Part shown: in pieces, positions 1 through 64,000 of the stretch
Position numbering within the stretch: the stretch's first letter is position 1
How the letters are laid out: the number at the start of each line of letters is the position of its first letter
Assembly: GCA_007692585.1 (NCBI GenBank)
Contig: REBU01000105.1
Location: 197-64,196, forward strand
From: Paracoccaceae bacterium
GTDB taxonomy: Bacteria; Pseudomonadota; Alphaproteobacteria; Rhodobacterales; Rhodobacteraceae
Direction: 5' to 3'
Length of the DNA stretch: 64,000 nucleotides
The notes under the pieces: generated by a model
The model's database searches: none
What the model saw: the letters and a program-made list of their open reading frames with translations, nothing else
What the model was told of the DNA's origin: nothing
Translations under genes and position numbers: made by a program

Positions 1-1140
1 CCAGCCCGAACTCGCCCCCATCGGCAAATTGCGTCGAGGCATTGTGCATCAGGATCGCGGAATCGAGCCCTGCGAAAAACCTCTGCACCACGCCCGCATC
101 CTCGGCAATCACCGCATCTGTATGCTGCGAGCCGTAGGCGCGGATATGTGCCATCGCGCCTGCGACATCCTCGACCACGGCCGCCGCCATGATCATGTCG
201 AGGAATTCATAGCCGAAATCCTCGGGCTGCGCGGGGATCACACCGGGAAGATGCTGCAAGCCTTCGCCCACGCGCATCTCTACCCCTGCGGCGACCAGAT
301 CCGCGATGATCTGCGCGCCGAGCCCGTCGACGATGTCGCGGTGAATCAGCAGACATTCCGCCGCCCCGCACGGGCTGGTGCGGCGCGTCTTGGCGTTCAT
401 CACCACGCGGCGCGCTTTATCCGCATCGGCGCTGGCATCGACATAGACATGGCAAATGCCTTCGAGATGCGAGAACACAGGCACCCGCGCCTCGCGCTGC
501 ACCAGTCCGACCAGCCCCTTGCCCCCGCGCGGCACGATCACGTCGATATGCCCGACCATGCGCAGCATATCCGAGACCGCCGCGCGGTCCGTGGTCTGGA
601 CAAGCTGGATCGCATCCTCGGGCAGCCCCGCCGCCTGCAACCCGGCCACCAGTGCTGCATGAATCGCGCGCGAGGAATGGAAACTCTCGGAGCCCCCGCG
701 CAGGATCACTGCATTGCCGGATTTCAGGCAAAGCGCGCCTGCATCCGCTGTCACATTGGGCCGCGATTCAAAGATCACGCCGATCACACCCAGAGGCGTG
801 CGCACGCGCTGGATATGCAGCCCACTCGGGCGGTCCCATTCCGAAATGACCGCGCCCACCGGATCGGCTTGCGCCGCAATCTCGCACAAGGCCCCCGCGA
901 TCCCCTGCAAACGCGCCGCGTCCAGCATCAGCCGGTCCAGCATCGGCGCCGACAGCCCCTTGTCGCGGCCTGCCGCCATGTCGCGCGCATTGGCAGCAAG
1001 GATCGTCTCCTGTGCTGCGATCAGCGCGTCAGCCGCTGCGTTCAGCGCCTGCGTCTTGGCCTCGGGCGGGGTCGTGGCCAGCACGGTCGCAGCCGCGCGG
1101 GCACGCGCGCCCATCTCAAGCATCTCTCGACTGATTTCGG

Positions 1141-1144
<4 letters not shown>
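1..1144 (-). CDS. proA: gamma-glutamyl phosphate reductase, 3' end cut by window edge
   Basis: Absent from the ORF track because it runs off the window. My reverse translation from the ATG at 1142-1144 gives [21 protein letters not shown]..., and further in ...[21 protein letters not shown]..., typical of ProA. Its start overlaps the proB stop (ATGA at 1141-1144). The obg-proB-proA order is conserved synteny. Confidence 0.85.
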
Positions 1145-3302
<2,158 letters not shown>

Positions 3303-3344
3303 TTAACGCAGGATCTGCGCAAGTGAAAGACCCCGCCCATGAGC

Positions 3345-3402
3345 GCGTGCTGCGCGCAGGCGTGCGGGGTGGGTGGGTGGGCGCCGCCTGCGCGCAGCAC
3401 GC
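3345..3402. repeat. 18-bp perfect inverted repeat enclosing a G-quadruplex-type motif
   Basis: Left arm GCGTGCTGCGCGCAGGCG (3345-3362) is the exact reverse complement of the right arm CGCCTGCGCGCAGCACGC (3385-3402). The 22-nt spacer contains GGGGTGGGTGGGTGGG (3366-3381). It lies between the yjgR-like stop (3415) and the obg start (3269). Confidence 0.8.
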
Positions 3403-3414
3403 GCCCGCCTCCCT

Positions 3415-4962
3415 TCACCGCCCCCTCAGCAAGCCCCCCAGCACACCGCGCACCAAAGCCTGGCCCGTGCGCGAGCCAAGCTGCCGCGCCATCGATTTGG
3501 CAAAGGCATCCACAGGCGTATCGCCACGCCGCGCAGGCGCGCGCGTGCTCGTGCGCGAGGCCGGGCGCGCCGCAGGCTCGTAGCGTCGCGCGGCGTTGAA
3601 CTCGCGCGCGCGCTCCTTCTCGGCCTCGATCGCCTGCAATGCCGCTTCCGCCTCGCGCGCGGCCGCCTCAGCGCGGCGCGCCAGCATCTCATGCGCCGAG
3701 TCGCTGTCGATCAGCGTCTCGTATTTCCCCGCCACCGGCGAGCGCAGCATCAGCATCTGGCGCTGCCCATCCTCGATCGGTCCCATTTGCGATGATGGCG
3801 GGCGGATCAGCGTGCGCTCGGCCATGCCCGGATTGCCCTTGTCCTCCAGAAACGAGGTCACGGCCTCGCCCACCCCCACATCACGGATCGCGTCCCCGAT
3901 ATCAAAGCGCGGATTGGGCCGATAGGTCTGGGCCGCGCGGCGCAGCGCCTGCTGGTCGCGCGCCGTGAACGCGCGCAGCGCGTGCTGCACCCGGTTGCCA
4001 AGCTGGCCCAGCACTGTGTCGGGCACATCATCGGGATTCTGCGTCACGAAATAGACGCCCACACCCTTGGACCGGATCAACCGCGCCACGCGCTCGACCT
4101 TTTCCACCAGCGCGCGCGGCGCGTTGTTGAACAAGAGATGCGCCTCGTCGAAGAAGAACACCAGCTTGGGTTTGTCGGGATTGCCGACCTCGGGCAGCTC
4201 CTCGAAAAGCTGGCTTAACAGCCAGAGCAGGAAGGTCGCATAAAGCTGCGGCGTGCGCATCAGCCGTTCGGCATGCAGGATCGAGACGTAGCCGCGCCCA
4301 TCCGGGGCCATGCGCATGAAATCGCCAAGCTCCAGCGCCGGTTCGCTGAAAAACTGCACAGCCCCCTGATTTTCGAGCACCAGAAGCTTGCGCTGGATCG
4401 CCCCGATGCTCGCAGTCGTGACATTGCCGTATTGAAGGGAAATCTCGCGCTGGTTCTCGCCCAGAAAATTCAGCATCGCGCGCAGGTCTTTCAGATCGAG
4501 GATCGGCAGCCCCTCGTCATCGGAAATGCGGAAAGCGACGTTGATCACGCCTTCCTGCGCCTCGGTCAGATCGAGCATCCGCGACAGCAAAAGCGGGCCG
4601 ACCTCGGCCACGGTCGCGCGCACCGGATGGCCGTGCTCGCCGAAGAAATCCCAGAAGATCACCGGGCTCTCGCGGTAGCTGTAGCCCTCCATCCCGATGG
4701 CCTCGGCGCGCCGTTCCAACCCGCCGCGCGGCGTGCCCGGCAGCGCCATGCCCGCACAGTCGCCCTTGATATCAGTCAGAAAAACCGGCACGCCCGCATT
4801 CGAGAATTCCTCGGCCAGAACCTGCATGGTGATGGTCTTGCCCGTGCCTGTCGCCCCCGCGATCAAGCCATGACGGTTGCCATATCCCAAGCGCAAGAGC
4901 TGTGGCACACGCTGATCCTCGCCCCCACCACCAACAAACACCGCCTGATCGAACTCCGACAT
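3415..4962 (-). CDS. DUF853/YjgR-family (HerA-like) P-loop ATPase
   Basis: Walker A GATGTGKT and Walker B-like LVFFFDEAHLLF, with a basic, Ala/Arg-rich C-terminal tail. Start placed at MSEFDQAVFVGGG (ATG 4960-4962) rather than the upstream start used in the ORF track. Confidence 0.8.
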   Translation of the reverse strand: MSEFDQAVFVGGGGEDQRVPQLLRLGYGNRHGLIAGATGTGKTITMQVLAEEFSNAGVPVFLTDIKGDCAGMALPGTPRGGLERRAEAIGMEGYSYRESPVIFWDFFGEHGHPVRATVAEVGPLLLSRMLDLTEAQEGVINVAFRISDDEGLPILDLKDLRAMLNFLGENQREISLQYGNVTTASIGAIQRKLLVLENQGAVQFFSEPALELGDFMRMAPDGRGYVSILHAERLMRTPQLYATFLLWLLSQLFEELPEVGNPDKPKLVFFFDEAHLLFNNAPRALVEKVERVARLIRSKGVGVYFVTQNPDDVPDTVLGQLGNRVQHALRAFTARDQQALRRAAQTYRPNPRFDIGDAIRDVGVGEAVTSFLEDKGNPGMAERTLIRPPSSQMGPIEDGQRQMLMLRSPVAGKYETLIDSDSAHEMLARRAEAAAREAEAALQAIEAEKERAREFNAARRYEPAARPASRTSTRAPARRGDTPVDAFAKSMARQLGSRTGQALVRGVLGGLLRGR

Positions 4963-5078
4963 CACCACCCCCGCAACATGACTGAACGCGCGCTTAATGC
5001 ACGACACGCAGCGTAGATCACTCGGTTACGGAATGGAAAGCGAATCTTAACCAATCTGCGAGTATCCTTGCTCCATGT

Positions 5079-5150
5079 CCGGCGTCTCATCCTCCCTGCC
5101 GGGCATATCCTCCCTGTCTGTCTGGCTGCGCCGCAAGGCGCAGCCTTTTT
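5079..5150 (+). ncRNA. candidate small RNA with two anti-Shine-Dalgarno motifs (5' end undefined)
   Basis: The decamer ATCCTCCCTG occurs twice (5089-5098 and 5107-5116). The first copy sits in the loop of hairpin CCGGC(5079-5083)/GCCGG(5098-5102). A canonical intrinsic terminator follows. No plus-strand ORF lies upstream. Confidence 0.35.
5124..5150 (+). terminator. rho-independent terminator
   Basis: GGCTGCGCC (5124-5132), loop GCAA, GGCGCAGCC (5137-5145), then TTTTT (5146-5150). The T-tract is present only on the plus strand. Confidence 0.7.
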
Positions 5151-5188
5151 GCTGGAAGTCAGCCCAAAACGTTCGCTGGATTTAAATG

Positions 5189-5217
5189 TTGACGCATCGT
5201 TTTTTTCCGCCTAGCGT
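5189..5217 (+). promoter_or_regulatory. sigma70-like promoter candidate
   Basis: TTGACG (5189-5194), 17-nt spacer, TAGCGT (5212-5217). A terminator-like hairpin lies about 55 nt downstream. Confidence 0.25.
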
Positions 5218-5271
5218 TCGGCCCAATAAGTCGGCCAGTCCGGCAGGGAGCGATAAAAAACTCTGGGAACG

Positions 5272-5300
5272 AGGGCCTTTTGGCCCTTGTTTCTTTTTTT
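5272..5300 (+). terminator. terminator-like hairpin with T-rich tail
   Basis: AGGGCC (5272-5277), loop TTTT, GGCCCT (5282-5287), then TGTTTCTTTTTTT (5288-5300). Confidence 0.45.
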
Positions 5301-5460
5301 GCGCCCGAACTGCAGCGTTCCAAGCCGCAAGTCCCGCTCACGCAAACGTATCCCCTCAGCGCCGCGCCACTGCCGGAATCGCACATTTTTTCGACTGACA
5401 GGGTTTGGCTTGCATGCTACCAACGGCGCGATCTGGTCGAGCAGCCACAAGGATACACGC

Positions 5461-6066
5461 ATGAAATCTCTTTCCCTCACCCCACTCAGCGCAGGCTTTG
5501 CCGCTTTCCTGCTTCTGGCCGCCCAAGGCAATGCGCAAACGGACGAGGCGCCGGACACCAGCGCCGGGAGCCCGGCGCTCGGACTGTCCACGGGCGAGGT
5601 GATTGCGCCTGACGGGGACGGGGACAGCTATGTGGGCGCGACCCACGGCGATTGGGAACTGGTCTGCGTGCGCGTCCCAGATCAGGAAGATCCCTGCCAG
5701 ATGTATCAGTTGCTGCGCGATGGCGAAGGCAATGCGACGGCCGAGATTTCGATCTTTCCGCTGCCTGCCGGAAATGAAGCCGTGGCGGGTGCGACCATCC
5801 TGACACCACTGGAAACCTTGCTCACAGCACAGCTGGTCAAGCAGGTCGATGGCGGTGAAACCAAGCGCTATCCGTTCACCTTCTGCACCGCCATCGGCTG
5901 CATCGCCCGTGTGGGCTTTACTGCAGCCGAAGTCGATGCCTTCCGCCGGGGTGCGCGCGCGACATGGACGCTGGTGCCAGTGGCCGCCCCCGATCAACGG
6001 GTGGATCTGAACATGTCCCTGATAGGCTTCACCGCGGCATTCAACGAATTGTCCGAAGCGCAATAA
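5461..6066 (+). CDS. invasion-associated locus B (IalB)-like secreted protein
   Basis: Start at MKSLSLTPLSAGFAAFLLLAAQGNAQ, a signal peptide. The body GDWELVC...DPCQMYQ...FTFCTAIGCIARVGF matches the IalB family pattern of conserved Cys pairs. Confidence 0.75.
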   Translation: MKSLSLTPLSAGFAAFLLLAAQGNAQTDEAPDTSAGSPALGLSTGEVIAPDGDGDSYVGATHGDWELVCVRVPDQEDPCQMYQLLRDGEGNATAEISIFPLPAGNEAVAGATILTPLETLLTAQLVKQVDGGETKRYPFTFCTAIGCIARVGFTAAEVDAFRRGARATWTLVPVAAPDQRVDLNMSLIGFTAAFNELSEAQ

Positions 6067-6090
6067 CTGCACCCGGTCACGACAAATCAG

Positions 6091-6120
6091 AAAGCCCGGC
6101 CCTGCGCCGGGCTTTTGTTT
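6091..6120 (+). terminator. rho-independent terminator after the ialB-like gene
   Basis: AAAGCCCGGC (6091-6100), loop CCTGC, GCCGGGCTTT, then a TTTTGTTT tail. Confidence 0.7.
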
Positions 6121-6225
6121 GGCCCATTGGTGTCGCGCGCTGCATGGGGTTGGCGTGCCGCAGGAAACGTGATTGGCTGTGCCAAAGCCCCATGACGCGG
6201 GGCATGATCGCAGCAAGGAGCCCCC

Positions 6226-7719
6226 ATGACCCTGCATCCCATTCTCAAGGCCGCTGGCCTGACTGCCGATCAGACACAGGGCGGCGATCTGGTCGTCACC
6301 AGCCCGATAGACGGGGCTGAAATCGCGCAGCTCCGTCAGACCAGCGCCGCGCAGATCCCGGCCATGGTTGAGCGCGCCGAGGCCGCCTTTGCCCAATGGT
6401 GCCAGACGCCTGCCCCGCGCCGGGGCGAATTGGTGCGGCTTCTGGGCGAGGAATTGCGCGCGGCCAAGGACGCGCTGGGGGCCGTAGTGACGCTGGAAGC
6501 GGGCAAGATCACGTCTGAGGGTCTGGGCGAAGTGCAGGAGATGATCGACATCTGCGATTTCGCGGTGGGCCTGTCGCGCCAGCTTTACGGGCTGACCATC
6601 GCCTCCGAACGGCCCGGCCACCGGATGATGGAAACATGGCACCCGCTGGGCCCGGTCGCTGTGATTACCGCCTTCAATTTTCCGGTTGCGGTCTGGTCGT
6701 GGAACGCGGCGCTCGCGCTGGTTTGTGGCAATCCGGTGATCTGGAAACCGTCGGAGAAAAGTCCGCTGACAGCACTCGCGACCATGGCCGCGATGACCCG
6801 CGCGCTGGAACGCTTCGGCGATGCGCCCGAAGGGCTGGTGCAACTGGCCATCGGCGGGGCAGAGCTGGGGGACGCGCTGGTGAGCAGCCCGCGCGTGCCG
6901 CTGGTCTCGGCCACGGGCTCGACACGAATGGGCCGGATCGTCGCGCCGAAGGTGGCGGAGCGGTTTGGGCGGGTGATCTTGGAGCTGGGCGGCAATAACG
7001 CGATGATCGTGGCCCCTTCCGCCGATCTGGACATGGCCGTGCGCGCCATCGTCTTTTCCGCGGTCGGCACCGCCGGTCAGCGCTGCACCTCATTGCGCCG
7101 CCTGATCGTGCATGAAAGCCTGCGCGCCGATCTGGTCGCACAGCTGACGGCCGCCTATGCCAGCCTGCCGATTGGCGATCCGCGCGCGGAAGGAATATTG
7201 GTCGGCCCGCTGATTGATCACGCGGCGCTCGAGCAGATGCAGGCGGCGCTCGATTCCGCGCGGGCCGAAGGCGGCACGGTCCATGGCGGCGCGCCGGTCG
7301 ACGCGGTCGCAGGCGGAGCCTATGCACGCCCCGCGATTATCGAGATGCCTGCGCAAAGCGCGATTATGCGCGCGGAAACCTTCGCGCCGATCCTCTATGT
7401 CGTAGGCTATGAGACGCTGGAGGAGGCGATAGCGCTGCAGAACGACGTGCCGCAGGGGCTGTCTTCGTGCATCTTTACGCGTGACCTGCGCGAGGCCGAG
7501 ACCTTTCTTTCCGCCACGGGCTCCGATTGCGGGATTGCGAATGTGAATATCGGGCCGTCCGGCGCGGAAATCGGCGGGGCGTTCGGCGGCGAGAAGGAAA
7601 CCGGCGGCGGGCGCGAAAGCGGCTCGGACGCGTGGAAAGCCTATATGCGGCGCGCGACGAACACGATCAATTACTCCGACGCGCTCCCGCTCGCGCAAGG
7701 GGTGCGCTTTGATATCTGA
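6226..7719 (+). CDS. NAD-dependent aldehyde dehydrogenase, ALDH7 / piperideine-6-carboxylate (alpha-aminoadipic semialdehyde) dehydrogenase-like
   Basis: 497 aa. Carries ELGGNNA and the catalytic GTAGQRCTS. The N-terminal segment GEVQEMIDICDFAVGLSRQLYG is typical of the ALDH7/AmaB subgroup. Confidence 0.8.
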   Translation: MTLHPILKAAGLTADQTQGGDLVVTSPIDGAEIAQLRQTSAAQIPAMVERAEAAFAQWCQTPAPRRGELVRLLGEELRAAKDALGAVVTLEAGKITSEGLGEVQEMIDICDFAVGLSRQLYGLTIASERPGHRMMETWHPLGPVAVITAFNFPVAVWSWNAALALVCGNPVIWKPSEKSPLTALATMAAMTRALERFGDAPEGLVQLAIGGAELGDALVSSPRVPLVSATGSTRMGRIVAPKVAERFGRVILELGGNNAMIVAPSADLDMAVRAIVFSAVGTAGQRCTSLRRLIVHESLRADLVAQLTAAYASLPIGDPRAEGILVGPLIDHAALEQMQAALDSARAEGGTVHGGAPVDAVAGGAYARPAIIEMPAQSAIMRAETFAPILYVVGYETLEEAIALQNDVPQGLSSCIFTRDLREAETFLSATGSDCGIANVNIGPSGAEIGGAFGGEKETGGGRESGSDAWKAYMRRATNTINYSDALPLAQGVRFDI

Positions 7720-7733
7720 CCGGGTCAGGTTTT
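7716..7733 (+). terminator. weak terminator-like hairpin overlapping the ALDH stop codon
   Basis: CTGAC-CGG-GTCAG followed by GTTTT. The stem is short. Confidence 0.25.
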
Positions 7734-8591
7734 CGCCCAAACGGCCATGCACGCGGGCCCGCAAAACGCGGCCCCGCGTCGCGGTGGTCAGCGCGGGCTT
7801 CAAAGCGGGGCGGATGCGAAAATCCGGGCGGCTTTTGTCGTTTTGCAACTGCGCCAGGCCGACGGTCACGCAGCAGGCGCCCCCCACTGCCACGTGAGGC
7901 GCAGCTGACGATGTCTCCGGCCAGCACCACAGCTTTGCAGGGTGGACCACCCATCGCGCTGTCGGTGACACGATCCGGCGATGCGATCAGCACTCGCGAA
8001 GCAATCACGCCCATGATGCGGTCATCGCAGAGTTGTCGTGCCGTTCCCGCCCCTTCCAGCGATCATGGGCGCAGCGTCGCCAATGCACAGGCCCGGAAAA
8101 CAGCTCAGCGCATCAGCGACCGGCAGCATGCGTCAAGGCGTGCGAAGCGGAACATTTCGACTGAGACCATGGCTGGCCGTTTTCATGCTGCACCGGCAAG
8201 CGCAGTCTGTCAGGCGCGACCGGATCAGAACAGGCATGCCCCTGTGCGACGCGCGCCCCCAGCCTGTCGCATCCGAAATGACGCGTCACCGTTGCTCTGG
8301 GCTGCCCTGATGAACGGCCGCTGCCGCAGCAACCTGCAGGTTGCTATAGGGCATAACCACACCGCCCTCGCCGCCCCTTCCCTATTGGGCGCGCGCGGAC
8401 CAATGGGTATCGTCACGGGAACGATGTGCGGCAGCGCCCTGCAGTCCTTGTCATCGAAAGGGGGCTCAAGTCAGCGCAGGGGGTCTACCGACAACCGCCG
8501 CCAGACTTCATCGGTGATCCGCGTCCGTTTCAGCCCGTTGTCAATCTGCGTGATAGTGTCGTAAAGATGATGAAACGATTAAGGACTGACC

Positions 8592-8870
8592 ATGCGACCT
8601 CATTTTGCCGCTCTCTTCGCTCTTTTGATCGCTGCCGGATGCACAGCCGGTTCTGGCGCAGTGGTCCAAGGCGCGGGGCCAGATGATCTTCTGAAGCTTC
8701 GTGAAGGCCCGGGGCTTGAACACGCAATCATACTCGGTCTTCCAGACGGAACGCGCCTGACCCGCCAGAACTGTGTGACAACGGATGGCAGGGTCTGGTG
8801 CAGGGTCTTCCTGACAGACAGGCCCAGTGTCTCGGGTTTCGTTTCGGCGGACTATCTGGCGCATCGCTGA
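8592..8870 (+). CDS. small lipoprotein with bacterial SH3-like domain
   Basis: MRPHFAALFALLIAAGC is a lipobox (LIAAGC). The body LKLREGPGLEHAIILGLPDGTRL...DGRVWCRV...GFVSADYL resembles SH3b. RBS AAGGA lies at 8581-8585. Confidence 0.65.
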   Translation: MRPHFAALFALLIAAGCTAGSGAVVQGAGPDDLLKLREGPGLEHAIILGLPDGTRLTRQNCVTTDGRVWCRVFLTDRPSVSGFVSADYLAHR

Positions 8871-9091
8871 CTGCGATCTCGCCCCGAAGCTGCTGGGGAA
8901 TGGTGTCGCGATGATTGCATGTCGCGGCCGTAGAAACGCCCCCCTTGGGATGGCGCGCGACCACCCCAGTCTGCGGCAGGTGAGGCCGGGCACTGTCGCC
9001 TGAATGCCCTAATCCGGCTGTCGCGCGCCGCCGTGTCTTTTCCCCGCCTCAGTCGTGCCCGCGTGGCCTGCAGAAAGCTTCGCGCGACACC

Positions 9092-11821
9092 TCATCGCGG
9101 TCGGGCCGCCGCACGCACTGTGTTCAGAAGCGTCTCGGCGAGGCGCTCGGAAATATCGAGCCTGCCTGCGAGATCTGCGACTGACAGGTTCGCGACATCG
9201 GCCGGATTGGTCAGCCCGGTGGCACGCAACCGGGCACGGTTGGCGCTCGACAGATCCGAGAGCGCATCCGTCGACACAATGGCGAAATCTTCGGGCCGGA
9301 ACACCTGACGCCTGATCGCGGGCACCTGCATGCGCGCGACCTCGCTGCCGCTTCGCGCTTCCAGCTCCAGCACCGTGCTCGGCACATCCGCAAACAGGAA
9401 GCCTCCGTCGCTGTTGGTCTGGGTCTGGCCGATCCGGTTCCCTGCGACCCCGCGCAGCGCGACCTCGACATCGAAGACAGGGGCCCCGCTATCGGCCAGA
9501 ACCACCCGACCGATGAGCCCGCCCGAAGGCTGCCGGACCACATCGACAAACCGCAGCCGTCGGCCCTGGTCCGGCGCGATGATCCAGAACCAGCTGACCA
9601 GCGTGCCACCGCGCCGCGTGTCCCCGGTGGGCATGATCTGCCGTCCGGGCCGTTCCAGCGCATCGGCATCCAGCCAGCGCACGGACCCGTCTTCCGCCGC
9701 CGAGCGGGCGCGGATATTGTCCCCGCGCACTGTCAGCTCGAACAGCGCGGGCTGCTCGAAATTCCGGAAATAGTCGATCAGAGGGCCTGGCAGGTTCGGG
9801 TTCGGCTGCCATATGATGACATTCCCCGCCACTGACAGCCGTGCGGACAACCTGATTTCAAAGGTGAAAAGGTCACCTCCATCGGGGCGCATGGCGGTGA
9901 TGAAGGCCACGGGACGCTCGCCCGCATCCCCGACCGAGGCCGGATCGACCTCGTCATCGCAGATGATTTCCAGCCCCTCCATGATCATGTCGAGGCTGAG
10001 ACGTCCATCATGCTCAAAGGGCTGGCCCGAGCGCCAGATCATGCGCTCGATCCGAAAGCCCGGTTCTTCGCCACCGCCACGCGCGCAGAGCAGCTCGAGG
10101 GCTTCCTGCACATTGCGCGCCTGCGCAAGCGGAGGGCAGTTCGCAGGGTCAAAGGCCGTGGTGGCGGCCATGGCATGCGACGCCGAGTAGACCAACGGAA
10201 CATGACGGGCTGTCCCGCCATGATCCAGAAGCCGCGCTTCGACCCGCTGTGCGGACCCCGGTGCCCCCAGCCGCCAGACTGTGCTGGCCACGCCCTCGGC
10301 ATCCGTGACCGCGTCGACCGGCGCGCTGGCACCGTTCAAGCGCCCGCCGCCCGACACGAGCGAAAAGCGCACTGTGGCGCCTGCCACGGGTCGGCCGCCA
10401 AGGCTGACAGCCGCGCGCAGCGGCTCAGGCAGCGGCGCACCTGCCGCGGGGGTGGTCAGGTCCGGCATCGCCTCCTGACCATCGCCCCCGGCGTAATCGA
10501 TCTGCATCAGCCCGGTCAGCGGCGGAAACAGCGTGCGGCAATCCTCGGTTGCGGTGATCGCGGTGCCGTCAAACTGCATCAGCCCCAGCCGCGCATAGGC
10601 ATGGACGATCCCATGCGGGCTTTGCGGGACAGGCGTGCCCGCGCTGTTGACGGGCCATTCGACCGCGCCGGTATTGGTGCGCGCCGGGATCATCCAGTAA
10701 TCGCCCGTGCGGTAAGTGCCCGCCTGAAAGCGGACCTGCACGCCTTGCTCCAGATCGACCCAGGCATTGGCTGGAGCCGCGAACAGGCCGGTCCCCTCCC
10801 AGCGGCGGATCCGGGGCTGGCTGGGGAAAGCCGCGAAGGCTGTGGGACCGTCCGCAGTGGCCGGGTCGAAGACCAGCACATCCGCCCGCACCTCCAGCAG
10901 ACGCACCATCGTGCCCGGCGCGCCGCGCAGCTCGCGCGAGGCGTCGATCAATTCGACCCAGTCGCCATTGGAAAAGCCATGTGGCCGATCTGGCCCGGCC
11001 GATGAAATCGTCGCCTCGTCCCCATTCTGGCCCAGCCAGGCACTGACCACGGCACCATTCTCGCGCGACCATTTGAACCGGGCAGCGGCCCGTGTGCCGG
11101 GGGTGTGAACCTCGACGCGGTAGAGCTGGTTTTCCAGGCTGCGATAGCCTGCCGTCTCGGGCACGACACAGGGACCGGAAGGGGCTGCGCCCGGCTCGGC
11201 ACGGGCCGAAAGCTGGCCGTCAGGGGACCGCGTGGCGGCGGCATAGGCGTCGAACTCGTCCATGCAGGTGACGGTCGCGCCGGGGGCTGCCACCCGCACT
11301 GCACGCACCTGCCAGATCCGTCTTGTGCGCGTGGCCGTATCCGGGCCGCCCAGCGCCACTTCGCGGATCGAGGGATCTTCCAATGCCGTGATGCTGCGGT
11401 CCCAGACATCGAGATAGGCCAGATATACCCCCGGCGTCGTGAGCGCGGGCGGATCGGGGAAATCTTCCTGCCCGAGATATGAGGTGATCGCGGGGTTCTG
11501 CGCCAGGAGCCCAGATGCGTAATACGTCCCGCCTGTGATCAGGAAATCCCCTGCTGCCAGCGTCGGCACCGGCTGATTGGCAGGGCGCGCAGCCTCCCGC
11601 GGGTCCAGATCAGCCACGGCCCCGGCAATTCCGAAACCGGCGCTGTCCAGCGGGCCGCCTGCAGGTCCGATCATGTCGGTCAGGGTCAGTTTGTCGTGAT
11701 GGGCAAGAATGTCGATCTGTTCGTTCCAGTCGGCATCAAGCTGCATCCGGCCCTGCTGCAATCGCACGGAGCTGAACCTTTTGGCGGCGTCAAAGGTAGA
11801 GCGGGACAGGTCGGTTTTCAT
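9092..11821 (-). CDS. DUF6519-like large protein; last gene of the cluster and a putative fibre or receptor-binding component
   Basis: Start at MKTDLSRSTFDAAKRFSSVRLQQGRMQLDADWNEQ, the DUF6519 N-terminal signature, with a GGGGA RBS upstream. Near the C-terminus, TNSDGGFLFADVP is a carboxypeptidase-regulatory-like beta-sandwich motif. The last ~60 aa are helical and look like a helix-hairpin-helix. Confidence 0.6.
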   Translation of the reverse strand: MKTDLSRSTFDAAKRFSSVRLQQGRMQLDADWNEQIDILAHHDKLTLTDMIGPAGGPLDSAGFGIAGAVADLDPREAARPANQPVPTLAAGDFLITGGTYYASGLLAQNPAITSYLGQEDFPDPPALTTPGVYLAYLDVWDRSITALEDPSIREVALGGPDTATRTRRIWQVRAVRVAAPGATVTCMDEFDAYAAATRSPDGQLSARAEPGAAPSGPCVVPETAGYRSLENQLYRVEVHTPGTRAAARFKWSRENGAVVSAWLGQNGDEATISSAGPDRPHGFSNGDWVELIDASRELRGAPGTMVRLLEVRADVLVFDPATADGPTAFAAFPSQPRIRRWEGTGLFAAPANAWVDLEQGVQVRFQAGTYRTGDYWMIPARTNTGAVEWPVNSAGTPVPQSPHGIVHAYARLGLMQFDGTAITATEDCRTLFPPLTGLMQIDYAGGDGQEAMPDLTTPAAGAPLPEPLRAAVSLGGRPVAGATVRFSLVSGGGRLNGASAPVDAVTDAEGVASTVWRLGAPGSAQRVEARLLDHGGTARHVPLVYSASHAMAATTAFDPANCPPLAQARNVQEALELLCARGGGEEPGFRIERMIWRSGQPFEHDGRLSLDMIMEGLEIICDDEVDPASVGDAGERPVAFITAMRPDGGDLFTFEIRLSARLSVAGNVIIWQPNPNLPGPLIDYFRNFEQPALFELTVRGDNIRARSAAEDGSVRWLDADALERPGRQIMPTGDTRRGGTLVSWFWIIAPDQGRRLRFVDVVRQPSGGLIGRVVLADSGAPVFDVEVALRGVAGNRIGQTQTNSDGGFLFADVPSTVLELEARSGSEVARMQVPAIRRQVFRPEDFAIVSTDALSDLSSANRARLRATGLTNPADVANLSVADLAGRLDISERLAETLLNTVRAAARPR

Positions 11822-11869
11822 GGCAATCCCCAATTCGGTTCGAAGCGGCGCAGGCATGCGCCCGCAGGA

Positions 11870-14071
11870 TCAGGTTTCAAAGACAAGTCCGTATTCCTGC
11901 CCATAAGGCAGATATTCAGGCACCAGATTACGCAGGTTCGACAGCCGCGCGGGCTGCGCAAGGAAGCGGAACGCGCCCATTTCGGACCCGTCTTCGCCCC
12001 CCCCCGCGATCTCGACTTCAGTGCTGCGCGCCAGTTGCGCAAAGCCCGGCTCGCCCCAGACCGCCGAGGTGAAGGCCGGGCGCAACCGGGCGATGATGGC
12101 TGCGTGGCCGGCAACAGGGACCCCGCTCAGCGCAAGCTGCGGCTGGCATCGAAACGGGCGCGGCGTGACCGAGCCGGGCGCGATCCAGCTATAGCGCACG
12201 CAACCGGTCTGCAGTCTCCGGGCGCGGGTGATCCCTGTCAGAAGTGCACCGCTGGCATCGAGCGTCAGGCAGGTGAGCGCGCCCAGAACCGTGCTGTCGC
12301 AAATCTCGACCGGAGTTTGTGCCGCATTGATCCTGCCCGCCACGCTGTCACACAAACGCAGCGCCGCAATCGGCGCGGCCACTGCGATATCGCCGACAAT
12401 ACTGCGACGCAGCGACAGCACCAGGCCGGCATTGCCTGCACCGACCTGCAGCACGCCTGCACCCGGCATCACGGTGCAATGGGTCAGATCAAGCTGCCCC
12501 AGCGCCCCTTGCGCGATTGTCACCCCGCCTTGCACCACCACCCCGTCCAGCAGCAATGTTCCCGGCGTGTCGCTTGTGGCAGGCGCGGTTCCGCGCAGCT
12601 CCAGATCGCCCACGATCACCGGGCGCAGCCGATCCGCGTCGATCTGGCCAGGGCGCCGGATCAGCACCCCCTCGGGCGCGTCCGGATCTTGCATGGCAGG
12701 CCAGTCCGCCGCAGTCAGGATCAGGCGCGAGCCCTCCGGCACCGTGATGGCATCGGCGCCAGTCAGCGCACCTACATGCCGCGCGCTATCCATGATCGCA
12801 ATCATGCCGACGGTGCCCGCAGGCTGGCCCCGCCACGCCGCAAGCGCCTGCGCCAGCGTCGGATAGATATTCTCTGACGCCGAGGCAGGCCGCGCCGAAA
12901 CGCCTGCGGCCCAGGTCACAGGGCGCAGCGCCAACTGCGCCTCCATCGCGGCGCGTCTGCTATAGCTCAGCGCGCCGATATCGCCTGCGAACCCTTCAGA
13001 ATAGGTCAGCCGCACCACCGCGCCCGCCACCGACGGGGCCAGCACCACACGGCCCAGCTCCGGATCGACCGCGACCGAGAGAGGCATCTGCACGCGCGCA
13101 GTGCTGCCATCGGGCTGAACCACGTCATAGCCGCGCGTATCCGCAGGCGCGGTCCAGTCCGACAGGTCGCAGACCGCGATCCGGTCTGGTGAAAGGTCTG
13201 CCCCGTCGAGCTCGACGCGGAAGGCAGGTTCCATCCGCGCCCCCGCGCGCTCGTCAAACCACAGCCGGACCGGTGCGCGGCCTGCCGCCAGCGCCTGCCG
13301 CCGGGCTTCCAGCTCGTCATGCAACGCCCGTCGGCGCAGCGGCGCGGGCACCGAACGTGGGCCGGTCCGGTCCTCTGTGCCCGCATCCGTGGCGGCGGGA
13401 TTGAACAGCGCCGCGTCGATACCAGCGGGACTGACCCGGTAGCGGCCCGCCACCGGCTCTGGGGTCAGATCGGCGGCCGTGATGCGGTAAGCCTGCAGCC
13501 GCCACAGAAATACCGCGATGTTGGGGATATTGAACCGGCCCCGCCCCAGCGCGACCGAACGGACATCAACCATGTGCATCGCTTGGCCAAAAGGCCCCTG
13601 TGGCGGATCGAAAGCCGCGCTGTCGCGCAGGTCAGGTGTCCGGACGGCATCGGGGCGCAAATGGTTCATGTGCTGGGTGCCCGCCAGCTGCAGGAACATC
13701 TCGCGCGCGAGCGCCCGCCAGCCTGTCGCATCCTGCGCCAATTGTTCGATCACGCGCGCAGTGCCCTTGCCACGGCGGAACGCGAGGGTGTTGGCCACCA
13801 AGCTGCGGCGCGAAAAGCCTGCGGAGCCGATCTCCTGCAACCCGCGCACGCCCAGCAGATCGCCGATATAGGGCACCACCCATTCGTCGCAGGTCTCGAT
13901 GAACCAGTCGTCCAGAAGGCCCAGAATGTCGTCCTCGACGCGCCCCCCCTGATCAGCCAGCACGCCAAGCAACGCGCGCAGGGGCGCGCCGCGCTCGGCG
14001 TCGCGCTGGCGGTGGATATTGGGCAACAGCTCCAGCAAGGCGGCGCGGCGTAGCGCGTCAGATGTGCTCAT
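11870..14071 (-). CDS. baseplate wedge / phage tail protein (P2 gpI-like, TIGR02242-type; Afp12-like)
   Basis: Start at MSTSDALRRAALLELLPNIHRQRD...LLDDWFIETCDEWVVPYIGDLLG, the tail-protein domain signature. The long C-terminal part has beta-helix-like repeats. Its ATG overlaps the upstream stop. Confidence 0.7.
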   Translation of the reverse strand: MSTSDALRRAALLELLPNIHRQRDAERGAPLRALLGVLADQGGRVEDDILGLLDDWFIETCDEWVVPYIGDLLGVRGLQEIGSAGFSRRSLVANTLAFRRGKGTARVIEQLAQDATGWRALAREMFLQLAGTQHMNHLRPDAVRTPDLRDSAAFDPPQGPFGQAMHMVDVRSVALGRGRFNIPNIAVFLWRLQAYRITAADLTPEPVAGRYRVSPAGIDAALFNPAATDAGTEDRTGPRSVPAPLRRRALHDELEARRQALAAGRAPVRLWFDERAGARMEPAFRVELDGADLSPDRIAVCDLSDWTAPADTRGYDVVQPDGSTARVQMPLSVAVDPELGRVVLAPSVAGAVVRLTYSEGFAGDIGALSYSRRAAMEAQLALRPVTWAAGVSARPASASENIYPTLAQALAAWRGQPAGTVGMIAIMDSARHVGALTGADAITVPEGSRLILTAADWPAMQDPDAPEGVLIRRPGQIDADRLRPVIVGDLELRGTAPATSDTPGTLLLDGVVVQGGVTIAQGALGQLDLTHCTVMPGAGVLQVGAGNAGLVLSLRRSIVGDIAVAAPIAALRLCDSVAGRINAAQTPVEICDSTVLGALTCLTLDASGALLTGITRARRLQTGCVRYSWIAPGSVTPRPFRCQPQLALSGVPVAGHAAIIARLRPAFTSAVWGEPGFAQLARSTEVEIAGGGEDGSEMGAFRFLAQPARLSNLRNLVPEYLPYGQEYGLVFET

Positions 14072-16845
14072 GGCTGTATCTCCTCGATCACAAGCCGCGC
14101 AGGGTCGAGCAGCATCCATTCGGCAGGCAGGATGCCACCGGCGCTTGCAGACCACCGGGCGCGCTCAGCCAGCAGCCGTGGGCGCGCGGCGGGCGGCTCT
14201 CCGTCCAGCGCGGCCAGCACGACCGCCATGACACCGGCGCATCCCTGCGCATGCGCGATCACGCCAGAGGCCTCGATCCCCTGCCCCAATCCCTGACCCT
14301 GCGGCCCGTAGCGGGCCAGCATCCGCGCGCGCAATGCCCCCAACACTTGCGCCGGGATGCGCCCCGGATCGACAGCAACCTGCAACCGCAAGCCGAAACG
14401 GCGCTCGGTATGGGGGCTGATCAGCACCCGGCGTTCGGGGTGGCGTGCGCCGTCAATCGCGGCGGCCAGGTTGGAAATCACAATGCCCTCTGGCGCCAGC
14501 CGAGAGCCATCCGCCCCGACCACAGTCAGGTGGACCACCTGTCGCTCGCCGCTCCACAAAAGGGTCGCTTGGGCCTTGCCGACCCCTGCAAAGGCGCGGG
14601 CAAAATCCTCGAAATCGCGCACCGACACGACGCGGTCCAGGGTCAGCACTGTCAGCGGTGCATTGGCACGCGCGGCCTCCAGCGGTTCGGGGTCTTGTGC
14701 GCCTGTGGCAGGCAAGGGGTTGGTCACGGCCTGCAAGCCCAGCGGCTGGCTCATCGCCAGAGCCAGCTGCCCGGCCCGGACCTGTCCGGCAAGCCCGATC
14801 CCGATGCGATAGCTCGCAGTGACATTGCCCTGCCCGGTCGGCAGCCGCGCGCCGAAGCGGCCATCTCCGAACTGCACCTGCACCTTGTTGTCCACCCCAA
14901 CCTGCGTCATGTAGACCCGCGCATCGCCGGGCTGGCCGTAAAGTGTCGCGACCTCGCGCCAGAGCAGCCCGTCAACCCGGACCCGCAACGTGCTCTGCCC
15001 GCCTGTGGCCGTGGCGGCGGGCACATGGGTCAGCGGCTTCTGGCTCAGCGCAAAGCTCTGCATCGCGCGGCTGGCATCGCCCGAGCCCAGCGTTTCGGAA
15101 AATGTGTCGCCGGTCAGCGCCGAGGTCAGCTCGACGCGCGTGTCGCCATGTGTGGCCAGTGCCACATTGCCATTCAGCGCCACCGACGCGCGCCAATAGA
15201 CCCTCGCAAGCGGATCCTCGAACACAAGGACCGCATGACCCGAACTTCGGTCGATCCGGCGGATGACCACGCGCTCGCGGGTATAAAGCGCGTCATCAGG
15301 CGGGACGAAAGCGGCTTCGGGCGGCTCCGGGGGCAACGGTATCAGATCGCCGGGGCCAGTTGCGGCAACAGTGCCCGGAACGCCATCCGCGCGCCTGACG
15401 GGCCAGAGGCGCGCACCTGCAGTGCCCTCGTCTGTCGCTGGCCCCTCAAGCTTCAGGATTTCGCCCTCGCTCAGCCGAACAGGCACCCCGCCGCCCTGCG
15501 GCACGAACATCAACGGCGTTCCGGGCTCGGTCACGGTCGTGGTGCCGCGCCGGTATCTGCGCCCGCGTGGTGCCACTTGCAGATGCGTCTGCACCCGTCC
15601 CCGCAGGATCAGGGTCTGGCCTGCAAACAGATCGGGATGCAGACCGTCAAGCGCCAGCATCTGTCCCTGCACCGGCTCCGTGAGCGGGGCCTGCGCAAGG
15701 GCAAGCGCACGCGACTGCGCGTAGACGACCGTGGTGCGCAGGCCGAACTGCACCAGGGTCTCGTCCGTATCAAAGCGCAGCCGCATGACCTTGGCGGTCA
15801 GCGAGAAATCGGCGCGGCTGCGGGTCAGAGCCTCTTCGACACGGTACAATTCACGCGTCGGCCCCTGTTCGAGAATGACCCAGGAGCCGGGCAGCACATC
15901 TTCTGCAACCTGATCGAGATCCACCTCGCGCCGCGCGGTCGTGGTGATTGAGAAATTCGCCCATTGACGCCCGCCCGGTGTGCCGAAAACGCGCTGGATC
16001 GGTTCGGGCATGGCGCGGAAATCGGGCGCATTATGACCAAACAGATTGGCCCGCATCCCGAAAGCGTAGACCTGCGGCATGGCAGCCGGATCGACCCGTC
16101 CAACACTATGGCCCAGATCATCGGTCCATGTGACCCGGGTCAGGCCGCTGGCCGCATCCGCCTGCACGCTCTGAAGCACGCGGGCATCCCAGCGCTCGGA
16201 GCCGGGGTTCGCGCGCCGTTCCGCACCCAGCAGCACGATCAGATCACCCGGGGCAAGGCCGGTCGCCGTGCCCTCCAGCCAGAGTGCGGTCGTCGCACGC
16301 CCGATGACCTGCGGCACGGCCATGCGCGGGCGCAGCGCATTCCATTCGGGCCGGGCATGGATCGTCTCGACCGTCTCGAACATCTGAGGGCTCTCATCCG
16401 GGCCGGGGATCGACTGCACTTTCAGCCCCGCGGCCATGGGATAGACCTCGCCCCCGCCGGGGCTCGCCTGAATGGTAAACGCCAGCCATGTCGAGGCCGC
16501 CACACCGGGGTTCAGCTCATACCCGATCTGCCGGGCCAGTTCGAGGATCGAGCGGCGCTCGGTCGCAGTGCGCAACCACCCCTCGTTGGCGATACGCTCC
16601 TGATAGAAGCTCAGAATGTCCAGCACGCCGGCCCAGGCGTCCATCAGGGCAATAGCGGGGTCAGACACGCTCCGTGTCCGCAAATTCTTCAACGCAGGAT
16701 CAGCCGAAACCGCCGCAATCATCTGTGCCATGAATTGCGGCTGGGTTCCGATGCGATAGGCCACTTCGGTCTGGCCAGGCCGGTTGCGCGGGCGCACAGC
16801 CTTGGTGCCATGGGCGCAACCCGGATCATCGCGGTGCAGGCTCAT
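14068..16845 (-). CDS. putative baseplate assembly protein (gp6/Baseplate_J-like, TIGR02243-type; Afp11-like)
   Basis: 925 aa. AIALMDAWAGVLDILSFYQERIANEGWLRTATERRSILELARQIGYEL is the typical N-terminal module of this family. Confidence 0.7.
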   Translation of the reverse strand: MSLHRDDPGCAHGTKAVRPRNRPGQTEVAYRIGTQPQFMAQMIAAVSADPALKNLRTRSVSDPAIALMDAWAGVLDILSFYQERIANEGWLRTATERRSILELARQIGYELNPGVAASTWLAFTIQASPGGGEVYPMAAGLKVQSIPGPDESPQMFETVETIHARPEWNALRPRMAVPQVIGRATTALWLEGTATGLAPGDLIVLLGAERRANPGSERWDARVLQSVQADAASGLTRVTWTDDLGHSVGRVDPAAMPQVYAFGMRANLFGHNAPDFRAMPEPIQRVFGTPGGRQWANFSITTTARREVDLDQVAEDVLPGSWVILEQGPTRELYRVEEALTRSRADFSLTAKVMRLRFDTDETLVQFGLRTTVVYAQSRALALAQAPLTEPVQGQMLALDGLHPDLFAGQTLILRGRVQTHLQVAPRGRRYRRGTTTVTEPGTPLMFVPQGGGVPVRLSEGEILKLEGPATDEGTAGARLWPVRRADGVPGTVAATGPGDLIPLPPEPPEAAFVPPDDALYTRERVVIRRIDRSSGHAVLVFEDPLARVYWRASVALNGNVALATHGDTRVELTSALTGDTFSETLGSGDASRAMQSFALSQKPLTHVPAATATGGQSTLRVRVDGLLWREVATLYGQPGDARVYMTQVGVDNKVQVQFGDGRFGARLPTGQGNVTASYRIGIGLAGQVRAGQLALAMSQPLGLQAVTNPLPATGAQDPEPLEAARANAPLTVLTLDRVVSVRDFEDFARAFAGVGKAQATLLWSGERQVVHLTVVGADGSRLAPEGIVISNLAAAIDGARHPERRVLISPHTERRFGLRLQVAVDPGRIPAQVLGALRARMLARYGPQGQGLGQGIEASGVIAHAQGCAGVMAVVLAALDGEPPAARPRLLAERARWSASAGGILPAEWMLLDPARLVIEEIQP

Positions 16846-19271
16846 GCGCTCTCCCTCACATCAAACTCGATCGCGCCATTTTCAGGCCGGTTGGGATCAC
16901 TGTCGCAGCGCAAGATCGCCGATTTTGCAGGACGGATCACGCCCGCCTGCAATTCTGCGGTCGGGGCAATGCCGCGCGGGTGAAAGCGCGTCGCGCGGAC
17001 CGAGGCCACCCCATCCACCGCCATCGCCGCCGCATAGAGCGCCGAGAGCCAGAGCGGATCGCCAAAACTGAACCGGTCAGGGTGGAAAAAGCCACGCAAC
17101 CCGTCCAACCGCAGGCGCGATGCGAAGATGTCGATCAGCCGGGCGCGAATGTCCGCGCTGACATAGCCCGGACGCAGACAGACCAGAAGCGCGATGTCCA
17201 GCGGTCGGAACACCGGGTCGCGCAGTTCCAGATCATACCCGGCCAGGCGGTAAAATTCGAGATGGTCCAGAAGCCTGCGCGCGAAATCGGCATCGCTGCT
17301 CACGGGCTGGCCGTCGCGGCGGTCGACAGTGACGAAAACCGTATACCAACTGCCGGTCCAGCGAAATTCGGCCCGGGCGCGCTGGACCTCGGGGAAAGCC
17401 TCGGCGGCCGCGCGCCAATCGGCCTCGGTCACCGCGCGGTTCTGGGTGCGAAAGGCTTGCGGCGCGTAACGGCGGATCTCGGCAGCGGTCTCGCGGGCCT
17501 GCCCGCCTTGCGCGGGGAGCGGGTTGCGCAGGCTGACGATGCCGGTCAGGGCTGTGACGACAGTGCCCAGACTGTCAGGGCCCAGATTGCCCGATGGGCC
17601 GCCACCAACCCTGACCCGCGCCGAAAAAGCCGCGTTCAACGGTGGGCTTTTGCCCTGCACATCATCGCCGAAACGCAGCCTGGGCAGTGCGTCTTCGGCA
17701 GGTTCCACCACGAAATCCTGCGCGAAACGGTCCGCGCCCAGCAAATCGCCCTGCGGACGCCAATGCGCCGCACCGTCGAAGAGCAGCACCTGCGGCAGCG
17801 CCTCGGCGGGCGTCTGGATCAGCAAACCTGTCGCGGGCAAACGCCGCGCTTCCGCGTCGTCATAAGGCGCAGCATAGGCAATATCTCCACGGTCCAGGCG
17901 CGGGCGAAAGGGGTGCCCGGCCTGGGCGCGCGCAGGGCTCAGACCGGGCGTGCCCGACAGGCTGACTCCGTGATCGGCCAGCACCACGTTGCCCAGCGCA
18001 TGGGCGGCCTCGATCAGCGCAGGAACGCCGCTCGTCACGGTTTGCGCGCGCAGACACAGGTCGAAGGGCAGCGCATCTGCGGCGGCCCAGCCTACGGTCA
18101 GGATCGGAGTGCCGTCCAGCGGATCGGTCCCGACCTCAACCTCGGTCAACCGCACGGCTGCGCGCTGCGCGGGGTCGCGGTCTTCCTCGCGCCCGGTCGC
18201 AAGACCGACGGTCTGCTCAAGGATCAGAACGTCGCCCCGCTGCAAGCCCATCCCCGGCGTCCGGCGCAAGGTGGCCGCAGTTGCGCCACGCGGCAGGCGG
18301 GTGACGGAACCGGACCAGTCATGCAACGCGATGACGCTGTGATCCGCCGCGAGTGTCAGATCATGCATCGTCTCGAACACGGCCCGCGCGCCGCGCAAAG
18401 CCTCTGCGGCCGCCGCGGGCGCAAGGATCACGGGCGCCCGCGCGCCCATCGCCGCCAAGACAGTGCCGCGCGGCAAGCTCGCCCCATCGGCGGCTGTCCC
18501 CGCTGCGACCTCGACTGTGACCCAAGCGCGGGCGTTGCAACCTTCATGAACGCGGTAATCCAGAAGCCGGGCGTGACGGCGCAGCGACGCGCGCAACCGT
18601 GCCGTGCCAAGATACGCCTCGGTCGCAGCCGCATCCTGCATGTAGCTCAACCGGTCCGCGGTCCAGGCCAACGCTTCCACCACTGTGATCAACGCGTCGG
18701 CAGGCGATCGCTCGGTCCAGTCGGGTATCGTCACGCTCATCCGGTCCAGCATCACGCCGCGAAAACTGGCCCAGTCCTTGGCAAGATAATCCGCAACCGC
18801 TCCGCCCCCCTGCTCCGGCGCGCCCATCAGAGGGGCCGGAGCGACACAATCGAGATCGGAGGGGCAGTTTGCCTTGAACCGGATCACAACACGCGACAGC
18901 ACCGGATCAAAACCCGCGGGCGGCGCGTCACTGCCCGGTGCGGCCACCAGTGACAGCGTGTAATCGGAAAAATCACCTGCGACATCCGTGCGCAGCGTCA
19001 GAACCCGCCCGCTCACGGCCTGAATCCGCACCCCGATCGCAGTGACCCGCACGCCGCCCGTGATCGCGATCTGCGCCGGTCCCAGCAAGGCCAGCCCTGC
19101 CGGCACCGCGCCCGGCTGGCCCGGCAGCGGGTGGACGAAAGTCACCTCCAGCGTACGCTGATCCACGCTTGTGACCTCGGCCGTCTCGATGCCGTTCACG
19201 GTTCCCGCACTGCGGAGCGCGCGGATCCGGTCGGCCCGGTTCTGCACCATCATTGCCAATGCGCGCGTCAT
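16842..19271 (-). CDS. second gp6/Baseplate_J-like baseplate wedge protein
   Basis: 809 aa. DYLAKDWASFRGVMLDRMSVTIPDWTERSPADALITVVEALAWTADRLSYMQDAAATEAYLGTARLRASLRRHARLLDY is paralogous in pattern to the downstream 925-aa protein. Confidence 0.65.
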   Translation of the reverse strand: MTRALAMMVQNRADRIRALRSAGTVNGIETAEVTSVDQRTLEVTFVHPLPGQPGAVPAGLALLGPAQIAITGGVRVTAIGVRIQAVSGRVLTLRTDVAGDFSDYTLSLVAAPGSDAPPAGFDPVLSRVVIRFKANCPSDLDCVAPAPLMGAPEQGGGAVADYLAKDWASFRGVMLDRMSVTIPDWTERSPADALITVVEALAWTADRLSYMQDAAATEAYLGTARLRASLRRHARLLDYRVHEGCNARAWVTVEVAAGTAADGASLPRGTVLAAMGARAPVILAPAAAAEALRGARAVFETMHDLTLAADHSVIALHDWSGSVTRLPRGATAATLRRTPGMGLQRGDVLILEQTVGLATGREEDRDPAQRAAVRLTEVEVGTDPLDGTPILTVGWAAADALPFDLCLRAQTVTSGVPALIEAAHALGNVVLADHGVSLSGTPGLSPARAQAGHPFRPRLDRGDIAYAAPYDDAEARRLPATGLLIQTPAEALPQVLLFDGAAHWRPQGDLLGADRFAQDFVVEPAEDALPRLRFGDDVQGKSPPLNAAFSARVRVGGGPSGNLGPDSLGTVVTALTGIVSLRNPLPAQGGQARETAAEIRRYAPQAFRTQNRAVTEADWRAAAEAFPEVQRARAEFRWTGSWYTVFVTVDRRDGQPVSSDADFARRLLDHLEFYRLAGYDLELRDPVFRPLDIALLVCLRPGYVSADIRARLIDIFASRLRLDGLRGFFHPDRFSFGDPLWLSALYAAAMAVDGVASVRATRFHPRGIAPTAELQAGVIRPAKSAILRCDSDPNRPENGAIEFDVRESA

Positions 19272-19624
19272 GCGGGCACCTCCACGACCAGCGTCTCGGC
19301 TGCGCCATCCGCAGCGCGGTAGCGCACCAGCACTTCCAGCAGCCCATCACCCGCCTGAACCACGACCTCGACGATCTGCGCCCTTGTCCCGAGGCTCTGT
19401 TGCAGTGCCGCATGTGCCATCGCTTCCAGCGCAGTGGCCAGCGCATCGCCACTGGGCGAAAAGACCAGCGCCCCGACCCCGGCGCCGAATTGCGGGCGCA
19501 TCACCCGCTCGCCGGGCGCGGTCAGCAGGATCTGCTCGATCAGATTGCGCAGATGGCGTCTGGGATCGGCGCGCGCGGTCTGGCCGGCATCATCAAAATC
19601 GAAAGGGAAGGTCATGTTTGTCAT
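19268..19624 (-). CDS. GPW/gp25-family baseplate wedge protein (Afp9-like)
   Basis: Start at MTNMTFPFDF (ATG 19622-19624, overlapping the PAAR-like stop). Carries the gp25 signature RRHLRNLIEQILLTAPGERVMRPQFGAGVGALVF. Confidence 0.85.
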   Translation of the reverse strand: MTNMTFPFDFDDAGQTARADPRRHLRNLIEQILLTAPGERVMRPQFGAGVGALVFSPSGDALATALEAMAHAALQQSLGTRAQIVEVVVQAGDGLLEVLVRYRAADGAAETLVVEVPA

Positions 19625-19956
19625 GTCGCGATCACCCTTGTCTGATTGACAGTGACACTCGCGGGGCCTTGCGGCGCCCGGGTGGCGGCCAGCGCCAGAC
19701 TGGGCGAGGTCTGCAGCAAAACCGGTTGCCCGTTCACCAGCACACGCGCCGCAGGCATCAGCCACTGCACCGTGACACAGGGGCTGGGCGTAGGCCCGGG
19801 CAACTGAAAGGCGCAGCCCGCCACCACAGAGCTGTCCGCCAGCGTCGCGGCAGGCATCCCGCTGACCAGCACACGCGTATTGGACGAAATCGTGGTGACC
19901 TGGCCCCCATGCGGGCACATGGCGGTGGCTCCGACGTGGTAGATGGGTCCGGGCAT
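19621..19956 (-). CDS. PAAR-like spike-tip protein (Afp10-like)
   Basis: 111 aa. MPGPIYHVGATAMCPHGGQV...VSGMPAATLAD...VNGQPVLL. Identified by small size, position just after the spike gene and a PAAR/DUF4280-like repeat pattern. Confidence 0.6.
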   Translation of the reverse strand: MPGPIYHVGATAMCPHGGQVTTISSNTRVLVSGMPAATLADSSVVAGCAFQLPGPTPSPCVTVQWLMPAARVLVNGQPVLLQTSPSLALAATRAPQGPASVTVNQTRVIAT

Positions 19957-19986
19957 GGCGATGGTTCTCCTTGGCGGGTTGCGGGG

Positions 19987-20508
19987 TCAGGTCACGACCA
20001 GCGCGCCTGCATTCACGGTCACGGTGGGTCCGGTCAGGGTGATGATCGCGCCCTTGCCGTTTGAGAGGGTGATGCCGACATCATTGATCGAAATGAGCGC
20101 GCCGGTCAGCGTCTTGAGCAGAATGCCCCCGGTCGGCCCAGGCGTATCCGACAGCATCAGCGTGGTCTGCCCCTGCGTCTGCAGCACGACATTCGGCGCA
20201 ACAGGCGCGGCCGCAAGCGCCAGCGCCGGGGGCTCGGCGGCGCTGCCATACCATCCGCCCACCCAGATCGGATAATCGGGATCGCCCTGTTCAAACTCCA
20301 CCCAGACGCCGGCCCCGATCTGCGGCAAGGCCCACATCCCCATCTGTATGCCCGTAAAGGGAAAGCAGGGCATCGCCCAGGTCGTGGGCAACAGCCCGTC
20401 CACATCGGGCACCTGACACAGCAGACGCCCTTTCTGCAGCGGATCAACGTTGTTTATGACATTGCCGCGATACTTGCCGAAAAATCTCCGATCTTCGCCT
20501 TCGCTCAT
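19987..20508 (-). CDS. gp5/gpV-type baseplate spike (OB-fold; Afp8 C-terminal equivalent)
   Basis: FFGKYRGNVINNVDPLQKGRLLCQVPDV...WAMPCFPFTG...GAGVWVEFEQGDPDYPIWVGGWY is the canonical Phage_base_V / Gp5 OB signature. Confidence 0.85.
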   Translation of the reverse strand: MSEGEDRRFFGKYRGNVINNVDPLQKGRLLCQVPDVDGLLPTTWAMPCFPFTGIQMGMWALPQIGAGVWVEFEQGDPDYPIWVGGWYGSAAEPPALALAAAPVAPNVVLQTQGQTTLMLSDTPGPTGGILLKTLTGALISINDVGITLSNGKGAIITLTGPTVTVNAGALVVT

Positions 20509-21653
20509 ACCGAAACCTCTTGGGTAAAAGATTCAACTGCATTGCGCGTCAACCGAAAGCTCTGCTTGAAACTGCCGCGCTGCAGCGTGGACGTGACTGA
20601 TTTGACGTAATAGGTGCCATCATGGGTCGGACCGCTGCCGCGCACTCCGACCAGGCCACGCGGGGCGAGAAGCCCGCCGTAACGCGCAACATCCAGACTG
20701 CCCGAGGCCGAGATCACATCCGCCCGCTCGGCAGCCCGCGCCATCCCGCGCATGGCCGCAGACAGGGCGTCGAATTTTGCCGTGCTGTCATCATCGCCTT
20801 GCGGCGCCAGGTTGCTCAGCAATGTGTAGCTCAGCGGCACCGGTGGTTTGCGGCCAAGCGGCGGATTGAGCGGGCCGATATCAGGCACGGGGATCGGGAT
20901 CGGCAGTTTTGAATTCTCTTCCTGATAGTAGAACACAAAAACCGACTTGCGCATCCCGTCAAACGAGATGTTGAGCGCGTCCACATTGCTGGCGCCGTCA
21001 ATATTCACACTCAGCGCAGGCTGGACCCGCCCGACCTTGATCTGCGGCCCCCAATAGGCAAAAGCCATGCCCGCGACCGGCCCCGGCTCGATGTAGAAGA
21101 CATAGCCGACCTGCGCGGCCAAGCGCCGGGCATAGGCCAGATCGGTGCCGCGTTGCTTGGGAATACGGTTCAGTGGGTTGGGCTGGGCGACAAGGACCGA
21201 GGGAACGACCTTGGGGATCAGACCATACATCGCGTATTTCGCGACCATCACGGCCACCCGGGCGGACGGCGGCATGGGCCAGGGGAAGCCTGAAAAGTCG
21301 ATCAGATCCATCACTTTCGACAGATCCGATCCGGTAATGGTCAGCGTGCTGGCCCCGGGATCGGAACTGGCGGCCAGCTCTGAAGTCGTGATCACCCCGT
21401 CCATCAGCACAGTGTCCTGCCCGTTCATGCCGACGACCAGAACAACCCTGCGGGGGGCGTCGAAAAAGCCCGCGGTCAGGTAGTCCATCAGCACAGGACC
21501 GCTCCGCGCGGCATGGAAGACGAGCTGAAAACCGCTCTGGCCGATATCGTTTTGCGTCACCTGCACACTGATCAGGGCATCAATCAGCTCTCTGGGGGCC
21601 GGTTCAGGCCGCACCGGCCCGATCAGCAGTTTCAGCGTGATCCCCTCGATCAT
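20505..21653 (-). CDS. phage late control gpD / gp27-like baseplate hub (Afp8 N-terminal equivalent)
   Basis: 382 aa. Carries QRGTDLAYARRLAAQVGYVFYIEPGP (the gpD/VgrG-type motif) and lies directly upstream of the spike gene. Confidence 0.7.
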   Translation of the reverse strand: MIEGITLKLLIGPVRPEPAPRELIDALISVQVTQNDIGQSGFQLVFHAARSGPVLMDYLTAGFFDAPRRVVLVVGMNGQDTVLMDGVITTSELAASSDPGASTLTITGSDLSKVMDLIDFSGFPWPMPPSARVAVMVAKYAMYGLIPKVVPSVLVAQPNPLNRIPKQRGTDLAYARRLAAQVGYVFYIEPGPVAGMAFAYWGPQIKVGRVQPALSVNIDGASNVDALNISFDGMRKSVFVFYYQEENSKLPIPIPVPDIGPLNPPLGRKPPVPLSYTLLSNLAPQGDDDSTAKFDALSAAMRGMARAAERADVISASGSLDVARYGGLLAPRGLVGVRGSGPTHDGTYYVKSVTSTLQRGSFKQSFRLTRNAVESFTQEVSV

Positions 21654-22018
21654 ACGCCGCCCCCCTCGGGATCCGGGCCGGTTTCCGGCGCGGGGTCCGG
21701 CTCAGGTTCTGGCACCGGCGGGGGCGGCTCTGCCGCGATCCGCAATCGGCGGCCCAGCGTTGCGGTCAGCTCTGTGGGGTCGAAGGCGCGGTTGGTATCG
21801 GCGATCCGCCACCAGAACGCAGCCGTGCCCAGCGTCGCAGCCGCGATCCGGTCGATCCTGTCGCCCTCGCTGACCCGGTGCGCGCCGATCTCGGGGGCGA
21901 CGGGCTCGGGGATGAACCGGCGGCGCAGATAGCGCACCATCACCCCGTCAGGCCCCGCCCGTTGGGTGATGGCGATGCCTGAATAGCGGCTTGTCTGATC
22001 GAACTTGTCTGCGCTCAT
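21650..22018 (-). CDS. LysM-like baseplate protein
   Basis: HRVSEGDRIDRIAAATLGTAAFWWRIADTNRAFDPTELTATLGRRLRI fits the LysM-like module seen fused to Afp7-type proteins. Ends in a Pro-rich tail. Confidence 0.6.
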   Translation of the reverse strand: MSADKFDQTSRYSGIAITQRAGPDGVMVRYLRRRFIPEPVAPEIGAHRVSEGDRIDRIAAATLGTAAFWWRIADTNRAFDPTELTATLGRRLRIAAEPPPPVPEPEPDPAPETGPDPEGGGV

Positions 22019-22031
22019 CTGTGCCCCCTGA

Positions 22032-22682
22032 TCATCCCAGACTATCCGCGCCCAGCGCCGCCAGACCGCCGGTCGTACCGCGTGCGGAAAGCGTCTCTTT
22101 CAGCCGGTGTTGCACCATGCTCAGACTGCCCCCGCGCGAGGCGAAAGGCAGATCGTTGACGCTGAGCGCGCGCATACCCAGCGTGATCCGCGCCCGGATC
22201 GGATTGAGCGCGGGATCAAACATTTCTTCCACCACCGAAAAGTCGGTGATCCGCACTGGCAGGATCCGCTTCGCCCCCCAGACGAACAACACCAGCGGCG
22301 CGACCACAGGCAGCACCTCGATCATGCCGCGCGCGGCAAGCGCGTCTTGCGCGGCCAGACTGTCGGCACTCGGATACAGGATCGTCTCCAGCGCGGCGAT
22401 ATCGCCTGCGACCCCGATCTCGCCGGAGGTGGCATTGCCCGCAGCCAGCCCGTCACTGGCATCGAGGACGGCCTCGAGATTGATCGTCTCGACCGGCGGG
22501 CCGGACAGGCGCAGCGCTTCCAGACGATCCCCGTCCTCGCCCGCGCCGCGCATCGAGACCGAGCGGTTCAGCATCTCGGGGTTGTACTGCAACGCAATCG
22601 CGCGGATCACCGACCCGCTGTCGCGCTCCATCAGGACAAGACCCCCCTTCAGCACGCGGGGCGAGCGGCTGTAACCTGTCAT
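22032..22682 (-). CDS. tube-initiator / CIS tube-like protein (Afp7-like N-terminal domain)
   Basis: IALQYNPEMLNRSV...INLEAVLDASD...APLVLFVWGAKRILPVRITDFSVVEEMFDPALNPIRARITLGMRAL is the pattern of contractile-injection tube N-terminal domain proteins. Confidence 0.7.
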   Translation of the reverse strand: MTGYSRSPRVLKGGLVLMERDSGSVIRAIALQYNPEMLNRSVSMRGAGEDGDRLEALRLSGPPVETINLEAVLDASDGLAAGNATSGEIGVAGDIAALETILYPSADSLAAQDALAARGMIEVLPVVAPLVLFVWGAKRILPVRITDFSVVEEMFDPALNPIRARITLGMRALSVNDLPFASRGGSLSMVQHRLKETLSARGTTGGLAALGADSLG

Positions 22683-22685
22683 CTG

Positions 22686-24107
22686 TCAGTTTCCGATCAT
22701 GTCGCGGACCCTTTCATAGATCCAGAGCATCCGTTTCTCGTCTATGATGGTAAGTGTGGGGGGCGGCTCGGTGCCGAACCTGCGGTCAAAAAGCTCAAAC
22801 CTGTAGGGATGTGCATTTGACAGATAGGTTCCCACCATGATGTCGGTGCCGAATTGCGCGGCTAAGGCCGCACGCTCGGGCGAGAGGCCCAGTTGCAGGT
22901 ATTTCAGGCCCCAGAGGTTGAAATGCCCTGTAATGGCGTCATGGTCGCGCAGGTCGAACTGAACCCCGCGCGCGGCGGCCTCGCGTGCGACTGAACCCCA
23001 GTCATAGGTGGCGTCAAAGCGGTTCGGCGGCTGCGTCCAGAGATTCGGCGCAGGCGCAGGCCGCCGCGGTCCGGGCGGATCCGTCACAGCAGGGTCAAGC
23101 CTCTGGAGTGCCAGATCGAGGCCAAGCGCGGCAGGCGTGGTCGCAGACAGGAACGGCAGCTGCGGATCAGACGCACCGGGCGGCCGAAGCTGCAACGTGC
23201 CCGGCGCAAAGAAACTGTAGGTCTGCCGGCGGGGGAACAGCGAAAACGGACCGGGCATGGACAGGAAACTGCCATCCTCCGGCGTGATCAGATCGACGCC
23301 CGCGCGCCGATTATGGGGCGGCTCGCCGAAACTGTCGGTTTCACCATGCGCGTGCAGAAAAAAGCGCGTCCCGGCAGGCAGAAGCGGCAGCAACGCATCG
23401 CGCACCGCCACTGCCCTGTGCGCCGACAGGTTGCGGTTATACTCGGCAGGGCCTTCCTGGCTGGCATAGCCATGGATCATCACCACCAATTCACCAGCCT
23501 GCCCCTCGGCCATGGCGGCAAGGGCCGCGCGGCCCTGCGGCGTCAGCGTCGCGCTGTCATGCGCGAACAGGGTGTGATGATCCTCACTTCCCGGCGTGTC
23601 CATCGTCTCGAACGGCGCGTCCGGGGGGCGGCGACCGATGCCGGTCTGTGGCGCGTCCTCCTCGTCGCATTGGGTCAGGGTCGCGCCGCCGGGGAGGGCT
23701 TGCTGGACCGTATGGGCGATCTCATGGCGCATCCGGTGGGCGGCTTCCGGCGTCTCGGCTCGGGCATCTGCCGGGGTCATCGCGATGTCATGGCCCTGCG
23801 CCAGTGCCCGCGCACCGCGCGCATCCAGCGCCGCGCGCGCGGGCGCGTCGTCATGCAGGCGGACCCGGCTCAGATCCGCGCCAAGCCGCGCTTCCTCGGA
23901 TCGGCGCAGCGCGTCAGGCAACGGACGACCGAAGCCCGGAAGCGATGCTGCGCGCGGGCCATGGGGCGCGGGGCCAAGCCATGGGTCTGAGCTCTGCCGG
24001 GACGCTGCGCCCTCAGCCTCTGCCTCGGCGCGCATCCGCAGGGCGTGACGTGGCGGGACAAATCCGCTCCGGAGGTCTTGGGATATGGCAGGACGCTCTC
24101 TCATCAC
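22686..24107 (-). CDS. DUF4157 (eCIS core domain) + OmpA-like peptidoglycan-binding domain + unknown C-terminal domain; cargo, effector or anchor candidate
   Basis: The DUF4157 signature is GRPLPDALRRSEEARLGADLSRVRLHDD...HEIAHTVQQ, with HEIAH encoded at 23712-23726. The OmpA_C-like part is FAHDSATLTPQGRAALA...IHGYASQEGPAEYNRNLSAHRAVAVRDALL...NRRAGVDLI (about 23286-23576). I do not recognise the last ~190 aa. The start could be GTG 24107 or ATG 24104. Confidence 0.7.
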   Translation of the reverse strand: MMRERPAISQDLRSGFVPPRHALRMRAEAEAEGAASRQSSDPWLGPAPHGPRAASLPGFGRPLPDALRRSEEARLGADLSRVRLHDDAPARAALDARGARALAQGHDIAMTPADARAETPEAAHRMRHEIAHTVQQALPGGATLTQCDEEDAPQTGIGRRPPDAPFETMDTPGSEDHHTLFAHDSATLTPQGRAALAAMAEGQAGELVVMIHGYASQEGPAEYNRNLSAHRAVAVRDALLPLLPAGTRFFLHAHGETDSFGEPPHNRRAGVDLITPEDGSFLSMPGPFSLFPRRQTYSFFAPGTLQLRPPGASDPQLPFLSATTPAALGLDLALQRLDPAVTDPPGPRRPAPAPNLWTQPPNRFDATYDWGSVAREAAARGVQFDLRDHDAITGHFNLWGLKYLQLGLSPERAALAAQFGTDIMVGTYLSNAHPYRFELFDRRFGTEPPPTLTIIDEKRMLWIYERVRDMIGN

Positions 24108-27100
24108 TCAAAGCCCCGACAGGTTCAGGTTGGTCAGCCGCGCACCACGAACCCCGGCCGTCAGCCGCTCTGGCGTGAACGCCTGGAAAAATAGCTGCAC
24201 ATCGTGAAACCCTGTCAGATGCAGGGCCGCAGTTTCAGCCGTGACGCCGCCGAATGTCAGCGGACCGTTCGGACCGACCTCGATGCCGACAGTCCCGATG
24301 GCGAAAGTCAATTGCGAATTGGCGGCCGTCGGGTTGTTGATCAGGTCGCCGGTGAAATCCAGATCGATCGCGCGGCCCGGACTGCCGCCATTCACGACGA
24401 TACTGCCCGCTGCGCCAAGGTCGATAGGGGTCTGCGCAAGGGTAAAGTCGCCGACGATATTGCGCAGTGAAACAGGCGGTGGATCAGACGGCCCGGATGC
24501 GCTGTCATCGGAGTCGGAGTCGGACTCGGGCAAGCGCCGTCCCAGCGTTTCCAGCGTCGCTTCGCGGTTGGTGCCCGCACGTTCCCGCTCGGTCGCGTCC
24601 AGCTCCTCCCAGGCGAAGACTCCGAGTCTATAGGCAGGATTACGGCCATAAAAAGGGTTACGCCTGAGCTGTCCGATAAGTTTTCCATAATTCAGCTGGA
24701 CGACCAGCCGGTCGCCCTGAACATCGAAGACAATATACTCGCCCGCGCTGACGGTGCTGAGGATCTGATCGAAATTCACCGCCCCATTCGTCACCCGGAC
24801 CATGATGCTCTCCGTGAAGTGCAAAGGCGCATAATTGACGTCGAAATTCAGCGTGCCGTTGAGCGCGCGCAGGAAATCGAGGTTCTGCTGCGGCGCGTTC
24901 GGATCGTTTTCGCCGCTGACCAGCGCGCGAACATCTGCGATCTCGATGCGGGCTTCGGTCACGATCAGTTCCGGGATGTTCAGGCGGCCCGCCACCGGGG
25001 TGAATGTGACTGCGCGCGCCCCGCCCGCGCCGGGCAGGCTCGCGCTTTCAATATGCAGCTTGATGCCTTTGTCGGGCATCTCATAAGTCAGCCCCGACAG
25101 AACACCGCTGTCCAGCGTGACCGTCCCATCGCGATTGCGCGACAGGACATTGAGCCCGATACCCGCATTCGGAGCGCCGAAGCCTGCGGCCCCTGCCTCG
25201 GTCAAATCGAAAACATGCTCGCCAGCCTCTCCTGCGGTCCCGATGATGTTGGTTGCGGTCAGCCCTTGCAGGCTGAAGGCCATCCCCTGCGCCGCCAGAA
25301 AATCAAAGGTCAGCCCCGAAAGCTGAAGATCCGCCGTCGCGTTCAACATCCCCGTGATGTCCAGCGCAAGATCGTCGCCGGTGATCGTATCGATCTGCAC
25401 CAGACCAGTCGGCAGCCAGCTCTCGGGGTTGCTTGGGTCGGGCGTGATGCGAAACGCGGTCTCGGCAGGCTGCGGCTGCAACCTGAGATTCGACATGATC
25501 ACCGTCTCCGTCTCGGGCGCGCGCACGATCAGGTCGCGCGGCGTCGTTCCCTGCGCCGGATCACCCAGCGCCTTGTAGAGTGTCAGCGTGATCCCGCGCA
25601 TCGTGGTTGTGGGCACTTCGAGCCCGTGGATCTCGACCGCCCCGACAGGCTGCGCGGCATTGTCCGGGTCAAGGGCGAATTCGACATGCGCTGTGGTGCC
25701 GGTCAGCACCACCCGACCGCCCGTTTCGGGCACATCTATGCGCATCTGCTCGCTGGTGAACAGCAGCCGGTCCAGCGTGATCGTGGGGATTGTCAGATTT
25801 GGGACGATGATCCGGTCGCGGGTGCGGACTGCGCCCTGGACTGCCAGATCGCGCACAGAGACATCGACGGTGAGGCTGTCATTGATCTGACCGGCAACAC
25901 GGGCGTCCAGATCGGCGAGGTCCAACTGCTGGGTGCCATCGCGCAAAAAGGCAAGCTCCAGACCCGCCGCATCCACCAGCACGCCCAGGTTCATGTCATC
26001 CTCGATCAGACCAAAGGCCGCATGGGCGCTGGCCAGTCCGATCGTGCCGGCATCGCTCTGCCCGCCGGCCGCAACCCCGCCGCGCGCGGACCAGGCAAGG
26101 TTGCGCACGGCCAGTCCGACAATCTGCAAGGGCGGGGGCAGCGGCGTGCCCAGCAGGATCGCATCCTGCACCAGCTGCGGGTCTTGCCGGATGACGATCT
26201 CTCGCGACCCATCGCGGATCGTGATGTCCTCGCCGTCGATCTCGCGCACGCGCAGCGTCTCGATCTGCAACCGCGGATTGCCCTCCTCGCCGGTATCGAC
26301 ACTTGCATCGACGGTTATTCCGCGCAAATTCAACGGGCGCGCGCTGAAGATTTCGCGGGCTCCCGCGCGGAAATGGAAACGCGACAGTTGCGCGCTTGCA
26401 ATGCCAACCCCGACAAGCCGGGTTTCATCCCCCTGTCTCTCGATCCGGCCAGTGATCATGCCACTTGCGAAATCCACCTCGCCCTGCGGCATCCGCGCCG
26501 TTCCCGCACTCAGCCGCAGCCCCCCTTCGCGCGCGCGGCGGCCATCCGCCAGCTCTACGGCATGACCGAGTTCGATGATCTGTCCGCCATTCTCGACGAA
26601 GGCGATCGAGAGATGGGCACCCGTCAGCTGCGCCGAGCCGAAGTCAAGCACATCCTCCATCATCGCAAGACCGCGCACATTGTCGATCTGGTCAAGCTGC
26701 ACCTGACCCAACAGGACCGGAGCCGCTCTCTCGCCCGGTGGGAAGGCGATGGACAGCCCGGACGCGTCGATCCCCAGAAGCGCGCCCCCGTCGATCTCGA
26801 AAATGCTGCTCTGGTAGCGGCCTTGTGCATCGGGGGCGAGCGGATCCGGCGCGTTATGGGTGCTTGCGAAACCCAGATAGCCTGCTTCCAGCCGCTCGAT
26901 GCGGAATTGGCCCAGCTCGGCCCGGATCATGCGGTATTGGGTCGGATCTTCGGCTGTCTGCTCGAAATGCAGATCGGCCGTGACGGCAATGCCCGTGGCT
27001 GTCGTGGCACCATTCGAGTAGATTTGACTGATGCGGATGCCGCCATGTTCGGCGGCTGGCACATCTTCCCGGCTGGTCATGACGAACCGGTCCAGAAACA

Positions 27101-30100
27101 GCCGCTCGATGGTCAACCTGTCGATTGCGATATGGGTGTTCGAGACCATGAAACGGCCCGACATCTCATCTGCCTCGATCTGCCCGGCCTCCGTTGCGCC
27201 GAAGCGGGCATCGCTGAGCGAGAGGCGGCGCAAAAGGCGCCGTCCGTCCGCACCGCCCGTCCCTTCGATGGTAACCCCCCGGTCCCGCGCAGCGCCCATG
27301 TCAAAACCGCTCTCGCCCAGAGGGCCAAGCCCGGTGATCCGAACCGCCAGATCTTCGACCACCCCGGACCGTGCGGCAAAACGCTTCTCCCACAGCAGAT
27401 ACAGGCTGATCACATCGGCGCGCTGCGCCACCAACCGCGCGCGCGCATCGCCCTCGGCCAGACCGATCTCTGCATCGAGCCGCGCCAGAAGCCGCTCGAA
27501 GCCGTCGATCACGTCCAGAGCCTCGCGCAAGGCCGCGATTGCGGCGGTATCTGTGGCGGTGCGCTGGTCAACGGGCTTGGCCATCGCCGCTGCAATCTGG
27601 GCGTCCACCCAGGCCCGGCTGGCCCGACCGTGCAGCCCGTCCACGCCAAGGGTCGCGGCCTGCGCATCCAGCCTGCCCGCGCGGGTGTCGAGGGCGATCT
27701 CGAACCCCTCTGCCCCGACCCGGTCCGCGCTCAGCGCCATGTCCTGATGCAAGAGATCCGTCACCGACAGTTGCGCCCCCGACAGACCAACCCGCGCCAG
27801 ACGCGCCTCGAGATCGGCGAACCCTCGCAACCCGTCGGCCACACCGAGCGACAAGGTGACATTGCGGCCCTCGGCGCTGCCAAGGCTGAACGCACCGGCA
27901 CGGATCGCGGCCCCCTGCGCGCCGCTTTGCGCCGGATCGCCGGTCGCCTGAAACGCTTGCGCCGCAAGGATCAAGCTGCCAGCTTCGGCCGAGAACCCAA
28001 GCTGGGCACCTTCGACTTGCAGATGGTGCAGGTAGACGGCCTCGCTGGCCAGAAGCTGGGTGCGCAGCCGCGCCAGTTCGTCCGCCTCCGCGCGCGGCAG
28101 ATGCGTCACCCCGGCCCGGGCGAGTTCCAGATAGCGCTCGGTGGCCGCCAGACGCTCTTGCGCAGCGGCTTTGGCCGCGACAAGCTGCGGGTCCCAACTG
28201 CGCTCCTCCAGCGCTGCGCGCGCGCGCTCCAGAGCGGCCTGCGTATCTGAAAGCTTGGGGATCGCGCCCCGGATCGTCACCTCCTCGAGCGTGAAATCCG
28301 GCAGGTCCAGCCGGAACTCGGCCGGATCGCGCCGCAATGCGGGGGCGGTGGCATTGCGATGTGCGGGCCCCTGCACAATCCGGCCCAGCGCTTCACTATC
28401 GATCAGAAACGCCAGGAGACCCGCAGAGCCGGCACCGCGCCCATGCAGATCGGTCAAGGTCGGCAGATGGCCATTGATCGCGCCTGACAGCCCGGTGACA
28501 ACCAGCGCGCCTGCGTCCAGCGTCATGCCCCCTTGCGCATAAGGGGCCAGAACTTCCTGCGCCGCGGCAAGGCGGGCTTGATCCGCTGGCAACAGATCGT
28601 CCAGCGCGCCCAGTTGCGCGACCACAGCGCGCGCGTCAAGGATCTGCCGCGAGAGGTCTGTCAGCGCCGCCACACGCTGCGCCAGATCTGCGACCCGCGT
28701 CTCCAAGGCCGCGCGTTGGGGTCCATCCGGCAGGCGCTGCGCCGCGACCATCAGCCGGACCTTCTGCCCAACATTGGCATCCATGCTCTCAAACAGGATC
28801 TTCAGGTAATCATCCACTGTGCCCGCAATTCCCAGACGCACATTCTCCAGGCTCGCCTCGGCCACATGCTGCCCGCTGGACATAGTGAGCCCGGTCAGCT
28901 TCAACGTGTCGAAACTGACCACAAGTGGCGACGGCACCTGCGGAGTGGTCAGGCCATCGGTGATCTCCTCCACCCGGCCGCCCATGGTGACCATGAAGCC
29001 CAGCGGACGCAGCAACCAACTGAACGGCGCCGTCAGCACCGCGCCCACCCTCGCGCCCGTATCCGCCGCGCGCATCTCGCCCGACAGCGCTTCGCGGCCA
29101 AGGCGGATGTTCAGCCCCGTGACCTCGATGCGGTTGATCGCCGTCATCGCGTCGCGCTGGATCAGCAGAGTGTCGGTCAGATCCAGACGGCCGATGCTGA
29201 GCACCATATTTGTGGGCCGGTGGCCTTCGCGCGTCCCGATATTGAGGCTCATTGCAAGGGTCTCGACCATGCCGCCCTCTGCCGCAAACAGCAGGTCGCC
29301 CATCGCATAGCGCACCCGGGCGAGATCCAGCGCGCGGGCTTCCAGCTCCAGCACGCCCCGACGCCGGTCCCAATAGGCGCGGTCGATGTAATTCACACCG
29401 CGCTCCGCCGCGCGCGCGGCCACCAGCGCATCGCGCCGTTCCTGGCTCAGGGATGGGTCGGTGCCTTCCGCCAGCCGGAACCCCATGATGGAGCCGCCCA
29501 TCAGGTTTTGCAGCGATACGCCGTCAATTCCCTGTCCGCCGACGCTGCGCCCGAACATCACATTGCCGACCAGCGCCGCGCCTTCGCGGCTATGATAAAG
29601 CAGGCTGATCAGATCGCCGAAGGCCTCGAACGCTCCCGCAATCCCGGAGCCGAAGCCGTTATATTGCCAGGACGTGGCCTCGGGCGACCATGAGACGCGC
29701 CGCGTGCCATCAGGGCGCTCCGAATTGAACAACATCAGCGGCGTGACGATGGCCGCCACGAAGTCGGGGTCCATGTAGCGTTCCGGGTCCAGATCATGGA
29801 CTTCGCGGCTGCGCAGGAACACCCACTCCCCCTCGCCCGCGGCAACCGCCATACGGATCAGCCCACGCAACCGACCTGCCGTCGCCACCCGCCAGAGCGC
29901 ATCGTCCAGAAGCTGCGCCTGGATCGAGGCCAGATCCGTGCGTCCCTCGCCGCCGCGGTAGAAATTCATCCCCAGCTCTTCGCGCATCTCGGCCGATAGC
30001 GCGCCCGAGATCTTTTGCGCGATCGCATCGCCGTTTTCTGCCAGAAGGGCCGCGCGCATGGCATCGGGCAGGGTCTTGATCAGGTGCCAGGCAAGAAAGG

Positions 30101-31520
30101 CTTCCTCTGCCGAGATCGTGTTGAAGATCCAGAATTCACTCAACAGCGCTTCCGCCAGCAGGACATTGTCGGCCGGACGGCGCAGGCTGGCCACCCGCAA
30201 CAAGGTCTCGATCCGGGTGAATTGTACGCCACCAGCAGCGCCACGGTCATTGGCCTCGCGCAGCGCGCGCACCGGGAGGCCGCGCAACAGCCGGTCCAGC
30301 AGGTCGGTCCGATGGCGTGGCGGCTGCAAGTTGTGGACAACGCCCTCGAAGATCTGTGGCCGTCCCATCAGCCCCGCGAGCCGGTCCAGCGCTTCCAGCC
30401 GGGCCGCGTCATCAGGATCTTCCAGCAAGGCGTGAAGGGCGGTGATCGTGGCCAGACCGCCGGCATCGTCGCGCGCCGCCATAATCGCAGCCGCGCGGGC
30501 CTGCCTGCGATCCGCCAGCGCGTCACGCGCGGCGGTTCCCGCAGTGGCTGGATTGTAAAGCTCACGCGCACGCTCGCGAAGATCCGTGTCCAGTAATTCA
30601 GCCACATGCGTGCCCTGCACCGGATGCCTGCGCAGCGCGGTCAGCGTCGCCTCGGTCAGCCCCATGTCGAAAATCGTGCCGAGGCAGGCAATCTCCTGCG
30701 GTGTCAGGCCCGAAAACTCCATCCCTTCAAACAGATCCGCACCGGACCCGATGATCACCTCGGGCTCGGTCACGCTGAAGGCCGCAAGGATCACGCTGCG
30801 AAACCGGGCAAAATGGCCCGGCGAGACATTGTCCACAAGGGTCGCGCGCTCATCAGGTGTCAGCGCCGAAAACACGGCCTGCTGGATCTCCAGCGGTTCG
30901 GCCTCAACGAGCGTGAACATCTCGCGCACGGCGCCATCGGTGACCCACAAGAAGCCAAGCCAACCGCGCAGCAAGCGCTTGATGCGCGCGATCTCGGTGG
31001 CGAATTCGGTTTGCACCAGATCCGCGAGCGAGGTGTCATGCAGGGTCGTATCGGGCGCGATCCGGGCACGGGGCCGGTGCAAGACGCGCCCCTCGGCGGC
31101 GCGACGCCCTGCGTCCAGCGCTTCTGTCTCGGCCAGGGCCAGACGTGCGCGGGGCAACACCCGGCCCGGCGCGCGGGTCTGGGCGAGATGGGTCAATTCA
31201 TGGGCCAGCAGCGCGCGCGCCGCCCCGTCACCGGCGCGCAGACTGGCGCGCAGACTGGTGTCGCAAAGCTGGACACGCCCCGCTGACAGTCGCCCGCGCA
31301 GGCCCGGACGATCCAAATCAAGCTGCACCAGATCAGGGTCGGAAGGAAGCCCCAACGCCTGGGCGAGCCCGGTGAACCCCGCGCTCTCCAACGCGGCAGT
31401 CTTGTCCGGCAAGAGCGTCAGACCCAGCGCGACCGTGACCGGCGCGCCATTGTGCGCCAGCACAGGCTCCGCGCTCTCAGCCCTGGGTGCGGGCAAGGGA
31501 AGACGCACAGCCTCGTTCAT
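24108..31520 (-). CDS. giant (2470 aa) DUF4157-family protein of unknown function; prime cargo/effector candidate
   Basis: Uninterrupted 7413-nt ORF. The N-terminal region ends in ALLAHELTHLAQ, with HELTH encoded at 31188-31202. The remainder has no catalytic motif I recognise. It shows many short amphipathic strand-like repeats (IEVTGLNIRLG, LKLTGLTMSSG, LAVRITGLGPLG, LTIERLFLDRF, IETLRVREIDGEDITI, IVGLAVRNLAWSA, VEIHGLEVPTT). An acidic linker ESDSDSDDSASGPSDPPP lies at 24474-24527. Its ATG overlaps the upstream small-ORF stop. Confidence 0.75.
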   Translation of the reverse strand: MNEAVRLPLPAPRAESAEPVLAHNGAPVTVALGLTLLPDKTAALESAGFTGLAQALGLPSDPDLVQLDLDRPGLRGRLSAGRVQLCDTSLRASLRAGDGAARALLAHELTHLAQTRAPGRVLPRARLALAETEALDAGRRAAEGRVLHRPRARIAPDTTLHDTSLADLVQTEFATEIARIKRLLRGWLGFLWVTDGAVREMFTLVEAEPLEIQQAVFSALTPDERATLVDNVSPGHFARFRSVILAAFSVTEPEVIIGSGADLFEGMEFSGLTPQEIACLGTIFDMGLTEATLTALRRHPVQGTHVAELLDTDLRERARELYNPATAGTAARDALADRRQARAAAIMAARDDAGGLATITALHALLEDPDDAARLEALDRLAGLMGRPQIFEGVVHNLQPPRHRTDLLDRLLRGLPVRALREANDRGAAGGVQFTRIETLLRVASLRRPADNVLLAEALLSEFWIFNTISAEEAFLAWHLIKTLPDAMRAALLAENGDAIAQKISGALSAEMREELGMNFYRGGEGRTDLASIQAQLLDDALWRVATAGRLRGLIRMAVAAGEGEWVFLRSREVHDLDPERYMDPDFVAAIVTPLMLFNSERPDGTRRVSWSPEATSWQYNGFGSGIAGAFEAFGDLISLLYHSREGAALVGNVMFGRSVGGQGIDGVSLQNLMGGSIMGFRLAEGTDPSLSQERRDALVAARAAERGVNYIDRAYWDRRRGVLELEARALDLARVRYAMGDLLFAAEGGMVETLAMSLNIGTREGHRPTNMVLSIGRLDLTDTLLIQRDAMTAINRIEVTGLNIRLGREALSGEMRAADTGARVGAVLTAPFSWLLRPLGFMVTMGGRVEEITDGLTTPQVPSPLVVSFDTLKLTGLTMSSGQHVAEASLENVRLGIAGTVDDYLKILFESMDANVGQKVRLMVAAQRLPDGPQRAALETRVADLAQRVAALTDLSRQILDARAVVAQLGALDDLLPADQARLAAAQEVLAPYAQGGMTLDAGALVVTGLSGAINGHLPTLTDLHGRGAGSAGLLAFLIDSEALGRIVQGPAHRNATAPALRRDPAEFRLDLPDFTLEEVTIRGAIPKLSDTQAALERARAALEERSWDPQLVAAKAAAQERLAATERYLELARAGVTHLPRAEADELARLRTQLLASEAVYLHHLQVEGAQLGFSAEAGSLILAAQAFQATGDPAQSGAQGAAIRAGAFSLGSAEGRNVTLSLGVADGLRGFADLEARLARVGLSGAQLSVTDLLHQDMALSADRVGAEGFEIALDTRAGRLDAQAATLGVDGLHGRASRAWVDAQIAAAMAKPVDQRTATDTAAIAALREALDVIDGFERLLARLDAEIGLAEGDARARLVAQRADVISLYLLWEKRFAARSGVVEDLAVRITGLGPLGESGFDMGAARDRGVTIEGTGGADGRRLLRRLSLSDARFGATEAGQIEADEMSGRFMVSNTHIAIDRLTIERLFLDRFVMTSREDVPAAEHGGIRISQIYSNGATTATGIAVTADLHFEQTAEDPTQYRMIRAELGQFRIERLEAGYLGFASTHNAPDPLAPDAQGRYQSSIFEIDGGALLGIDASGLSIAFPPGERAAPVLLGQVQLDQIDNVRGLAMMEDVLDFGSAQLTGAHLSIAFVENGGQIIELGHAVELADGRRAREGGLRLSAGTARMPQGEVDFASGMITGRIERQGDETRLVGVGIASAQLSRFHFRAGAREIFSARPLNLRGITVDASVDTGEEGNPRLQIETLRVREIDGEDITIRDGSREIVIRQDPQLVQDAILLGTPLPPPLQIVGLAVRNLAWSARGGVAAGGQSDAGTIGLASAHAAFGLIEDDMNLGVLVDAAGLELAFLRDGTQQLDLADLDARVAGQINDSLTVDVSVRDLAVQGAVRTRDRIIVPNLTIPTITLDRLLFTSEQMRIDVPETGGRVVLTGTTAHVEFALDPDNAAQPVGAVEIHGLEVPTTTMRGITLTLYKALGDPAQGTTPRDLIVRAPETETVIMSNLRLQPQPAETAFRITPDPSNPESWLPTGLVQIDTITGDDLALDITGMLNATADLQLSGLTFDFLAAQGMAFSLQGLTATNIIGTAGEAGEHVFDLTEAGAAGFGAPNAGIGLNVLSRNRDGTVTLDSGVLSGLTYEMPDKGIKLHIESASLPGAGGARAVTFTPVAGRLNIPELIVTEARIEIADVRALVSGENDPNAPQQNLDFLRALNGTLNFDVNYAPLHFTESIMVRVTNGAVNFDQILSTVSAGEYIVFDVQGDRLVVQLNYGKLIGQLRRNPFYGRNPAYRLGVFAWEELDATERERAGTNREATLETLGRRLPESDSDSDDSASGPSDPPPVSLRNIVGDFTLAQTPIDLGAAGSIVVNGGSPGRAIDLDFTGDLINNPTAANSQLTFAIGTVGIEVGPNGPLTFGGVTAETAALHLTGFHDVQLFFQAFTPERLTAGVRGARLTNLNLSGL

Positions 31521-31747
31521 CGCTCCAGTGCCTCGATCAGGGCGCGCGCGGCCGCCGCGCCAATACGCTCAGGCCCATGCGCAGATGCAGCGGTCAGGAT
31601 TGTGCGCTCGGGCAGGACCGGCGGTCCCGACAGGCCCGCGCGCGCAAGTTCGGTGCGAAATCCGTCCAGAACGCGCTGGCTGTCACCGGCTGAAAACCCG
31701 TTGAGCGCGACGGCGCCGATCTCGAATTGCAGGGCCGCGCGGGTCAT
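31517..31747 (-). CDS. small hypothetical protein (76 aa), translationally coupled on both sides
   Basis: MTRAALQFEIGAVALNGFSAGDSQRVLDGFRTELARAGL... Its ATG (31745-31747) overlaps the ATPase stop, and its stop overlaps the giant gene's ATG. I recognise no motif. Confidence 0.45.
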   Translation of the reverse strand: MTRAALQFEIGAVALNGFSAGDSQRVLDGFRTELARAGLSGPPVLPERTILTAASAHGPERIGAAAARALIEALER

Positions 31748-33612
31748 GTCCAGCCCCCGGTCTCGGCCTCGGTCAAGGTCTTGTCGAGTTTGGCGCATTC
31801 CGCCTCCGCCGCGTGGGCGAGATCGGCCATGCGGATCGGACGGTCTGCCTCTGCGGCCAGAAAAGCCGCCGTCAGCGCAATGTTGCGGATCGCCCCGCCG
31901 GCGACAGAGAGCTTCGCCAGCAACGCAGGATCCAGCCCCTCGGTGCGCGCGCCTGCCGGGAAAGCACGCTGCCAGATGCGCAACCGTTCGGCATATCCGG
32001 GAAAGGGAAACTCCACGACAAACCGCAGCCTGCGCGCGAAAGCCTTGTCCAGCGCCGCGCGGAAATTCGTCGTCAGGATGGCCAGACCGCGATAGGTTTC
32101 CAGCCGCTGAAGCAGATAGGCGACCTCCATATTGGCGTAGCGGTCGTGACTGTCACGCACTTCGGATCGCTTCCCGAATAGCGCATCCGCTTCGTCAAAA
32201 AGCAGGATCGCGCCCCCGTCTTCCGCTGCATCGAACACGCCCGCGAGGTTCTTCTCCGTCTCACCGATATATTTGCTGACCACCTGGCTCAGGTCGATGC
32301 GGAACAGATCGAGGTCCAGATCGCGGGCCAGCACTTCCGCCGCCATGGTCTTGCCCGCGCCCGAGGGTCCGGCAAACAGCACACTGACCCCCAAGCCGCG
32401 GCCTGCAGAGCTGGTAAAACCCATCTGTCCATAGACCCGCTGGCGCTGGCGCACCTGCGCGCAGATCGCGCGCAGGGTGCGGGTTTCGCGCTCGGGCAGG
32501 ATCAGATCATCCCATCCCGCACCGGACACGATCTCTTGCGCAAGATCGCGCAGGCGCGGGCGCGATACGGCGCGCGCGGCGTTCCACAAAGTCTGGCGCG
32601 CGGCCTCGGGCGCCGCATCGAGCAGCGGCGCGGCGGCCTGGGCGGCTTCGGTGACATCGGAATAGCCCAGCGTGAAATGCCGCGTCACCGCGTCCAGCGC
32701 CCCGTTGAGCCGTGCTGCGCGCTGGCCCAGCTGCGCGCGCCACAGCAAGTCCTGTTCGGCCGGGGCGATCGGGGCAAGCCGCACCCGAAGGCGGGGCCGC
32801 GCGCAGGCACTGGCCGCGCCGCATCCGTGCACCATCAGCATGCCCGGCCCGGAGGCCAGCTCAGCCAACGCAGCGTGTGGCATCGCGCCCTCAATCAGCA
32901 AGGCCCGTCCGGCAAGCACCACCTCGCGCGTCCACAGCGTTGCAAAGCCGCGCCGCTCGACCGCGCTTGCGCCCAGATCAGGACCATGCAGCGCCCAGAC
33001 AAAACGCTGGCCCACCGCCGCCGCGGCGGCGGCAAGGGCACGCGCATCGCGCGGATCATCGCTGTCGATCTCAACAAGTGGCGGGGTTGCAGACGCCGTT
33101 GCGCGCCAGATCTGCAGCGCGTGCTGAGCCAAGGCTTCCGGCAGCGCTTCGGGCCGGGGCAGCGCCGTGAGCATCGGGGCCAGCCGGGTGTCCATCGGCG
33201 CCAGCCCCACGAGATGATGCAGGATGCGCTCATCCAGTGTGATCTCGGCCCGTGCGAGCGGCCGTGCGTCGGACAGACGGATCAATTCCCACCGCCGCAA
33301 CGGCCCTTGCGGCGAGAGCGCACTCCAATGCGCGCCCTCCAGCCGGGCGAGCGGCAACGCGAAAGACAGCACGCTGCGCTCTTCGGGGTCCAGCTGCCTA
33401 AGCGCCGGGGCCAGCGCCTCATCCACCTCGATGCCGGCGGCCAGCACCAGAATATCCTGCTCGAAAGGGCTCAGGCCGAAGGCATGGACGATCTCGCGCA
33501 GGCGGGGATGGTCGGGCAAGGGCGCATCCCCCCCCTCCAGCCTGGCCCGCGCAGCAGCGCAGAGCCCGCGAAGCGCCGCGAAACCGTCCCGCTCTGTGGC
33601 CATGAGCGTCAT
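31744..33612 (-). CDS. AAA+ ATPase (Afp15-like CIS assembly ATPase)
   Basis: The C-terminal AAA module has Walker A GPSGAGKT and Walker B ILLFDEADALFGKRS, followed by ANMEVAYLLQRLETYRGLAILTTN. A ~350-aa non-ATPase N-terminal region precedes it, as in Afp15/Pvc15-type proteins. Confidence 0.85.
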   Translation of the reverse strand: MTLMATERDGFAALRGLCAAARARLEGGDAPLPDHPRLREIVHAFGLSPFEQDILVLAAGIEVDEALAPALRQLDPEERSVLSFALPLARLEGAHWSALSPQGPLRRWELIRLSDARPLARAEITLDERILHHLVGLAPMDTRLAPMLTALPRPEALPEALAQHALQIWRATASATPPLVEIDSDDPRDARALAAAAAAVGQRFVWALHGPDLGASAVERRGFATLWTREVVLAGRALLIEGAMPHAALAELASGPGMLMVHGCGAASACARPRLRVRLAPIAPAEQDLLWRAQLGQRAARLNGALDAVTRHFTLGYSDVTEAAQAAAPLLDAAPEAARQTLWNAARAVSRPRLRDLAQEIVSGAGWDDLILPERETRTLRAICAQVRQRQRVYGQMGFTSSAGRGLGVSVLFAGPSGAGKTMAAEVLARDLDLDLFRIDLSQVVSKYIGETEKNLAGVFDAAEDGGAILLFDEADALFGKRSEVRDSHDRYANMEVAYLLQRLETYRGLAILTTNFRAALDKAFARRLRFVVEFPFPGYAERLRIWQRAFPAGARTEGLDPALLAKLSVAGGAIRNIALTAAFLAAEADRPIRMADLAHAAEAECAKLDKTLTEAETGGWT

Positions 33613-34904
33613 ATCGTCACCTGCGGTCCATTGAAGCTGCCATCCGCGGCCTGTGTCAGCCCCGTTTCCGCCGCATCGACCTGCACCCGGATCAGATAAG
33701 CCCCGGCGACGACCGCGCTGATCGCCACAGCAACCGATGCAGCCTCGGCAGTCGTGGCGGGCAAGCCGTTGCCGGGCGGCGCGCGAAAGCTGTAGCTGAG
33801 CCCTGAGCCGTCCACCGCATTGAGCGCCAGCGCCACCGCCTGCGCACGCCCGACCGCAGGGGCAAAACTCAAGGTCACGGTCCCGTCCCGCAGCGTAACC
33901 CCGTCGCGCACCTGCGAGGCGCTGGCGACAAAAGCGGCGGTCACGCGGGGCGCGATCACCAGAACGGCGGGGGTCGACACCGCGATCTCGCGCAGCTCTG
34001 GCGGCATGCCGAGAGGCGCGCGATGCGCGACTGTCACCGCCAACGCCCCGGCGCGCAGTCCGGTCGGCAGCGGGTCGGGAAGATTGAAAACCAGCCGGTC
34101 AGGCTGGCGCTGGGTCACCTGCGCGGTCAGATCCTCCGGGCCCAGACGCAGGATCATGTCAGCCGCCGCCAAATCCGCGCCCAACACCTCGACCGTGCTG
34201 CCTGGCAATACCGGCCCCGGCGCGGCACCCTGCGCCCGGACCGCGTCGATCCGTGGCCGGCCCTGCCCGGTCGCCCCGACACTGACACCCTGCACCGGCA
34301 ACGCCTTTCGGGTCGTCAGATCACTGTCGATCAGTACAGTCGTGACGCGATAGGCAAGCGTTGGCCGGTAGCGTGCCTGCAGCGCGCTCCAGAGTTTCGA
34401 GATTTCCTCGTTCGACATCGCCTCAGGGGTGATGCGCAGCGTCTCGAACTGATCGGCAAGCCCGGTTGCATCCAGCCCGCTGGGCCAGCCCGCAGGGGGT
34501 GCGGCCGGGGACAGTGCCCGCGCAATCATGGCCCGCGTTGGCACCGGGATCTCGTGAAACAGCTGCGCGGTCCGGCCCAGCAGGATCTCGGCCAGAAGCG
34601 GGGCCGCGCCATAGACCGTGATCAGCAGATGCAGATCCAGCGCCAGCGGTGGGGCCGAAACCCTCTGGCCGCGCGCGTCGCGGGTCGGCGCGTCCATATT
34701 CGCCCAGCCAAGGTTCCGGCTGACCTGATGCAGGAAGACATTGACCTGCGTGGGTTCGGCTGTCGACAGATCGACCCGGTCCGGTGGCAGGCTGCTGACC
34801 GTCACCGGCCCCACCGCAGAGGCCACAGGGGCTGCGGCGAACGCATTGGCGAGCATATCGCGCAGCAGCGCCGTGACACCTGCGATGGCCAGTGCGGTGC
34901 TCAT
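33609..34904 (-). CDS. DUF4255 (Pvc16_N) tail terminator/cap protein (Afp16-like) with long C-terminal extension
   Basis: IAGVTALLRDMLANAF...VTVSSLPPDRV...VNVFLHQVSRNLGWAN is the DUF4255 signature. About 235 additional C-terminal residues are beta-rich and Ig-like in pattern. Confidence 0.75.
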   Translation of the reverse strand: MSTALAIAGVTALLRDMLANAFAAAPVASAVGPVTVSSLPPDRVDLSTAEPTQVNVFLHQVSRNLGWANMDAPTRDARGQRVSAPPLALDLHLLITVYGAAPLLAEILLGRTAQLFHEIPVPTRAMIARALSPAAPPAGWPSGLDATGLADQFETLRITPEAMSNEEISKLWSALQARYRPTLAYRVTTVLIDSDLTTRKALPVQGVSVGATGQGRPRIDAVRAQGAAPGPVLPGSTVEVLGADLAAADMILRLGPEDLTAQVTQRQPDRLVFNLPDPLPTGLRAGALAVTVAHRAPLGMPPELREIAVSTPAVLVIAPRVTAAFVASASQVRDGVTLRDGTVTLSFAPAVGRAQAVALALNAVDGSGLSYSFRAPPGNGLPATTAEAASVAVAISAVVAGAYLIRVQVDAAETGLTQAADGSFNGPQVTI

Positions 34905-35782
34905 CGTGACGGGCCCTTGCGCGGGTCGAGATACGCGTCCAGCGACAGGGTCGGCCCGCGCCGCACCGGACCGCGCGGGCGCGCGGGGGACGGAGCTGGC
35001 GCGGGGGCGTTTATCTCGATCCGGTCAATGCGGATCGTCACCGGGGGCGGGGGTGGCGCGGCCCGCTCGGTCGGGCGTGCCAGATCCCGCAGCGCAGCGG
35101 TTGGCCCCCTCAAGGCAAATGGTGCGGCTGACGAAGGCACAGGTGCAGCCGGTGCGCGCGGCGCAGCCGCCGCGGCACTGCGAAACGGGGACGCGGCGAC
35201 TTGCGGTGGGGACGCGGCGACACCGGGTCTGGACACAAGCACGGCAGGATCTGTTGCGATCCGCAGATGGGATGACGGGGCGGCCGGGGGATCGTCGCGT
35301 CTCGGGCTCGGGGTGGGCGGTGCCACCCGACGCGGGACTGTCGCAGACGGCTGGCCAGTGGCAAGGTCGAGATCTGCGCGGTCGTGGGGCGCCGGCGCGA
35401 CTGAAGCCGGGCGCGCTTCCTCTGACGCCTCGCGCAGCGCCGGTGGCATGGCGGCGCTGGTGGCCAAAACGCCGTTCTCAGCGGCGCGTTCCGGGAGCAG
35501 TGGTCGGGGCTCTGGCGGTGCGGCAGAGTTCTCGCTTTCGCGCAACCGCTCTGGCAGGGGCTGCGGCATCGACACGGACAGCGCGCCGAGCGAGGGCTCT
35601 TCAGGGGGCCGTGGCGGCACCGCGCGCATGACGCGATCCTTTGGTGCAAGCTGATCGGGTGCAAGCTCTGGCTCTGCATCCGCGACTGTCATCTCTGGGA
35701 TAAAGCCCGGCGCGATCTGCGCTGCAACGGGGGTCTCCATACCGTTGCAGCGATCAAGCAGACGGTCGAACAACCCGCTCAT
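34901..35782 (-). CDS. Pro/Ala-rich protein, putative tail tape measure (Afp14 functional analogue)
   Basis: 293 aa, low complexity and visibly Pro/Ala/Arg-rich. N-terminus MSGLFDRLLDR; C-terminal block PPPPPVTIRIDRIEINA...TLSLDAYLDPRK. Sits between the tube-side genes and the cap. Start and stop both overlap neighbours. Confidence 0.45.
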   Translation of the reverse strand: MSGLFDRLLDRCNGMETPVAAQIAPGFIPEMTVADAEPELAPDQLAPKDRVMRAVPPRPPEEPSLGALSVSMPQPLPERLRESENSAAPPEPRPLLPERAAENGVLATSAAMPPALREASEEARPASVAPAPHDRADLDLATGQPSATVPRRVAPPTPSPRRDDPPAAPSSHLRIATDPAVLVSRPGVAASPPQVAASPFRSAAAAAPRAPAAPVPSSAAPFALRGPTAALRDLARPTERAAPPPPPVTIRIDRIEINAPAPAPSPARPRGPVRRGPTLSLDAYLDPRKGPSR

Positions 35783-36459
35783 GGCGCCACCATCGAGAGA
35801 TAAAGCGCCCGGCGCTCTGGCGGCACTGCAAGGATTTCGGCCTCGGTCCAGTGATAGGCGCTGGCAAGCGTGTGGATCTCCGTAATCAACCCGCGCGCAT
35901 TGGCGCGCAGTTCCTCCCAGAGCACGGGGACGATGTCAAAAACCCGAGACCATGCTGTCCCGCAGGCACTACAGGCGAGATCGAAAGTCACATGGGCCAA
36001 TGGATCTGCCGCCTCCAGCCAGTCCTCGACTGTCGTCAAGTCATCGGCTGCGACCGCGCGCCCGGCCACTGCCCGGGCGAGCTGCGCACGCGCCTCGCGC
36101 CGCGGCAGGTCGGCCACAGCGACCAGATCACGCGCGCTGAGCGGGCGGGCGTCGCATGGCCCATCCGACAACACCAACGGCACCACGTCCCCATTCTGCA
36201 GCGCCAGAAGGTCCGGCAGCGGGGCCACAAGCTCCAACTCCGTCCTGCAGGAAGGGCAGGTATCCACACAGGGCACGTCTGGCCCCGACATCGCGATCCG
36301 CAGCCGCATCAACGCCGCATCGCGCGCGCCCAGCGGCATGTCGGCGGCGCTTTCGCCAAGACCCAGCGCGCGGCACAGCGTCAACGCGCGGTCGGGTTGC
36401 CTCAGCTGGGGAGCAGCCGCGATCTGGAGCAACACAGCGCTGTCAGGCATTTGCGGCAT
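35779..36459 (-). CDS. conserved-looking hypothetical protein with split CxxC...CxxC (putative zinc ribbon)
   Basis: 226 aa. CPSC at residues 68-71 and CSAC at 163-166. C-terminal HWTEAEILAVPPERRALYLSMV. RBS GAGGGA lies upstream. Occupies the slot between the tube and putative tape-measure genes. Confidence 0.5.
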   Translation of the reverse strand: MPQMPDSAVLLQIAAAPQLRQPDRALTLCRALGLGESAADMPLGARDAALMRLRIAMSGPDVPCVDTCPSCRTELELVAPLPDLLALQNGDVVPLVLSDGPCDARPLSARDLVAVADLPRREARAQLARAVAGRAVAADDLTTVEDWLEAADPLAHVTFDLACSACGTAWSRVFDIVPVLWEELRANARGLITEIHTLASAYHWTEAEILAVPPERRALYLSMVAP

Positions 36460-36554
36460 GGCGATCCCTCAGGCATGTCTCCCAGCCCCGAACACCGCAA
36501 ACAGTCTTCCCCGGCGCGGGCCGGTGCGCAGGCAGACAAGCATCCCAAACCCGA

Positions 36555-37079
36555 TCAGGCAGGTTGGGTGAAAGACGTCTCGGTCGGTTCCTTGACGTCG
36601 TAGTCACGATCCCAGCCCTCGTTCTCAAGCTTGATCATCTGGATCGCCACAGCATTCGCATTGGCGTCAAGATCCGGAAGCGCCTGAAATTCGCTGACCC
36701 AGCAGCGGAAAATCTTGTAGGCAATGGCAAGCTGACCGGCCTCGTTATACAATTCGAGGATCACGTCGCGCCTGAAATCCGCAAGGCTGGTTTCCGCCCC
36801 GAGCCCTGCGCCGTAATTCCAGACCTTGTTGGCCCATTGCTCGAAATCAGGGTCATGGGTGACGCCGCGCTCGACACTGATGGCCTCGAACTCAGTGCGG
36901 CCGGGCGATTTGCGGCTGGTCGAAGGATCTCCGCCCTCGCGGTGTTTGACCACTTCCGTTGTGCGCTTGAGCATGCTGACTTTGCTGGCACCGAGCACAT
37001 AGCGCCCTTCCCATTTCAGGCGGAACTTGAAATTCTTGTAAGGGTCGAACCGGCTGGTATTGACGCTGAACTGTGCCAT
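36555..37079 (-). CDS. contractile tail tube protein (T4 gp19-like / TIGR02241-type; Afp1/5-like)
   Basis: KNFKFRLKWEGRYVLGASKVSMLKRTTEVVKHREGGDPSTSRKSPGRTEFEAISVERGV...AIQMIKLENEGW is the canonical eCIS/phage tube pattern. Confidence 0.9.
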   Translation of the reverse strand: MAQFSVNTSRFDPYKNFKFRLKWEGRYVLGASKVSMLKRTTEVVKHREGGDPSTSRKSPGRTEFEAISVERGVTHDPDFEQWANKVWNYGAGLGAETSLADFRRDVILELYNEAGQLAIAYKIFRCWVSEFQALPDLDANANAVAIQMIKLENEGWDRDYDVKEPTETSFTQPA

Positions 37080-37091
37080 GGGATCGCCTCC

Positions 37092-38942
37092 TTACCCGAC
37101 GCTCTCGCCAGCCATCTGCTGGAGCTGGATGATCACGAACTCCGCAGGCCGCAGCGGTGCGAACCCCACACTGATCCGCACCAGACCCTGACCAATATCC
37201 GCTTGCGTCGTGGTTTCACTGTCACATTTCACGAAAAACGCTTCCGAGGCAGAGGCCCCCTGGAACGCACCCTGCCGGAACAGCCCGTTCATGTAAGAGC
37301 CCACATTCAGCCGGATCTGTGCCCATAGCGGTTCGTCATTGGGCTCAAACACCACCCATTGCAGCCCGCGATACAGGCTTTCCTCGATATTTAGCGCCAT
37401 GCGGCGGACCGGGATGTATTTCCACTCGCTGGCGAAACGGTCATCGCCTTGCAAGGTGCGCGCGCCCCAGACCACCCGACCGGCAGGTGGCCGCGTACGC
37501 AGGCAGTTTATCCCCAGCGGATTCAACTGCCCGTTCTCCGCATCGGTCAGCGGCACCGTCAGCCCCGGCACGCCGCGCAGCGTCGCATCAAGCCCAGCCG
37601 GCGCTTTCCAGACCCCACGCGCGGCGTCCGTGCGCGCCATGATCCCCGCCACGGCACCGCAGGGGGCAAAAGCCTCGATCTGGTTCTCGCGCAAGGGGTT
37701 GGGCTGGCGCAGGCGCGGGAAAAACAGCGCGGCGTTGCGACTGACCGTGCCGATCCCCGCCGCCATTCCGCTGATAGCCTGCGCGACGCTGCCCCAGCTT
37801 GACGGCGGGTCCACGATCAGCAGCGCGCGGCGCTGTTCACAATAGCTCGCCGCCACAGTCCAGACCCCGCTGGTCGTATCAGTCTGGGGCGCGAAGGGCG
37901 GGATGCACAGGAGATTGAAGATATCCGCATCTTCAAGCGCATAGATCCCGGTCTTGTTGGCTTGCGACCCGGTGTAATCCCCGGCGCTCAGCTCGACCCC
38001 GTCAGATGCCTGCGTCGTCACCCCCGTCGATAACGTATCCGAGAACGGATCCGCCCCCACCGACACTGCGCCGCTATCGGGCGGCCGCGCGCCGGGCAAT
38101 GGCCCGAAATTGCGCACCAGCATCGAGCCGTTCGCCAGCACAAGGTCCACCCTGCGCGGATGGTTCACATCAACCGAGACATTGCGAAAGACCTCGACCG
38201 CGCCCGTCGATGCGTCGCGGATGGTCAGGTTGAACAAATCAACCGCGCCCCCGGCCACATTGTGATCGACCCGCGCCCGCAGCGCATTGCCCCAGGTCCC
38301 GCCATTCGCAGCCTCAAGGTTCAGCCCCCCCGCGAGCGCGATGCGCGCCCGTGTGACCGGTGCAGCCGCCTGCGCCACCGCACTGACCGCGCCTGCGACA
38401 GCCGCCGTCGCGGCATCGGCCACATCCTGCGGTGTCGCGGCCCCGGCCACCGCGGCCTGCGCAGCCGCAACCACAGCGCCTGCGGCAGTCGCGGCACTGG
38501 GTCCGGCAGCGGCGGCCGCAGCAAGCGCGGCCTGGGCTGCGTCCGCGACATCCTGCGGCGCTGTCGCAGCGGCCACAGCCCCAGTGGCGGCAGTGACGAT
38601 GGCATCAGCCGCCGTCTGAGCCTCGGCAGTGGCCGAAGCTTCAGCCGCCGCGCGGGCAGTCTCGTCAGCAAAAAAAGGGGCGAACAGGCGCACGACCACA
38701 GCCTGCCCCCCGCCGTTGAGAAAGAAATCCCGGATCGCAAAACTCAAGGTCGAGGCGGCCCACAGACCGCCGAACGAGCGCTCGAAATCCCCGAAACTGT
38801 TGACAATGGTCGGAGTGTTGACTGGCCCGCGCGCCGCGCGTCCCACAAAGGCAGCAACGGCGGTCGGAACGCCGGATATTCCCCTTACGCCACTTGGAAC
38901 TTCTTCTACATACACACCTGGGTAGCTGACGTTTACTGGCAT
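37092..38942 (-). CDS. contractile tail sheath protein (Afp2-4-like) with Ala-rich internal insertion
   Basis: The N-terminal sheath signature is MPVNVSYPGVYVEEVPSGVRGISGVPTAVAAFVGRAARGP...FGDFERSFGG...FFLNGGGQAVVVRL. The C-terminal part IPVRRMALNIEESL...WVVFEPNDEPLWAQIRLNVGSYMNGLFRQGAFQG is typical of sheath C-domains. Confidence 0.93.
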   Translation of the reverse strand: MPVNVSYPGVYVEEVPSGVRGISGVPTAVAAFVGRAARGPVNTPTIVNSFGDFERSFGGLWAASTLSFAIRDFFLNGGGQAVVVRLFAPFFADETARAAAEASATAEAQTAADAIVTAATGAVAAATAPQDVADAAQAALAAAAAAGPSAATAAGAVVAAAQAAVAGAATPQDVADAATAAVAGAVSAVAQAAAPVTRARIALAGGLNLEAANGGTWGNALRARVDHNVAGGAVDLFNLTIRDASTGAVEVFRNVSVDVNHPRRVDLVLANGSMLVRNFGPLPGARPPDSGAVSVGADPFSDTLSTGVTTQASDGVELSAGDYTGSQANKTGIYALEDADIFNLLCIPPFAPQTDTTSGVWTVAASYCEQRRALLIVDPPSSWGSVAQAISGMAAGIGTVSRNAALFFPRLRQPNPLRENQIEAFAPCGAVAGIMARTDAARGVWKAPAGLDATLRGVPGLTVPLTDAENGQLNPLGINCLRTRPPAGRVVWGARTLQGDDRFASEWKYIPVRRMALNIEESLYRGLQWVVFEPNDEPLWAQIRLNVGSYMNGLFRQGAFQGASASEAFFVKCDSETTTQADIGQGLVRISVGFAPLRPAEFVIIQLQQMAGESVG

Positions 38943-38975
38943 TGTGCTAACCCTTGATGCCGATTCCCATTAACC

Positions 38976-39004
38976 ATGTTAGCGGATGGATCACCTTCTG
39001 ACAA
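38976..39004 (-). promoter_or_regulatory. sigma70-like promoter candidate for the CIS operon
   Basis: On the minus strand: TTGTCA (39004-38999), 17-nt spacer, TAACAT (38981-38976). This implies a 5' UTR of roughly 25-30 nt before the sheath ATG (38942). Confidence 0.3.
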
Positions 39005-39011
39005 TCACGAA

Positions 39012-39030
39012 CTGCGACCTATGGTCGCAG
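39012..39030. promoter_or_regulatory. perfect palindrome just upstream of the -35 candidate (possible operator)
   Basis: CTGCGACC (39012-39019), TAT, GGTCGCAG (39023-39030). Confidence 0.3.
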
Positions 39031-39205
39031 TCATGCGCGCACTCAAATCGGTCAGTTTTCAGGGGCTACATGTGGGCATGACAATGCCCTCGCGACACAT
39101 CCTCTCCGCAACCTGATAGCTTCGCCGCGGGACAATCTGCAGCTGCGCGAGCGGTGTCTTTCCTTCCATTGCGCTGTCGCCATTTTGGGTTGACACCGGG
39201 TCCTG

Positions 39206-39214
39206 CCCCCCCCC
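39206..39214. repeat. C9 (G9 on the operon strand) homopolymer tract in the CIS upstream region
   Basis: Nine consecutive C at 39206-39214, counted directly. Lies 264-272 nt upstream of the sheath ATG. Confidence 0.9.
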
Positions 39215-39588
39215 TTGCCGGATGACCGATGCTGTCGCGAAAAGGACACTCTGCAGCACAGTCCAGCCGCCCGCAGAGGCCGCAGCCTGGCGGCCCCGGA
39301 TGCCCCTCGCGCGGTGTGGGCGCATCGGATGCGCCGCCGCACCAGTGGTCGTGTCCGGCGCGCGCTCTTTCATCGCGCATCTGTTGCGCCCGAAGGCGTG
39401 GTGTTCGCATCCCGATCAGCACTTTTGATCGCCTGACCATGCGAAAGCGGAAATGGCACAACGGGACAGGGGGTCATGCTGGCATGTCATCCCCATGGCC
39501 GGGGCGCTTCGACAGAAAAGCCACGGCACATCTGTCCGCCAAGGCGGAGGCCGGCTTAACTCTGCGCCGCGCACTTGCCCGCCCCCCC

Positions 39589-40626
39589 TCAAGGGTCGAA
39601 CAGCCGCCCCTGCCCTACCGGAGCGGGGGCGGCCAGCCCCAGATGCGCCCAGGCTTTCGCCGCCAGCATTCGCCCGCGAGGAGTGCGCGCGATCAGGCCC
39701 TGTTGCAGCAGGAAAGGTTCAATCACCTCTTCGATCGCATCGCGCGATTCCGACAACGCTGCCGCAATCGTTTCGACGCCCACAGGCCCGCCGCCGTAAT
39801 TCTCGGCCAAGAGCGACAGATAGCGCCGATCCGCCCCGTCGAGGCCCAGATGATCCACCCCCAGGCGCGTCAACGCGCCATCCGCCAGCGTCTGCGTCAG
39901 CCGCCCGTCGCCTTCGACCAGCGCGAAATCCACCACCCGCCGCAACAGCCGTCCGGCAATGCGCGGTGTGCCGCGCGCCCGGCGCGCCACTTCGCGCACG
40001 CCCTCTTCCTCGGCTGCAATGCCCAGAAGCCGCGCCCCGCGCGCGACGATCAGGCACAGCTCATCCTCCGTGTAGAATTGCAGCCGCGTCGGGATGCCGA
40101 AGCGGTCGCGCAGGGGCGTCGTGAGCAACCCCAGCCGGGTCGTGGCACCAACCAGCGTGAAGGGCTGCAATTCGATGCGCACTGTGCGCGCCGCAGGCCC
40201 TTCGCCGATCACCAGATCGAGCTGGAAATCCTCCAGCGCGGGATAAAGCACCTCCTCGACCGCCGGGTTCATGCGGTGGATTTCATCGATGAACAGCACA
40301 TCGCGCGCTTCGAGATTGGTCAGGATCGCCGCCAGATCCCCCGCCTTGGCCAGCACCGGACCAGAGGTCATCCGAAACCCGACACCGAGTTCGCGCGCCA
40401 TGATCTGCGCCAGCGTCGTCTTGCCCAGACCCGGCGGGCCATAGAACAGCGTGTGATCCATCGCCTCGCCCCGCATCCGCGCGGACTGGATGAACACGCG
40501 CAGATTGGCCCGCGCCTCTTTTTGCCCGATGAACTCCTCCAGGCTCTGGGGCCGCAACGCGCGGTCCAGCTCGGGATTGTCTTCAGGCAGATCGCCGCCA
40601 CGCAGGCTGGGGTCGGGACTGGTCAT
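39589..40626 (-). CDS. ruvB: Holliday junction branch-migration helicase RuvB
   Basis: [18 protein letters not shown] and [10 protein letters not shown]; 345 aa. Confidence 0.97.
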
Positions 40627-40631
40627 GCCGT

Positions 40632-41303
40632 CTACCCTTTCGGTGCGAGACGCCGCAACGCGTCGCGGATCAGCGCGGGGGTTTCCGCCTCAGGCGCATT
40701 GGCCTGGGCCTCAGCGACCGCTCGCGCGGCGTCAGACGGCGCGTAGCCGAGATTGGCCAGCGCCGACATCGCCTCGGACACTGCGTTCGAGGCGGCAGGC
40801 ATCGCCGCAGGGATCGTCGGCGCAGCGGCAACAGCCACAGGGGCCTCTGCATCTGCCGTCCGCGCAGGCATCGCAGGCGCGCTTTCCATGACGGCCATCA
40901 GCGCCGGGGCCTTGTCCTTCAACTCATTAGCGATGCGCAGCGCCAGTTTCGGCCCGACACCGGGCGCGCGGCGCAGGGCCGCCGCATCGCCCAGCGCAAT
41001 CGCGCGCGACACACCGTCGGGCCCGAGCGCGCCAAGGATCGCCATGGATGCTTTCGCCCCCACGCCCTGCACCGAAGTCAACACGCGATGCCATTCCTTT
41101 TCCAAGAGCGTCGGAAAGCCGAACAACTGCATCAGATCCTCGCGCACGACCAGCTCCGTATAAAGCGCCGCGACCTCGCCCCGCCCCGGCAGCGCCATCA
41201 GCGTGCGCTCCGAGACATGCACGATATAGCCCACCCCGCGCACATCAAGCAGCACATGATCCGCGCCGCGCATCTCGATCACGCCCGTCAGCTTGCCGAT
41301 CAT
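40632..41303 (-). CDS. ruvA: Holliday junction DNA-binding protein RuvA
   Basis: MIGKLTGVI...GVGYIVHVS...[16 protein letters not shown]...[11 protein letters not shown]. Confidence 0.95.
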
Positions 41304-41803
41304 CGCCCGCCCCCTGCCAGCATCATGCTGCGCGCCGACTGGCTGTGAAACGCATGACAGATGGCAATCGCCAGCGCATCGGCGGCATCGGGCCCCGCGA
41401 TCTCGACACCGGGCAGCTGCATGCGCACCATGTGATCGACCTGCTCCTTGGCGGCCTTGCCGACACCGACGACCGCTTTCTTGACCGCATTGGGCGCGTA
41501 TTCGCCCACCTCCAGCCCCGCCTGCGCGGGCACCAGAAGCGCGATCCCACGCGCCGAGCCAAGTTTCAGCGTCGCCACGGCATCCTTGTTGACGAAAGTC
41601 TGTTCCACCGCGGCGCTGCCGGGCGCGAATCGCACCATCACCTGCGTCAATTGCGCGTGCAGTTCGAGCAGCCGCGCGGCCAAAGTGCCATCGGGCTGCG
41701 AATGACAGATACCGTTGGCCACATGGCGCAGGCGCGGGCCGTCGACATCGATCACGCCCCAGCCCATATTCCGCAGCCCCGGATCAATGCCAATCACACG
41801 CAT
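41300..41803 (-). CDS. ruvC: crossover junction endodeoxyribonuclease RuvC
   Basis: [18 protein letters not shown]... Overlaps the ruvA start by 4 nt. Confidence 0.95.
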
Positions 41804-42048
41804 GTTCAGCTCTTTTTTTATCTGCCCTTCACACAGTTAGCACGAAAAGCGAACATCTGCCAAGGGTCGGTTGCAGCACGCCTCGCAAATCGCAAGGCGC
41901 AGCCTGCGAGGCCACACCACCGGCTATGCTGCAGATGCATAATGGCTTTGCAAAAACTCATCCTGCTCGCGGCGATGATTTCAGCATATCTGCCTTCAGA
42001 TCGCCTACGAATTCGGCGGTTTGAAAAGTTTTCTTCTTGGAGGCCGAA

Positions 42049-42258
42049 ATGACCTATTTTGCACATCACCGCAGCCAGACGGAGCTGGTGTTGTCGGGTT
42101 TGCAGGGCCTGACACCTGGCGCACTTCTTGCCACTTTCAGGTCGTGGAACGACGCGCGCATCACGCGCAATGCGCTGAACGCGCTCAGCGACCGCGAATT
42201 GTCCGATATCGGACTGGCGCGCAGCGATATCGACGCTGTCGCCAACCGCAACAGTTGA
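42049..42258 (+). CDS. DUF1127 domain small protein
   Basis: Start at MTYFAHH, with RBS GGAGG at 42039-43. The C-terminal part RITRNALNALSDRELSDIGLARSDID is the DUF1127 signature. Confidence 0.8.
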   Translation: MTYFAHHRSQTELVLSGLQGLTPGALLATFRSWNDARITRNALNALSDRELSDIGLARSDIDAVANRNS

Positions 42259-42290
42259 TCACCCTGACATCCCTGCCATGTATTGTATGA

Positions 42291-42316
42291 AGCCGCCCTG
42301 TTCGGGGCGGCTTTTG
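42291..42316 (+). terminator. rho-independent terminator after the DUF1127 gene
   Basis: AGCCGCCC (42291-42298), loop TGTTCG, GGGCGGCT (42305-42312), then TTTT. Confidence 0.65.
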
Positions 42317-42375
42317 CATGTGACGCAGCGATCTGGACCATGGCGGCGCGCGGCCTGCAGGGGCCGCGCCTGACC

Positions 42376-42747
42376 TCAGGGACGCGGGGCCTCGACCGTG
42401 GATGCTGCGACATTGGTGACGCTGGGCAACATAGGGCCAATAAATCCGGCAATCTGCAACGAGATCGGGTCCACTCCGAGCAGCTGCGCCACGACCGAAG
42501 ACTCGCCCTGACCTTCGACCATCGGCGCAACCAGCGCGGCATAGTCGCGCGGACCGTTCAGCGCCAGCACGAAGCTCTTGAGCAAGAGCAAGAAGACACC
42601 GAGCGTCACGACACTGCCCAGAACCGACGAGATCAGGCCCAATCGTCGCGCACGACGCATCTTGCGGTACTTTGGATCGTTCTTGAGGTGCTTTTGCACC
42701 ACGCGCATACGGCGCTTCTTGAAATCCAGTTCCTGTTCCGGCGTCAT
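42376..42747 (-). CDS. hypothetical membrane protein
   Basis: Start at MTPEQELDFKKRRMR, with a GAGG RBS upstream. Has a basic N-terminus and one clear hydrophobic helix, LGLISSVLGSVVTLGVFLLLL. Confidence 0.5.
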   Translation of the reverse strand: MTPEQELDFKKRRMRVVQKHLKNDPKYRKMRRARRLGLISSVLGSVVTLGVFLLLLKSFVLALNGPRDYAALVAPMVEGQGESSVVAQLLGVDPISLQIAGFIGPMLPSVTNVAASTVEAPRP

Positions 42748-42867
42748 GGGCGGCCTCAATTCCAGGGAGTGATGCAGAGTTTGCACTGCTTCTCTTTCGC
42801 TACCCTTTCGAAATAATTTAAAATTCAGGCAAAAATTTGACGAGTCGCGGGCCGGGTCTGCCCAAAT

Positions 42868-43734
42868 TCATCGACGCAGCGTCAAAGTGGCCCATTCACC
42901 GATATCTTCACGATGCGCCAGCGCGAAGCCTTCCGCCTCATAGGCCGCGAGAACCTGCGCGGCCTGTTCCACCAGCAGGCCCGACAGGATCACATGACTG
43001 CCTGCGCGCGTGACCCGCGCCATGTCCGGGGCAAGGGCAATCAGCGGCCCCATCAGGATATTGGCGAAAACCAGATCATAGGGGGCCGCGGCCTGCAGGT
43101 CAGGGTGATCAAATCCCGTGGCCTCCAGACAGCGCACGCGCCCTTCCAGATCATTCGCGGCAATATTGACCGTCGCCACTTCGACAGCGACTGCGTCAAT
43201 GTCACTTGCCAGCACCGGCTCGGGCCAGATCCGCGCAGCCGCCATCGCCAGCACGGCGGTCCCGCAGCCAATATCGACCACGTTGCGCCCCCGAAATCCG
43301 GCCGCGTCCAACCGGTCAAGCGCGCGCAGACAGCCCAGAGTCGTGCCGTGATGGCCGGTGCCGAAAGCCATCGACGCTTCGATCAACAGCCCAACACGCC
43401 CCTCGGGCAGCTTGTCGGCATCGTGACTGCCATAGACGAAAAACCGCCCCGCCTCGACGGGCGAGAGATCCCGGCGGACCTTCGCGACCCAGTCGATTTC
43501 GGGCAATTCCGACACGATGAAAGGCTGCGCGCCGAAAGCCTGCGCCATCAGCATCAGCTCGATCTCGTCCGGCTCCTCGACGAAATAGCCGCCGACTTCC
43601 CACAGGTTAGAGCCGTCTTCCATCTCGAACACCCCGACCCCCGTGGGCTCAGGGTCCATGTTTTCCATCGCCTCGGACAGCGCATAGGCCGCCTCGGCAG
43701 AGGTGAGTTTGGTGATGGCAGTAAAGGTGGTCAT
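42868..43734 (-). CDS. prmA: ribosomal protein L11 methyltransferase
   Basis: Start at MTTFTAITK (ATG 43732-34). Carries FGTGHHGTTLGCL and the SAM motif VDIGCGTAVLAMAA. Confidence 0.9.
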   Translation of the reverse strand: MTTFTAITKLTSAEAAYALSEAMENMDPEPTGVGVFEMEDGSNLWEVGGYFVEEPDEIELMLMAQAFGAQPFIVSELPEIDWVAKVRRDLSPVEAGRFFVYGSHDADKLPEGRVGLLIEASMAFGTGHHGTTLGCLRALDRLDAAGFRGRNVVDIGCGTAVLAMAAARIWPEPVLASDIDAVAVEVATVNIAANDLEGRVRCLEATGFDHPDLQAAAPYDLVFANILMGPLIALAPDMARVTRAGSHVILSGLLVEQAAQVLAAYEAEGFALAHREDIGEWATLTLRR

Positions 43735-43810
43735 GGGCGGCGGCCTTCCTTGGGCGGGATCAGGGGCCGCGATACTGGCGCGGCCCTGCCCGGTCAAGGG
43801 AAACCCGCGA

Positions 43811-43869
43811 CGCCTTGCGCCCTCGCGCGGGGGCACACCCCGCGTGCCCCCGCCCGAGGGCGCAAGGCG
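43811..43869 (-). terminator. long GC-rich hairpin immediately after the msrA stop (terminator or REP-like element)
   Basis: The 26-nt arms (43811-43836 and 43844-43869) are complementary with one mismatch, and the loop is 7 nt. The hairpin begins 1 nt after the msrA stop codon. Confidence 0.5.
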
Positions 43870-44520
43870 TCAGGCGCCTACGCCAATCGGGCAGCTCACC
43901 CCGGTGCCGCCGATGCCACAATATCCCTGTGGGTTCTTGTGCAGATATTGCTGATGATAGGATTCGGCAAAGTAGAACACCGGCGCCTCGATGATCTCGG
44001 TCGTGATCACCCCGTATCCCGCGGACTGCAGCCGCCCTTCATAGGCCACGCGGCTCGCCTGCGCCGCGTCTCGCTGCGCAGGCCCGCAACAATAAATCCC
44101 CGAACGATATTGCGTGCCCCGGTCATTGCCCTGTCGCATGCCCTGCGTCGGATCATGGTTTTCCCAGAACACCTGCAACAGCGCCTCATAGCTGATCTGC
44201 GCGGGATCGAAGATCACCCGCACGACTTCGTTATGGCCGGTCTTGCCCGTGCAGACTTCTTCATAGGTCGGGTTCGGCGTGAAGCCGCCGGCATAACCGA
44301 CCATGCTCAGCCAGACCCCCGGCACGCGCCAGAAAATCCGCTCGACGCCCCAGAAACAGCCCATCCCGAACATCGCCTCCTCCATGCCCTCGGGCAAAGG
44401 GGCTTGAAGCGGGCGGCCCGAAATCGCATGGGTCTGCGCGGTCGCGATGGGGCTTGGGCGGCCCGGCAGAGCCTCGGCCTCAGGGATCATGCGGGTCTTG
44501 TCAGCGCCAAATCCGAACAT
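43870..44520 (-). CDS. msrA: peptide-methionine (S)-S-oxide reductase
   Basis: Start at MFGFGADK (ATG 44518-20). Carries the active-site motif GMGCFWGVE. Confidence 0.93.
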
Positions 44521-44578
44521 GGCAAAATCTCCTTGTGTTAAGCTGAAATATAGCCGCGCCCAGGCCAATGACAACGGC

Positions 44579-46783
44579 TCAGTAGAAACTCTGCGGGTCA
44601 ATATCGACGCTCAGCCGCAACTCGCCCTTCAACTTGTGCGGCCGGAGCCATTGCGCAATCGCGGCCTGCAAGGGCGCGGCCTTGGGCGCCTTGACCAGAA
44701 GCCGCACCCGGTGGCGGCCGCGAATCCGAGCAATCGGCGCGGGCGCGGGGCCATAAACCTGCGCGCCCACAGCCCGCAAAGGCTGGTCGGCGCGCACCAG
44801 ATCCTGACCCAGCGCGAAAGCAGGCTCCAGCGCCGGGGCGGAGATCACGATCCCCGCCAACCGCCCGAAAGGTGGCATGCCAAGGGCGATGCGCTGCGCG
44901 GCCTCGCTTTGCCAGAATGCCTCCTCCGCGCCCGACAGAATCGCGCGGATCACCGGATGCTCGGGCTGGCTGGTCTGGATCAAGGCCACGCCCGGCTTCT
45001 CTGCCCGCCCGGCGCGCCCAGAAACCTGCCGCACGAGTTGAAACACCCGCTCTGCCGCGCGCAGATCCGAGCCTGAAAGTCCCAGATCCGCGTCAATCAC
45101 GCCGACCAACGTCAGCGCGGGGAAATTATGGCCCTTGGCCACGATCTGCGTGCCGATGATGATATCGGCCTCGCCGCCCGCAATCGCGCCGATCTGTTCT
45201 TTCAGCGCGCGGGCCGAGCCGAACAGATCCGAGGACAGCACCGCCACCCGCGCGTCAGGCCAGAGCGCGCGGGCTTCTTCCTCCAGCCGCTCGACGCCGG
45301 GGCCGACCGGGGCCAGCCGGTCCTCGACCCCGCAAGCGGGACAGGTCAGCGGGATCGGTTTGGACGCCCCGCATTGATGGCAGACCAGCCGTTTCAGAAA
45401 CCGATGCTCCACCATCCGCGCGTCGCAATCATCGCATCCGATCTGATGGCCGCAAGCACGACACACGGTCAGCGGCGCATAGCCGCGCCGGTTCAGGAAT
45501 AACAGCGCCTGCTCGCCAGCTGCCACCCGCGCGCTGACCGCGCGCTGCAGCGTGGGCGAAATCCAGCGGTTCGAGGGCAGCTCTTCGGCGCGCAGGTCAA
45601 TCGCGCGCATCTCGGGCAAAGGATTCACGCCAAAGCGCGCCGCCAGATCCAGCCGCGCATATTTGCCGTTTTCCGCATTTACCCAGGTCTCCAGCGACGG
45701 CGTGGCCGAGGCCAGCACGATCTGCGCGCCCGCCATCGCCGCACGCAGCACCGCCATGTCGCGCGCATGATAGAGCACGCCCTCTTCCTGCTTGTAGGAA
45801 CTGTCATGCTCCTCATCGACCACGATCAGCCCCAGATCGCGGAAGGGCAAAAACAACGCCGAGCGCGCCCCGACCACAAGCTGCGCGCCGCCTTGCGCCA
45901 CCATATGCCAGCACCGCCGCCGCTCGCTCAGCGTCACGCCGGAATGCCATTCTGCGGGCCGCGCACCGAAACGCGCCTCGACGCGGGTCAGGAATTCGGC
46001 ACTCAGCGCGATCTCGGGCAAGAGGACCAGCGCCTGCCGCCCCTGCGCCAGACAGGCGGCGACGGCTTCGAGATAGACCTCGGTCTTGCCCGAACCCGTC
46101 ACCCCGCGCAGAAGCGTCGTGCCATAGCCGCCCCTGCGCAGCCCGTCGCAGAGTGCCTGCGCCGCAGCCGCCTGATCGTCAGTCAGATCGGGGCCAGGCC
46201 GGGCCGGGTCCAGACGCGGATAGGGCTGGTCGCGCGGGGCCTGCCGCTCGATCAGCGCGCCCGCCTGCACCAGCCCGCGCACCACGCCCAGACTGACGCC
46301 CGCCGCCTGCGCCACCTCGCCGGGGGTCAACCCCGCACCGCCGAAATCACCGAACACCGCCAGCGCCTTGTCGCGCGCCTCCGTCATGCGCGCGGGCAAA
46401 TGATCGCCGGGATAGAGCAGCTTGCGCATGGCCACGCCCTGCCCCAGATCCGGCACCCGCGTCGCCAGTCGCAGCATCGCGGGCAAGGGCGTCAGCGTAT
46501 ACTCCGCCACGCGGGCCAGAAAATCGCGCAGCTCCGCGCGCATCGGCGCGGCGTCGAGCACCCGGCCCACGCGGCGCAGCTTCTCGCGCGGGAACGTGCC
46601 CTCGGCCGCGCCCCAGACCACCCCGACCACCCGGCGCGGCCCCAGCGGCACTTCGACAAACGCGCCCAGCCACGCGCCGCCCTCGGGCGCGAGATAGTCG
46701 AGCACGCGGCCCAGAGGCTCGGCCGTCAGCACGCCGCAGGGGGTGCCTGCGTCGAAGAATTCAGGCGTGTCAGTCATGGGCAT
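44579..46783 (-). CDS. priA: primosomal protein N' (replication restart helicase PriA)
   Basis: Helicase motifs [11 protein letters not shown] and VVDEEHD, plus the Cys-rich zinc region [20 protein letters not shown]...CHQCG...CPACG. The start is uncertain (46783 or 46777). Confidence 0.93.
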
Positions 46784-46861
46784 GGCAAAAGGGGTTCCGG
46801 CGCGGCGCGCGTTCAGGTATGACGCGCGCAAGGACTGTCTGCAACCCGAAGGAAATGAGCG

Positions 46862-47515
46862 ATGAAATTCTTTGTAGATTCCGCCGATGTTAGCGCAATC
46901 AGAGAGCTGAACGAGCTGGGCATGGTCGATGGCGTGACCACCAACCCCTCGCTGATCCTGAAATCAGGCCGCGACATCATCGAGGTCACGCGCGAAATCT
47001 GCGAGCTGGTCGAAGGCCCGGTTTCCGCTGAAGTCGTGGCGCTGGAAGCCGGTGCGATGATCGCCGAAGGGCGCAAACTGGCCGAAATCGCACCCAATAT
47101 CACCGTCAAGCTGCCGCTGACCTGGGACGGTCTGAAAGCCTGCAAGGTGCTGTCGGGCGAGGGCAAGATGGTCAATGTCACGCTGTGCTTCTCGGCCAAT
47201 CAGGCACTTCTGGCGGCAAAGGCAGGCGCGACCTTCATCTCGCCCTTCCTCGGGCGGCTCGATGACATCGCGCTCGACGGGGTCGAATTGATCGAGGATA
47301 TCCGCATAATTTATGACAATTACGGGTTCGAGACACAGATCCTTGCGGCCTCGATCCGGTCGGTGAACCATGTTCTGGACGTCGCGCGCATCGGTGCGGA
47401 TGTGATGACCGCACCGCCCGAAGTGATCCGCAAACTGGCCTTCCACCCGCTGACCGATGCCGGACTGGCACAATTCATGAAGGATTGGGAAAAAACAGGT
47501 CAAAAAATCCTGTGA
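46862..47515 (+). CDS. tal: transaldolase / fructose-6-phosphate aldolase family (short TalC/Fsa type)
   Basis: [10 protein letters not shown]...GVTTNPSLI...VKLP...VNVTLCFS...[10 protein letters not shown]. Confidence 0.92.
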
Positions 47516-47573
47516 CCTTTGCTATAGTCTTGCGAAGCGATAAAAAACGAGCAGTAAACGGACAGGCCAAGAC

Positions 47574-48290
47574 ATGACAGCATCCAACCCAAGGCCCGAT
47601 GCGGCCACGGAGGTGCGGGACCGCATTATCGCGGACCCGACCCTCATCCTCGACGACAAGGACGTGATGCGCACGCTTGTAGCGGCCAGCGAGCGCGGCA
47701 TGGGCGACAATATCGTGGATATGCGCGGGCTTGCGATGGAACGGCTGGAAGCCCGTCTGGCGCGGCTGGAGGAAACCCACCGTGCGGTGATTGCGGCGGC
47801 CTATGAAAACCTGTCGGGCACCAACCAGATCCACCGCGCGATCCTGCGCATGCTCGACCCCGAGCAATTCGAGGATTTTCTGCATATCCTCGGCAGTGAC
47901 GTGGCCCATGTGCTGAATGTCGACGCGATCAAACTGGTGCTGGAAAGCCCCGATGCCGGCCCCGACCCGGCGCTGGAGCGGATCTCGGATGTGGTCTGCG
48001 TCGTGCGCCCCGGCTTCATCGAAGCTTATATGAGCACCGAGCGCGGCCCGACCACAAGACAGGTCGTGCTGCGTCAGATGATCCCGCAGACCGAAGTCCT
48101 TTATGCGGCCAAGACGCCGGACCTGCGCTCGGAAGCCTGCATGCGGCTCGATCTAGGGCAGCACCGGATGGGTGGCATGCTGGTCATGGCTTCGGACAAC
48201 CCGCATATGTTCAAGGCCGGACAGGGCACCGACCTTCTGTCCTTCTTCGCAGGTATTTTCGAGCGGTCGATGCGGCGCTGGCTGGCGTGA
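47574..48290 (+). CDS. DUF484 family protein
   Basis: 238 aa, directly upstream of and overlapping xerC. DUF484-xerC is a common pairing. It has a GAF-like C-terminal pattern. Confidence 0.7.
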   Translation: MTASNPRPDAATEVRDRIIADPTLILDDKDVMRTLVAASERGMGDNIVDMRGLAMERLEARLARLEETHRAVIAAAYENLSGTNQIHRAILRMLDPEQFEDFLHILGSDVAHVLNVDAIKLVLESPDAGPDPALERISDVVCVVRPGFIEAYMSTERGPTTRQVVLRQMIPQTEVLYAAKTPDLRSEACMRLDLGQHRMGGMLVMASDNPHMFKAGQGTDLLSFFAGIFERSMRRWLA

Positions 48291-49219
48291 ACCGGGCTTT
48301 GCCAAGCGCGCAGATGCGCGACGCGCTGGCGGCCTGGCTGGACGGGATGCGCGCGCTCGATGGCGCTTCCGAACATACGATCGCGGCCTATGCGCAGGAC
48401 CTTCGCGGGTTTCTGGGCTTCATCGCTGGCCATCATGGCGGCGCGGGCGGGCTGCGCCAGATCGCAGAGATCACGCAATCGGATCTGCGCGCCTGGATGG
48501 CGTCCGAGCGCGCAGGCGGGCTTGGCAGCCGCAGCCTTGCGCGCAAGCTCTCGGCGTTGAAAAGCTTCGCGCGCTGGCTGGCCGAGCGCGAAGGCTTCGA
48601 CATATCGCCCATCCTGGCGGCCCGCGCGCCAAAATTCAGCCGCAACCTGCCTCGCCCCCTGAGCGTGGAGGCCGCGCGCGATGTCATCGCGATGGCCCCG
48701 CTGCAAAGCCGCGACGATTGGACCGGCGCGCGCGACGCGGCGGTGATCACGCTGCTTTACGGCTGCGGCTTGCGCGTGTCCGAAGCGTTGGGGCTGACCG
48801 GGCGCGACCTGCCCCTGCGCGACAGCCTGCGCATCCTTGGCAAGGGCGGACGCGAGCGGCTGGTGCCGGTCCTGCCCGCCGCGCGCGACAGTGTGGCGGC
48901 CTATCTGCGCGCCTGCCCGCATCCGGTGGAACCGGACATGCCGATCTTTCGCGGCAAACGCGGCGGCCCGCTCAGCCGCCGCCATGTCGCCAAGGTGATG
49001 GAAGCCGCGCGCCTGCAACTCGGCCTGCCCGCCACGGCCACACCCCATGCGCTGCGCCATTCCTTTGCCACGCATCTGCTGGCCGCTGGCGGCGATCTGC
49101 GGGCGATCCAGGAGCTTCTGGGCCACGCCTCGCTGCAATCGACGCAGATTTATACAGCCGTCGACACGACGCGGCTGATGGAGATTTACGCCGCCGCCCA
49201 TCCGCGCGCGGGCCAGTGA
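48287..49219 (+). CDS. xerC: site-specific tyrosine recombinase XerC
   Basis: ARDAAVITLLYGCGLRVSEALGL...HALRHSFATHLLAAGGDLRAIQELLGHASLQSTQIYT. Confidence 0.9.
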   Translation: MNRALPSAQMRDALAAWLDGMRALDGASEHTIAAYAQDLRGFLGFIAGHHGGAGGLRQIAEITQSDLRAWMASERAGGLGSRSLARKLSALKSFARWLAEREGFDISPILAARAPKFSRNLPRPLSVEAARDVIAMAPLQSRDDWTGARDAAVITLLYGCGLRVSEALGLTGRDLPLRDSLRILGKGGRERLVPVLPAARDSVAAYLRACPHPVEPDMPIFRGKRGGPLSRRHVAKVMEAARLQLGLPATATPHALRHSFATHLLAAGGDLRAIQELLGHASLQSTQIYTAVDTTRLMEIYAAAHPRAGQ

Positions 49220-49283
49220 TTGCATCCTGCTCCACGCTCTGACACACAAGCCCCACTGAAATCCGACAAAGGCCCGCTCCAAC

Positions 49284-49976
49284 ATGACCGCAAGCTGGAA
49301 AGCCTATTTCGTCCATCTGTTCACGGCCACAGGCGCGGTCTTTGCCATGCTCGCACTGCTTGCGGCGGTGACCGGCGACTGGGCGCTGATGTTCCTGTGG
49401 CTGGTCGTGGCCTTCATCGTCGATGGGATCGATGGCCCGCTGGCACGGCGCTACAATGTCAAAAAGCACGCCAAGACCATTGACGGGGTGCTTCTGGACC
49501 TGATCATCGACTATCTGACCTATGTCTTCATCCCGGCCTTCGCGCTGTTTCAGTCCGGGCTCCTGCCCGGCTGGACCGGCTGGATCGCGATCATCGTGAT
49601 CACCTTCACCTCGGTGCTGTATTTCGCCGACACACGGATGAAGACCAGCGACAATTCCTTTCAGGGCTTTCCCGCCTGCTGGAACATGGCAGCTGTCGTG
49701 ATCTTCGCGACACGGCCCGATTTCTGGGTGATCCTCGCCATCGTGGGCTTTCTGGCCGTGGCGATGTTCACACCGCTGAAATTCATCCATCCCGTGCGCA
49801 CCGAGCGCTGGCGCGCGCTGTCGCTGCCCGTAGCCCTGGTCTGGACCGCGCTGGCTGGCTGGGCGGCCTGGACCAATTTCGACCAGCCGATGGCCGCAAC
49901 GGCGGGGCTGATCGTGACAAGCCTCTATCTCACAACTGTCGGCATCGCCCAGCAACTCTGGCCCGCGCGCGGCTGA
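49284..49976 (+). CDS. pcs: phosphatidylcholine synthase (CDP-alcohol phosphatidyltransferase family)
   Basis: AYFVHLFTATGAVFAMLAL...DGIDGPLARRY...LDLIIDYLTYVFIP; multi-pass membrane protein. Confidence 0.85.
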   Translation: MTASWKAYFVHLFTATGAVFAMLALLAAVTGDWALMFLWLVVAFIVDGIDGPLARRYNVKKHAKTIDGVLLDLIIDYLTYVFIPAFALFQSGLLPGWTGWIAIIVITFTSVLYFADTRMKTSDNSFQGFPACWNMAAVVIFATRPDFWVILAIVGFLAVAMFTPLKFIHPVRTERWRALSLPVALVWTALAGWAAWTNFDQPMAATAGLIVTSLYLTTVGIAQQLWPARG

Positions 49977-50083
49977 CCCCCCCATCGCGTCAGATGCGCG
50001 GGCCACATGCCCCCTTTCGCACTTGCACAAGCCCCGGCCCCGGACTTATGGTCGGGCGCAGGCAAGCCACAAGGAGCACGCGC

Positions 50084-50959
50084 ATGCAGATCAGGACCGT
50101 CGGGGTCGTCGGCGCAGGCCAGATGGGCAACGGCATCGCGCATGTCTTCGCGCTGTCAGGCTACGATGTGCTGCTCACGGATGTGTCGCAGGACGCGCTT
50201 GAAAAAGCGGTCGCGCTGATCGACCGCAATATCGAACGCCAAGTGACCAAGGGTCGCACGTCGCCCGAGGACAAGGCCGCCGCCATGGACCGCATCCGCA
50301 CCACGACGCGGCTGGCCGATCTTGGCCCCGCTGATCTGATCATCGAAGCCGCGACCGAGCGCGAGACGGTCAAACAGGCGATTTTCGAGGATCTGCTGCC
50401 CCATATCCAGCCGCATACGATCCTGACCTCGAATACATCGTCGATCTCGATCACGCGGCTCGCCTCGCGCACCGACAGGCCCGAGAAATTCATGGGGTTT
50501 CACTTCATGAACCCTGTACCGGTGATGCAGCTGGTCGAACTGATCCGTGGCATCGCGACCGACGAGCCCACCTACAAAACCCTGCTCGGCGTAGTTGACT
50601 CCCTGGGCAAAACGGCGGCCAGCGCCGAGGATTTCCCCGCCTTCATCGTCAACCGCATCCTGATGCCGATGATCAACGAGGCCGTCTACACGCTCTATGA
50701 AGGTGTGGGATCCGTAAAATCCATCGACGAATCGCTCAAACTCGGGGCCAATCACCCGATGGGGCCGCTGGAGCTGGCCGATTTCATCGGGCTCGATACC
50801 TGCCTTGCGATCATGAATGTGCTCCATGACGGGCTCGCGGATACGAAATACCGTCCCTGCCCGCTGCTGACCAAATATGTCGAGGCTGGCTGGCTGGGGC
50901 GCAAGACTGGCCGGGGCTTTTATGATTATCGCGGCGAGACCCCCGTGCCCACGCGCTGA
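50084..50959 (+). CDS. hbd: 3-hydroxybutyryl-CoA dehydrogenase
   Basis: Start at MQIRTVGVVGAGQMGNGIA, a Rossmann motif. Also carries SNTSSISIT and FHFMNPVPVMQLVE. Confidence 0.9.
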   Translation: MQIRTVGVVGAGQMGNGIAHVFALSGYDVLLTDVSQDALEKAVALIDRNIERQVTKGRTSPEDKAAAMDRIRTTTRLADLGPADLIIEAATERETVKQAIFEDLLPHIQPHTILTSNTSSISITRLASRTDRPEKFMGFHFMNPVPVMQLVELIRGIATDEPTYKTLLGVVDSLGKTAASAEDFPAFIVNRILMPMINEAVYTLYEGVGSVKSIDESLKLGANHPMGPLELADFIGLDTCLAIMNVLHDGLADTKYRPCPLLTKYVEAGWLGRKTGRGFYDYRGETPVPTR

Positions 50960-51014
50960 CAAACACGGCTTTGTCGCTTGACCGGGCCGCCAAGATGATG
51001 CGTTAAAGCAAGCC

Positions 51015-51758
51015 ATGGCACGCGCGAAATCCCCGAAATCCCCCCGTCAGCCGCAGCGCAAAGCCGGGCTTTTGCGCCGCGTCGCGGGCCAGTTCGAACG
51101 GCTCTGGCGCAAGGTGCTTCTGGCCCTTGTCATCGTGCTGGTCCTGGCTTTCGCCTGGGTCGGGCTCTATCGTTTCGTTCCGCCGCCCGGTGGCATCTAC
51201 ATGTTTCAGGAATACCGCCGGCTGGGCGAGATTCAGCGCGACTGGGTGCCGATGGAACGCATAGCACCCGTCATGGCGCGGTCGGTCATCGCCGCCGAGG
51301 ATGCGAATTTCTGCCTGCATTGGGGCTTTGACATGAATGAGATCCGCCGCGTGATCGAACAGGGCAGCAATCGCGGCGCTTCGACCCTGACGCAGCAGAC
51401 CGCAAAGAATGTGTTTCTCTGGCATGGCCGCAATTTTCTGCGCAAAGGGCTGGAATCGGGCTTCACACTGATGATCGAAGCGCTCTGGCCCAAGCGCCGC
51501 ATCGTCGAGGTCTATCTCAATATCGCGGAATTCGACGAAGGCGTGTTCGGCGTTGAGGCTGCCGCGCGCCACTATTTCCGCACCACCGCCGCCGACCTGA
51601 CCCCGGTTCAGGCCGCGCGCCTCGCTGCCGTCCTGCCTGCCCCCAAAAGCCGCAATGCCGCCAACCCCTCGCAATTTGTGCGCAACCGCGCGGCCTCGAT
51701 CATGGACGGAGCGGCAACAATCGCCCGCGACGGGCGCGCGAATTGTCTGGGCGGTTGA
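51015..51758 (+). CDS. mtgA: monofunctional biosynthetic peptidoglycan transglycosylase
   Basis: IAAEDANFCLHWGFD...GASTLTQQTAKNVFLW...RKGLE, preceded by an N-terminal TM helix. Confidence 0.9.
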   Translation: MARAKSPKSPRQPQRKAGLLRRVAGQFERLWRKVLLALVIVLVLAFAWVGLYRFVPPPGGIYMFQEYRRLGEIQRDWVPMERIAPVMARSVIAAEDANFCLHWGFDMNEIRRVIEQGSNRGASTLTQQTAKNVFLWHGRNFLRKGLESGFTLMIEALWPKRRIVEVYLNIAEFDEGVFGVEAAARHYFRTTAADLTPVQAARLAAVLPAPKSRNAANPSQFVRNRAASIMDGAATIARDGRANCLGG

Positions 51759-51819
51759 ACTTTCCGTTCCGGCTTGGCAAGAGGGAAGCAGCCCCAAGAA
51801 TGAAAGCAGTGCATCCCCG

Positions 51820-52485
51820 ATGGCGCGTTTGTATCATGTCCCCCTGTCGCCTTTTTGCCGCAAGGTCCGGCTGACGCTCGCCGAAAAGCGCATCGAGGTC
51901 GAGCTGGTCGAGGAACGCTATTGGGAACCCAGTCAGGATTTCATGCGCCGCAACCCGGCTGGCAAGGTGCCGATCCTGCGCCATGAAGGGCGCGTGCTGA
52001 CGGAAAGCCAGGCGATTTGCGAATATCTCGACGAAACCGTGCCGCAGCCCCCGCTGATCCCGCCCGCGCCCGAAGCCCGCTACGAGATGCGCCGCGTCTG
52101 CACATGGTTTGACGACAAGTTCCATGTCGAAGTGACCTCGAACCTGCTTTATGAACGCGTCAACAAGAAGCTCATGGGGCGCGGCTACCCGGATTCGGCG
52201 CGCATCAAGATGGGGTCGGCGCGAATCAAGTTCCATCTCGACTACATGGACTGGCTTCTGGGCCAGCGCCGTTGGCTCGCGGGCAAGGATATGACGCTTG
52301 CCGATTTCACGGCGGCGGCGCATCTTTCCTGCCTCGATTACATCAGCGATGTGGATTGGGCGCGCTCCGCCCTCGTGCATGAATGGTATTCCAAGATCAA
52401 ATCGCGCCCGGCCTTCCGCACGCTTCTGGCCGATGCCCTGCCCGGTATGCCCCCACCCGCGCATTATGCCGATCTGGATTTCTGA
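51820..52485 (+). CDS. glutathione S-transferase family protein
   Basis: Start at MARLYHVPLSPFCRKVRLTLAEK (ATG 51820). Has a thioredoxin-like N-domain with GKVPIL...ESQAICEYL. Confidence 0.8.
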   Translation: MARLYHVPLSPFCRKVRLTLAEKRIEVELVEERYWEPSQDFMRRNPAGKVPILRHEGRVLTESQAICEYLDETVPQPPLIPPAPEARYEMRRVCTWFDDKFHVEVTSNLLYERVNKKLMGRGYPDSARIKMGSARIKFHLDYMDWLLGQRRWLAGKDMTLADFTAAAHLSCLDYISDVDWARSALVHEWYSKIKSRPAFRTLLADALPGMPPPAHYADLDF

Positions 52486-52509
52486 TGCGCTCAGGCCCAT
52501 GTAACGGTC

Positions 52510-53547
52510 ATGCGCGATGATCTGAAATCCGCCCTTCTGGCCGAAGCGCGCGCCCTGGGCTTTGACGCCTGCGCCATCACCCGGCCCGATGCCATCCCAC
52601 AGGCCCCCGAACGGCTGGCAGCCTTTGTCGCGGATGGGCGTCACGGGCAGATGGGCTGGATGGCCGAGCGCATGCACTGGCGCGGCGATCCGCACGCGCT
52701 CTGGCCTCAGGCGCAGAGCATCATCATGCTGGCACTCAGCTACACGCCCGAACATAACCCGCTCGATCTGCTGGGCTGGCGCGATCGGGGCGTGATCTCG
52801 GCCTATGCGCTGGGGCGCGATTATCATGACGTGGTGAAGAAACGCCTCAAGCAGCTGGGCCGCTGGCTGATCGCGGAAGCGGGCGGCGAGATCAAGGTCT
52901 TCGTCGACACCGCCCCGGTCATGGAAAAACCGCTGGCAGAAGCGGCAGGTCTGGGCTGGCAGGGCAAACACACGAACCTTCTGTCGCGGGACTTGGGCAA
53001 CTGGTTTTTCCTCGGCGCGATCTTCACCACGCTCGACCTGCCCCCCGACACCCCGGAGGCCCAGCATTGCGGCAGCTGCCGCGCCTGTCTGGATATCTGC
53101 CCGACCGACGCTTTCCCCGCGCCCTTCCAGCTCGACGCGCGGCGCTGCATTTCCTACCTGACAATCGAGCATCACGGCCCGGTGCCGCTGGATCTGCGCG
53201 CAAAACTGGGCAACCGGATCTATGGCTGCGACGATTGTCTGGCCGTCTGTCCCTGGAACAAATTCGCGGCCACTGCGCATGACGCGAAGCTTGCCGCGCG
53301 TGACGGCATGATCGCGCCCGATCTTGCAGACCTCGCCACGCTCGACGATGCCAGCTTCCGCGCCCGCTTCTCAGGCTCGCCCATCAAACGCATCGGGCGC
53401 AACCGGTTCATCCGCAACGTGCTCTACGCCATCGGCAATTCCGGCGACGCGCGGCTCTTGGCACCCGCGCAACGCCTCTGCAACGACCCCGATCCGGCGG
53501 TGGCCGACGCCGCCCGCTGGGCCACAGCCCGCCTGCGCGACAGCTAA
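52510..53547 (+). CDS. queG: tRNA epoxyqueuosine(34) reductase
   Basis: Two 4Fe-4S motifs, [16 protein letters not shown] and [13 protein letters not shown], plus HEAT-like C-terminal repeats. Confidence 0.9.
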
Positions 53548-53550
53548 GGC

Positions 53551-54897
53551 TCAGTTCTGCAGATAGACTTCCAGACTGTCATCAAGCGCATCTTTCCACG
53601 GTGTGTGATGCACCGGCGCCATGGTCCCCGTGATGACCGAACGGTAGGAATTGTCCCGAAACGCCATGATATCCTTGGCCTTGTGCTTCTTCCACTCGAA
53701 GAAGGCCTGCGACGCGCCGTCAATATCGAAGGACGGATAATCTGTCTCGGCCACCAGCTCCTTGATGTAATCGGCCTGATAGAGGATCGCGTCCTTGGTA
53801 TCCTGCCCCGCATCCTCGCGCGCCACGCGGTCGGTGACATCGGCCAGCAACACGGCCTTGTCCTCAGGGATCGCGATCTTGCCCAGGATCGCATCGCGCA
53901 CCCACCAGGCTTGGGCGTCGAACATGTTGAAGGTGAACCACTGGTCCTGCATCCCCAGATAGAACAGCTTGGGGTTATGCACCCAGACCACCCCTTTATA
54001 AAGATCCGCTGTCGCCAGCCGATTGGCGGTTTTCAGCCGCAGATCATCGGGCAGGAAGTTGAAGAAATGCTTGTAGCCGGTGCAAAGAATGATCGCATCG
54101 AGATGTTTGGTGCTGCCATCGCTGAAATAGCCGGTATTGCCCTCGACCCGCTCCAGCGCGGGCTTTTCTTCCCAGTTTTCGGGCCATTTGAACCCCATCG
54201 GCGCCGAGCGGTAGCACGACGTGACCGATTTCGCGCCGTATTTCCAGCATTGCGAGCCGATATCCTCGGCGGAATAGGACGCGCCCATCACGAGAATATC
54301 CTTGCCCGCAAATTCGCGCGCATCGCGGAAATCATGGGCGTGCAGCACGCGCCCGTTAAAGCTCTCGAAACCTGGGTAATGCGGCACATTCGGCACCGAA
54401 AAATGCCCCGAGGCCACGATCACATGGTCAAATGTCTCGGAATAGACATGGTCGCGCGTATGGTCATGCACCGTGACCGTGAACAGCCCGCTGTCATCGT
54501 CATAGCTCACCCAGCGCACAGCCGTGTTGAACCGCACCCAGTCGCGCACGCCCGCTTTCTTCACCCGCCCCTCGATATAGTCGAACAGCACCGCGCGCGG
54601 CGGGTAGGACGCGATCTGCTTGCCGAAATGCTCCTCGAAGGAATAATCGGCGAATTCCAGCCCTTCCTTGGGGCCGTTCGACCACAGATAGCGATACATC
54701 GAGCAATGCACCGGCTCGCCATTTTCATCGAGCCCGGTGCGCCAGGTGTAATTCCACAACCCGCCCCAATTATCCTGCTTCTCGAAACAGACGATCTCGG
54801 GGATGACCTCGCCCTTTTCCGCAGCAGATTGAAAGGCGCGCAACTGTGCCAGGCCCGAAGGGCCTGCGCCGATAATGGCAATTCGTTTCATGGTCAT
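53551..54897 (-). CDS. tmm: flavin-containing monooxygenase, bacterial trimethylamine monooxygenase (Tmm)-like
   Basis: Start at [16 protein letters not shown] (FAD motif). Carries [35 protein letters not shown] and the NADPH motif [11 protein letters not shown]. Overall it closely resembles marine Roseobacter Tmm. Confidence 0.8.
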
Positions 54898-55301
54898 GTG
54901 ACATTCCCTTCTGGCGGCGGCGTGGTCGACGGAACCGACAGGCATCCCGACCCGCTCAAAGCTGCGCCAGCCAAACACGATCTGTCAATAATTTTTCACT
55001 GCGGGAAACCAAATTTCATGTCAAGATCAGGGTTTCGCCTGTTGCACAGCCCCCGTCGCAGGATCGAGCGCCGCGCGCAAACCCGATGCAGGGCGCAAAT
55101 GCTTGCGCATCGCCAGATCCGGCGAGAATTGCCGTGAAACTTCCATATCCATTATTTATCAATATCTTGCGAAACATGCGTCGCGAACCACGCCCTCGCA
55201 TATAGTCAGGCAGAGTCGCATTTGACGACGGTTCTGTCAGTTCTCAACGCGCCACCGCCTGCAAAACAGGCTAGAGTGGGCGCGTAGTCAAGAGGACCGC
55301 C

Positions 55302-56552
55302 ATGCGCTATTCCGGTTTCCGCGTGATCAAAGAGGCCCTGACCGGCCATAAAGGCTGGACGAGCGCCTGGCGCGACCCCGACCCGCAACCGCACTATGAT
55401 ATCGTCATCGTGGGCGGCGGCGGGCATGGTCTGGCGACGGCCTATTACCTTGCCAGCCAGTTCCGCCAGCACAAGGTCGCGGTCATCGAAAAGGGCTGGA
55501 TCGGCGGCGGCAATGTCGGGCGCAACACAACCATCATCCGCTCGAATTACCTGCTCGACGGCAATGAACCTTTCTACGAATTCTCGCTCAAACTCTGGGA
55601 AGGGCTGGAGCAGGATTTCAACTATAACGCGATGGTCAGCCAGCGCGGCATTCTGAACCTGATCCACACCGACGCCCAGCGCGACGCCTATATCCGGCGC
55701 GGGAATGCCATGATCCTCAATGGGGCCGATGCCGAATTGCTCGATGTCGCACAGCTCAAGCGCGAATACCCTTTCCTGAACTATGACGATGCGCGCTTCC
55801 CCATCAAGGGCGGGCTCGCGCAACGGCGCGGCGGCACAGTGCGCCATGACGCGGTCGCCTGGGGCTATGCCCGCGGCGCGGACAGCCGCGGCGTGGACAT
55901 CCTCCAGAATTGCGAAGTCACCGGCTTTCGCATCGAAAACGGCCAATGCCTCGGCGTCGAGACGTCGCGCGGCTTCATCGGCGCGGGCAAGGTGGGCGTG
56001 GCGGTGGCGGGCAATTCCAGCCGCGTGATGGCCATGGCCGGCATGCGCCTGCCGATTGAATCCCATGTCCTGCAGGCTTTTGTCTCGGAGGGCCTGAAAC
56101 CCGTGATCCCCGGCGTGATCACGTTCGGCGCGGGGCATTTCTACTGCAGCCAGTCCGACAAGGGTGGGCTGGTCTTCGGCGGCGATATCGACGGCTACAA
56201 TTCCTACGCCCAGCGCGGCAACCTTCCGGTGATCGAGGATGTGGCCGAAGGCGGCATGGCGCTCTTTCCCGGCCTTGGCCGCGTGCGGCTGCTGCGGCTC
56301 TGGGGCGGCATCATGGACATGTCCATGGACGGCTCGCCCATCATCGACCGCACCGATATCGACGGGCTCTATTTCAACGGCGGCTGGTGCTATGGCGGGT
56401 TCAAGGCCACGCCTGCCTCAGGCTGGTGCTTCGCGCATCTGCTGGCCACGGATCAGCCCCATGAAACCGCGACCGCCTACCGCTTCGACCGCTTCCAGCG
56501 CGGCTATATGATCGACGAAAAAGGCATGGGCGCGCAGCCCAATCTGCACTGA
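55302..56552 (+). CDS. soxB: heterotetrameric sarcosine oxidase, beta subunit
   Basis: YDIVIVGGGGHGLATAYYLA; 416 aa; followed by the delta, alpha and gamma subunit genes. Confidence 0.9.
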   Translation: MRYSGFRVIKEALTGHKGWTSAWRDPDPQPHYDIVIVGGGGHGLATAYYLASQFRQHKVAVIEKGWIGGGNVGRNTTIIRSNYLLDGNEPFYEFSLKLWEGLEQDFNYNAMVSQRGILNLIHTDAQRDAYIRRGNAMILNGADAELLDVAQLKREYPFLNYDDARFPIKGGLAQRRGGTVRHDAVAWGYARGADSRGVDILQNCEVTGFRIENGQCLGVETSRGFIGAGKVGVAVAGNSSRVMAMAGMRLPIESHVLQAFVSEGLKPVIPGVITFGAGHFYCSQSDKGGLVFGGDIDGYNSYAQRGNLPVIEDVAEGGMALFPGLGRVRLLRLWGGIMDMSMDGSPIIDRTDIDGLYFNGGWCYGGFKATPASGWCFAHLLATDQPHETATAYRFDRFQRGYMIDEKGMGAQPNLH

Positions 56553-56631
56553 GCGCCGCCATGCCCCATTTTCTCGCCAAAAATACTCAAACACAACGCG
56601 ACCGCCCGGCGCCGCGCTTGCAGGAGCAGCC

Positions 56632-64000: not shown

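Follow-up and report, generated by a model that had tools for sequence, protein, structure and literature searches.

A contractile injection system operon with a conserved giant DUF4157 protein in a Paracoccaceae bacterium

Gene content and organization of the operon

The window, the 64,000-nucleotide stretch of DNA analysed here, contains a 29.9-kb run of 19 co-directional minus-strand genes reading from 38942 to 9092 (g01 to g19; Table 1). The initial annotation had counted 19 such open reading frames and 11 ATGA overlaps, and a recount agrees exactly: the 4-nt overlap occurs at 11 junctions and the other intergenic gaps measure 3–95 bp. Starts were refined for g07, g09, g15 (gp25) and g18, giving the coordinates and lengths in Table 1. 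Every one of the 19 genes then starts with ATG, and 18 of them end in TGA. A consensus scan predicts a promoter upstream of the sheath gene, with 2 promoter-like sites observed versus 0.1 expected in shuffles. The flanks are housekeeping genes, namely ruvCAB, prmA and priA, with ruvB 646 bp upstream of the operon, and an aldehyde dehydrogenase gene downstream. A terminator-like hairpin lies 3' of ruvB (39524–39541). Searches for tRNAs and Rfam families returned no matches. The host, a diderm, is an alphaproteobacterium of the Paracoccaceae, and the RuvB protein of the window groups with Paracoccaceae proteins.

Table 1. Genes of the operon and the predicted promoter, with the evidence for each assignment
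Feature	Product	Coordinates	Strand	Evidence
g01	Contractile sheath, 616 aa	37092..38942	-	PF04984 and PF17482
g02	Inner tube protein, 174 aa, sole tube gene	36555..37079	-	PF06841 E 3e-41; TIGR02241 E 1.4e-38
g03	Cys-rich protein, 226 aa, CxxxCxxC...CxxC	35779..36459	-	phrog_150 'baseplate hub' E 0.007
g04	Pro/Ala-rich protein, 293 aa, candidate tape measure	34901..35782	-	Position and pattern
g05	Tube/sheath terminator cap, 431 aa	33609..34904	-	PF14065 (Pvc16_N) E 7.7e-44
g06	AAA+ ATPase, 622 aa, N-terminal winged-helix domain	31744..33612	-	PF00004 E 3e-24; PF22977 E 6e-18
g07	ORF, 76 aa	31517..31747	-	ATGA overlaps couple it to g06 and g08
g08	Giant DUF4157 protein, 2,470 aa, 263 kDa, HELTH at residue 107	24108..31520	-	eCIS_core in family
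g09	DUF4157 (HEIAH), OmpA-like peptidoglycan-binding and conserved C-terminal domains, 472 aa	22686..24104	-	PF13699 E 5e-18; PF00691 E 1.5e-10
g10	Tube initiator, 216 aa	22032..22682	-	PF19266 CIS_tube E 1.4e-5, 25.3 bits, under cut-off 27
g11	Small baseplate protein, 122 aa	21650..22018	-	phrog_7145 'baseplate wedge subunit' E 1.6e-5
g12	Baseplate hub, 382 aa, gp27/gpD/Mu gp44-like	20505..21653	-	AlphaFold2 model (pLDDT 78) and Foldseek
g13	Spike, 173 aa, gp5/gpV OB-fold and beta-helix	19987..20508	-	PF04717 (Phage_base_V) E 1e-20
g14	PAAR-like spike tip, 111 aa	19621..19956	-	PAAR_motif E 5.5e-5 and DUF4280 E 5.9e-4, both under cut-offs
g15	gp25-like wedge protein, 118 aa	19268..19624	-	PF04965 E 8e-12
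g16	First Afp11/gp6-like wedge protein, 809 aa	16842..19271	-	TIGR02243 E 9e-75; Baseplate_J
g17	Second Afp11/gp6-like wedge protein, 925 aa	14068..16845	-	TIGR02243 E 5e-62; Baseplate_J
g18	Probable Afp12/gp7-like outer wedge protein, 733 aa	11870..14071	-	Mainly position
g19	Tail fibre, 921 aa	9092..11857	-	PF20129 (DUF6519) E 6e-54
Promoter	Sigma-70-like promoter candidate	38976..39004	-	~34 bp upstream of sheath start; consensus scan only, predicted

Sequence and structure searches show that g01 to g19 include all structural parts of a phage-tail-like particle, and from its predicted products the operon almost certainly encodes a complete contractile injection system (CIS). The initial annotation had described a complete CIS operon of the Afp/PVC superfamily set among housekeeping genes; the HMM and structure matches, together with the flanks, bear this out, and its sheath, tube, spike, gp25, cap and ATPase assignments are all supported by the families in Table 1; nearly all of its gene calls prove correct. 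Its label 'Afp/PVC-like' holds for the superfamily and not for the closest solved sheaths, since the best PDB sequence matches of the sheath are 8bky/9gtp (E 1.6e-71) of the Streptomyces coelicolor series and 9ezm (E 1.2e-69), with 8bl4 also among the top matches, whereas the PVC and Afp sheaths score E ~1e-44 and the AlgoCIS sheath E 7e-36. The 9ezm entry we take to be the membrane-bound haloarchaeal sheath of the Halogeometricum borinquense CIS. Metagenomic homologues of g01 number in the thousands at 60–80% identity. The nearest PDB matches of g02 are the tube proteins of tCIS and AlgoCIS.

Conservation was followed in 80 related loci, some of them cut by contig ends, in which g10 to g17 are found in 76–80, g18 in 62 and g19 in 57. 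The Cys-rich g03, conserved in 36 of the 80, reaches only E 0.2 against PF12322 (T4_baseplate), a family recorded for its positional orthologue in locus L082; these weak matches suggest that it is possibly a T4 gp51-like baseplate-hub assembly factor. The Pro/Ala-rich composition noted earlier for g04 is confirmed, and the protein has no Pfam match. Its positional equivalents in ~40 loci, 193–311 aa long, have in common the motifs MSDFLxRL...PR at the N-terminal end and IGRxEVRA...LSLDxYL at the C-terminal end, and position and pattern suggest that g04 is probably the ruler that sets tube length. In the cap protein g05 the Pvc16_N domain covers residues 10–205, and residues 206–431 have no Pfam match. 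The ATPase g06 is a candidate cargo loader of the Afp15/Alg15 type, by analogy with Alg15 of AlgoCIS (bioRxiv 10.64898/2026.05.27.728243).

In the baseplate module, the proposed tube initiator g10 (79 of 80 loci) and PAAR-like tip g14 (77 of 80) match the expected families only at sub-cut-off scores. The small protein g11 (79 of 80) had been called a LysM protein; it has no LysM match in Pfam and instead resembles a baseplate wedge subunit. For the gpD-like hub g12, AlphaFold2 and Foldseek agree with the earlier call: the best structural matches (E 1e-21 to 1e-14) are Mu gp44 and the spikes of tCIS, AlgoCIS, the S. coelicolor CIS and PVC. The g12 and g13 proteins are the N- and C-terminal halves of a split VgrG/Cis8, and a concatenated g12-g13-g14 query aligns to residues 314–578 of tCIS All3320. 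The g15 and g16 proteins match the gp25-like and Baseplate J chains of 9gtp, respectively. Two of the three large wedge proteins proposed earlier, g16 and g17, are secured by TIGR02243; the third, g18, has only weak N-terminal matches (Phage_Mu_Gp48, E 0.012; Tail_P2_I, E 0.024). The DUF6519 assignment of g19 is likewise upheld. This domain has been catalogued as eBAP5, a tail-fibre attachment domain (PMC12923769), and in g19 it is followed by Ig-like and CarboxypepD_reg (E 4e-6) beta-sandwiches and a weak helix-hairpin-helix tail (HHH_5, E 0.05).

Genes of the candidate cargo region

The distinctive feature of the cluster is the trio of g07, g08 and g09, which is conserved within a sub-lineage. 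The small g07 has no family match; its position ahead of the giant gene is taken by a 77-aa ORF in L081 and an 85-aa ORF in L082, and tblastn finds a match to it in L001. Both larger proteins had been assigned to DUF4157. This is direct for g09, and for g08 it rests on the family, as eCIS_core (DUF4157) is weak in g08 itself and present in 11 of 12 family members.

The g08 family counts 109 representatives in a set of 1.84 billion proteins, and nearly all full-length members measure 2,250–2,770 aa, with conservation even over the entire length; in both respects g08 resembles a structural or mechanical component more than a swappable toxin. The N-terminal half has a helix-favouring composition, and the C-terminal ~1,070 residues are beta-rich in an AlphaFold2 model (residues 1271–2470, pLDDT 68). 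Foldseek returns only local matches for this model, to LptD and TonB-dependent barrels, at TM-scores below 0.1. There is no PDB sequence match to g08, a crude scan finds no transmembrane-like segment in it, and Pfam detects no nuclease or other domain beyond DUF4157 in the family. The protein and its family are apparently folded throughout.

The g09 gene always lies immediately 3' of the giant gene, and its product has no evident signal peptide. In an alignment of 12 orthologues the HExxH motif, the OmpA-like YNxNLSAHRA and NRR motifs and the C-terminal domain are all kept, and the OmpA-like motifs are conserved over four phyla. By our own estimate, g08 and g09 have a combined volume of ~380 nm3, equal to ~30 nm of a 4-nm lumen. 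Our search of the CIS literature found no precedent for the loading of a 263-kDa protein, the largest proven cargo found being Cgo2 at 134 kDa. On balance, g08 and g09 are somewhat favoured as loaded cargo.

Lineage and related systems

The cluster quite likely belongs to the cross-phylum lineage of the S. davawensis 'Tme-harbouring' CIS, because its gene order corresponds one to one with BN159_7569-7588 and the hub family of g12 spreads over at least 549 species genomes in many phyla, with the baseplate genes in the same order. The published group spans Proteobacteria, Chloroflexota and Actinobacteria and includes a plasmid-borne copy (Nagakubo 2024, PMC11126660), and a Paracoccus genome is among those listed in the clade. 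Both systems have one sheath and a single tube gene, and a giant ORF with N-terminal DUF4157 directly precedes their baseplate genes. In both, the tube initiator and the VgrG-like hub are each followed by an extra ORF, and a PAAR-like tip, gp25, a pair of Afp11 genes and fibres complete the set. Tme has 2,247 aa, is ~70% disordered and carries several transmembrane helices and a C-terminal EndA-like nuclease (PMC11126660); judged by this description only, g08 differs in being apparently folded, with no transmembrane-like segment in the crude scan and no nuclease. The window also has one fibre gene versus two, and its host, unlike that of the S. davawensis CIS, is a diderm.

These comparisons do not support the novelty that the initial annotation had claimed. 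A mid-operon cargo region is not unusual: a 'cargo bay' of 0.4–8.9 kb lies between the ATPase gene and the baseplate module in all 80 fetched loci, DUF4157 cargo genes there are the norm in the lineage, and the haloarchaeal CIS is arranged in the same way (PMC11566945). Single sheath and tube genes are already described for S. davawensis and its group, whose gene order also matches the supposedly uncharacterised set gene for gene (PMC11126660). The lineage is widespread and catalogued, and the unusual part is the conserved, cargo-like g08 of 2,470 residues. The cluster was probably acquired horizontally, since the flanks of its closest relative, L081, differ from those of the window and a conjugative megaplasmid of Novosphingobium resinovorum carries a syntenic cluster.

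AlgoCIS of Algoriphagus machipongonensis carries a small and a large cargo of 498 aa and 1,228 aa (PMC8894135; bioRxiv 10.64898/2026.05.27.728243), Cgo1 and Cgo2, which sit in the tube lumen and require the AAA+ protein Alg15 for loading (bioRxiv 10.64898/2026.05.27.728243). Their layout of N-terminal region, DUF4157 and C-terminal domain is that of g08 and g09, and the AlgoCIS tube and hub are among the best PDB matches to the window; however, AlgoCIS is of another lineage, with a single-protein VgrG, another operon order and much smaller cargos. The S. coelicolor CIS (8bky, 9gtp, 9gtr; subtype IId) supplies the best sheath match as well as the gp25 and Baseplate J chains, and its cluster contains DUF4157 genes, but its tube genes are a pair of paralogues, Afp11 is present once and fibre genes are missing (PMC11126660 supplement), its VgrG is a single protein, and it requires the membrane protein CisA (PMC12237407). 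The T6SS-like CIS of H. borinquense (clade IIa) has, like the window, two structural sub-clusters with DUF4157 genes in the spacer between them, and secretes DUF4157 proteins in a sheath-dependent manner (PMC11566945); it differs in being bound to the cytoplasmic membrane via the putative anchor Hbor_38620 and in carrying toxin-immunity pairs, none of which is seen in the window. Afp (Serratia entomophila) and PVC (Photorhabdus) have in common with the window the sheath, tube, cap (Afp16/Pvc16), ATPase (Afp15/Pvc15), gp25, Afp11, Afp12, fibre and spike, and differ in their three sheath and two tube paralogues, single-protein VgrG, 3'-end toxins that have no DUF4157, and a much less similar sheath.

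Proposed mechanism and alternative readings

The reading that we moderately favour as a whole is a CIS of this lineage, loaded with g08 and g09 and, narrowly favoured, released from the cell. By analogy with related systems, the particle would assemble in the cytoplasm on its baseplate, with g04 probably determining tube length; the ATPase g06 would unfold g08 and g09 and load them via their N-terminal regions, as Alg15 does with Cgo1 and Cgo2, and contraction of the sheath would push spike and cargo across a cell envelope. Related CISs secrete DUF4157 proteins or co-purify with them, and one such cargo was active in E. coli solely when directed to the periplasm. The conserved OmpA-like domain of g09 and its lack of an evident export signal suggest that the cargo is probably delivered into a peptidoglycan-containing compartment, that is, a bacterial envelope. 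In that setting the HExxH domains may work as metallopeptidases, and g08 may interact with the envelope through its modelled beta-rich half.

The mode of action of a CIS is not readable from sequence alone (PMC12998442). Free particles that bind other bacteria via the DUF6519 fibre, the extracellular mode, are given about even chances. It is possible, and nearly as likely as free-particle release, that the same machine is directed at the producer or its siblings: particles would stay in the producer or bind its envelope via the fibre and fire into its own membrane and periplasm, where g08 and g09 would remodel or breach the envelope, leading to regulated lysis, DNA release or stress-induced death. 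Within the syntenic group only the S. davawensis CIS has been characterised; it is reported to target the envelope of its own producer, and its fibre protein binds producer mycelium. The sheath comparison, in which the nearest solved structures are 9ezm and a chain of the S. coelicolor series, whose CIS has been described as cytoplasmic, likewise argues against assuming an extracellular mode. The operon has no evident immunity gene, neither it nor its flanks hold lysis genes that would explain particle release, and a peptidoglycan-binding cargo that has no signal peptide would reach the producer's periplasm only if fired there. Weighing against self-targeting are the DUF6519 fibre g19 with its distal beta-sandwiches, a design typical of target-binding eCIS fibres, the diderm producer, unlike Streptomyces, and the apparent lack of a membrane adaptor such as CisA of S. 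coelicolor or the one proposed for haloarchaea; a crude scan finds no convincing transmembrane protein among the operon products.

It is improbable that g08 is a true tape measure or internal structural ruler, as argued for Tme, which would leave g04 with some other role. As the largest ORF, directly upstream of the baseplate genes, g08 does occupy the classical tape-measure position (PMC11126660), and its narrow family length and end-to-end conservation would suit a ruler. However, most lineage members lack any giant ORF, with cargo bays down to 0.4 kb, yet retain g04-family proteins whose termini and length are conserved; the modelled C-terminal region of g08 is beta-rich and not a long helix of the tape-measure type; and DUF4157 marks proven cargos. 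Less probable still is a prophage tail module, R-type tailocin or type VI secretion system (T6SS), readings also dismissed by the initial annotation and rejected here. All contractile systems have sheath, tube, gp25, Baseplate_J, gp27-like and gp5-like proteins in common, but in this operon they come together with DUF4157 proteins, an AAA+ ATPase and a Pvc16_N cap. Neither the operon nor its flanks contain genes for a capsid, portal, terminase, holin or endolysin, contiguous with the cluster or otherwise, and no phage sheath covers at least 80% of g01, the best reaching at most 39% identity over partial length. T6SS genes are likewise absent from the operon and flanks; in profile searches TssJLM, TssK and ClpV gave no score among the 19 proteins, and NCBIfam T6SS matches are limited to VgrG-domain models on g13, far under their cut-offs. 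The sole tyrosine recombinase in the window is XerC-like, paired with DUF484 and located 9 kb away.

Operon architecture and structural gene content

The contractile injection system (CIS) operon comprises 19 minus-strand open reading frames (ORFs), here numbered g01 (sheath) to g19 (fibre), that run from 38942 to 9092. Four start codons were refined (g07 to 31747, g09 to 24104, the gp25 gene g15 to 19624 and g18 to 14071), after which all 19 genes begin with ATG. ATGA overlaps occur at 11 junctions and no intergenic gap exceeds 95 bp, so the operon coordinates and gene count of the initial annotation are correct, and packing this tight is not a chance product. The G+C content is about 66% across the window, with that of the cluster not distinct from its flanks. 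On the upstream side lie ruvB, ruvA, ruvC, prmA and priA, and on the downstream side an aldehyde dehydrogenase gene, IalB, a HerA-like ATPase gene, obg and proB. A hairpin resembling a terminator 3' of ruvB and a promoter-like site about 34 bp 5' of the sheath start are each consensus matches only. Rfam gave no match anywhere in the window, including the sheath leader. The window contains no tRNA gene, and no att-like direct repeats were found around the cluster. Its sole tyrosine recombinase, 9 kb away from the CIS, is XerC-like and paired with DUF484, as is usual for XerC; it is not an island integrase.

Features in and around the CIS operon (positions within the window)
Feature	Position	Strand	Remarks
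ruvB-sheath spacer	38943-39588		646 bp, untranslated; CIS operon directly downstream of ruvCAB, same strand
DUF484 gene and tyrosine recombinase gene	47574-49219	+	Phage_integrase and SAM-like N domain; 4-nt overlap
SH3 lipoprotein gene	8592-8870	+	92 aa; lipoprotein signal LIAAGC; PF08239, E = 7.5e-7, above cut-off
Interval from aldehyde dehydrogenase gene to operon end	7720-9091		about 1.4 kb; SH3 lipoprotein gene is the only convincing ORF
Rejected ORF	7911-8564	+	judged spurious by composition and zero matches
Rejected ORF	8541-8993	-	judged spurious by composition and zero matches

The SH3_3 lipoprotein gene is convergent with the operon's 3' end and was considered as an immunity gene. 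A counterpart is absent from all 80 related CIS loci, so this role is rejected for now and the gene is probably a local one.

Most of the initial gene assignments were upheld by Pfam and NCBIfam profile searches. The sheath g01 carries PF04984 and PF17482, the tube g02 carries PF06841 (E = 3e-41) and TIGR02241, and the cap g05 matches Pvc16_N (DUF4255, PF14065) with E = 7.7e-44 and a score of 150 bits, the cut-off being 27. The ATPase g06 combines an AAA+ domain (PF00004, E = 3e-24) with an N-terminal winged-helix domain (PF22977), an architecture shared by its orthologues in two further related loci, L081 and L082. By these domains, g06 is predicted to be an Afp15-type AAA+ ATPase. Among the baseplate genes, g13 matches Phage_base_V (PF04717), g15 matches gp25 (PF04965), and g16 and g17 each match TIGR02243/Baseplate_J. 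The fibre g19 carries DUF6519, which is listed in the literature as eBAP5, a domain by which eCIS tail fibres attach to the baseplate (PMC12923769). At the C-terminus of g19 (9095-9300), a weak helix-hairpin-helix-like segment (HHH_5, E = 0.05) follows a CarboxypepD_reg domain, an ending that is unusual in a receptor-binding tip.

The hub protein g12 had no family match in Pfam or NCBIfam and was modelled with AlphaFold2 from an alignment of 27 homologues (A1; pLDDT 78). The model resembles the N-terminal parts of the tCIS, AlgoCIS, S. coelicolor CIS and PVC spike proteins as well as Mu gp44 (Foldseek, E = 1e-21 to 1e-14), and a joined g12-g13-g14 query aligns to residues 314-578 of tCIS All3320, so g12 and g13 jointly are a split VgrG/Cis8. 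Weaker assignments are those of the tube initiator g10 (CIS_tube, slightly below cut-off), the tip g14 (PAAR_motif and DUF4280, each below cut-off), g11, g03 and g18. The LysM identity first proposed for g11 received no confirmation from the profile searches, which instead matched this small baseplate protein to the PHROG 'baseplate wedge subunit' (E = 1.6e-5). For g03, the Cys-rich protein encoded after the tube gene, the match is to phrog_150 'baseplate hub' (E = 0.007). Its positional orthologue in L082 (5026-5721) bears PF12322, the T4 gp51 baseplate-hub assembly protein, which suggests that this conserved Cys-rich protein may be an assembly factor. Weak N-terminal matches of g18 to Mu gp48 and P2 gpI would be compatible with an Afp12/gp7-like role. 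No homologue of g04 was detectable by tblastn. Its positional equivalents in about 40 loci are 193-311 aa long and have conserved N- and C-terminal motifs flanking a Pro/Ala-rich middle, a pattern that fits a candidate ruler or adaptor.

A complete parts list for a contractile particle is present. The features of the Afp/PVC-like eCIS/CIS superfamily found here are a sheath with a gp19-type tube, a Pvc16_N terminator cap, the predicted Afp15-type AAA+ ATPase, a baseplate core (the hub by fold, PF04717, PF04965, two TIGR02243 proteins and a PAAR match below cut-off) and the DUF4157 (eCIS_core) marker, the last in g09 (E = 5e-18) and in the g08 family. Scanning of the flanking ORFs revealed no capsid, portal, terminase or lysis genes adjoining the cluster, which has housekeeping-type genes on either side. 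None of the 19 proteins matched TssJLM, TssK, TssA or ClpV in Pfam or NCBIfam, nor did any of the scanned flanking ORFs. Both the missing phage genes and the missing TssJLM-type membrane complex and ClpV had been noted from the outset and are upheld. Prophage, tailocin and T6SS readings are rejected by gene content and flanks; the observation is real and its identification as a CIS correct. In a PDB sequence search, the nearest sheath is the chain common to 8bky and 9gtp, followed by 9ezm (both E about 1e-70), and the PVC and Afp sheaths match at E about 1e-44. Entry 9gtr is titled as the S. coelicolor CIS, and its code suggests the same deposition series as 9gtp. These similarities point to dbeCIS lineage II as the probable direction.

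Lineage, distribution and probable transfer

The system is a new member of a lineage that is already known and catalogued and is very widespread. The S. davawensis CIS was characterised by Nagakubo et al. (2024; PMC11126660), who defined a cross-phylum group 'harbouring tme-like genes', whose hallmark is conserved synteny and a largest ORF with an N-terminal DUF4157 domain just 5' of the baseplate genes. The supplement of that article describes a single tube gene, two Afp11 homologues, a PAAR-like tip, fibre genes, and extra hypothetical ORFs behind the tube initiator and behind the VgrG-like hub, and its clade members include Paracoccus aminovorans, Bradyrhizobium, Koribacter, Lysobacter and Chloroflexus. 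The window agrees gene for gene with this published description, and the initial statement that no characterised system with exactly this gene set was known is not borne out. The giant gene g08 lies 5' of the baseplate genes with only g09 between it and the tube initiator gene, and there are one tube gene, two Afp11-like genes (g16 and g17), extra ORFs after the tube initiator and the hub, and a fibre gene. Two Streptomyces loci (L011 and L029) contain the same giant-plus-g09 module, which, like the Paracoccus genome among the clade members, would indirectly support a position of the window's sheath in the S. davawensis clade. The S. coelicolor-type cytoplasmic CIS (subtype IId) has a different layout, with two tube paralogues, one Afp11 and no fibre genes (PMC11126660 supplement), in contrast to the single tube gene, two Afp11 genes and DUF6519 fibre of the window.

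Sheath homologues at 60-80% identity number in the thousands and range from Gammaproteobacteria to Acidobacteriota, Cyanobacteria and Methanoperedens. When the hub alignment was scanned against one genome per GTDB species, at least 549 species had a hub relative. In the best 80 loci, some of which are cut by contig ends, g10-g17 are present in 76-80, g18 in 62 and g19 in 57, and the sheath, tube, g03, cap and ATPase genes are located upstream wherever the 10-kb flank extends far enough. Across the related loci L001-L080, the variable cargo bay that separates the ATPase gene from the tube initiator gene measures 0.4-8.9 kb and nearly always contains HExxH/DUF4157 ORFs. In this lineage, a mid-operon position of the cargo is therefore usual and not the oddity that it had appeared to be. 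Two to four separate DUF4157 ORFs are often present in the bay (e.g. L026, L051, L053 and L079), and the bays of these 80 loci represent a large, uncharacterised effector repertoire. DUF4157 genes are also located between two structural sub-clusters in the haloarchaeal T6SS-like CIS (PMC11566945).

The RuvB protein of the window clusters at ≥90% identity with Roseinatronobacter, Natronohydrobacter and Paracoccaceae MAG proteins, which identifies the host as an alphaproteobacterium of the Paracoccaceae. Among related clusters the closest is L081, a Logan metagenome contig on which the sheath and hub are 80-84% and the giant protein 60% identical to those of the window. Its 19-gene order is identical and its flanks are different, which points to probable horizontal acquisition of the cluster. 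A complete syntenic cluster with a 2,417-aa giant ORF and a g09 homologue is found on pSA1, the 1.76-Mb conjugative megaplasmid of Novosphingobium resinovorum SA1 (NZ_CP017076.1, 1389289-1430464), a cultured and tractable carrier. The PLSDB record of pSA1 lacks annotation across this stretch.

The giant DUF4157 protein and its OmpA-like partner

The locus is a Paracoccaceae addition to a very widespread CIS lineage of which a single member has been studied. Specialists would not find it surprising, and its moderate interest is confined to the conserved giant DUF4157 protein and its OmpA-like partner. The giant protein g08 (2,470 aa) has the motif HELTH at residue 107, and eCIS_core is detected in 11 of 12 family members. 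The eight nearest loci of the genome scan (a Halieaceae MAG, Aquincola, a Burkholderiaceae MAG, a gammaproteobacterial MAG, Bryobacteraceae, Verrucomicrobiae and two Streptomyces) each encode a giant ORF of 2,290-2,490 aa that is homologous to g08 over its full length at 24-38% identity. Full-length homologues are also present in L081, L082 and pSA1, and in each of these clusters a g09 homologue directly follows the giant gene. A small ORF corresponding in position to the 76-aa g07 precedes the giant gene in L081 (77 aa) and L082 (85 aa). An exhaustive HMMER search found only 109 relatives of g08 among 1.84 billion representative proteins; nearly all of the full-length ones are 2,250-2,770 aa, and conservation is even from end to end. 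A tblastn search of PLSDB with g08 returned one fragmentary match, which belongs to a full but divergent homologue.

Pfam searches of g08 and 15 relatives (16 members) detected eCIS_core only, with no nuclease or other domain. A profile of 12 homologues had zero matches among PDB sequences, and a crude hydropathy scan of g08 found no TM-like segment (no hydrophobic 19-mer above threshold). Residues 1271-2470 were modelled with AlphaFold2 from a 7-sequence alignment (pLDDT 68, pTM 0.48). The model begins with two long helices, after which, from about residue 1400, long antiparallel beta strands make up about 1,070 residues. Foldseek matched it to LptD and TonB-dependent barrels in the PDB with E down to 1e-6 and TM-scores below 0.1, so the resemblance is local only, and returned zero matches in BFVD.

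Two identities were considered for g08. Tme, the giant DUF4157 protein of S. davawensis, is described as about 70% disordered with several TM helices and an EndA-like nuclease (PMC11126660). In g08, by contrast, the TM helices, the disordered or coiled-coil tape-measure-like region and the C-terminal EndA-like nuclease were not found, although the TM and disorder tests were crude. This distinction is drawn against the published description of Tme. A tape-measure role is judged unlikely because lineage members without the giant ORF retain the g04 family.

The partner g09 contains DUF4157 (now eCIS_core) and an OmpA-like domain (Pfam). When 12 orthologues are aligned, they share one order of features. 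The N-terminal region varies and, in the window copy, is rich in disorder-promoting residues. HExxH comes next, then a 'GIGRxPP' linker, the OmpA-like motifs YNxNLSAHRA and NRRxG, a Pro-rich linker and, at the C-terminus, a helical domain. The g09 sequence has no evident signal peptide. The trio of g07, g08 and g09 is kept in at least four phyla with tightly conserved size. The definition of the sub-lineage is sharpened by three elements: the giant protein (about 100 sequence clusters), the peptidoglycan-binding DUF4157 partner and the small ORF 5' of the giant gene.

Proposed cargo loading and mode of action

Homologous systems indicate an assembly order in which the baseplate would form before the tube, sheath and cap, and in which the AAA+ ATPase would load g08 and g09. 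Together these two proteins would, as estimated from their volume, occupy about 30 nm of a lumen 4 nm across. The cargos of AlgoCIS, one small and one large, each consist of an N-terminal region, DUF4157 and a C-terminal domain, and loading of both into the tube lumen requires an AAA+ protein (bioRxiv 10.64898/2026.05.27.728243). The features of g09, which is predicted to bind peptidoglycan and not to be self-exportable, imply that cargo would be delivered into a bacterial envelope. In line with this, a DUF4157 cargo showed activity in E. coli only if directed to the periplasm (PMC12210884).

The mode of action is not predictable by sequence alone (PMC12998442). The fibre speaks for released particles that attack other bacteria, and the nearest characterised relatives, together with the lack of immunity and lysis genes, speak for particles that act on the producer as in Streptomyces. 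A further proposal, regarded as improbable, is that the trio serves specifically to engage an envelope, as a class of CIS payload not described before, and is no ordinary toxin set. The CIS would thread out g08, which would refold in the target or producer envelope, its beta-rich half of about 1,070 residues forming an elongated sheet or barrel-like conduit, locally similar to LptD and other outer-membrane barrels, that g09 would anchor on peptidoglycan. Cultured carriers in which the payload could be studied are Aquincola tertiaricarbonis, N. resinovorum SA1 (on the conjugative megaplasmid) and Streptomyces triculaminicus JCM 4242.

Follow-up and report, generated by a model that had tools for sequence, protein, structure and literature searches.

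Among the markers of contractile-injection-system (CIS) cargo, DUF4157, first described more than 10 years ago, is to our knowledge the most widespread. Here we analyzed a DUF4157 protein encoded in a 64,000-nucleotide stretch of Paracoccaceae DNA (the window), in which DUF4157 is followed by an OmpA-like domain and a C-terminal helical domain. In AlgoCIS, DUF4157 proteins occupy the tube lumen and depart upon contraction (PMC8894135), and SalCgo2 has an HExxH-dependent, periplasmic toxicity (PMC13266070). Like Cgo1 and Cgo2 (PMC8894135; PROCIS preprint, 2026), our protein has the layout NTD, DUF4157, CTD and is encoded in a CIS cluster with an AAA+ ATPase, and Cgo1 (498 aa) is similar to it in size. 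Cgo1 and Cgo2 lack the OmpA-like domain, and their luminal location and ATPase-dependent loading have been shown experimentally, whereas for our protein both would be predictions by analogy. DUF4157 is fused to LysM or PG_binding_1 in other CIS cargo, including EAT14 (DUF4157, LysM and transglutaminase; PMC11297309) and a protein of locus L168 (PG_binding_1). These proteins also join DUF4157 to a peptidoglycan-binding-type module, but the wall-binding fold is LysM or PGB1 in place of the OmpA-like fold, and EAT14 has a proven toxin domain at its C-terminus, which our protein lacks.

The combination of DUF4157 and OmpA is not new, because it was catalogued in 2012 as 'Tox-OmpA' (Zhang et al., Biol Direct 7:18, PMC3482391). 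Compared by published description, Tox-OmpA and our protein both carry, in the N-terminal part, a metallopeptidase-like domain of the HExxHxxQ type with an OmpA-superfamily domain after it, are PVC/eCIS-encoded, and occur in Alphaproteobacteria among other groups. In the 2012 description the OmpA domain was always at the extreme C-terminus, and was hence read as a toxin. In contrast, OmpA is succeeded in our protein by a Pro-rich linker of 90 aa and then by a conserved helical domain of 108 aa, and the gene belongs to the fixed, syntenic core of its cluster and is no polymorphic cassette. What the present analysis adds is that the gene has the status of a core gene, that a helical domain accompanies DUF4157, and that Ser replaces the canonical peptidoglycan-binding Asp.

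The locus resembles the cluster that encodes Tme in Streptomyces davawensis (Nagakubo et al. 2024, PMC11126660), with which it shares an ATPase, a small ORF, a giant DUF4157-headed Tme, a gene at the position of BN159_7577, a tube initiator, hub, spike, PAAR and gp25. That study characterized Tme and not the positional counterpart of our gene, and the accessible parts of its main text and supplements make no mention of the gene at the BN159_7577 position. The Tme-type lineage was found in Actinobacteria, Proteobacteria and Chloroflexota (PMC11126660), and the distribution of homologues of our protein agrees with this spread for the Actinobacteria and Proteobacteria that we sampled. The S. davawensis Tme is distinguished by transmembrane helices and by an EndA-like nuclease at its C-terminus; these features do not define the group, and neither was found in the Tme-like protein of the window. 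The window locus does have a very long ORF with an N-terminal DUF4157 and conserved synteny, the features by which the Tme type is recognized. The family is a convenient natural test case, a DUF4157 protein without a toxin domain that is fixed as a core gene beside a tape-measure-like effector. The CIS lineage concerned extends over both monoderm and diderm phyla and includes the genetically tractable S. davawensis. The general picture of CIS biology is unchanged by the findings on this gene.

The gene, its N-terminal leader and the DUF4157 domain

The gene lies at positions 22,686 to 24,107 on the minus strand of the window, as do all features described below, and encodes 473 aa from a GTG start, plus a stop codon. 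The GTG follows directly on the stop codon that ends the 2470-aa ORF upstream. An alternative ATG start at 24,104, one codon inside the GTG, would give a protein of 472 aa, and the database copy (P0001) uses this ATG. About 40 full-length homologues with identical architecture were recovered by protein search, with E-values down to 1e-159, indicating that the gene is real. Fragments of the region were present in four metagenome DNA runs only, with no RNA run among these. The AlphaFold2 model of the whole protein had a mean pLDDT of 80. Invariance of residues, here and below, refers to an alignment of 27 family sequences from several phyla. When genome contigs were scanned with a profile of the family alignment, generic DUF4157 matches dominated because of the HExxHxxQQ pattern, and locus L001 was the sole true family member; gene contexts were therefore taken from exact-protein look-ups.

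The N-terminal leader (residues 1-57; 23,937 to 24,107) was delimited by alignment, model and hydropathy. The AlphaFold2 model predicts a helix at residues 19-35 (24,003 to 24,053) that contains a degenerate ExEA(D) motif, of which E28 and A31 are invariant in the family. The leader motif [IV]GxPGDxYExEADxxAxxV is not confined to the family, and was present in 50 of 66 unrelated DUF4157 ORFs. The DUF4157 domain itself (eCIS_core or PVC-metallopeptidase domain; residues 62-137; 23,697 to 23,924) was matched by Pfam PF13699 with an E-value of 5.5e-18 and 65.4 bits, against a cut-off of 22. Within it, the string HEIAHTVQQ fits the HExxHxxQ zincin signature, with HEIAH at residues 128-132 (23,712 to 23,726), and H128, E129, H132 and Q135 are invariant in 27 of 27 sequences. 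A sequence-only reading of this DNA had placed a full DUF4157 pattern at residues ~58-135, which the Pfam match confirms, and had located HEIAH at exactly these nucleotides. The domain is followed by a conserved acidic linker (residues 138-177; 23,577 to 23,696; from alignment, hydropathy and model). It carries a GIGxxPP motif in which P162 is invariant and G158 and P161 are conserved in at least 90% of sequences, and its C-terminal half is predicted by the AlphaFold2 model to be well ordered.

The OmpA-like domain and the C-terminal helical domain

The OmpA-like domain, of the 'Tox-OmpA' type (residues 178-275; 23,283 to 23,576), was assigned by Pfam, PDB profile alignment, Foldseek and the family alignment. 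PF00691 matched residues 180-259 with an E-value of 1.5e-10 and 41.7 bits (cut-off 27.2), and PDB profile matches to the protein were confined to this region. In the AlphaFold2 model, residues 175-275 are predicted to form a confident beta-alpha-beta-alpha-beta-beta fold, with pLDDT values of about 82-98 across residues 161-280 (10-residue block means). Foldseek matched the domain to solved OmpA-like domains with a probability of 1.00; TM-scores were 0.76 for 9uu2, 0.74 for TagL (7bba) and 0.70 for Pal (4b5c), and AbOmpA (3td5) was also among the matches. The OmpA-like domain that had been proposed from the letters at residues ~178-274 was thus upheld by both the HMM check and the structural check.

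An Asp/Arg pair of OmpA-like domains binds the DAP carboxylate. The Asp of this pair is D241 in E. coli OmpA and D271 in AbOmpA, and the conserved Arg is R256 and R286, respectively. The family signature of the domain is HGYASxEG...YNxNLSAHRA...HGETxxFG...NRRAG, and G213, E218, G219, N224, N226, L227, A229, H230, R231, A232, N266, R267 and R268 are invariant in the 27 sequences. In the HMMER alignment to E. coli OmpA, R231 (LSAHRA) aligns with the RRA Arg. At the position of the canonical Asp (GxTD), at least 90% of the family instead have Ser216 (GYASxEG), and the invariant Glu218 lies two residues after it. The missing Asp counts against the putative wall docking, whereas the ligand-site region, including R231, varies less than any other part of the protein, which speaks for ligand binding having been retained. 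Other DUF4157-linked OmpA-like domains mostly have G[YF]ASx[ED]G at this site, with the canonical GHTD in two of those sampled. By this comparison, the OmpA-like domains linked to DUF4157 would mostly be a subfamily without the canonical peptidoglycan-binding Asp, which is one of two leads from the analysis.

The sequence-only reading had not recognized the last ~190 aa. This region consists of two parts. The first is a proline-rich linker of about 90 aa (residues 276-365; 23,013 to 23,282; from composition and model) with 21% Pro and a pLDDT of about 48-60, which we read as disordered. The second is a five-helix domain of about 108 aa (residues 366-473; 22,689 to 23,012), identified by a separate model (pLDDT 86.5, pTM 0.78) and a profile search, with the signature DW...RG...LGLSP. 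Comparison of 20 members with Pfam gave only scattered single matches, and scans of the whole protein against NCBIfam and PHROGs gave no match in the helical-domain region. Foldseek found no match to the domain in the PDB (best E 2.2) or among BFVD viral structures (best E 1.3). The helical domain makes up only one part of what the sequence-only reading had taken as a single unknown domain.

A profile of the helical domain matched about 240 protein clusters. PF13699 accompanied the domain in 31 of 35 non-family matches, on either side of DUF4157, and the domain preceded DUF4157 in proteins whose last domain was PT-HINT, AHH, Aspzincin or ATLF. From these sequence matches, the helical domain appears to be an unannotated companion domain of DUF4157 that travels with it on either side, and this is the other lead. 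One match, P0129 (Tudor repeats, 12 stretches), was a false positive of the profile. About 56 short matches without HExxH had the appearance of stand-alone helical-domain proteins of ~200 aa. We rejected these as probably contig-edge fragments, because just 26 nt separate P0055 from the end of its 1.5-kb contig, and the gene after it has the size of a tube initiator.

Gene order in the Tme-type lineage

The gene is surrounded, on the same strand, by genes for sheath, tube, Pvc16, AAA ATPase, tube initiator, VgrG, gp25 and Baseplate_J, and the setting is the same in five homologous loci, in agreement with the CIS association proposed earlier from the sequence. Immediately upstream is the gene for the 2470-aa Tme-like giant protein (24,108 to 31,520), which has a degenerate DUF4157 at its N-terminus, with HELTH at residue 107, and a weak, below-threshold match to PF13699 (E 0.0098). 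The giant protein had no DRGH nuclease motif, no Pfam or PDB match beyond the N-terminus, and no strong hydrophobic segment (maximum hydropathy 1.5). Downstream, the gene for a 216-aa tube-initiator-like protein (CIS_tube; 22,032 to 22,682) starts 3 nt past the stop of our gene. The AAA+ ATPase (31,744 to 33,612), of the Afp15/Pvc15/Alg15 class, is the presumed cargo loader, a role that we take from the PROCIS preprint (2026).

Synteny was determined for five loci, from Paracoccaceae, Streptomyces, Bryobacter, Actinorhabdospora and one metagenome. The order AAA ATPase, small ORF, giant Tme-like protein, our gene, tube initiator, hub and spike was constant; the window matches loci L081-L084, and in L085 the Tme is fragmented. 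In four of these five loci, the Tme stop and the start of our gene share 4 nt. The gene keeps this slot both in monoderms (Actinobacteria) and in diderms (Proteobacteria and Acidobacteria). Judged by this synteny, the gene is a core gene of the Tme-type CIS lineage and not a variable effector. In sister CIS loci from Williamsia (L004) and Verrucomicrobiota (L009), which have no giant Tme, the slot from ATPase to tube initiator contains DUF4157-OmpA-X proteins with other C-terminal domains, which we count in favor of a cargo.

The protein is 55% identical to its Paracoccaceae orthologue, compared with 56-86% for the structural genes and 44% for Tme. This divergence, between that of the structural genes and that of Tme, we list against a cargo reading.

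Possible roles of the protein

We see about an even chance that the protein serves Tme-type CIS as a conserved accessory cargo, which is ejected and acts on the wall, by a mechanism of four steps. On the sequence evidence, it is translated as a unit with the upstream Tme-like giant and the downstream tube initiator, with stop and start codons that abut or overlap. By comparison with other systems, the cargo-type N-terminus (disordered leader, ExEA(D) helix and DUF4157) would direct the protein to the tube and spike, via the AAA+ ATPase of the cluster, and into or onto them. Sheath contraction would then expel it together with Tme; the OmpA-like module would dock on the peptidoglycan of the target envelope or on its peptide stems, and the intact HExxH zincin would process the protein that carries it or cleave an envelope substrate locally. 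Finally, the helical domain would be a DUF4157-partner or docking module and no toxin. In other cargo it precedes DUF4157, with true toxin domains further on, which makes a partner or docking module the more likely role.

The cargo-type leader favors an ejected accessory protein acting at the target wall. A cell-wall-directed effector had been suggested from the sequence, and this is broadly consistent with the cargo-type N-terminus, the precedents for ejected DUF4157 proteins and the fusions of DUF4157 to wall modules; the protein is not a variable effector. Against ejected cargo, enrichment with a His-tagged spike tip in S. davawensis recovered Tme (7576), the tube initiator (7578) and 7580 but not BN159_7577 (PMC11126660), which we equate with our gene by gene order only. 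The fixed length, fixed position and lack of a toxin domain also point more to a structural or assembly gene than to cargo.

A role without ejection is possible, although somewhat unlikely: the protein would be an adaptor or chaperone for the giant Tme, with DUF4157 and the helical domain bridging Tme to the tube initiator and spike hub during assembly, and the OmpA-like fold would be reused for a protein-interaction or small-ligand role without peptidoglycan binding. Consistent with an adaptor, the gene always adjoins Tme and the tube initiator and is translationally coupled to both, the size of the protein is conserved with no toxin domain, and the peptidoglycan site lacks its canonical Asp. 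When the small DUF4157 protein Sle2 of Streptomyces lividans was tested against spike-complex proteins, it bound Sle1, the tape-measure-like effector, at its N-terminus (PMC13277306), and Danov et al. (PMC11297309) proposed that DUF4157 can serve as an in-trans chaperone. However, Tme carries a DUF4157 of its own, DUF4157-OmpA proteins still fill the slot in sister loci without Tme, and the positional orthologue in S. davawensis was not enriched with the spike complex. The strong invariance of the OmpA-like ligand site, R231 included, is a further point against an adaptor. We think it quite improbable that the protein is a stand-alone, non-catalytic antibacterial toxin, as hypothesized for Tox-OmpA, in which the OmpA-like domain would sequester peptidoglycan peptide precursors or stems and disturb wall synthesis while DUF4157 was merely the releasing peptidase. 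The PVC-metallopeptidase and OmpA architecture and the toxin hypothesis are already published (PMC3482391), and the strongly conserved ligand site and intact DUF4157 motif fit them. The 2012 argument is nonetheless weakened, because it relied on OmpA being at the extreme C-terminus; here 198 residues, including a conserved folded domain, lie beyond it, and further domains follow OmpA in other lineages too. Moreover, our gene has no immunity-like neighbor and is followed by the tube initiator, and it is fixed across phyla, without the polymorphism of a toxin cassette.

Returning to an ejected accessory cargo, we offer tentatively, and consider unlikely, an extension in which the protein and the giant Tme would form a phage-ejectosome-like assembly in the target envelope, pinned there by the remodelled OmpA-like pocket (Ser216, Glu218, His230, Arg231 and His254), and with the 108-aa helical domain as a docking module that may be general to CIS and independent of position. 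If the docking-module reading is true, it would explain the recognition of a subset of DUF4157 cargo, and the helical domain could be reused for loading foreign cargo.

The sequence-only reading had also raised the possibility of an anchor that tethers the machine to the envelope of the producer, as TagL does. TagL (EAEC T6SS; PDB 7bba, 5m38) likewise has an OmpA-like fold and is associated with a contractile machine, and its domain was the third-best structural match (TM 0.74), but that match reflects the generic OmpA fold and is not specific to TagL. TagL is an inner-membrane protein with its domain in the periplasm of the producer, whereas our protein has an N-terminus of the cargo type and no signal peptide, lipobox, twin-arginine motif, N-terminal hydrophobic stretch or membrane helix (maximum 19-residue Kyte-Doolittle hydropathy 1.14). 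The lack of a signal peptide and membrane helix makes tethering to the producer envelope unlikely, and in a diderm producer, here a Natronohydrobacter-like member of the Rhodobacterales, the domain could not reach the periplasm alone. We give hardly any credence to such an anchor; by analogy with described systems, ejection with the payload is most likely instead, and the same slot is conserved in monoderm Actinobacteria as well as in diderms.

Domains of the 473-aa protein

The minus-strand ORF at 22686-24107 encodes a 473-aa protein with a DUF4157 domain, an OmpA-like domain, a linker and a helical C-terminal domain. Its GTG start directly follows the TGA that ends the neighbouring 2470-aa ORF, with an ATG one codon on, where the database copy begins (P0001, 472 aa). 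HMM searches recovered both domains named in the sequence-only reading well over the Pfam thresholds: residues 62-137 match PF13699 (DUF4157, since renamed eCIS_core; E = 5.5e-18) and residues 180-259 match PF00691 (OmpA; E = 1.5e-10). The HEIAH motif is indeed at nt 23712-23726.

We built an AlphaFold2 model on 27 homologues (mean pLDDT 80). Helix 19-35, the DUF4157 domain, the OmpA-like domain (residues 175-275) and the helical C-terminal domain were modelled confidently, and residues ~280-365 with low confidence. A Foldseek search with the model retrieved solved structures of OmpA-like domains at a probability of 1.00 (9uu2, TM 0.76; TagL 7bba, 0.74); other matches of this domain were Pal, AbOmpA and MotB. 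In a profile search of PDB sequences, OmpA-like domains were the sole matches and were confined to the OmpA-like region. The last ~190 aa, previously left unrecognised, are not one domain: a linker with 21% proline leads to a separate helical domain of ~108 aa. Residues 355-473 modelled alone gave a confident five-helix domain (pLDDT 86.5, pTM 0.78).

A HMMER alignment to E. coli OmpA placed GYASxEG...LSAHRA of this protein opposite GYTDRIG...LSERRA. In OmpA and AbOmpA, the Asp of this segment pairs with its second Arg to bind the DAP carboxylate. On this mapping the Arg is retained as R231, invariant in an alignment of 27 sequences, and at the Asp position at least 90% of the family has a serine (Ser216), close to the invariant Glu218. 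The invariant block in the 27 sequences comprises G213, E218, G219, N224, N226, L227, A229, H230, R231, A232, N266, R267 and R268, and the ligand site appears to be under strong constraint. Because R231 is invariant within a constrained block, but Ser216 occupies the Asp position, ligand binding is plausible and canonical peptidoglycan binding is not established. The pattern G[YF]ASx[ED]G is common to most other DUF4157-linked OmpA-like domains sampled, with carriers including Williamsia, Acidobacteriota, Rhizocola, Verrucomicrobiota, Flavobacteriales, Aquimarina and Xanthobacteraceae; two sampled domains (Arenicella and Mucilaginibacter) have the canonical GHTD. The zincin motif (H128, E129, H132 and Q135) is likewise invariant in the 27-sequence alignment.

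Among 66 DUF4157 ORFs of diverse phyla, from database loci L001-L080, 50 carry the motif [IV]GxPGDxYExEADxxAxxV 100-250 residues before HExxH. This strongly conserved motif falls outside the Pfam DUF4157 model and may be part of a cargo loading signal. The family of the 473-aa protein has a degenerate form of it (AExEA; EREAD or EAEAD in several members) within the predicted helix 19-35, in which E28 and A31 are invariant in the 27 sequences. The family thus has a cargo-type N-terminus. A signal peptide, lipobox, twin-arginine motif and membrane helix are all absent from the protein (maximum 19-residue hydropathy, 1.14).

The contractile injection system cluster and its relatives

The gene lies inside a minus-strand contractile injection system (CIS) cluster at ~9.1-38.9 kb of the window. 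In transcription order, the products are a sheath, a gp19-type tube protein, two unknown proteins, a Pvc16-type cap, an AAA+ ATPase, a 93-aa ORF (31517-31798) overlapping the ATPase 3' end, and a 2470-aa Tme-like protein (24108-31520) whose N-terminal DUF4157 is degenerate (HELTH at residue 107; Pfam E = 0.0098). The 473-aa protein comes next, followed by a 216-aa CIS_tube protein (the tube initiator), a 122-aa baseplate-wedge-like protein (21650-22018; phrog_7145, E = 1.6e-5), a 382-aa tail or hub protein, gpV/VgrG, a 216-aa gp25 ORF (19268-19918) with the gp25 domain at residues 119-201 only, two Baseplate_J proteins, a 761-aa protein and, as the last large gene, a DUF6519 protein (9092-11857; E = 6e-54). 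Minus-strand housekeeping genes (ruvB, ruvA, ruvC, prmA, msrA and priA) adjoin the cluster at 39589-46831. The RuvB encoded here shares 99% identity with RuvB from a Natronohydrobacter sp. MAG (Rhodobacterales), so the producer is a diderm alphaproteobacterium of the Rhodobacterales.

The full architecture was found in ~40 proteins of 430-510 aa, from sources including Paracoccaceae (55% identity), Halieaceae, Streptomyces and Actinorhabdospora. Exact-protein look-ups gave five neighbourhoods: Paracoccaceae Fryx2, Streptomyces, Bryobacter, Actinorhabdospora and a metagenome contig on which the giant gene is fragmented. At all five, Pvc16, an AAA ATPase, a 78-90-aa ORF and a giant protein of 2336-2666 aa precede the gene, and a 216-218-aa tube initiator, ORFs of ~110-120 and ~380 aa, VgrG, (PAAR), gp25 and baseplate genes follow it; its start overlaps the giant-gene stop by 4 nt at four. 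A 'Tme-harbouring' CIS group, with a very long DUF4157-headed ORF and synteny conserved across phyla, has been described for Streptomyces davawensis (PMC11126660), and gene order places the window cluster and the five loci in it. The published S. davawensis tags are 7576 for Tme, 7578 for the tube initiator and 7582 for the PAAR tip (PMC11126660); by gene counting, and thus by position only, the counterpart is BN159_7577. The main text and accompanying supplements of that paper do not mention a gene at this position. Judged against the Paracoccaceae orthologues, the 473-aa protein diverges at an intermediate rate: its identity is 55%, compared with 44% for the giant gene product and 56-86% across structural genes.

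The window Tme-like protein departs from S. davawensis Tme at the effector end: we found no DRGH nuclease motif, ExEAD leader, PDB sequence match or strong hydrophobic segment (maximum hydropathy, 1.5). The position of the 93-aa ORF is filled by the 78-90-aa gene at all five loci (43% identity to the Paracoccaceae copy); the 93-aa product had no Pfam or PHROG match and might serve the giant protein as a chaperone. The N-terminal 115 aa of the gp25 ORF had no Pfam match. A separate 112-114-aa gene is found at this position in Paracoccaceae and both actinobacterial loci, with weak PAAR/DUF4280 matches in the latter, and the Bryobacter gp25 gene is likewise long (229 aa). The 122-aa protein ends in a Pro/Glu/Asp-rich tail (PPPPVPEPEPDPAPETGPDPEGG). 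The DUF6519 protein, with weak CarboxypepD_reg, Big_1 and MG3-like matches in its C-terminal part, may be a fibre or receptor-binding component.

The helical domain and related architectures

The helical domain had no match in Pfam and no structural neighbour in PDB or BFVD. We searched its profile against 1.84 billion representative proteins and obtained 240 clusters at E ≤ 1e-3 (115 at E ≤ 1e-10). Among the best 148 of the 240, the domain is C-terminal to HExxHxxQ in a target-like arrangement in 68 and lies 130-230 residues N-terminal to it in 24 (in proteins 366-2193 aa long); the other 56 are short and motif-less. Of these, a single protein, P0055, was checked and resembles a contig-edge fragment, so most are probably such fragments. 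Outside the target-like family, 31 of 35 matches contain PF13699, and further domains in these proteins include PT-HINT, AHH nuclease, Aspzincin_M35, anthrax-lethal-factor-like, PG_binding_1 and OmpA. In toxin-tipped proteins the helical domain is in the N-terminal 'trafficking' region. Given these positions and the frequency of PF13699, the domain is an unannotated companion of DUF4157, able to sit on either side of it. It is not universal: of 80 DUF4157 loci in our sample, only 2 have it.

Other lineages also have proteins in which DUF4157 precedes an OmpA-like domain and further C-terminal domains, with CIS core genes within 10 kb at 7 of 12 sampled loci. Two sister loci (L004, Williamsia; L009, Verrucomicrobiota) have the cluster order of the window and no giant Tme. 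At both, a DUF4157-OmpA-X protein occupies the slot between ATPase and tube initiator (about 9600-13600). The protein is 591 aa long in L004, with roughly 2 kb of unannotated sequence after it, and 501 aa long in L009, with 3-4.5 kb after it. This slot therefore behaves as the cargo slot of the lineage. DUF4157 of CIS cargo is joined to further wall-binding modules as well: to LysM in EAT14 (PMC11297309), and to PG_binding_1 in L168, a CIS locus of another lineage (7103-22310) with CIS_TMP. The 3' end of L168 has three DUF4157 genes, for helical domain + DUF4157 + Aspzincin_M35, for DUF4157 alone and for DUF4157 + PG_binding_1, along with genes for a ParA-like protein, an AAA ATPase and a TIR-domain protein. 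In 2012, Zhang et al. listed PVC-delivered proteins that contain a domain of the OmpA superfamily as 'Tox-OmpA' (PMC3482391), so the fused architecture is of a known kind, and the family itself is uncharacterised. The new leads are its core-gene status in the Tme-type lineage, the unannotated companion domain and the non-canonical OmpA-like pocket.

Possible roles

In AlgoCIS, NTD-DUF4157-CTD proteins fill the tube lumen and exit on contraction (PMC8894135), and the HExxH motif of SalCgo2 is required for periplasmic toxicity (PMC13266070). The best-supported reading, with about an even chance of being right, is that the 473-aa protein is accessory cargo. What we observed directly is its domain content and a signal of co-expression with Tme-like protein and tube initiator. 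Beyond this, we infer that the N-terminal leader directs its loading and that contraction expels it; its zincin and OmpA-like module would then act at the target-cell wall, by wall binding and proteolysis. The helical domain would serve as a DUF4157-partner or docking module and not as a toxin. The effector-like option of the sequence-only reading broadly agrees with the evidence. Its other option, a TagL-like anchor to the producer envelope, is very improbable, in spite of the fold match to TagL, given that the protein has no route to the periplasm and a cargo-type N-terminus.

Clearly less probable than accessory cargo is that the protein is not ejected and acts as an adaptor or chaperone of Tme. 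Sle2, a small DUF4157 protein that was tested against spike-complex proteins, interacts with a tape-measure-like effector (PMC13277306). An unlikely role is that of a 'sequestering toxin' in the sense of the 2012 proposal, in which DUF4157, named PVC-metallopeptidase, was described as a peptidase that releases the variable toxins C-terminal to it (PMC3482391). The OmpA-like domain is internal in this family and in the DUF4157-OmpA proteins sampled from other lineages, which removes the stated basis for OmpA as the toxin. In the S. davawensis His-tip pull-down, 7576, 7578 and 7580 were enriched and the gene at the corresponding position was not (PMC11126660), which counts against stable spike association of the 473-aa protein.

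Follow-up and report, generated by a model that had tools for sequence, protein, structure and literature searches.

We lean, if only slightly, toward reading the 2470-aa protein encoded near the middle of the 64,000-nt window (the whole stretch of DNA analysed here, from a Paracoccaceae bacterium) as a lumen-loaded, ejected and non-enzymatic giant cargo of a contractile injection system (CIS). It would occupy a DUF4157-headed payload slot, the same slot that holds Tme in Streptomyces davawensis, and would be neither a tail-length ruler nor a core structural gene. Among the readings considered, this one, already proposed as a cargo/effector candidacy in an earlier note on this DNA, is best supported, namely by the variability of the slot, an architecture like that of the Cgo cargos and precedents from Streptomyces.

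DUF4157-headed proteins are the commonest predicted eCIS payloads. The giant family shows that the long stretch trailing such a head is, in one case, not a linker, as it consists of about 2300 conserved, structured and repeat-built residues without an enzyme domain. Its near-constant length across at least five phyla contrasts with the otherwise free exchange of proteins in this slot. If loaded and injected, the giant would rank with the largest CIS payloads and exert its action with no recognisable catalytic domain, which bears on the amount and kind of protein that a CIS can carry, a matter of practical relevance for programmable delivery.

The CIS operon and its giant ORF

The giant ORF (nt 24108-31520, minus strand) starts with ATG, comprises 7413 nt including the stop codon and, as previously described, is uninterrupted, with zero internal stops. 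It is the largest ORF of a complete CIS operon, all listed genes of which lie on the minus strand. Sheath, tube, a 226-aa Cys-rich protein, a 293-aa Pro/Ala-rich protein and a Pvc16_N cap are encoded at nt 33609-38942, followed by an AAA+ ATPase with a winged-helix domain (nt 31744-33612). This enzyme was assigned by domain match to the Afp15/Pvc15/Alg15 class and is presumed to be the cargo loader, given the role of Alg15 and Pvc15 in the literature. Next comes a conserved 76-aa ORF (nt 31517-31747), which is kept in every locus of this CIS lineage irrespective of the slot protein. Its ATG overlaps the ATPase stop codon and its TGA the ATG of the giant, in each case as ATGA, and the ATPase, the 76-aa protein and the giant are co-translated through these two overlaps. 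The translational coupling to a small upstream ORF seen earlier therefore stands, while the size of that ORF had to be corrected from 93 aa to most likely 76 aa.

The TGA of the giant leads directly into the GTG start of the next gene, which encodes a second DUF4157 protein of 473 aa (nt 22686-24107), a presumed co-cargo. The N-terminus of this partner is disordered, a signal peptide is missing, and its OmpA-like peptidoglycan-binding domain retains an intact NLSAHRAVAV motif. In each of the seven diderm homologue loci examined, the giant is followed by a DUF4157 plus OmpA protein, with some of the OmpA matches weak or below the Pfam cut-off. In pairwise BLASTP, the head of the giant shows no significant similarity to the bona fide DUF4157 domain of its neighbour, and the two are linked through profiles only. 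Further downstream, genes for a tube-initiator-like protein (216 aa), a 122-aa protein, a 382-aa protein and a VgrG-like OB spike (nt 19987-22682) make up the baseplate hub, to which proteins of the Tme type and DUF4157 proteins bind in Streptomyces. The absence of an immunity-like gene after the giant, pointed out before, was borne out at the locus.

One gene order is common to the window and each of the five homologue contexts: sheath, tube, ~230 aa, ~290 aa, Pvc16_N, AAA+, ~76-85-aa ORF, giant, DUF4157 plus OmpA, tube-like, ~110 aa, 382 aa, VgrG, PAAR-like, gp25 and baseplate. Whether homologues co-occur with CIS loci had been raised as a check. They do so in five of five homologue contexts, and a DUF4157-headed protein is likewise encoded within a CIS locus in the window and in three additional loci (L019, L006 and L010).

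Head, body and family of the giant protein

The N-terminus (residues 1-37, nt 31410-31520) is predicted to be disordered (pLDDT 26-37), is poorly conserved and represents a candidate loading sequence. It precedes a divergent DUF4157/eCIS_core head (residues ~40-145, nt 31086-31403) with a gluzincin-like signature, whose HExxH motif, HELTH, lies at residues 107-111 (nt 31188-31202), precisely where it had been placed. Taken by itself, the window protein reaches 16.5 bits against PF13699 (E 0.0098, residues 97-117 only), which is below the gathering threshold of 22 bits. Among its relatives, PF13699 is matched by 11 of the 13 close homologues and by 15 of the 18 in the wider set (best E 1.6e-12), and the giant-family HMM retrieves Pfam-defined DUF4157 regions of other proteins with E-values of 1e-10 to 9e-13 (elsewhere given as 1e-13). 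All 18 sequences have H107, E108, H111 and Q114. E131, 20 residues beyond H111, is shared by the whole 13-member alignment and is at least 90% conserved across the 18 members. In addition, a weak PDB profile match to the minimal gluzincin MJ1213 (E 1.6) is confined to the head. Judged by these profiles, the DUF4157 assignment of the earlier note holds at the level of the family but not for the giant's own sequence alone, whose score below the HMM threshold is the very outcome that had been named as refuting it; the assignment is rescued only by the family-level evidence. This small, metalloprotease-like head is a known tag of cargo.

Behind the head, the models place an all-alpha solenoid (residues ~165-600, nt 29721-31028; AlphaFold2 pLDDT ~80-90), which is the best-conserved part of the body and contains motifs such as EIARIKRLLRGWLGFLWVTDG and NFYRGGEGR.DLASIQ.QLLDDALW. 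According to DSSP of the AlphaFold2 models, long beta-hairpins then alternate with coiled-coil helical hairpins (residues ~660-1400, nt 27321-29543); within this part, residues 920-1000 resemble residues 1310-1395 in the P0014 homologue only. An almost pure long-strand beta region follows (residues ~1400-2280, nt 24681-27320; mean pLDDT 76.6), in which a degenerate module of ~205-230 aa (~215 aa) is predicted to recur about four times in tandem; the repeats are detectable as off-diagonal HMM matches (best E 1.7e-11). The acidic Ser/Asp/Pro linker ESDSDSDDSASGPSDPPP (residues 2332-2349, nt 24474-24527), modelled with low confidence, finally connects to a C-terminal beta module of 121 aa (nt 24111-24473; pLDDT 82-91), which is kept in 117 of 139 full-length family members. 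Linker coordinates and module size agree with those given before.

Overall, AlphaFold2 predicts a confident fold for the ~270 kDa protein (pLDDT 69-77) with mostly long strands from about residue 660 on, corresponding to ~1800 beta-rich residues. This fits the repetitive, beta-rich body that had been recognised from the sequence. The Foldseek comparison proposed at that stage returned matches that were weak or generic. For the N-terminal model, PDB hits were limited to weak ARM/HEAT-like matches (E>0.05). For the C-terminal model, LptD ranked first (E 1e-5, probability 0.72) with TM-scores of 0.08-0.10, and generic beta-barrels and beta-propellers scored similarly; the viral BFVD yielded nothing. 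Hence, no convincing structural match was found for the predicted models.

Sequence searches were equally unproductive. Consistent with the earlier failure to recognise a catalytic or toxin motif, Pfam, NCBIfam, PHROGs and PDB sequence searches revealed no such motif in the ~2350 aa behind the head, 18 members showed no enzyme domain, and PDB searches with the whole protein and a 13-member profile gave nothing significant (best E 1.2). Pfam and NCBIfam gave no EndA/Endonuclea_NS nuclease, a DRGH motif is absent, and the C-terminal 121-aa module has no toxin-family match. The giant also lacks a transmembrane helix (maximal 19-residue Kyte-Doolittle mean 1.51), a signal peptide, a lipobox and a hydrophobic N-terminal segment.

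By sequence comparison, the ~2300-residue body defines a rare, previously undescribed family of its own. Thirteen full-length homologues share 22-61% identity at lengths of 2381-2602 aa. Among 1.84 billion representatives, the family amounts to 226 clusters at 50% identity. Its members come from at least five phyla, with 2477 aa as the median length and colinearity from end to end. At ~20% identity, 49 members average 2505 +/- 92 aa; the 5-95% length range of the family is 2233-2730 aa. A profile search with 18 sequences in a database of 5.8 billion sequences, in which the word prefilter was limiting, added two proteins. Novosphingobium pSA1 was the sole match in tblastn against plasmids, while 50,697 phage records gave none, and neither PHROGs (18 members) nor NCBIfam contained a match to the giant. 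Cultured carriers include Novosphingobium resinovorum SA1, Caulobacter endophyticus and Streptomyces anthocyanicus. Some outlier members carry unmatched C-terminal tails. Swapped toxin domains were considered for these and dropped, as Pfam and PDB searches came back empty. The tail of the outlier P0148 displays a Cys...His pattern reminiscent of CHAP/NlpC amidases and likewise has no Pfam or PDB match.

A variable payload slot and what may fill it

The position between the AAA+ ATPase with its 76-aa companion and the tube-initiator/spike genes is a variable DUF4157-headed payload slot. Within this CIS lineage, slot proteins range from 693 to ~2750 aa and carry unrelated bodies. Plasmid pMYCSM01 of Mycobacterium sp. 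JS623 has the same gene order with a 359-aa and an 1819-aa DUF4157 protein in the slot, Rhizobium leguminosarum pRL23b7 (sheath 67.6% identical) a single 693-aa DUF4157 protein, and Ensifer a 1419-aa HExxH protein. In metagenome loci with related ATPases, DUF4157 proteins of 511-1926 aa directly follow the ATPase gene, one of them with a C-terminal Endonuclea_NS_2 domain. In profile comparisons, the slot proteins of sister loci align with the giant over the DUF4157 head only. Such variation in size and body is the behaviour of a cargo slot and not of a ruler or core structural gene.

Since it has neither a signal peptide nor a transmembrane helix, the giant should stay cytoplasmic after synthesis. 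By analogy to AlgoCIS, PVC and Streptomyces systems, its disordered N-terminus of ~37 aa may serve as the loading signal that is read by the adjacent AAA+ ATPase, which would then feed the giant, at least partly unfolded, into the inner tube's lumen. The DUF4157 head could dock it to the tube-initiator/spike complex encoded downstream, before sheath contraction would expel it together with the neighbouring DUF4157-OmpA protein. The peptidoglycan-binding domain of this partner, which has no signal peptide, suggests that the action takes place in a cell-wall or periplasmic compartment of a bacterium. Speculatively, the released body may refold into an elongated structure of alpha-solenoid and repeated beta-sheets and act on the envelope physically, by binding, bridging or disrupting, instead of catalytically. 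The cargo reading draws on the synteny shared by the window and the five homologue contexts, on the varying slot contents of JS623, Rhizobium, Ensifer and the metagenomes, and on the combination of disordered N-terminus, DUF4157 head, C-terminal region and tandem second DUF4157 gene, which mirrors Cgo1/Cgo2. It is further supported by the binding of Streptomyces Tme and Sle2 to spike or tube initiator, as well as by the lack of a transmembrane helix and, in 18 members, of an enzyme domain, by the invariant HExxH motif and by the signal-less OmpA partner.

Several points speak against a cargo. A ~270 kDa protein with a confidently predicted fold could fit a lumen of ~4 nm only in an unfolded or very slender state. 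Moreover, the whole architecture and length are conserved across phyla, unlike in typical polymorphic effectors, and the protein looks more mechanical or structural. The gene lies mid-operon, whereas many eCIS toxins are encoded at the 3' end. No toxic or membrane-active motif was found in the giant, and its action after delivery is conjecture.

A rival reading is a tape measure, or a protein with a dual function as ruler and cargo, that threads the lumen during assembly, plugs into the spike/hub with its C-terminal module and sets tail length by its own length. The largest ORF just upstream of the tube-initiator/spike genes holds the classical tape-measure position, no other ORF of the operon matches a tape-measure model, the lengths are tight despite ~20% identity, and the conserved C-terminal module sits behind a flexible linker. 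We nevertheless regard a ruler as unlikely, because the predicted alpha-solenoid with ~1800 aa of beta-sheet is not an extended helical ruler, because phage tape-measure similarity is lacking in PHROGs, the phage tblastn and BFVD, and because slot proteins differ several-fold in size within a lineage whose structural genes stay alike. The published value of 0.2156 nm per residue would also translate 2470 aa into a tail of ~530 nm, and another candidate for the ruler exists in the 293-aa Pro/Ala-rich, extended protein whose gene comes after that of the tube.

End-to-end conservation of architecture and length, the confident fold and the alpha-solenoid, a typical protein-protein scaffold, could instead point to an accessory that is never injected. 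Outside the tube, the giant might form an assembly platform or, together with the OmpA partner that is co-conserved in diderm hosts, tether the particle or baseplate to the envelope, comparable to the membrane anchors of thylakoid-bound or Streptomyces CIS. Such a scaffold is improbable to a similar degree, as both proteins lack a signal peptide, lipobox and transmembrane segment and hence cannot reach the envelope of an intact producer, while sister loci of the same lineage do without any equivalent. Furthermore, DUF4157 head and disordered N-terminus form the signature of a loaded cargo. The structural or envelope-associated role that the earlier note offered as an alternative is weakened, given the much smaller, unrelated DUF4157 proteins in the slots of sister loci.

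A more specific version of the cargo reading appears quite doubtful at present. Conceivably, the giant represents a new class of injected, non-catalytic structural effector that is threaded unfolded through the tube by the AAA+ ATPase, refolds in the target periplasm into a repeated beta-sheet rod of tens of nm, is pinned to peptidoglycan by the co-delivered OmpA partner and serves as a TamB/LptD-like conduit or wedge that bridges or breaches the envelope. Delivery might then be followed by processing of the giant through the invariant DUF4157 gluzincin site, and the conserved length would reflect the envelope distance spanned and not tail length.

We consider it very unlikely that the giant, endogenous or injected, belongs with AsmA, TamB and LptD among the beta-taco proteins that transfer lipids in a bridge-like manner or insert into membranes, as had been suggested in part from the strand-like repeats. 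Long antiparallel strands in tandem modules and LptD as top Foldseek match would be in line with this idea. It is, however, unsupported in view of the low TM-scores, the similar scores of generic barrels and propellers, the lack of AsmA, TamB or DUF748-type Pfam matches in 18 members (E<=0.01) and an N-terminus that is disordered and devoid of a signal-anchor helix.

Finally, a spurious or decaying ORF of high-GC DNA was rejected as next to impossible: long chance ORFs do arise in such genomes, for example the antisense 1143-aa ORF at nt 24819-28250, yet random codons at 66% G+C (~2.4% stops) give P ~1e-26 for 2470 stop-free codons, the 13 full-length homologues establish a real gene, the 226 clusters are colinear and share the synteny, and the catalytic-site residues are invariant. 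The antisense ORF (plus strand) is a high-GC shadow ORF.

Comparison with known systems

Afp18 (~2370 aa) of the Serratia Afp, to whose type the giant had been likened in the earlier note, demonstrates that a cargo of giant size can be carried by an eCIS. It contains recognisable toxin domains, has neither a DUF4157 nor an immunity gene, and is encoded at the operon's 3' end. The ~2400-aa size and the missing immunity gene are common to both, whereas the giant is encoded mid-operon, is headed by DUF4157 and has no recognisable toxin domain. Its closest published analogues, absent from that note, are not Afp18 but Tme, together with the S. davawensis CIS group's tme-like genes (PMC11126660), and Cgo1/Cgo2 of AlgoCIS (PMC8894135).

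Fusions of DUF4157 to toxins over very long linkers (Geller et al. 2021, PMC8213781) resemble the giant in that they are eCIS-specific and that more than 1000 aa separate the N-terminal DUF4157 from the C-terminus. In the giant, by contrast, the "linker" is a conserved, structured, repeat-built body, and the C-terminal 121 aa match no toxin. With AsmA, TamB and LptD the giant has long antiparallel beta-strands in repeated modules in common, LptD being the top Foldseek match, but it differs in lacking a family match, membrane anchor and secretion signal, with TM-scores of at most 0.10.

Cgo1 and Cgo2 are verified lumen cargos, whose loading requires the disordered N-terminal domain and the AAA+ protein Alg15 (Xu et al. 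2022, PMC8894135; PROCIS preprint 10.64898/2026.05.27.728243). They combine a disordered N-terminal domain with DUF4157 and a large C-terminal domain, as does the giant, for which the models give pLDDT <40 over residues 1-37, fold residues 40-145 into the head and show the rest as structured. In both systems, two DUF4157 genes stand in tandem in an operon with a Cis15-type AAA+ ATPase. Differences concern the size of Cgo1 and Cgo2 (498 and 1228 aa), their C-terminal domains, which are unrelated to that of the giant, the separate and recognised tape measure Alg14, and the mid-operon location of the giant pair directly between ATPase and baseplate hub genes.

In S. davawensis, the CIS has Tme (BN159_7576) as its tape-measure-related effector (Nagakubo et al. 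2024, PMC11126660), for which a tape-measure ancestry was proposed and which co-purifies with spike and tube initiator; another published Streptomyces DUF4157 protein, Sle2, binds the tube initiator. The same study lists JS623 pMYCSM01 in its sheath and tube phylogeny tables and describes one cluster of the Tme-related group as plasmid-borne (PMC11126660), which is probably the JS623 plasmid locus. With JS623 as a proxy for Tme, only the DUF4157 head of the giant aligns with the 1819-aa protein and with the counterparts in L066, L017 and L037, the first of which contains a true Tme-type architecture. The giant has no transmembrane helices (maximum 1.51, compared with peaks of 1.8-2.2 in the JS623 1819-aa protein), no EndA-like nuclease or DRGH motif and no tape-measure similarity (PHROGs, phage tblastn, BFVD), and it is predicted to be folded, while Tme is ~70% disordered. 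On the other hand, a tme-like gene is by definition the cluster's largest ORF, has DUF4157 at its N-terminus and keeps a conserved synteny upstream of the genes for the baseplate (PMC11126660), and all of this is found in the giant, with synteny as in pMYCSM01. The giant and Tme are of comparable size (2470 versus 2247 aa) and occupy the same slot, with the tube-initiator and spike genes immediately downstream, in a gene order that matches the JS623 plasmid locus.

The giant gene and its operon

The gene of the 2470-aa protein (24108-31520, minus strand) is an uninterrupted ORF with an ATG start; at the local composition (~66% G+C), ~2.4% of random codons are stops and the chance of 2470 stop-free codons is ~1e-26. 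An overlapping antisense ORF of 1143 aa is a shadow ORF of the kind typical of high-GC DNA. On recheck of the translation, the HELTH motif (residues 107-111, nt 31188-31202, minus strand), the acidic linker (residues 2332-2349, nt 24474-24527, minus strand) and the 121-aa C-terminal module lie exactly where an earlier note had placed them. The translational coupling to a small upstream ORF described there was likewise recovered, with stop and start overlapping as ATGA; judging from homologous loci, this ORF most likely comprises 76 aa (31517-31747) and not 93 aa. Its own ATG forms a further ATGA with the stop codon of the AAA+ ATPase gene, and thus two 4-nt overlaps link the ATPase, the 76-aa protein and the giant, directly after whose TGA the next gene starts.

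These genes are part of a complete contractile injection system (CIS) operon on the minus strand, with ruvAB upstream. It encodes the sheath (37092-38942), the tube (36555-37079), a 226-aa Cys-rich protein, a 293-aa Pro/Ala-rich protein, a Pvc16_N cap (33609-34904), the AAA+ ATPase with a winged-helix domain (31744-33612), the 76-aa ORF and the giant, followed by a 473-aa DUF4157 and OmpA-like protein (22686-24107), a CIS_tube-like protein, proteins of 122 and 382 aa, a VgrG-like OB spike, a PAAR-like 111-aa protein, gp25, two Baseplate_J-like proteins, a 761-aa protein and a DUF6519 protein. RuvB shares a 90%-identity cluster with proteins of Natronohydrobacter, Roseinatronobacter and Paracoccaceae MAGs, so that the host is probably a Paracoccaceae alphaproteobacterium and hence a diderm. 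A 216-aa ORF at 19268-19918 (minus strand) over-extends gp25; the actual layout at 19268-19956 is the PAAR-like gene (19621-19956) and then a ~118-aa gp25 gene, as in homologous loci. The 226-aa protein (35779-36459, minus strand) contains two CxxC pairs (CPSCRTE..., CSACGT...) that likely form a zinc ribbon. It weakly matches a baseplate-hub PHROG, its homologue in the compared locus L004 matches Pfam T4_baseplate, and it may be a hub-assembly factor. The DUF6519 protein (9092-11857, minus strand), which closes the operon and carries Ig-like and CarboxypepD_reg-like domains, is probably a fibre or receptor-binding protein. Its family is also annotated in the CIS locus of a Streptomyces europaeiscabiei plasmid (L098), which has the baseplate half of its operon in inverted orientation.

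A rare family with constant architecture

Only 13 relatives of the giant (2381-2602 aa) emerged when 5.8 billion proteins were searched by a word index, and all five that could be placed on contigs share its operon order. More searches, among them a genome scan, brought in distant members from Verrucomicrobiae, Myxococcales, Blastocatellia (a partial match cut off by the contig end), Novosphingobium resinovorum (on the megaplasmid pSA1) and Caulobacter, as well as from Microbacterium, Actinacidiphila, Streptomyces, Catellatospora and Micromonospora. The HMM of the close subfamily is colinear with most of these from the head to the C-terminal module at ~20% identity, while the Microbacterium and Verrucomicrobiae copies match it over only part of their length. 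When an HMM of residues 160-1250 was searched exhaustively against 1.84 billion representatives clustered at 50% identity, 226 of these matched (E<=1e-3), 136 of them with E<=1e-30. Members at least 2000 aa long number 139 and have a median length of 2477 aa (5-95% range 2233-2730 aa); 128 keep the N-terminal head and 117 the C-terminal module. The family is rare and widespread, and its architecture and size vary unusually little. The members tested match no model of Pfam, NCBIfam or PHROGs other than DUF4157 and, in two of them (P0046 and P0049), T6SS_Tse3_N. An outlier of 3199 aa (P0148) has an extra ~780-aa C-terminal tail with a Cys...His pattern, whose amidase-like appearance found no match in Pfam and PDB searches.

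By the earlier note's own refuting condition, an N-terminus below the HMM thresholds, the assignment to DUF4157 literally fails for the giant's own sequence, which reaches 16.5 bits against PF13699 (Pfam cut-off 22) with residues 97-117 alone aligned and gives no significant pairwise BLASTP match to the bona fide DUF4157 domain of its neighbor, but it holds at the family level. Of the 13 close homologues, 11 match PF13699, as do 15 in a wider set of 18 (best E 1.6e-12), and the family HMM aligns with the DUF4157 regions that Pfam defines in unrelated CIS proteins (E 1e-10 to 9e-13). H107, E108, H111 and Q114 are invariant among the homologues and E131, 20 residues after H111, nearly so, a spacing of the thermolysin type (gluzincin); a weak profile match of the head to the minimal gluzincin MJ1213 agrees with this reading.

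AlphaFold2, run with 13-sequence alignments on residues 1-1200 and 1271-2470 (mean pLDDT 69 and 77), predicts a disordered N-terminus (residues 1-37), a compact alpha/beta domain for the DUF4157 head (~40-145), a well-predicted all-alpha solenoid that is the most conserved part of the protein (~165-600), long beta-hairpins alternating with coiled-coil hairpins (~660-1400) and nearly pure sheet with strands of 15-27 residues (~1400-2280). Beyond the acidic linker, which is modeled with low confidence, the 121-aa C-terminal beta module is confidently predicted. Window-by-window HMMs resolve the beta region into about four degenerate modules in tandem, each of 205-230 aa (off-diagonal E down to 1.7e-11), and a beta-rich, repetitive body, as first read from the sequence, is thus borne out. 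A search for hydrophobic segments of transmembrane quality found none. The suggested AsmA/TamB analogy, on the other hand, is not sustained: Foldseek of the C-terminal half against the PDB ranks LptD first (E 1e-5, probability 0.72) with TM-scores of 0.08-0.10, followed by porins and DDB1 propellers, and against the viral BFVD it gives no match. The N-terminal half has nothing significant in the PDB, with ARM/HEAT-like matches only (E>0.05).

The slot after the ATPase and its neighbors

In sister loci, the same position is taken by varied proteins. Plasmid pMYCSM01 of Mycobacterium sp. JS623, listed in the published sheath and tube tables (PMC11126660), has the gene order of the window, with DUF4157 proteins of 359 and 1819 aa in the slot; the larger has only the DUF4157 head in common with the giant and, unlike it, shows TM-like hydrophobic peaks. 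Within the plasmid collection, the sheath nearest to the window's (67.6% identity) is that of Rhizobium leguminosarum pRL23b7, which encodes a single 693-aa DUF4157 protein here; Ensifer adhaerens encodes a 1419-aa HExxH protein. Of 80 metagenomic loci retrieved with the ATPase, just one, the closest with downstream DNA (70% identity), contains the giant; several others have, after the ATPase, a DUF4157 protein of 511-1926 aa that shares the head alone. Large examples directly follow the ATPase in the metagenome loci L066 (3310-8682), L017 (11944-17721) and L037 (11870-17536); one of the three is a 1889-aa protein with two DUF4157 domains, and one has apolipoprotein-like helical repeats. The occupants having the DUF4157 head and nothing else in common, the position is an exchangeable payload slot. 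Together with ATPase-coupled cytoplasmic synthesis, the succession of disordered N-terminus, DUF4157 and large C-terminal part, and a second DUF4157 gene in tandem, this variability makes a CIS cargo the best-supported reading of the giant.

That the giant is a tape measure, or ruler and cargo at once, would fit its position in the operon, its conserved length and the fact that no other gene of the operon is a recognised tape measure. Yet, it is predicted to be folded and beta-rich, has no tape-measure similarity in PHROGs, 50,697 phage records or BFVD and, at the published 0.2156 nm per residue, would specify a tail of ~530 nm, while slot proteins of one lineage span 693 to ~2750 aa; we consider a ruler function unlikely. 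Another ruler candidate follows the tube gene, namely the evidently extended or disordered 293-aa Pro/Ala-rich protein, a candidate tail-length ruler or assembly scaffold of this CIS lineage. Seven related loci encode an equivalent of 254-300 aa at this position (479 aa in a Streptomyces plasmid), and the protein has no database match. Its gene (34901-35782, minus strand) lies between the tube-side genes and the cap gene, and both protein ends are conserved (MSGLFDRLLDR and VTIRIDRIEINAP).

Two genes flank the giant. An ORF of 75-85 aa takes the position of the 76-aa ORF in each locus of the lineage, independent of the slot protein; the motif I..L.L.GFS...R....F..EL.R is clear in giant loci and partial in the Mycobacterium and Rhizobium copies. 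The product has no family match and may be a loading adaptor or chaperone. The 473-aa neighbor has a disordered N-terminus, no signal peptide and an OmpA-like domain with the canonical N-x2-L-S-x2-R-A-x2-V motif (NLSAHRAVAV). A partner of this kind comes after the giant in the window and in each of the seven diderm homologue loci examined, some of the OmpA matches being weak or below Pfam's cut-off, and none was recognised in the ORFs checked beside actinobacterial giants. A peptidoglycan-binding domain of cytoplasmic make implies delivery to a cell wall, where alone it would be sensible; lacking a signal peptide and co-conserved with the giant, it suggests a bacterial periplasm as the destination. 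Conservation from end to end would also suit a non-injected scaffold or anchor, a role that seems improbable, as the envelope of the intact producer is out of reach for the giant and its partner, and sister loci have no equivalent. A TamB/LptD-like lipid bridge, suggested by nothing beyond generic fold resemblance, is improbable too.

The giant as a probable cargo and known systems

The giant is made in the cytoplasm, coupled to the AAA+ ATPase, and as a CIS cargo would be loaded into the tube by analogy with AlgoCIS, where loading of the lumen cargos Cgo1 and Cgo2 requires the disordered N-terminus and the AAA+ protein Alg15 and DUF4157 is dispensable. In Streptomyces, DUF4157 proteins touch the tube initiator or the spike complex, and the head of the giant may do likewise. 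A cargo of ~2400 aa is feasible, as Afp18 demonstrates, and our rough volume estimate for the giant (272 kDa, ~330 nm3) against a lumen cross-section of ~12.6 nm2 leaves room for one copy per few tens of nm of tube. The elongated repeat architecture without enzyme signature suggests, speculatively, that it acts physically on the envelope.

Neither a Pfam model nor a structural relative was found for the family of the giant's body, which is not described in the surveyed papers that mention DUF4157 together with contractile injection. Although its function is inferred, this well-defined, rare, cross-phylum family would suit experiments on cargo capacity and non-enzymatic effectors. As a kind, the large DUF4157-headed CIS payload and its slot are already published: a CIS group spread over several phyla has 'tme-like genes', defined by the length of the ORF, a DUF4157 at the N-terminus and synteny, and one cluster of the related group is plasmid-borne (PMC11126660). 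The tripartite layout recurs in Cgo1 and Cgo2, which fill the tube lumen (PMC8894135). The closest published analogue of the giant is Tme of Streptomyces davawensis, a 2247-aa protein with N-terminal DUF4157, TM helices, ~70% predicted disorder, remote tape-measure similarity and a C-terminal EndA-like nuclease, which co-purifies with the spike and tube initiator (Nagakubo et al., PMC11126660); its architecture returns in the slot protein of L066 with a C-terminal Endonuclea_NS_2 domain (DNA/RNA non-specific endonuclease).
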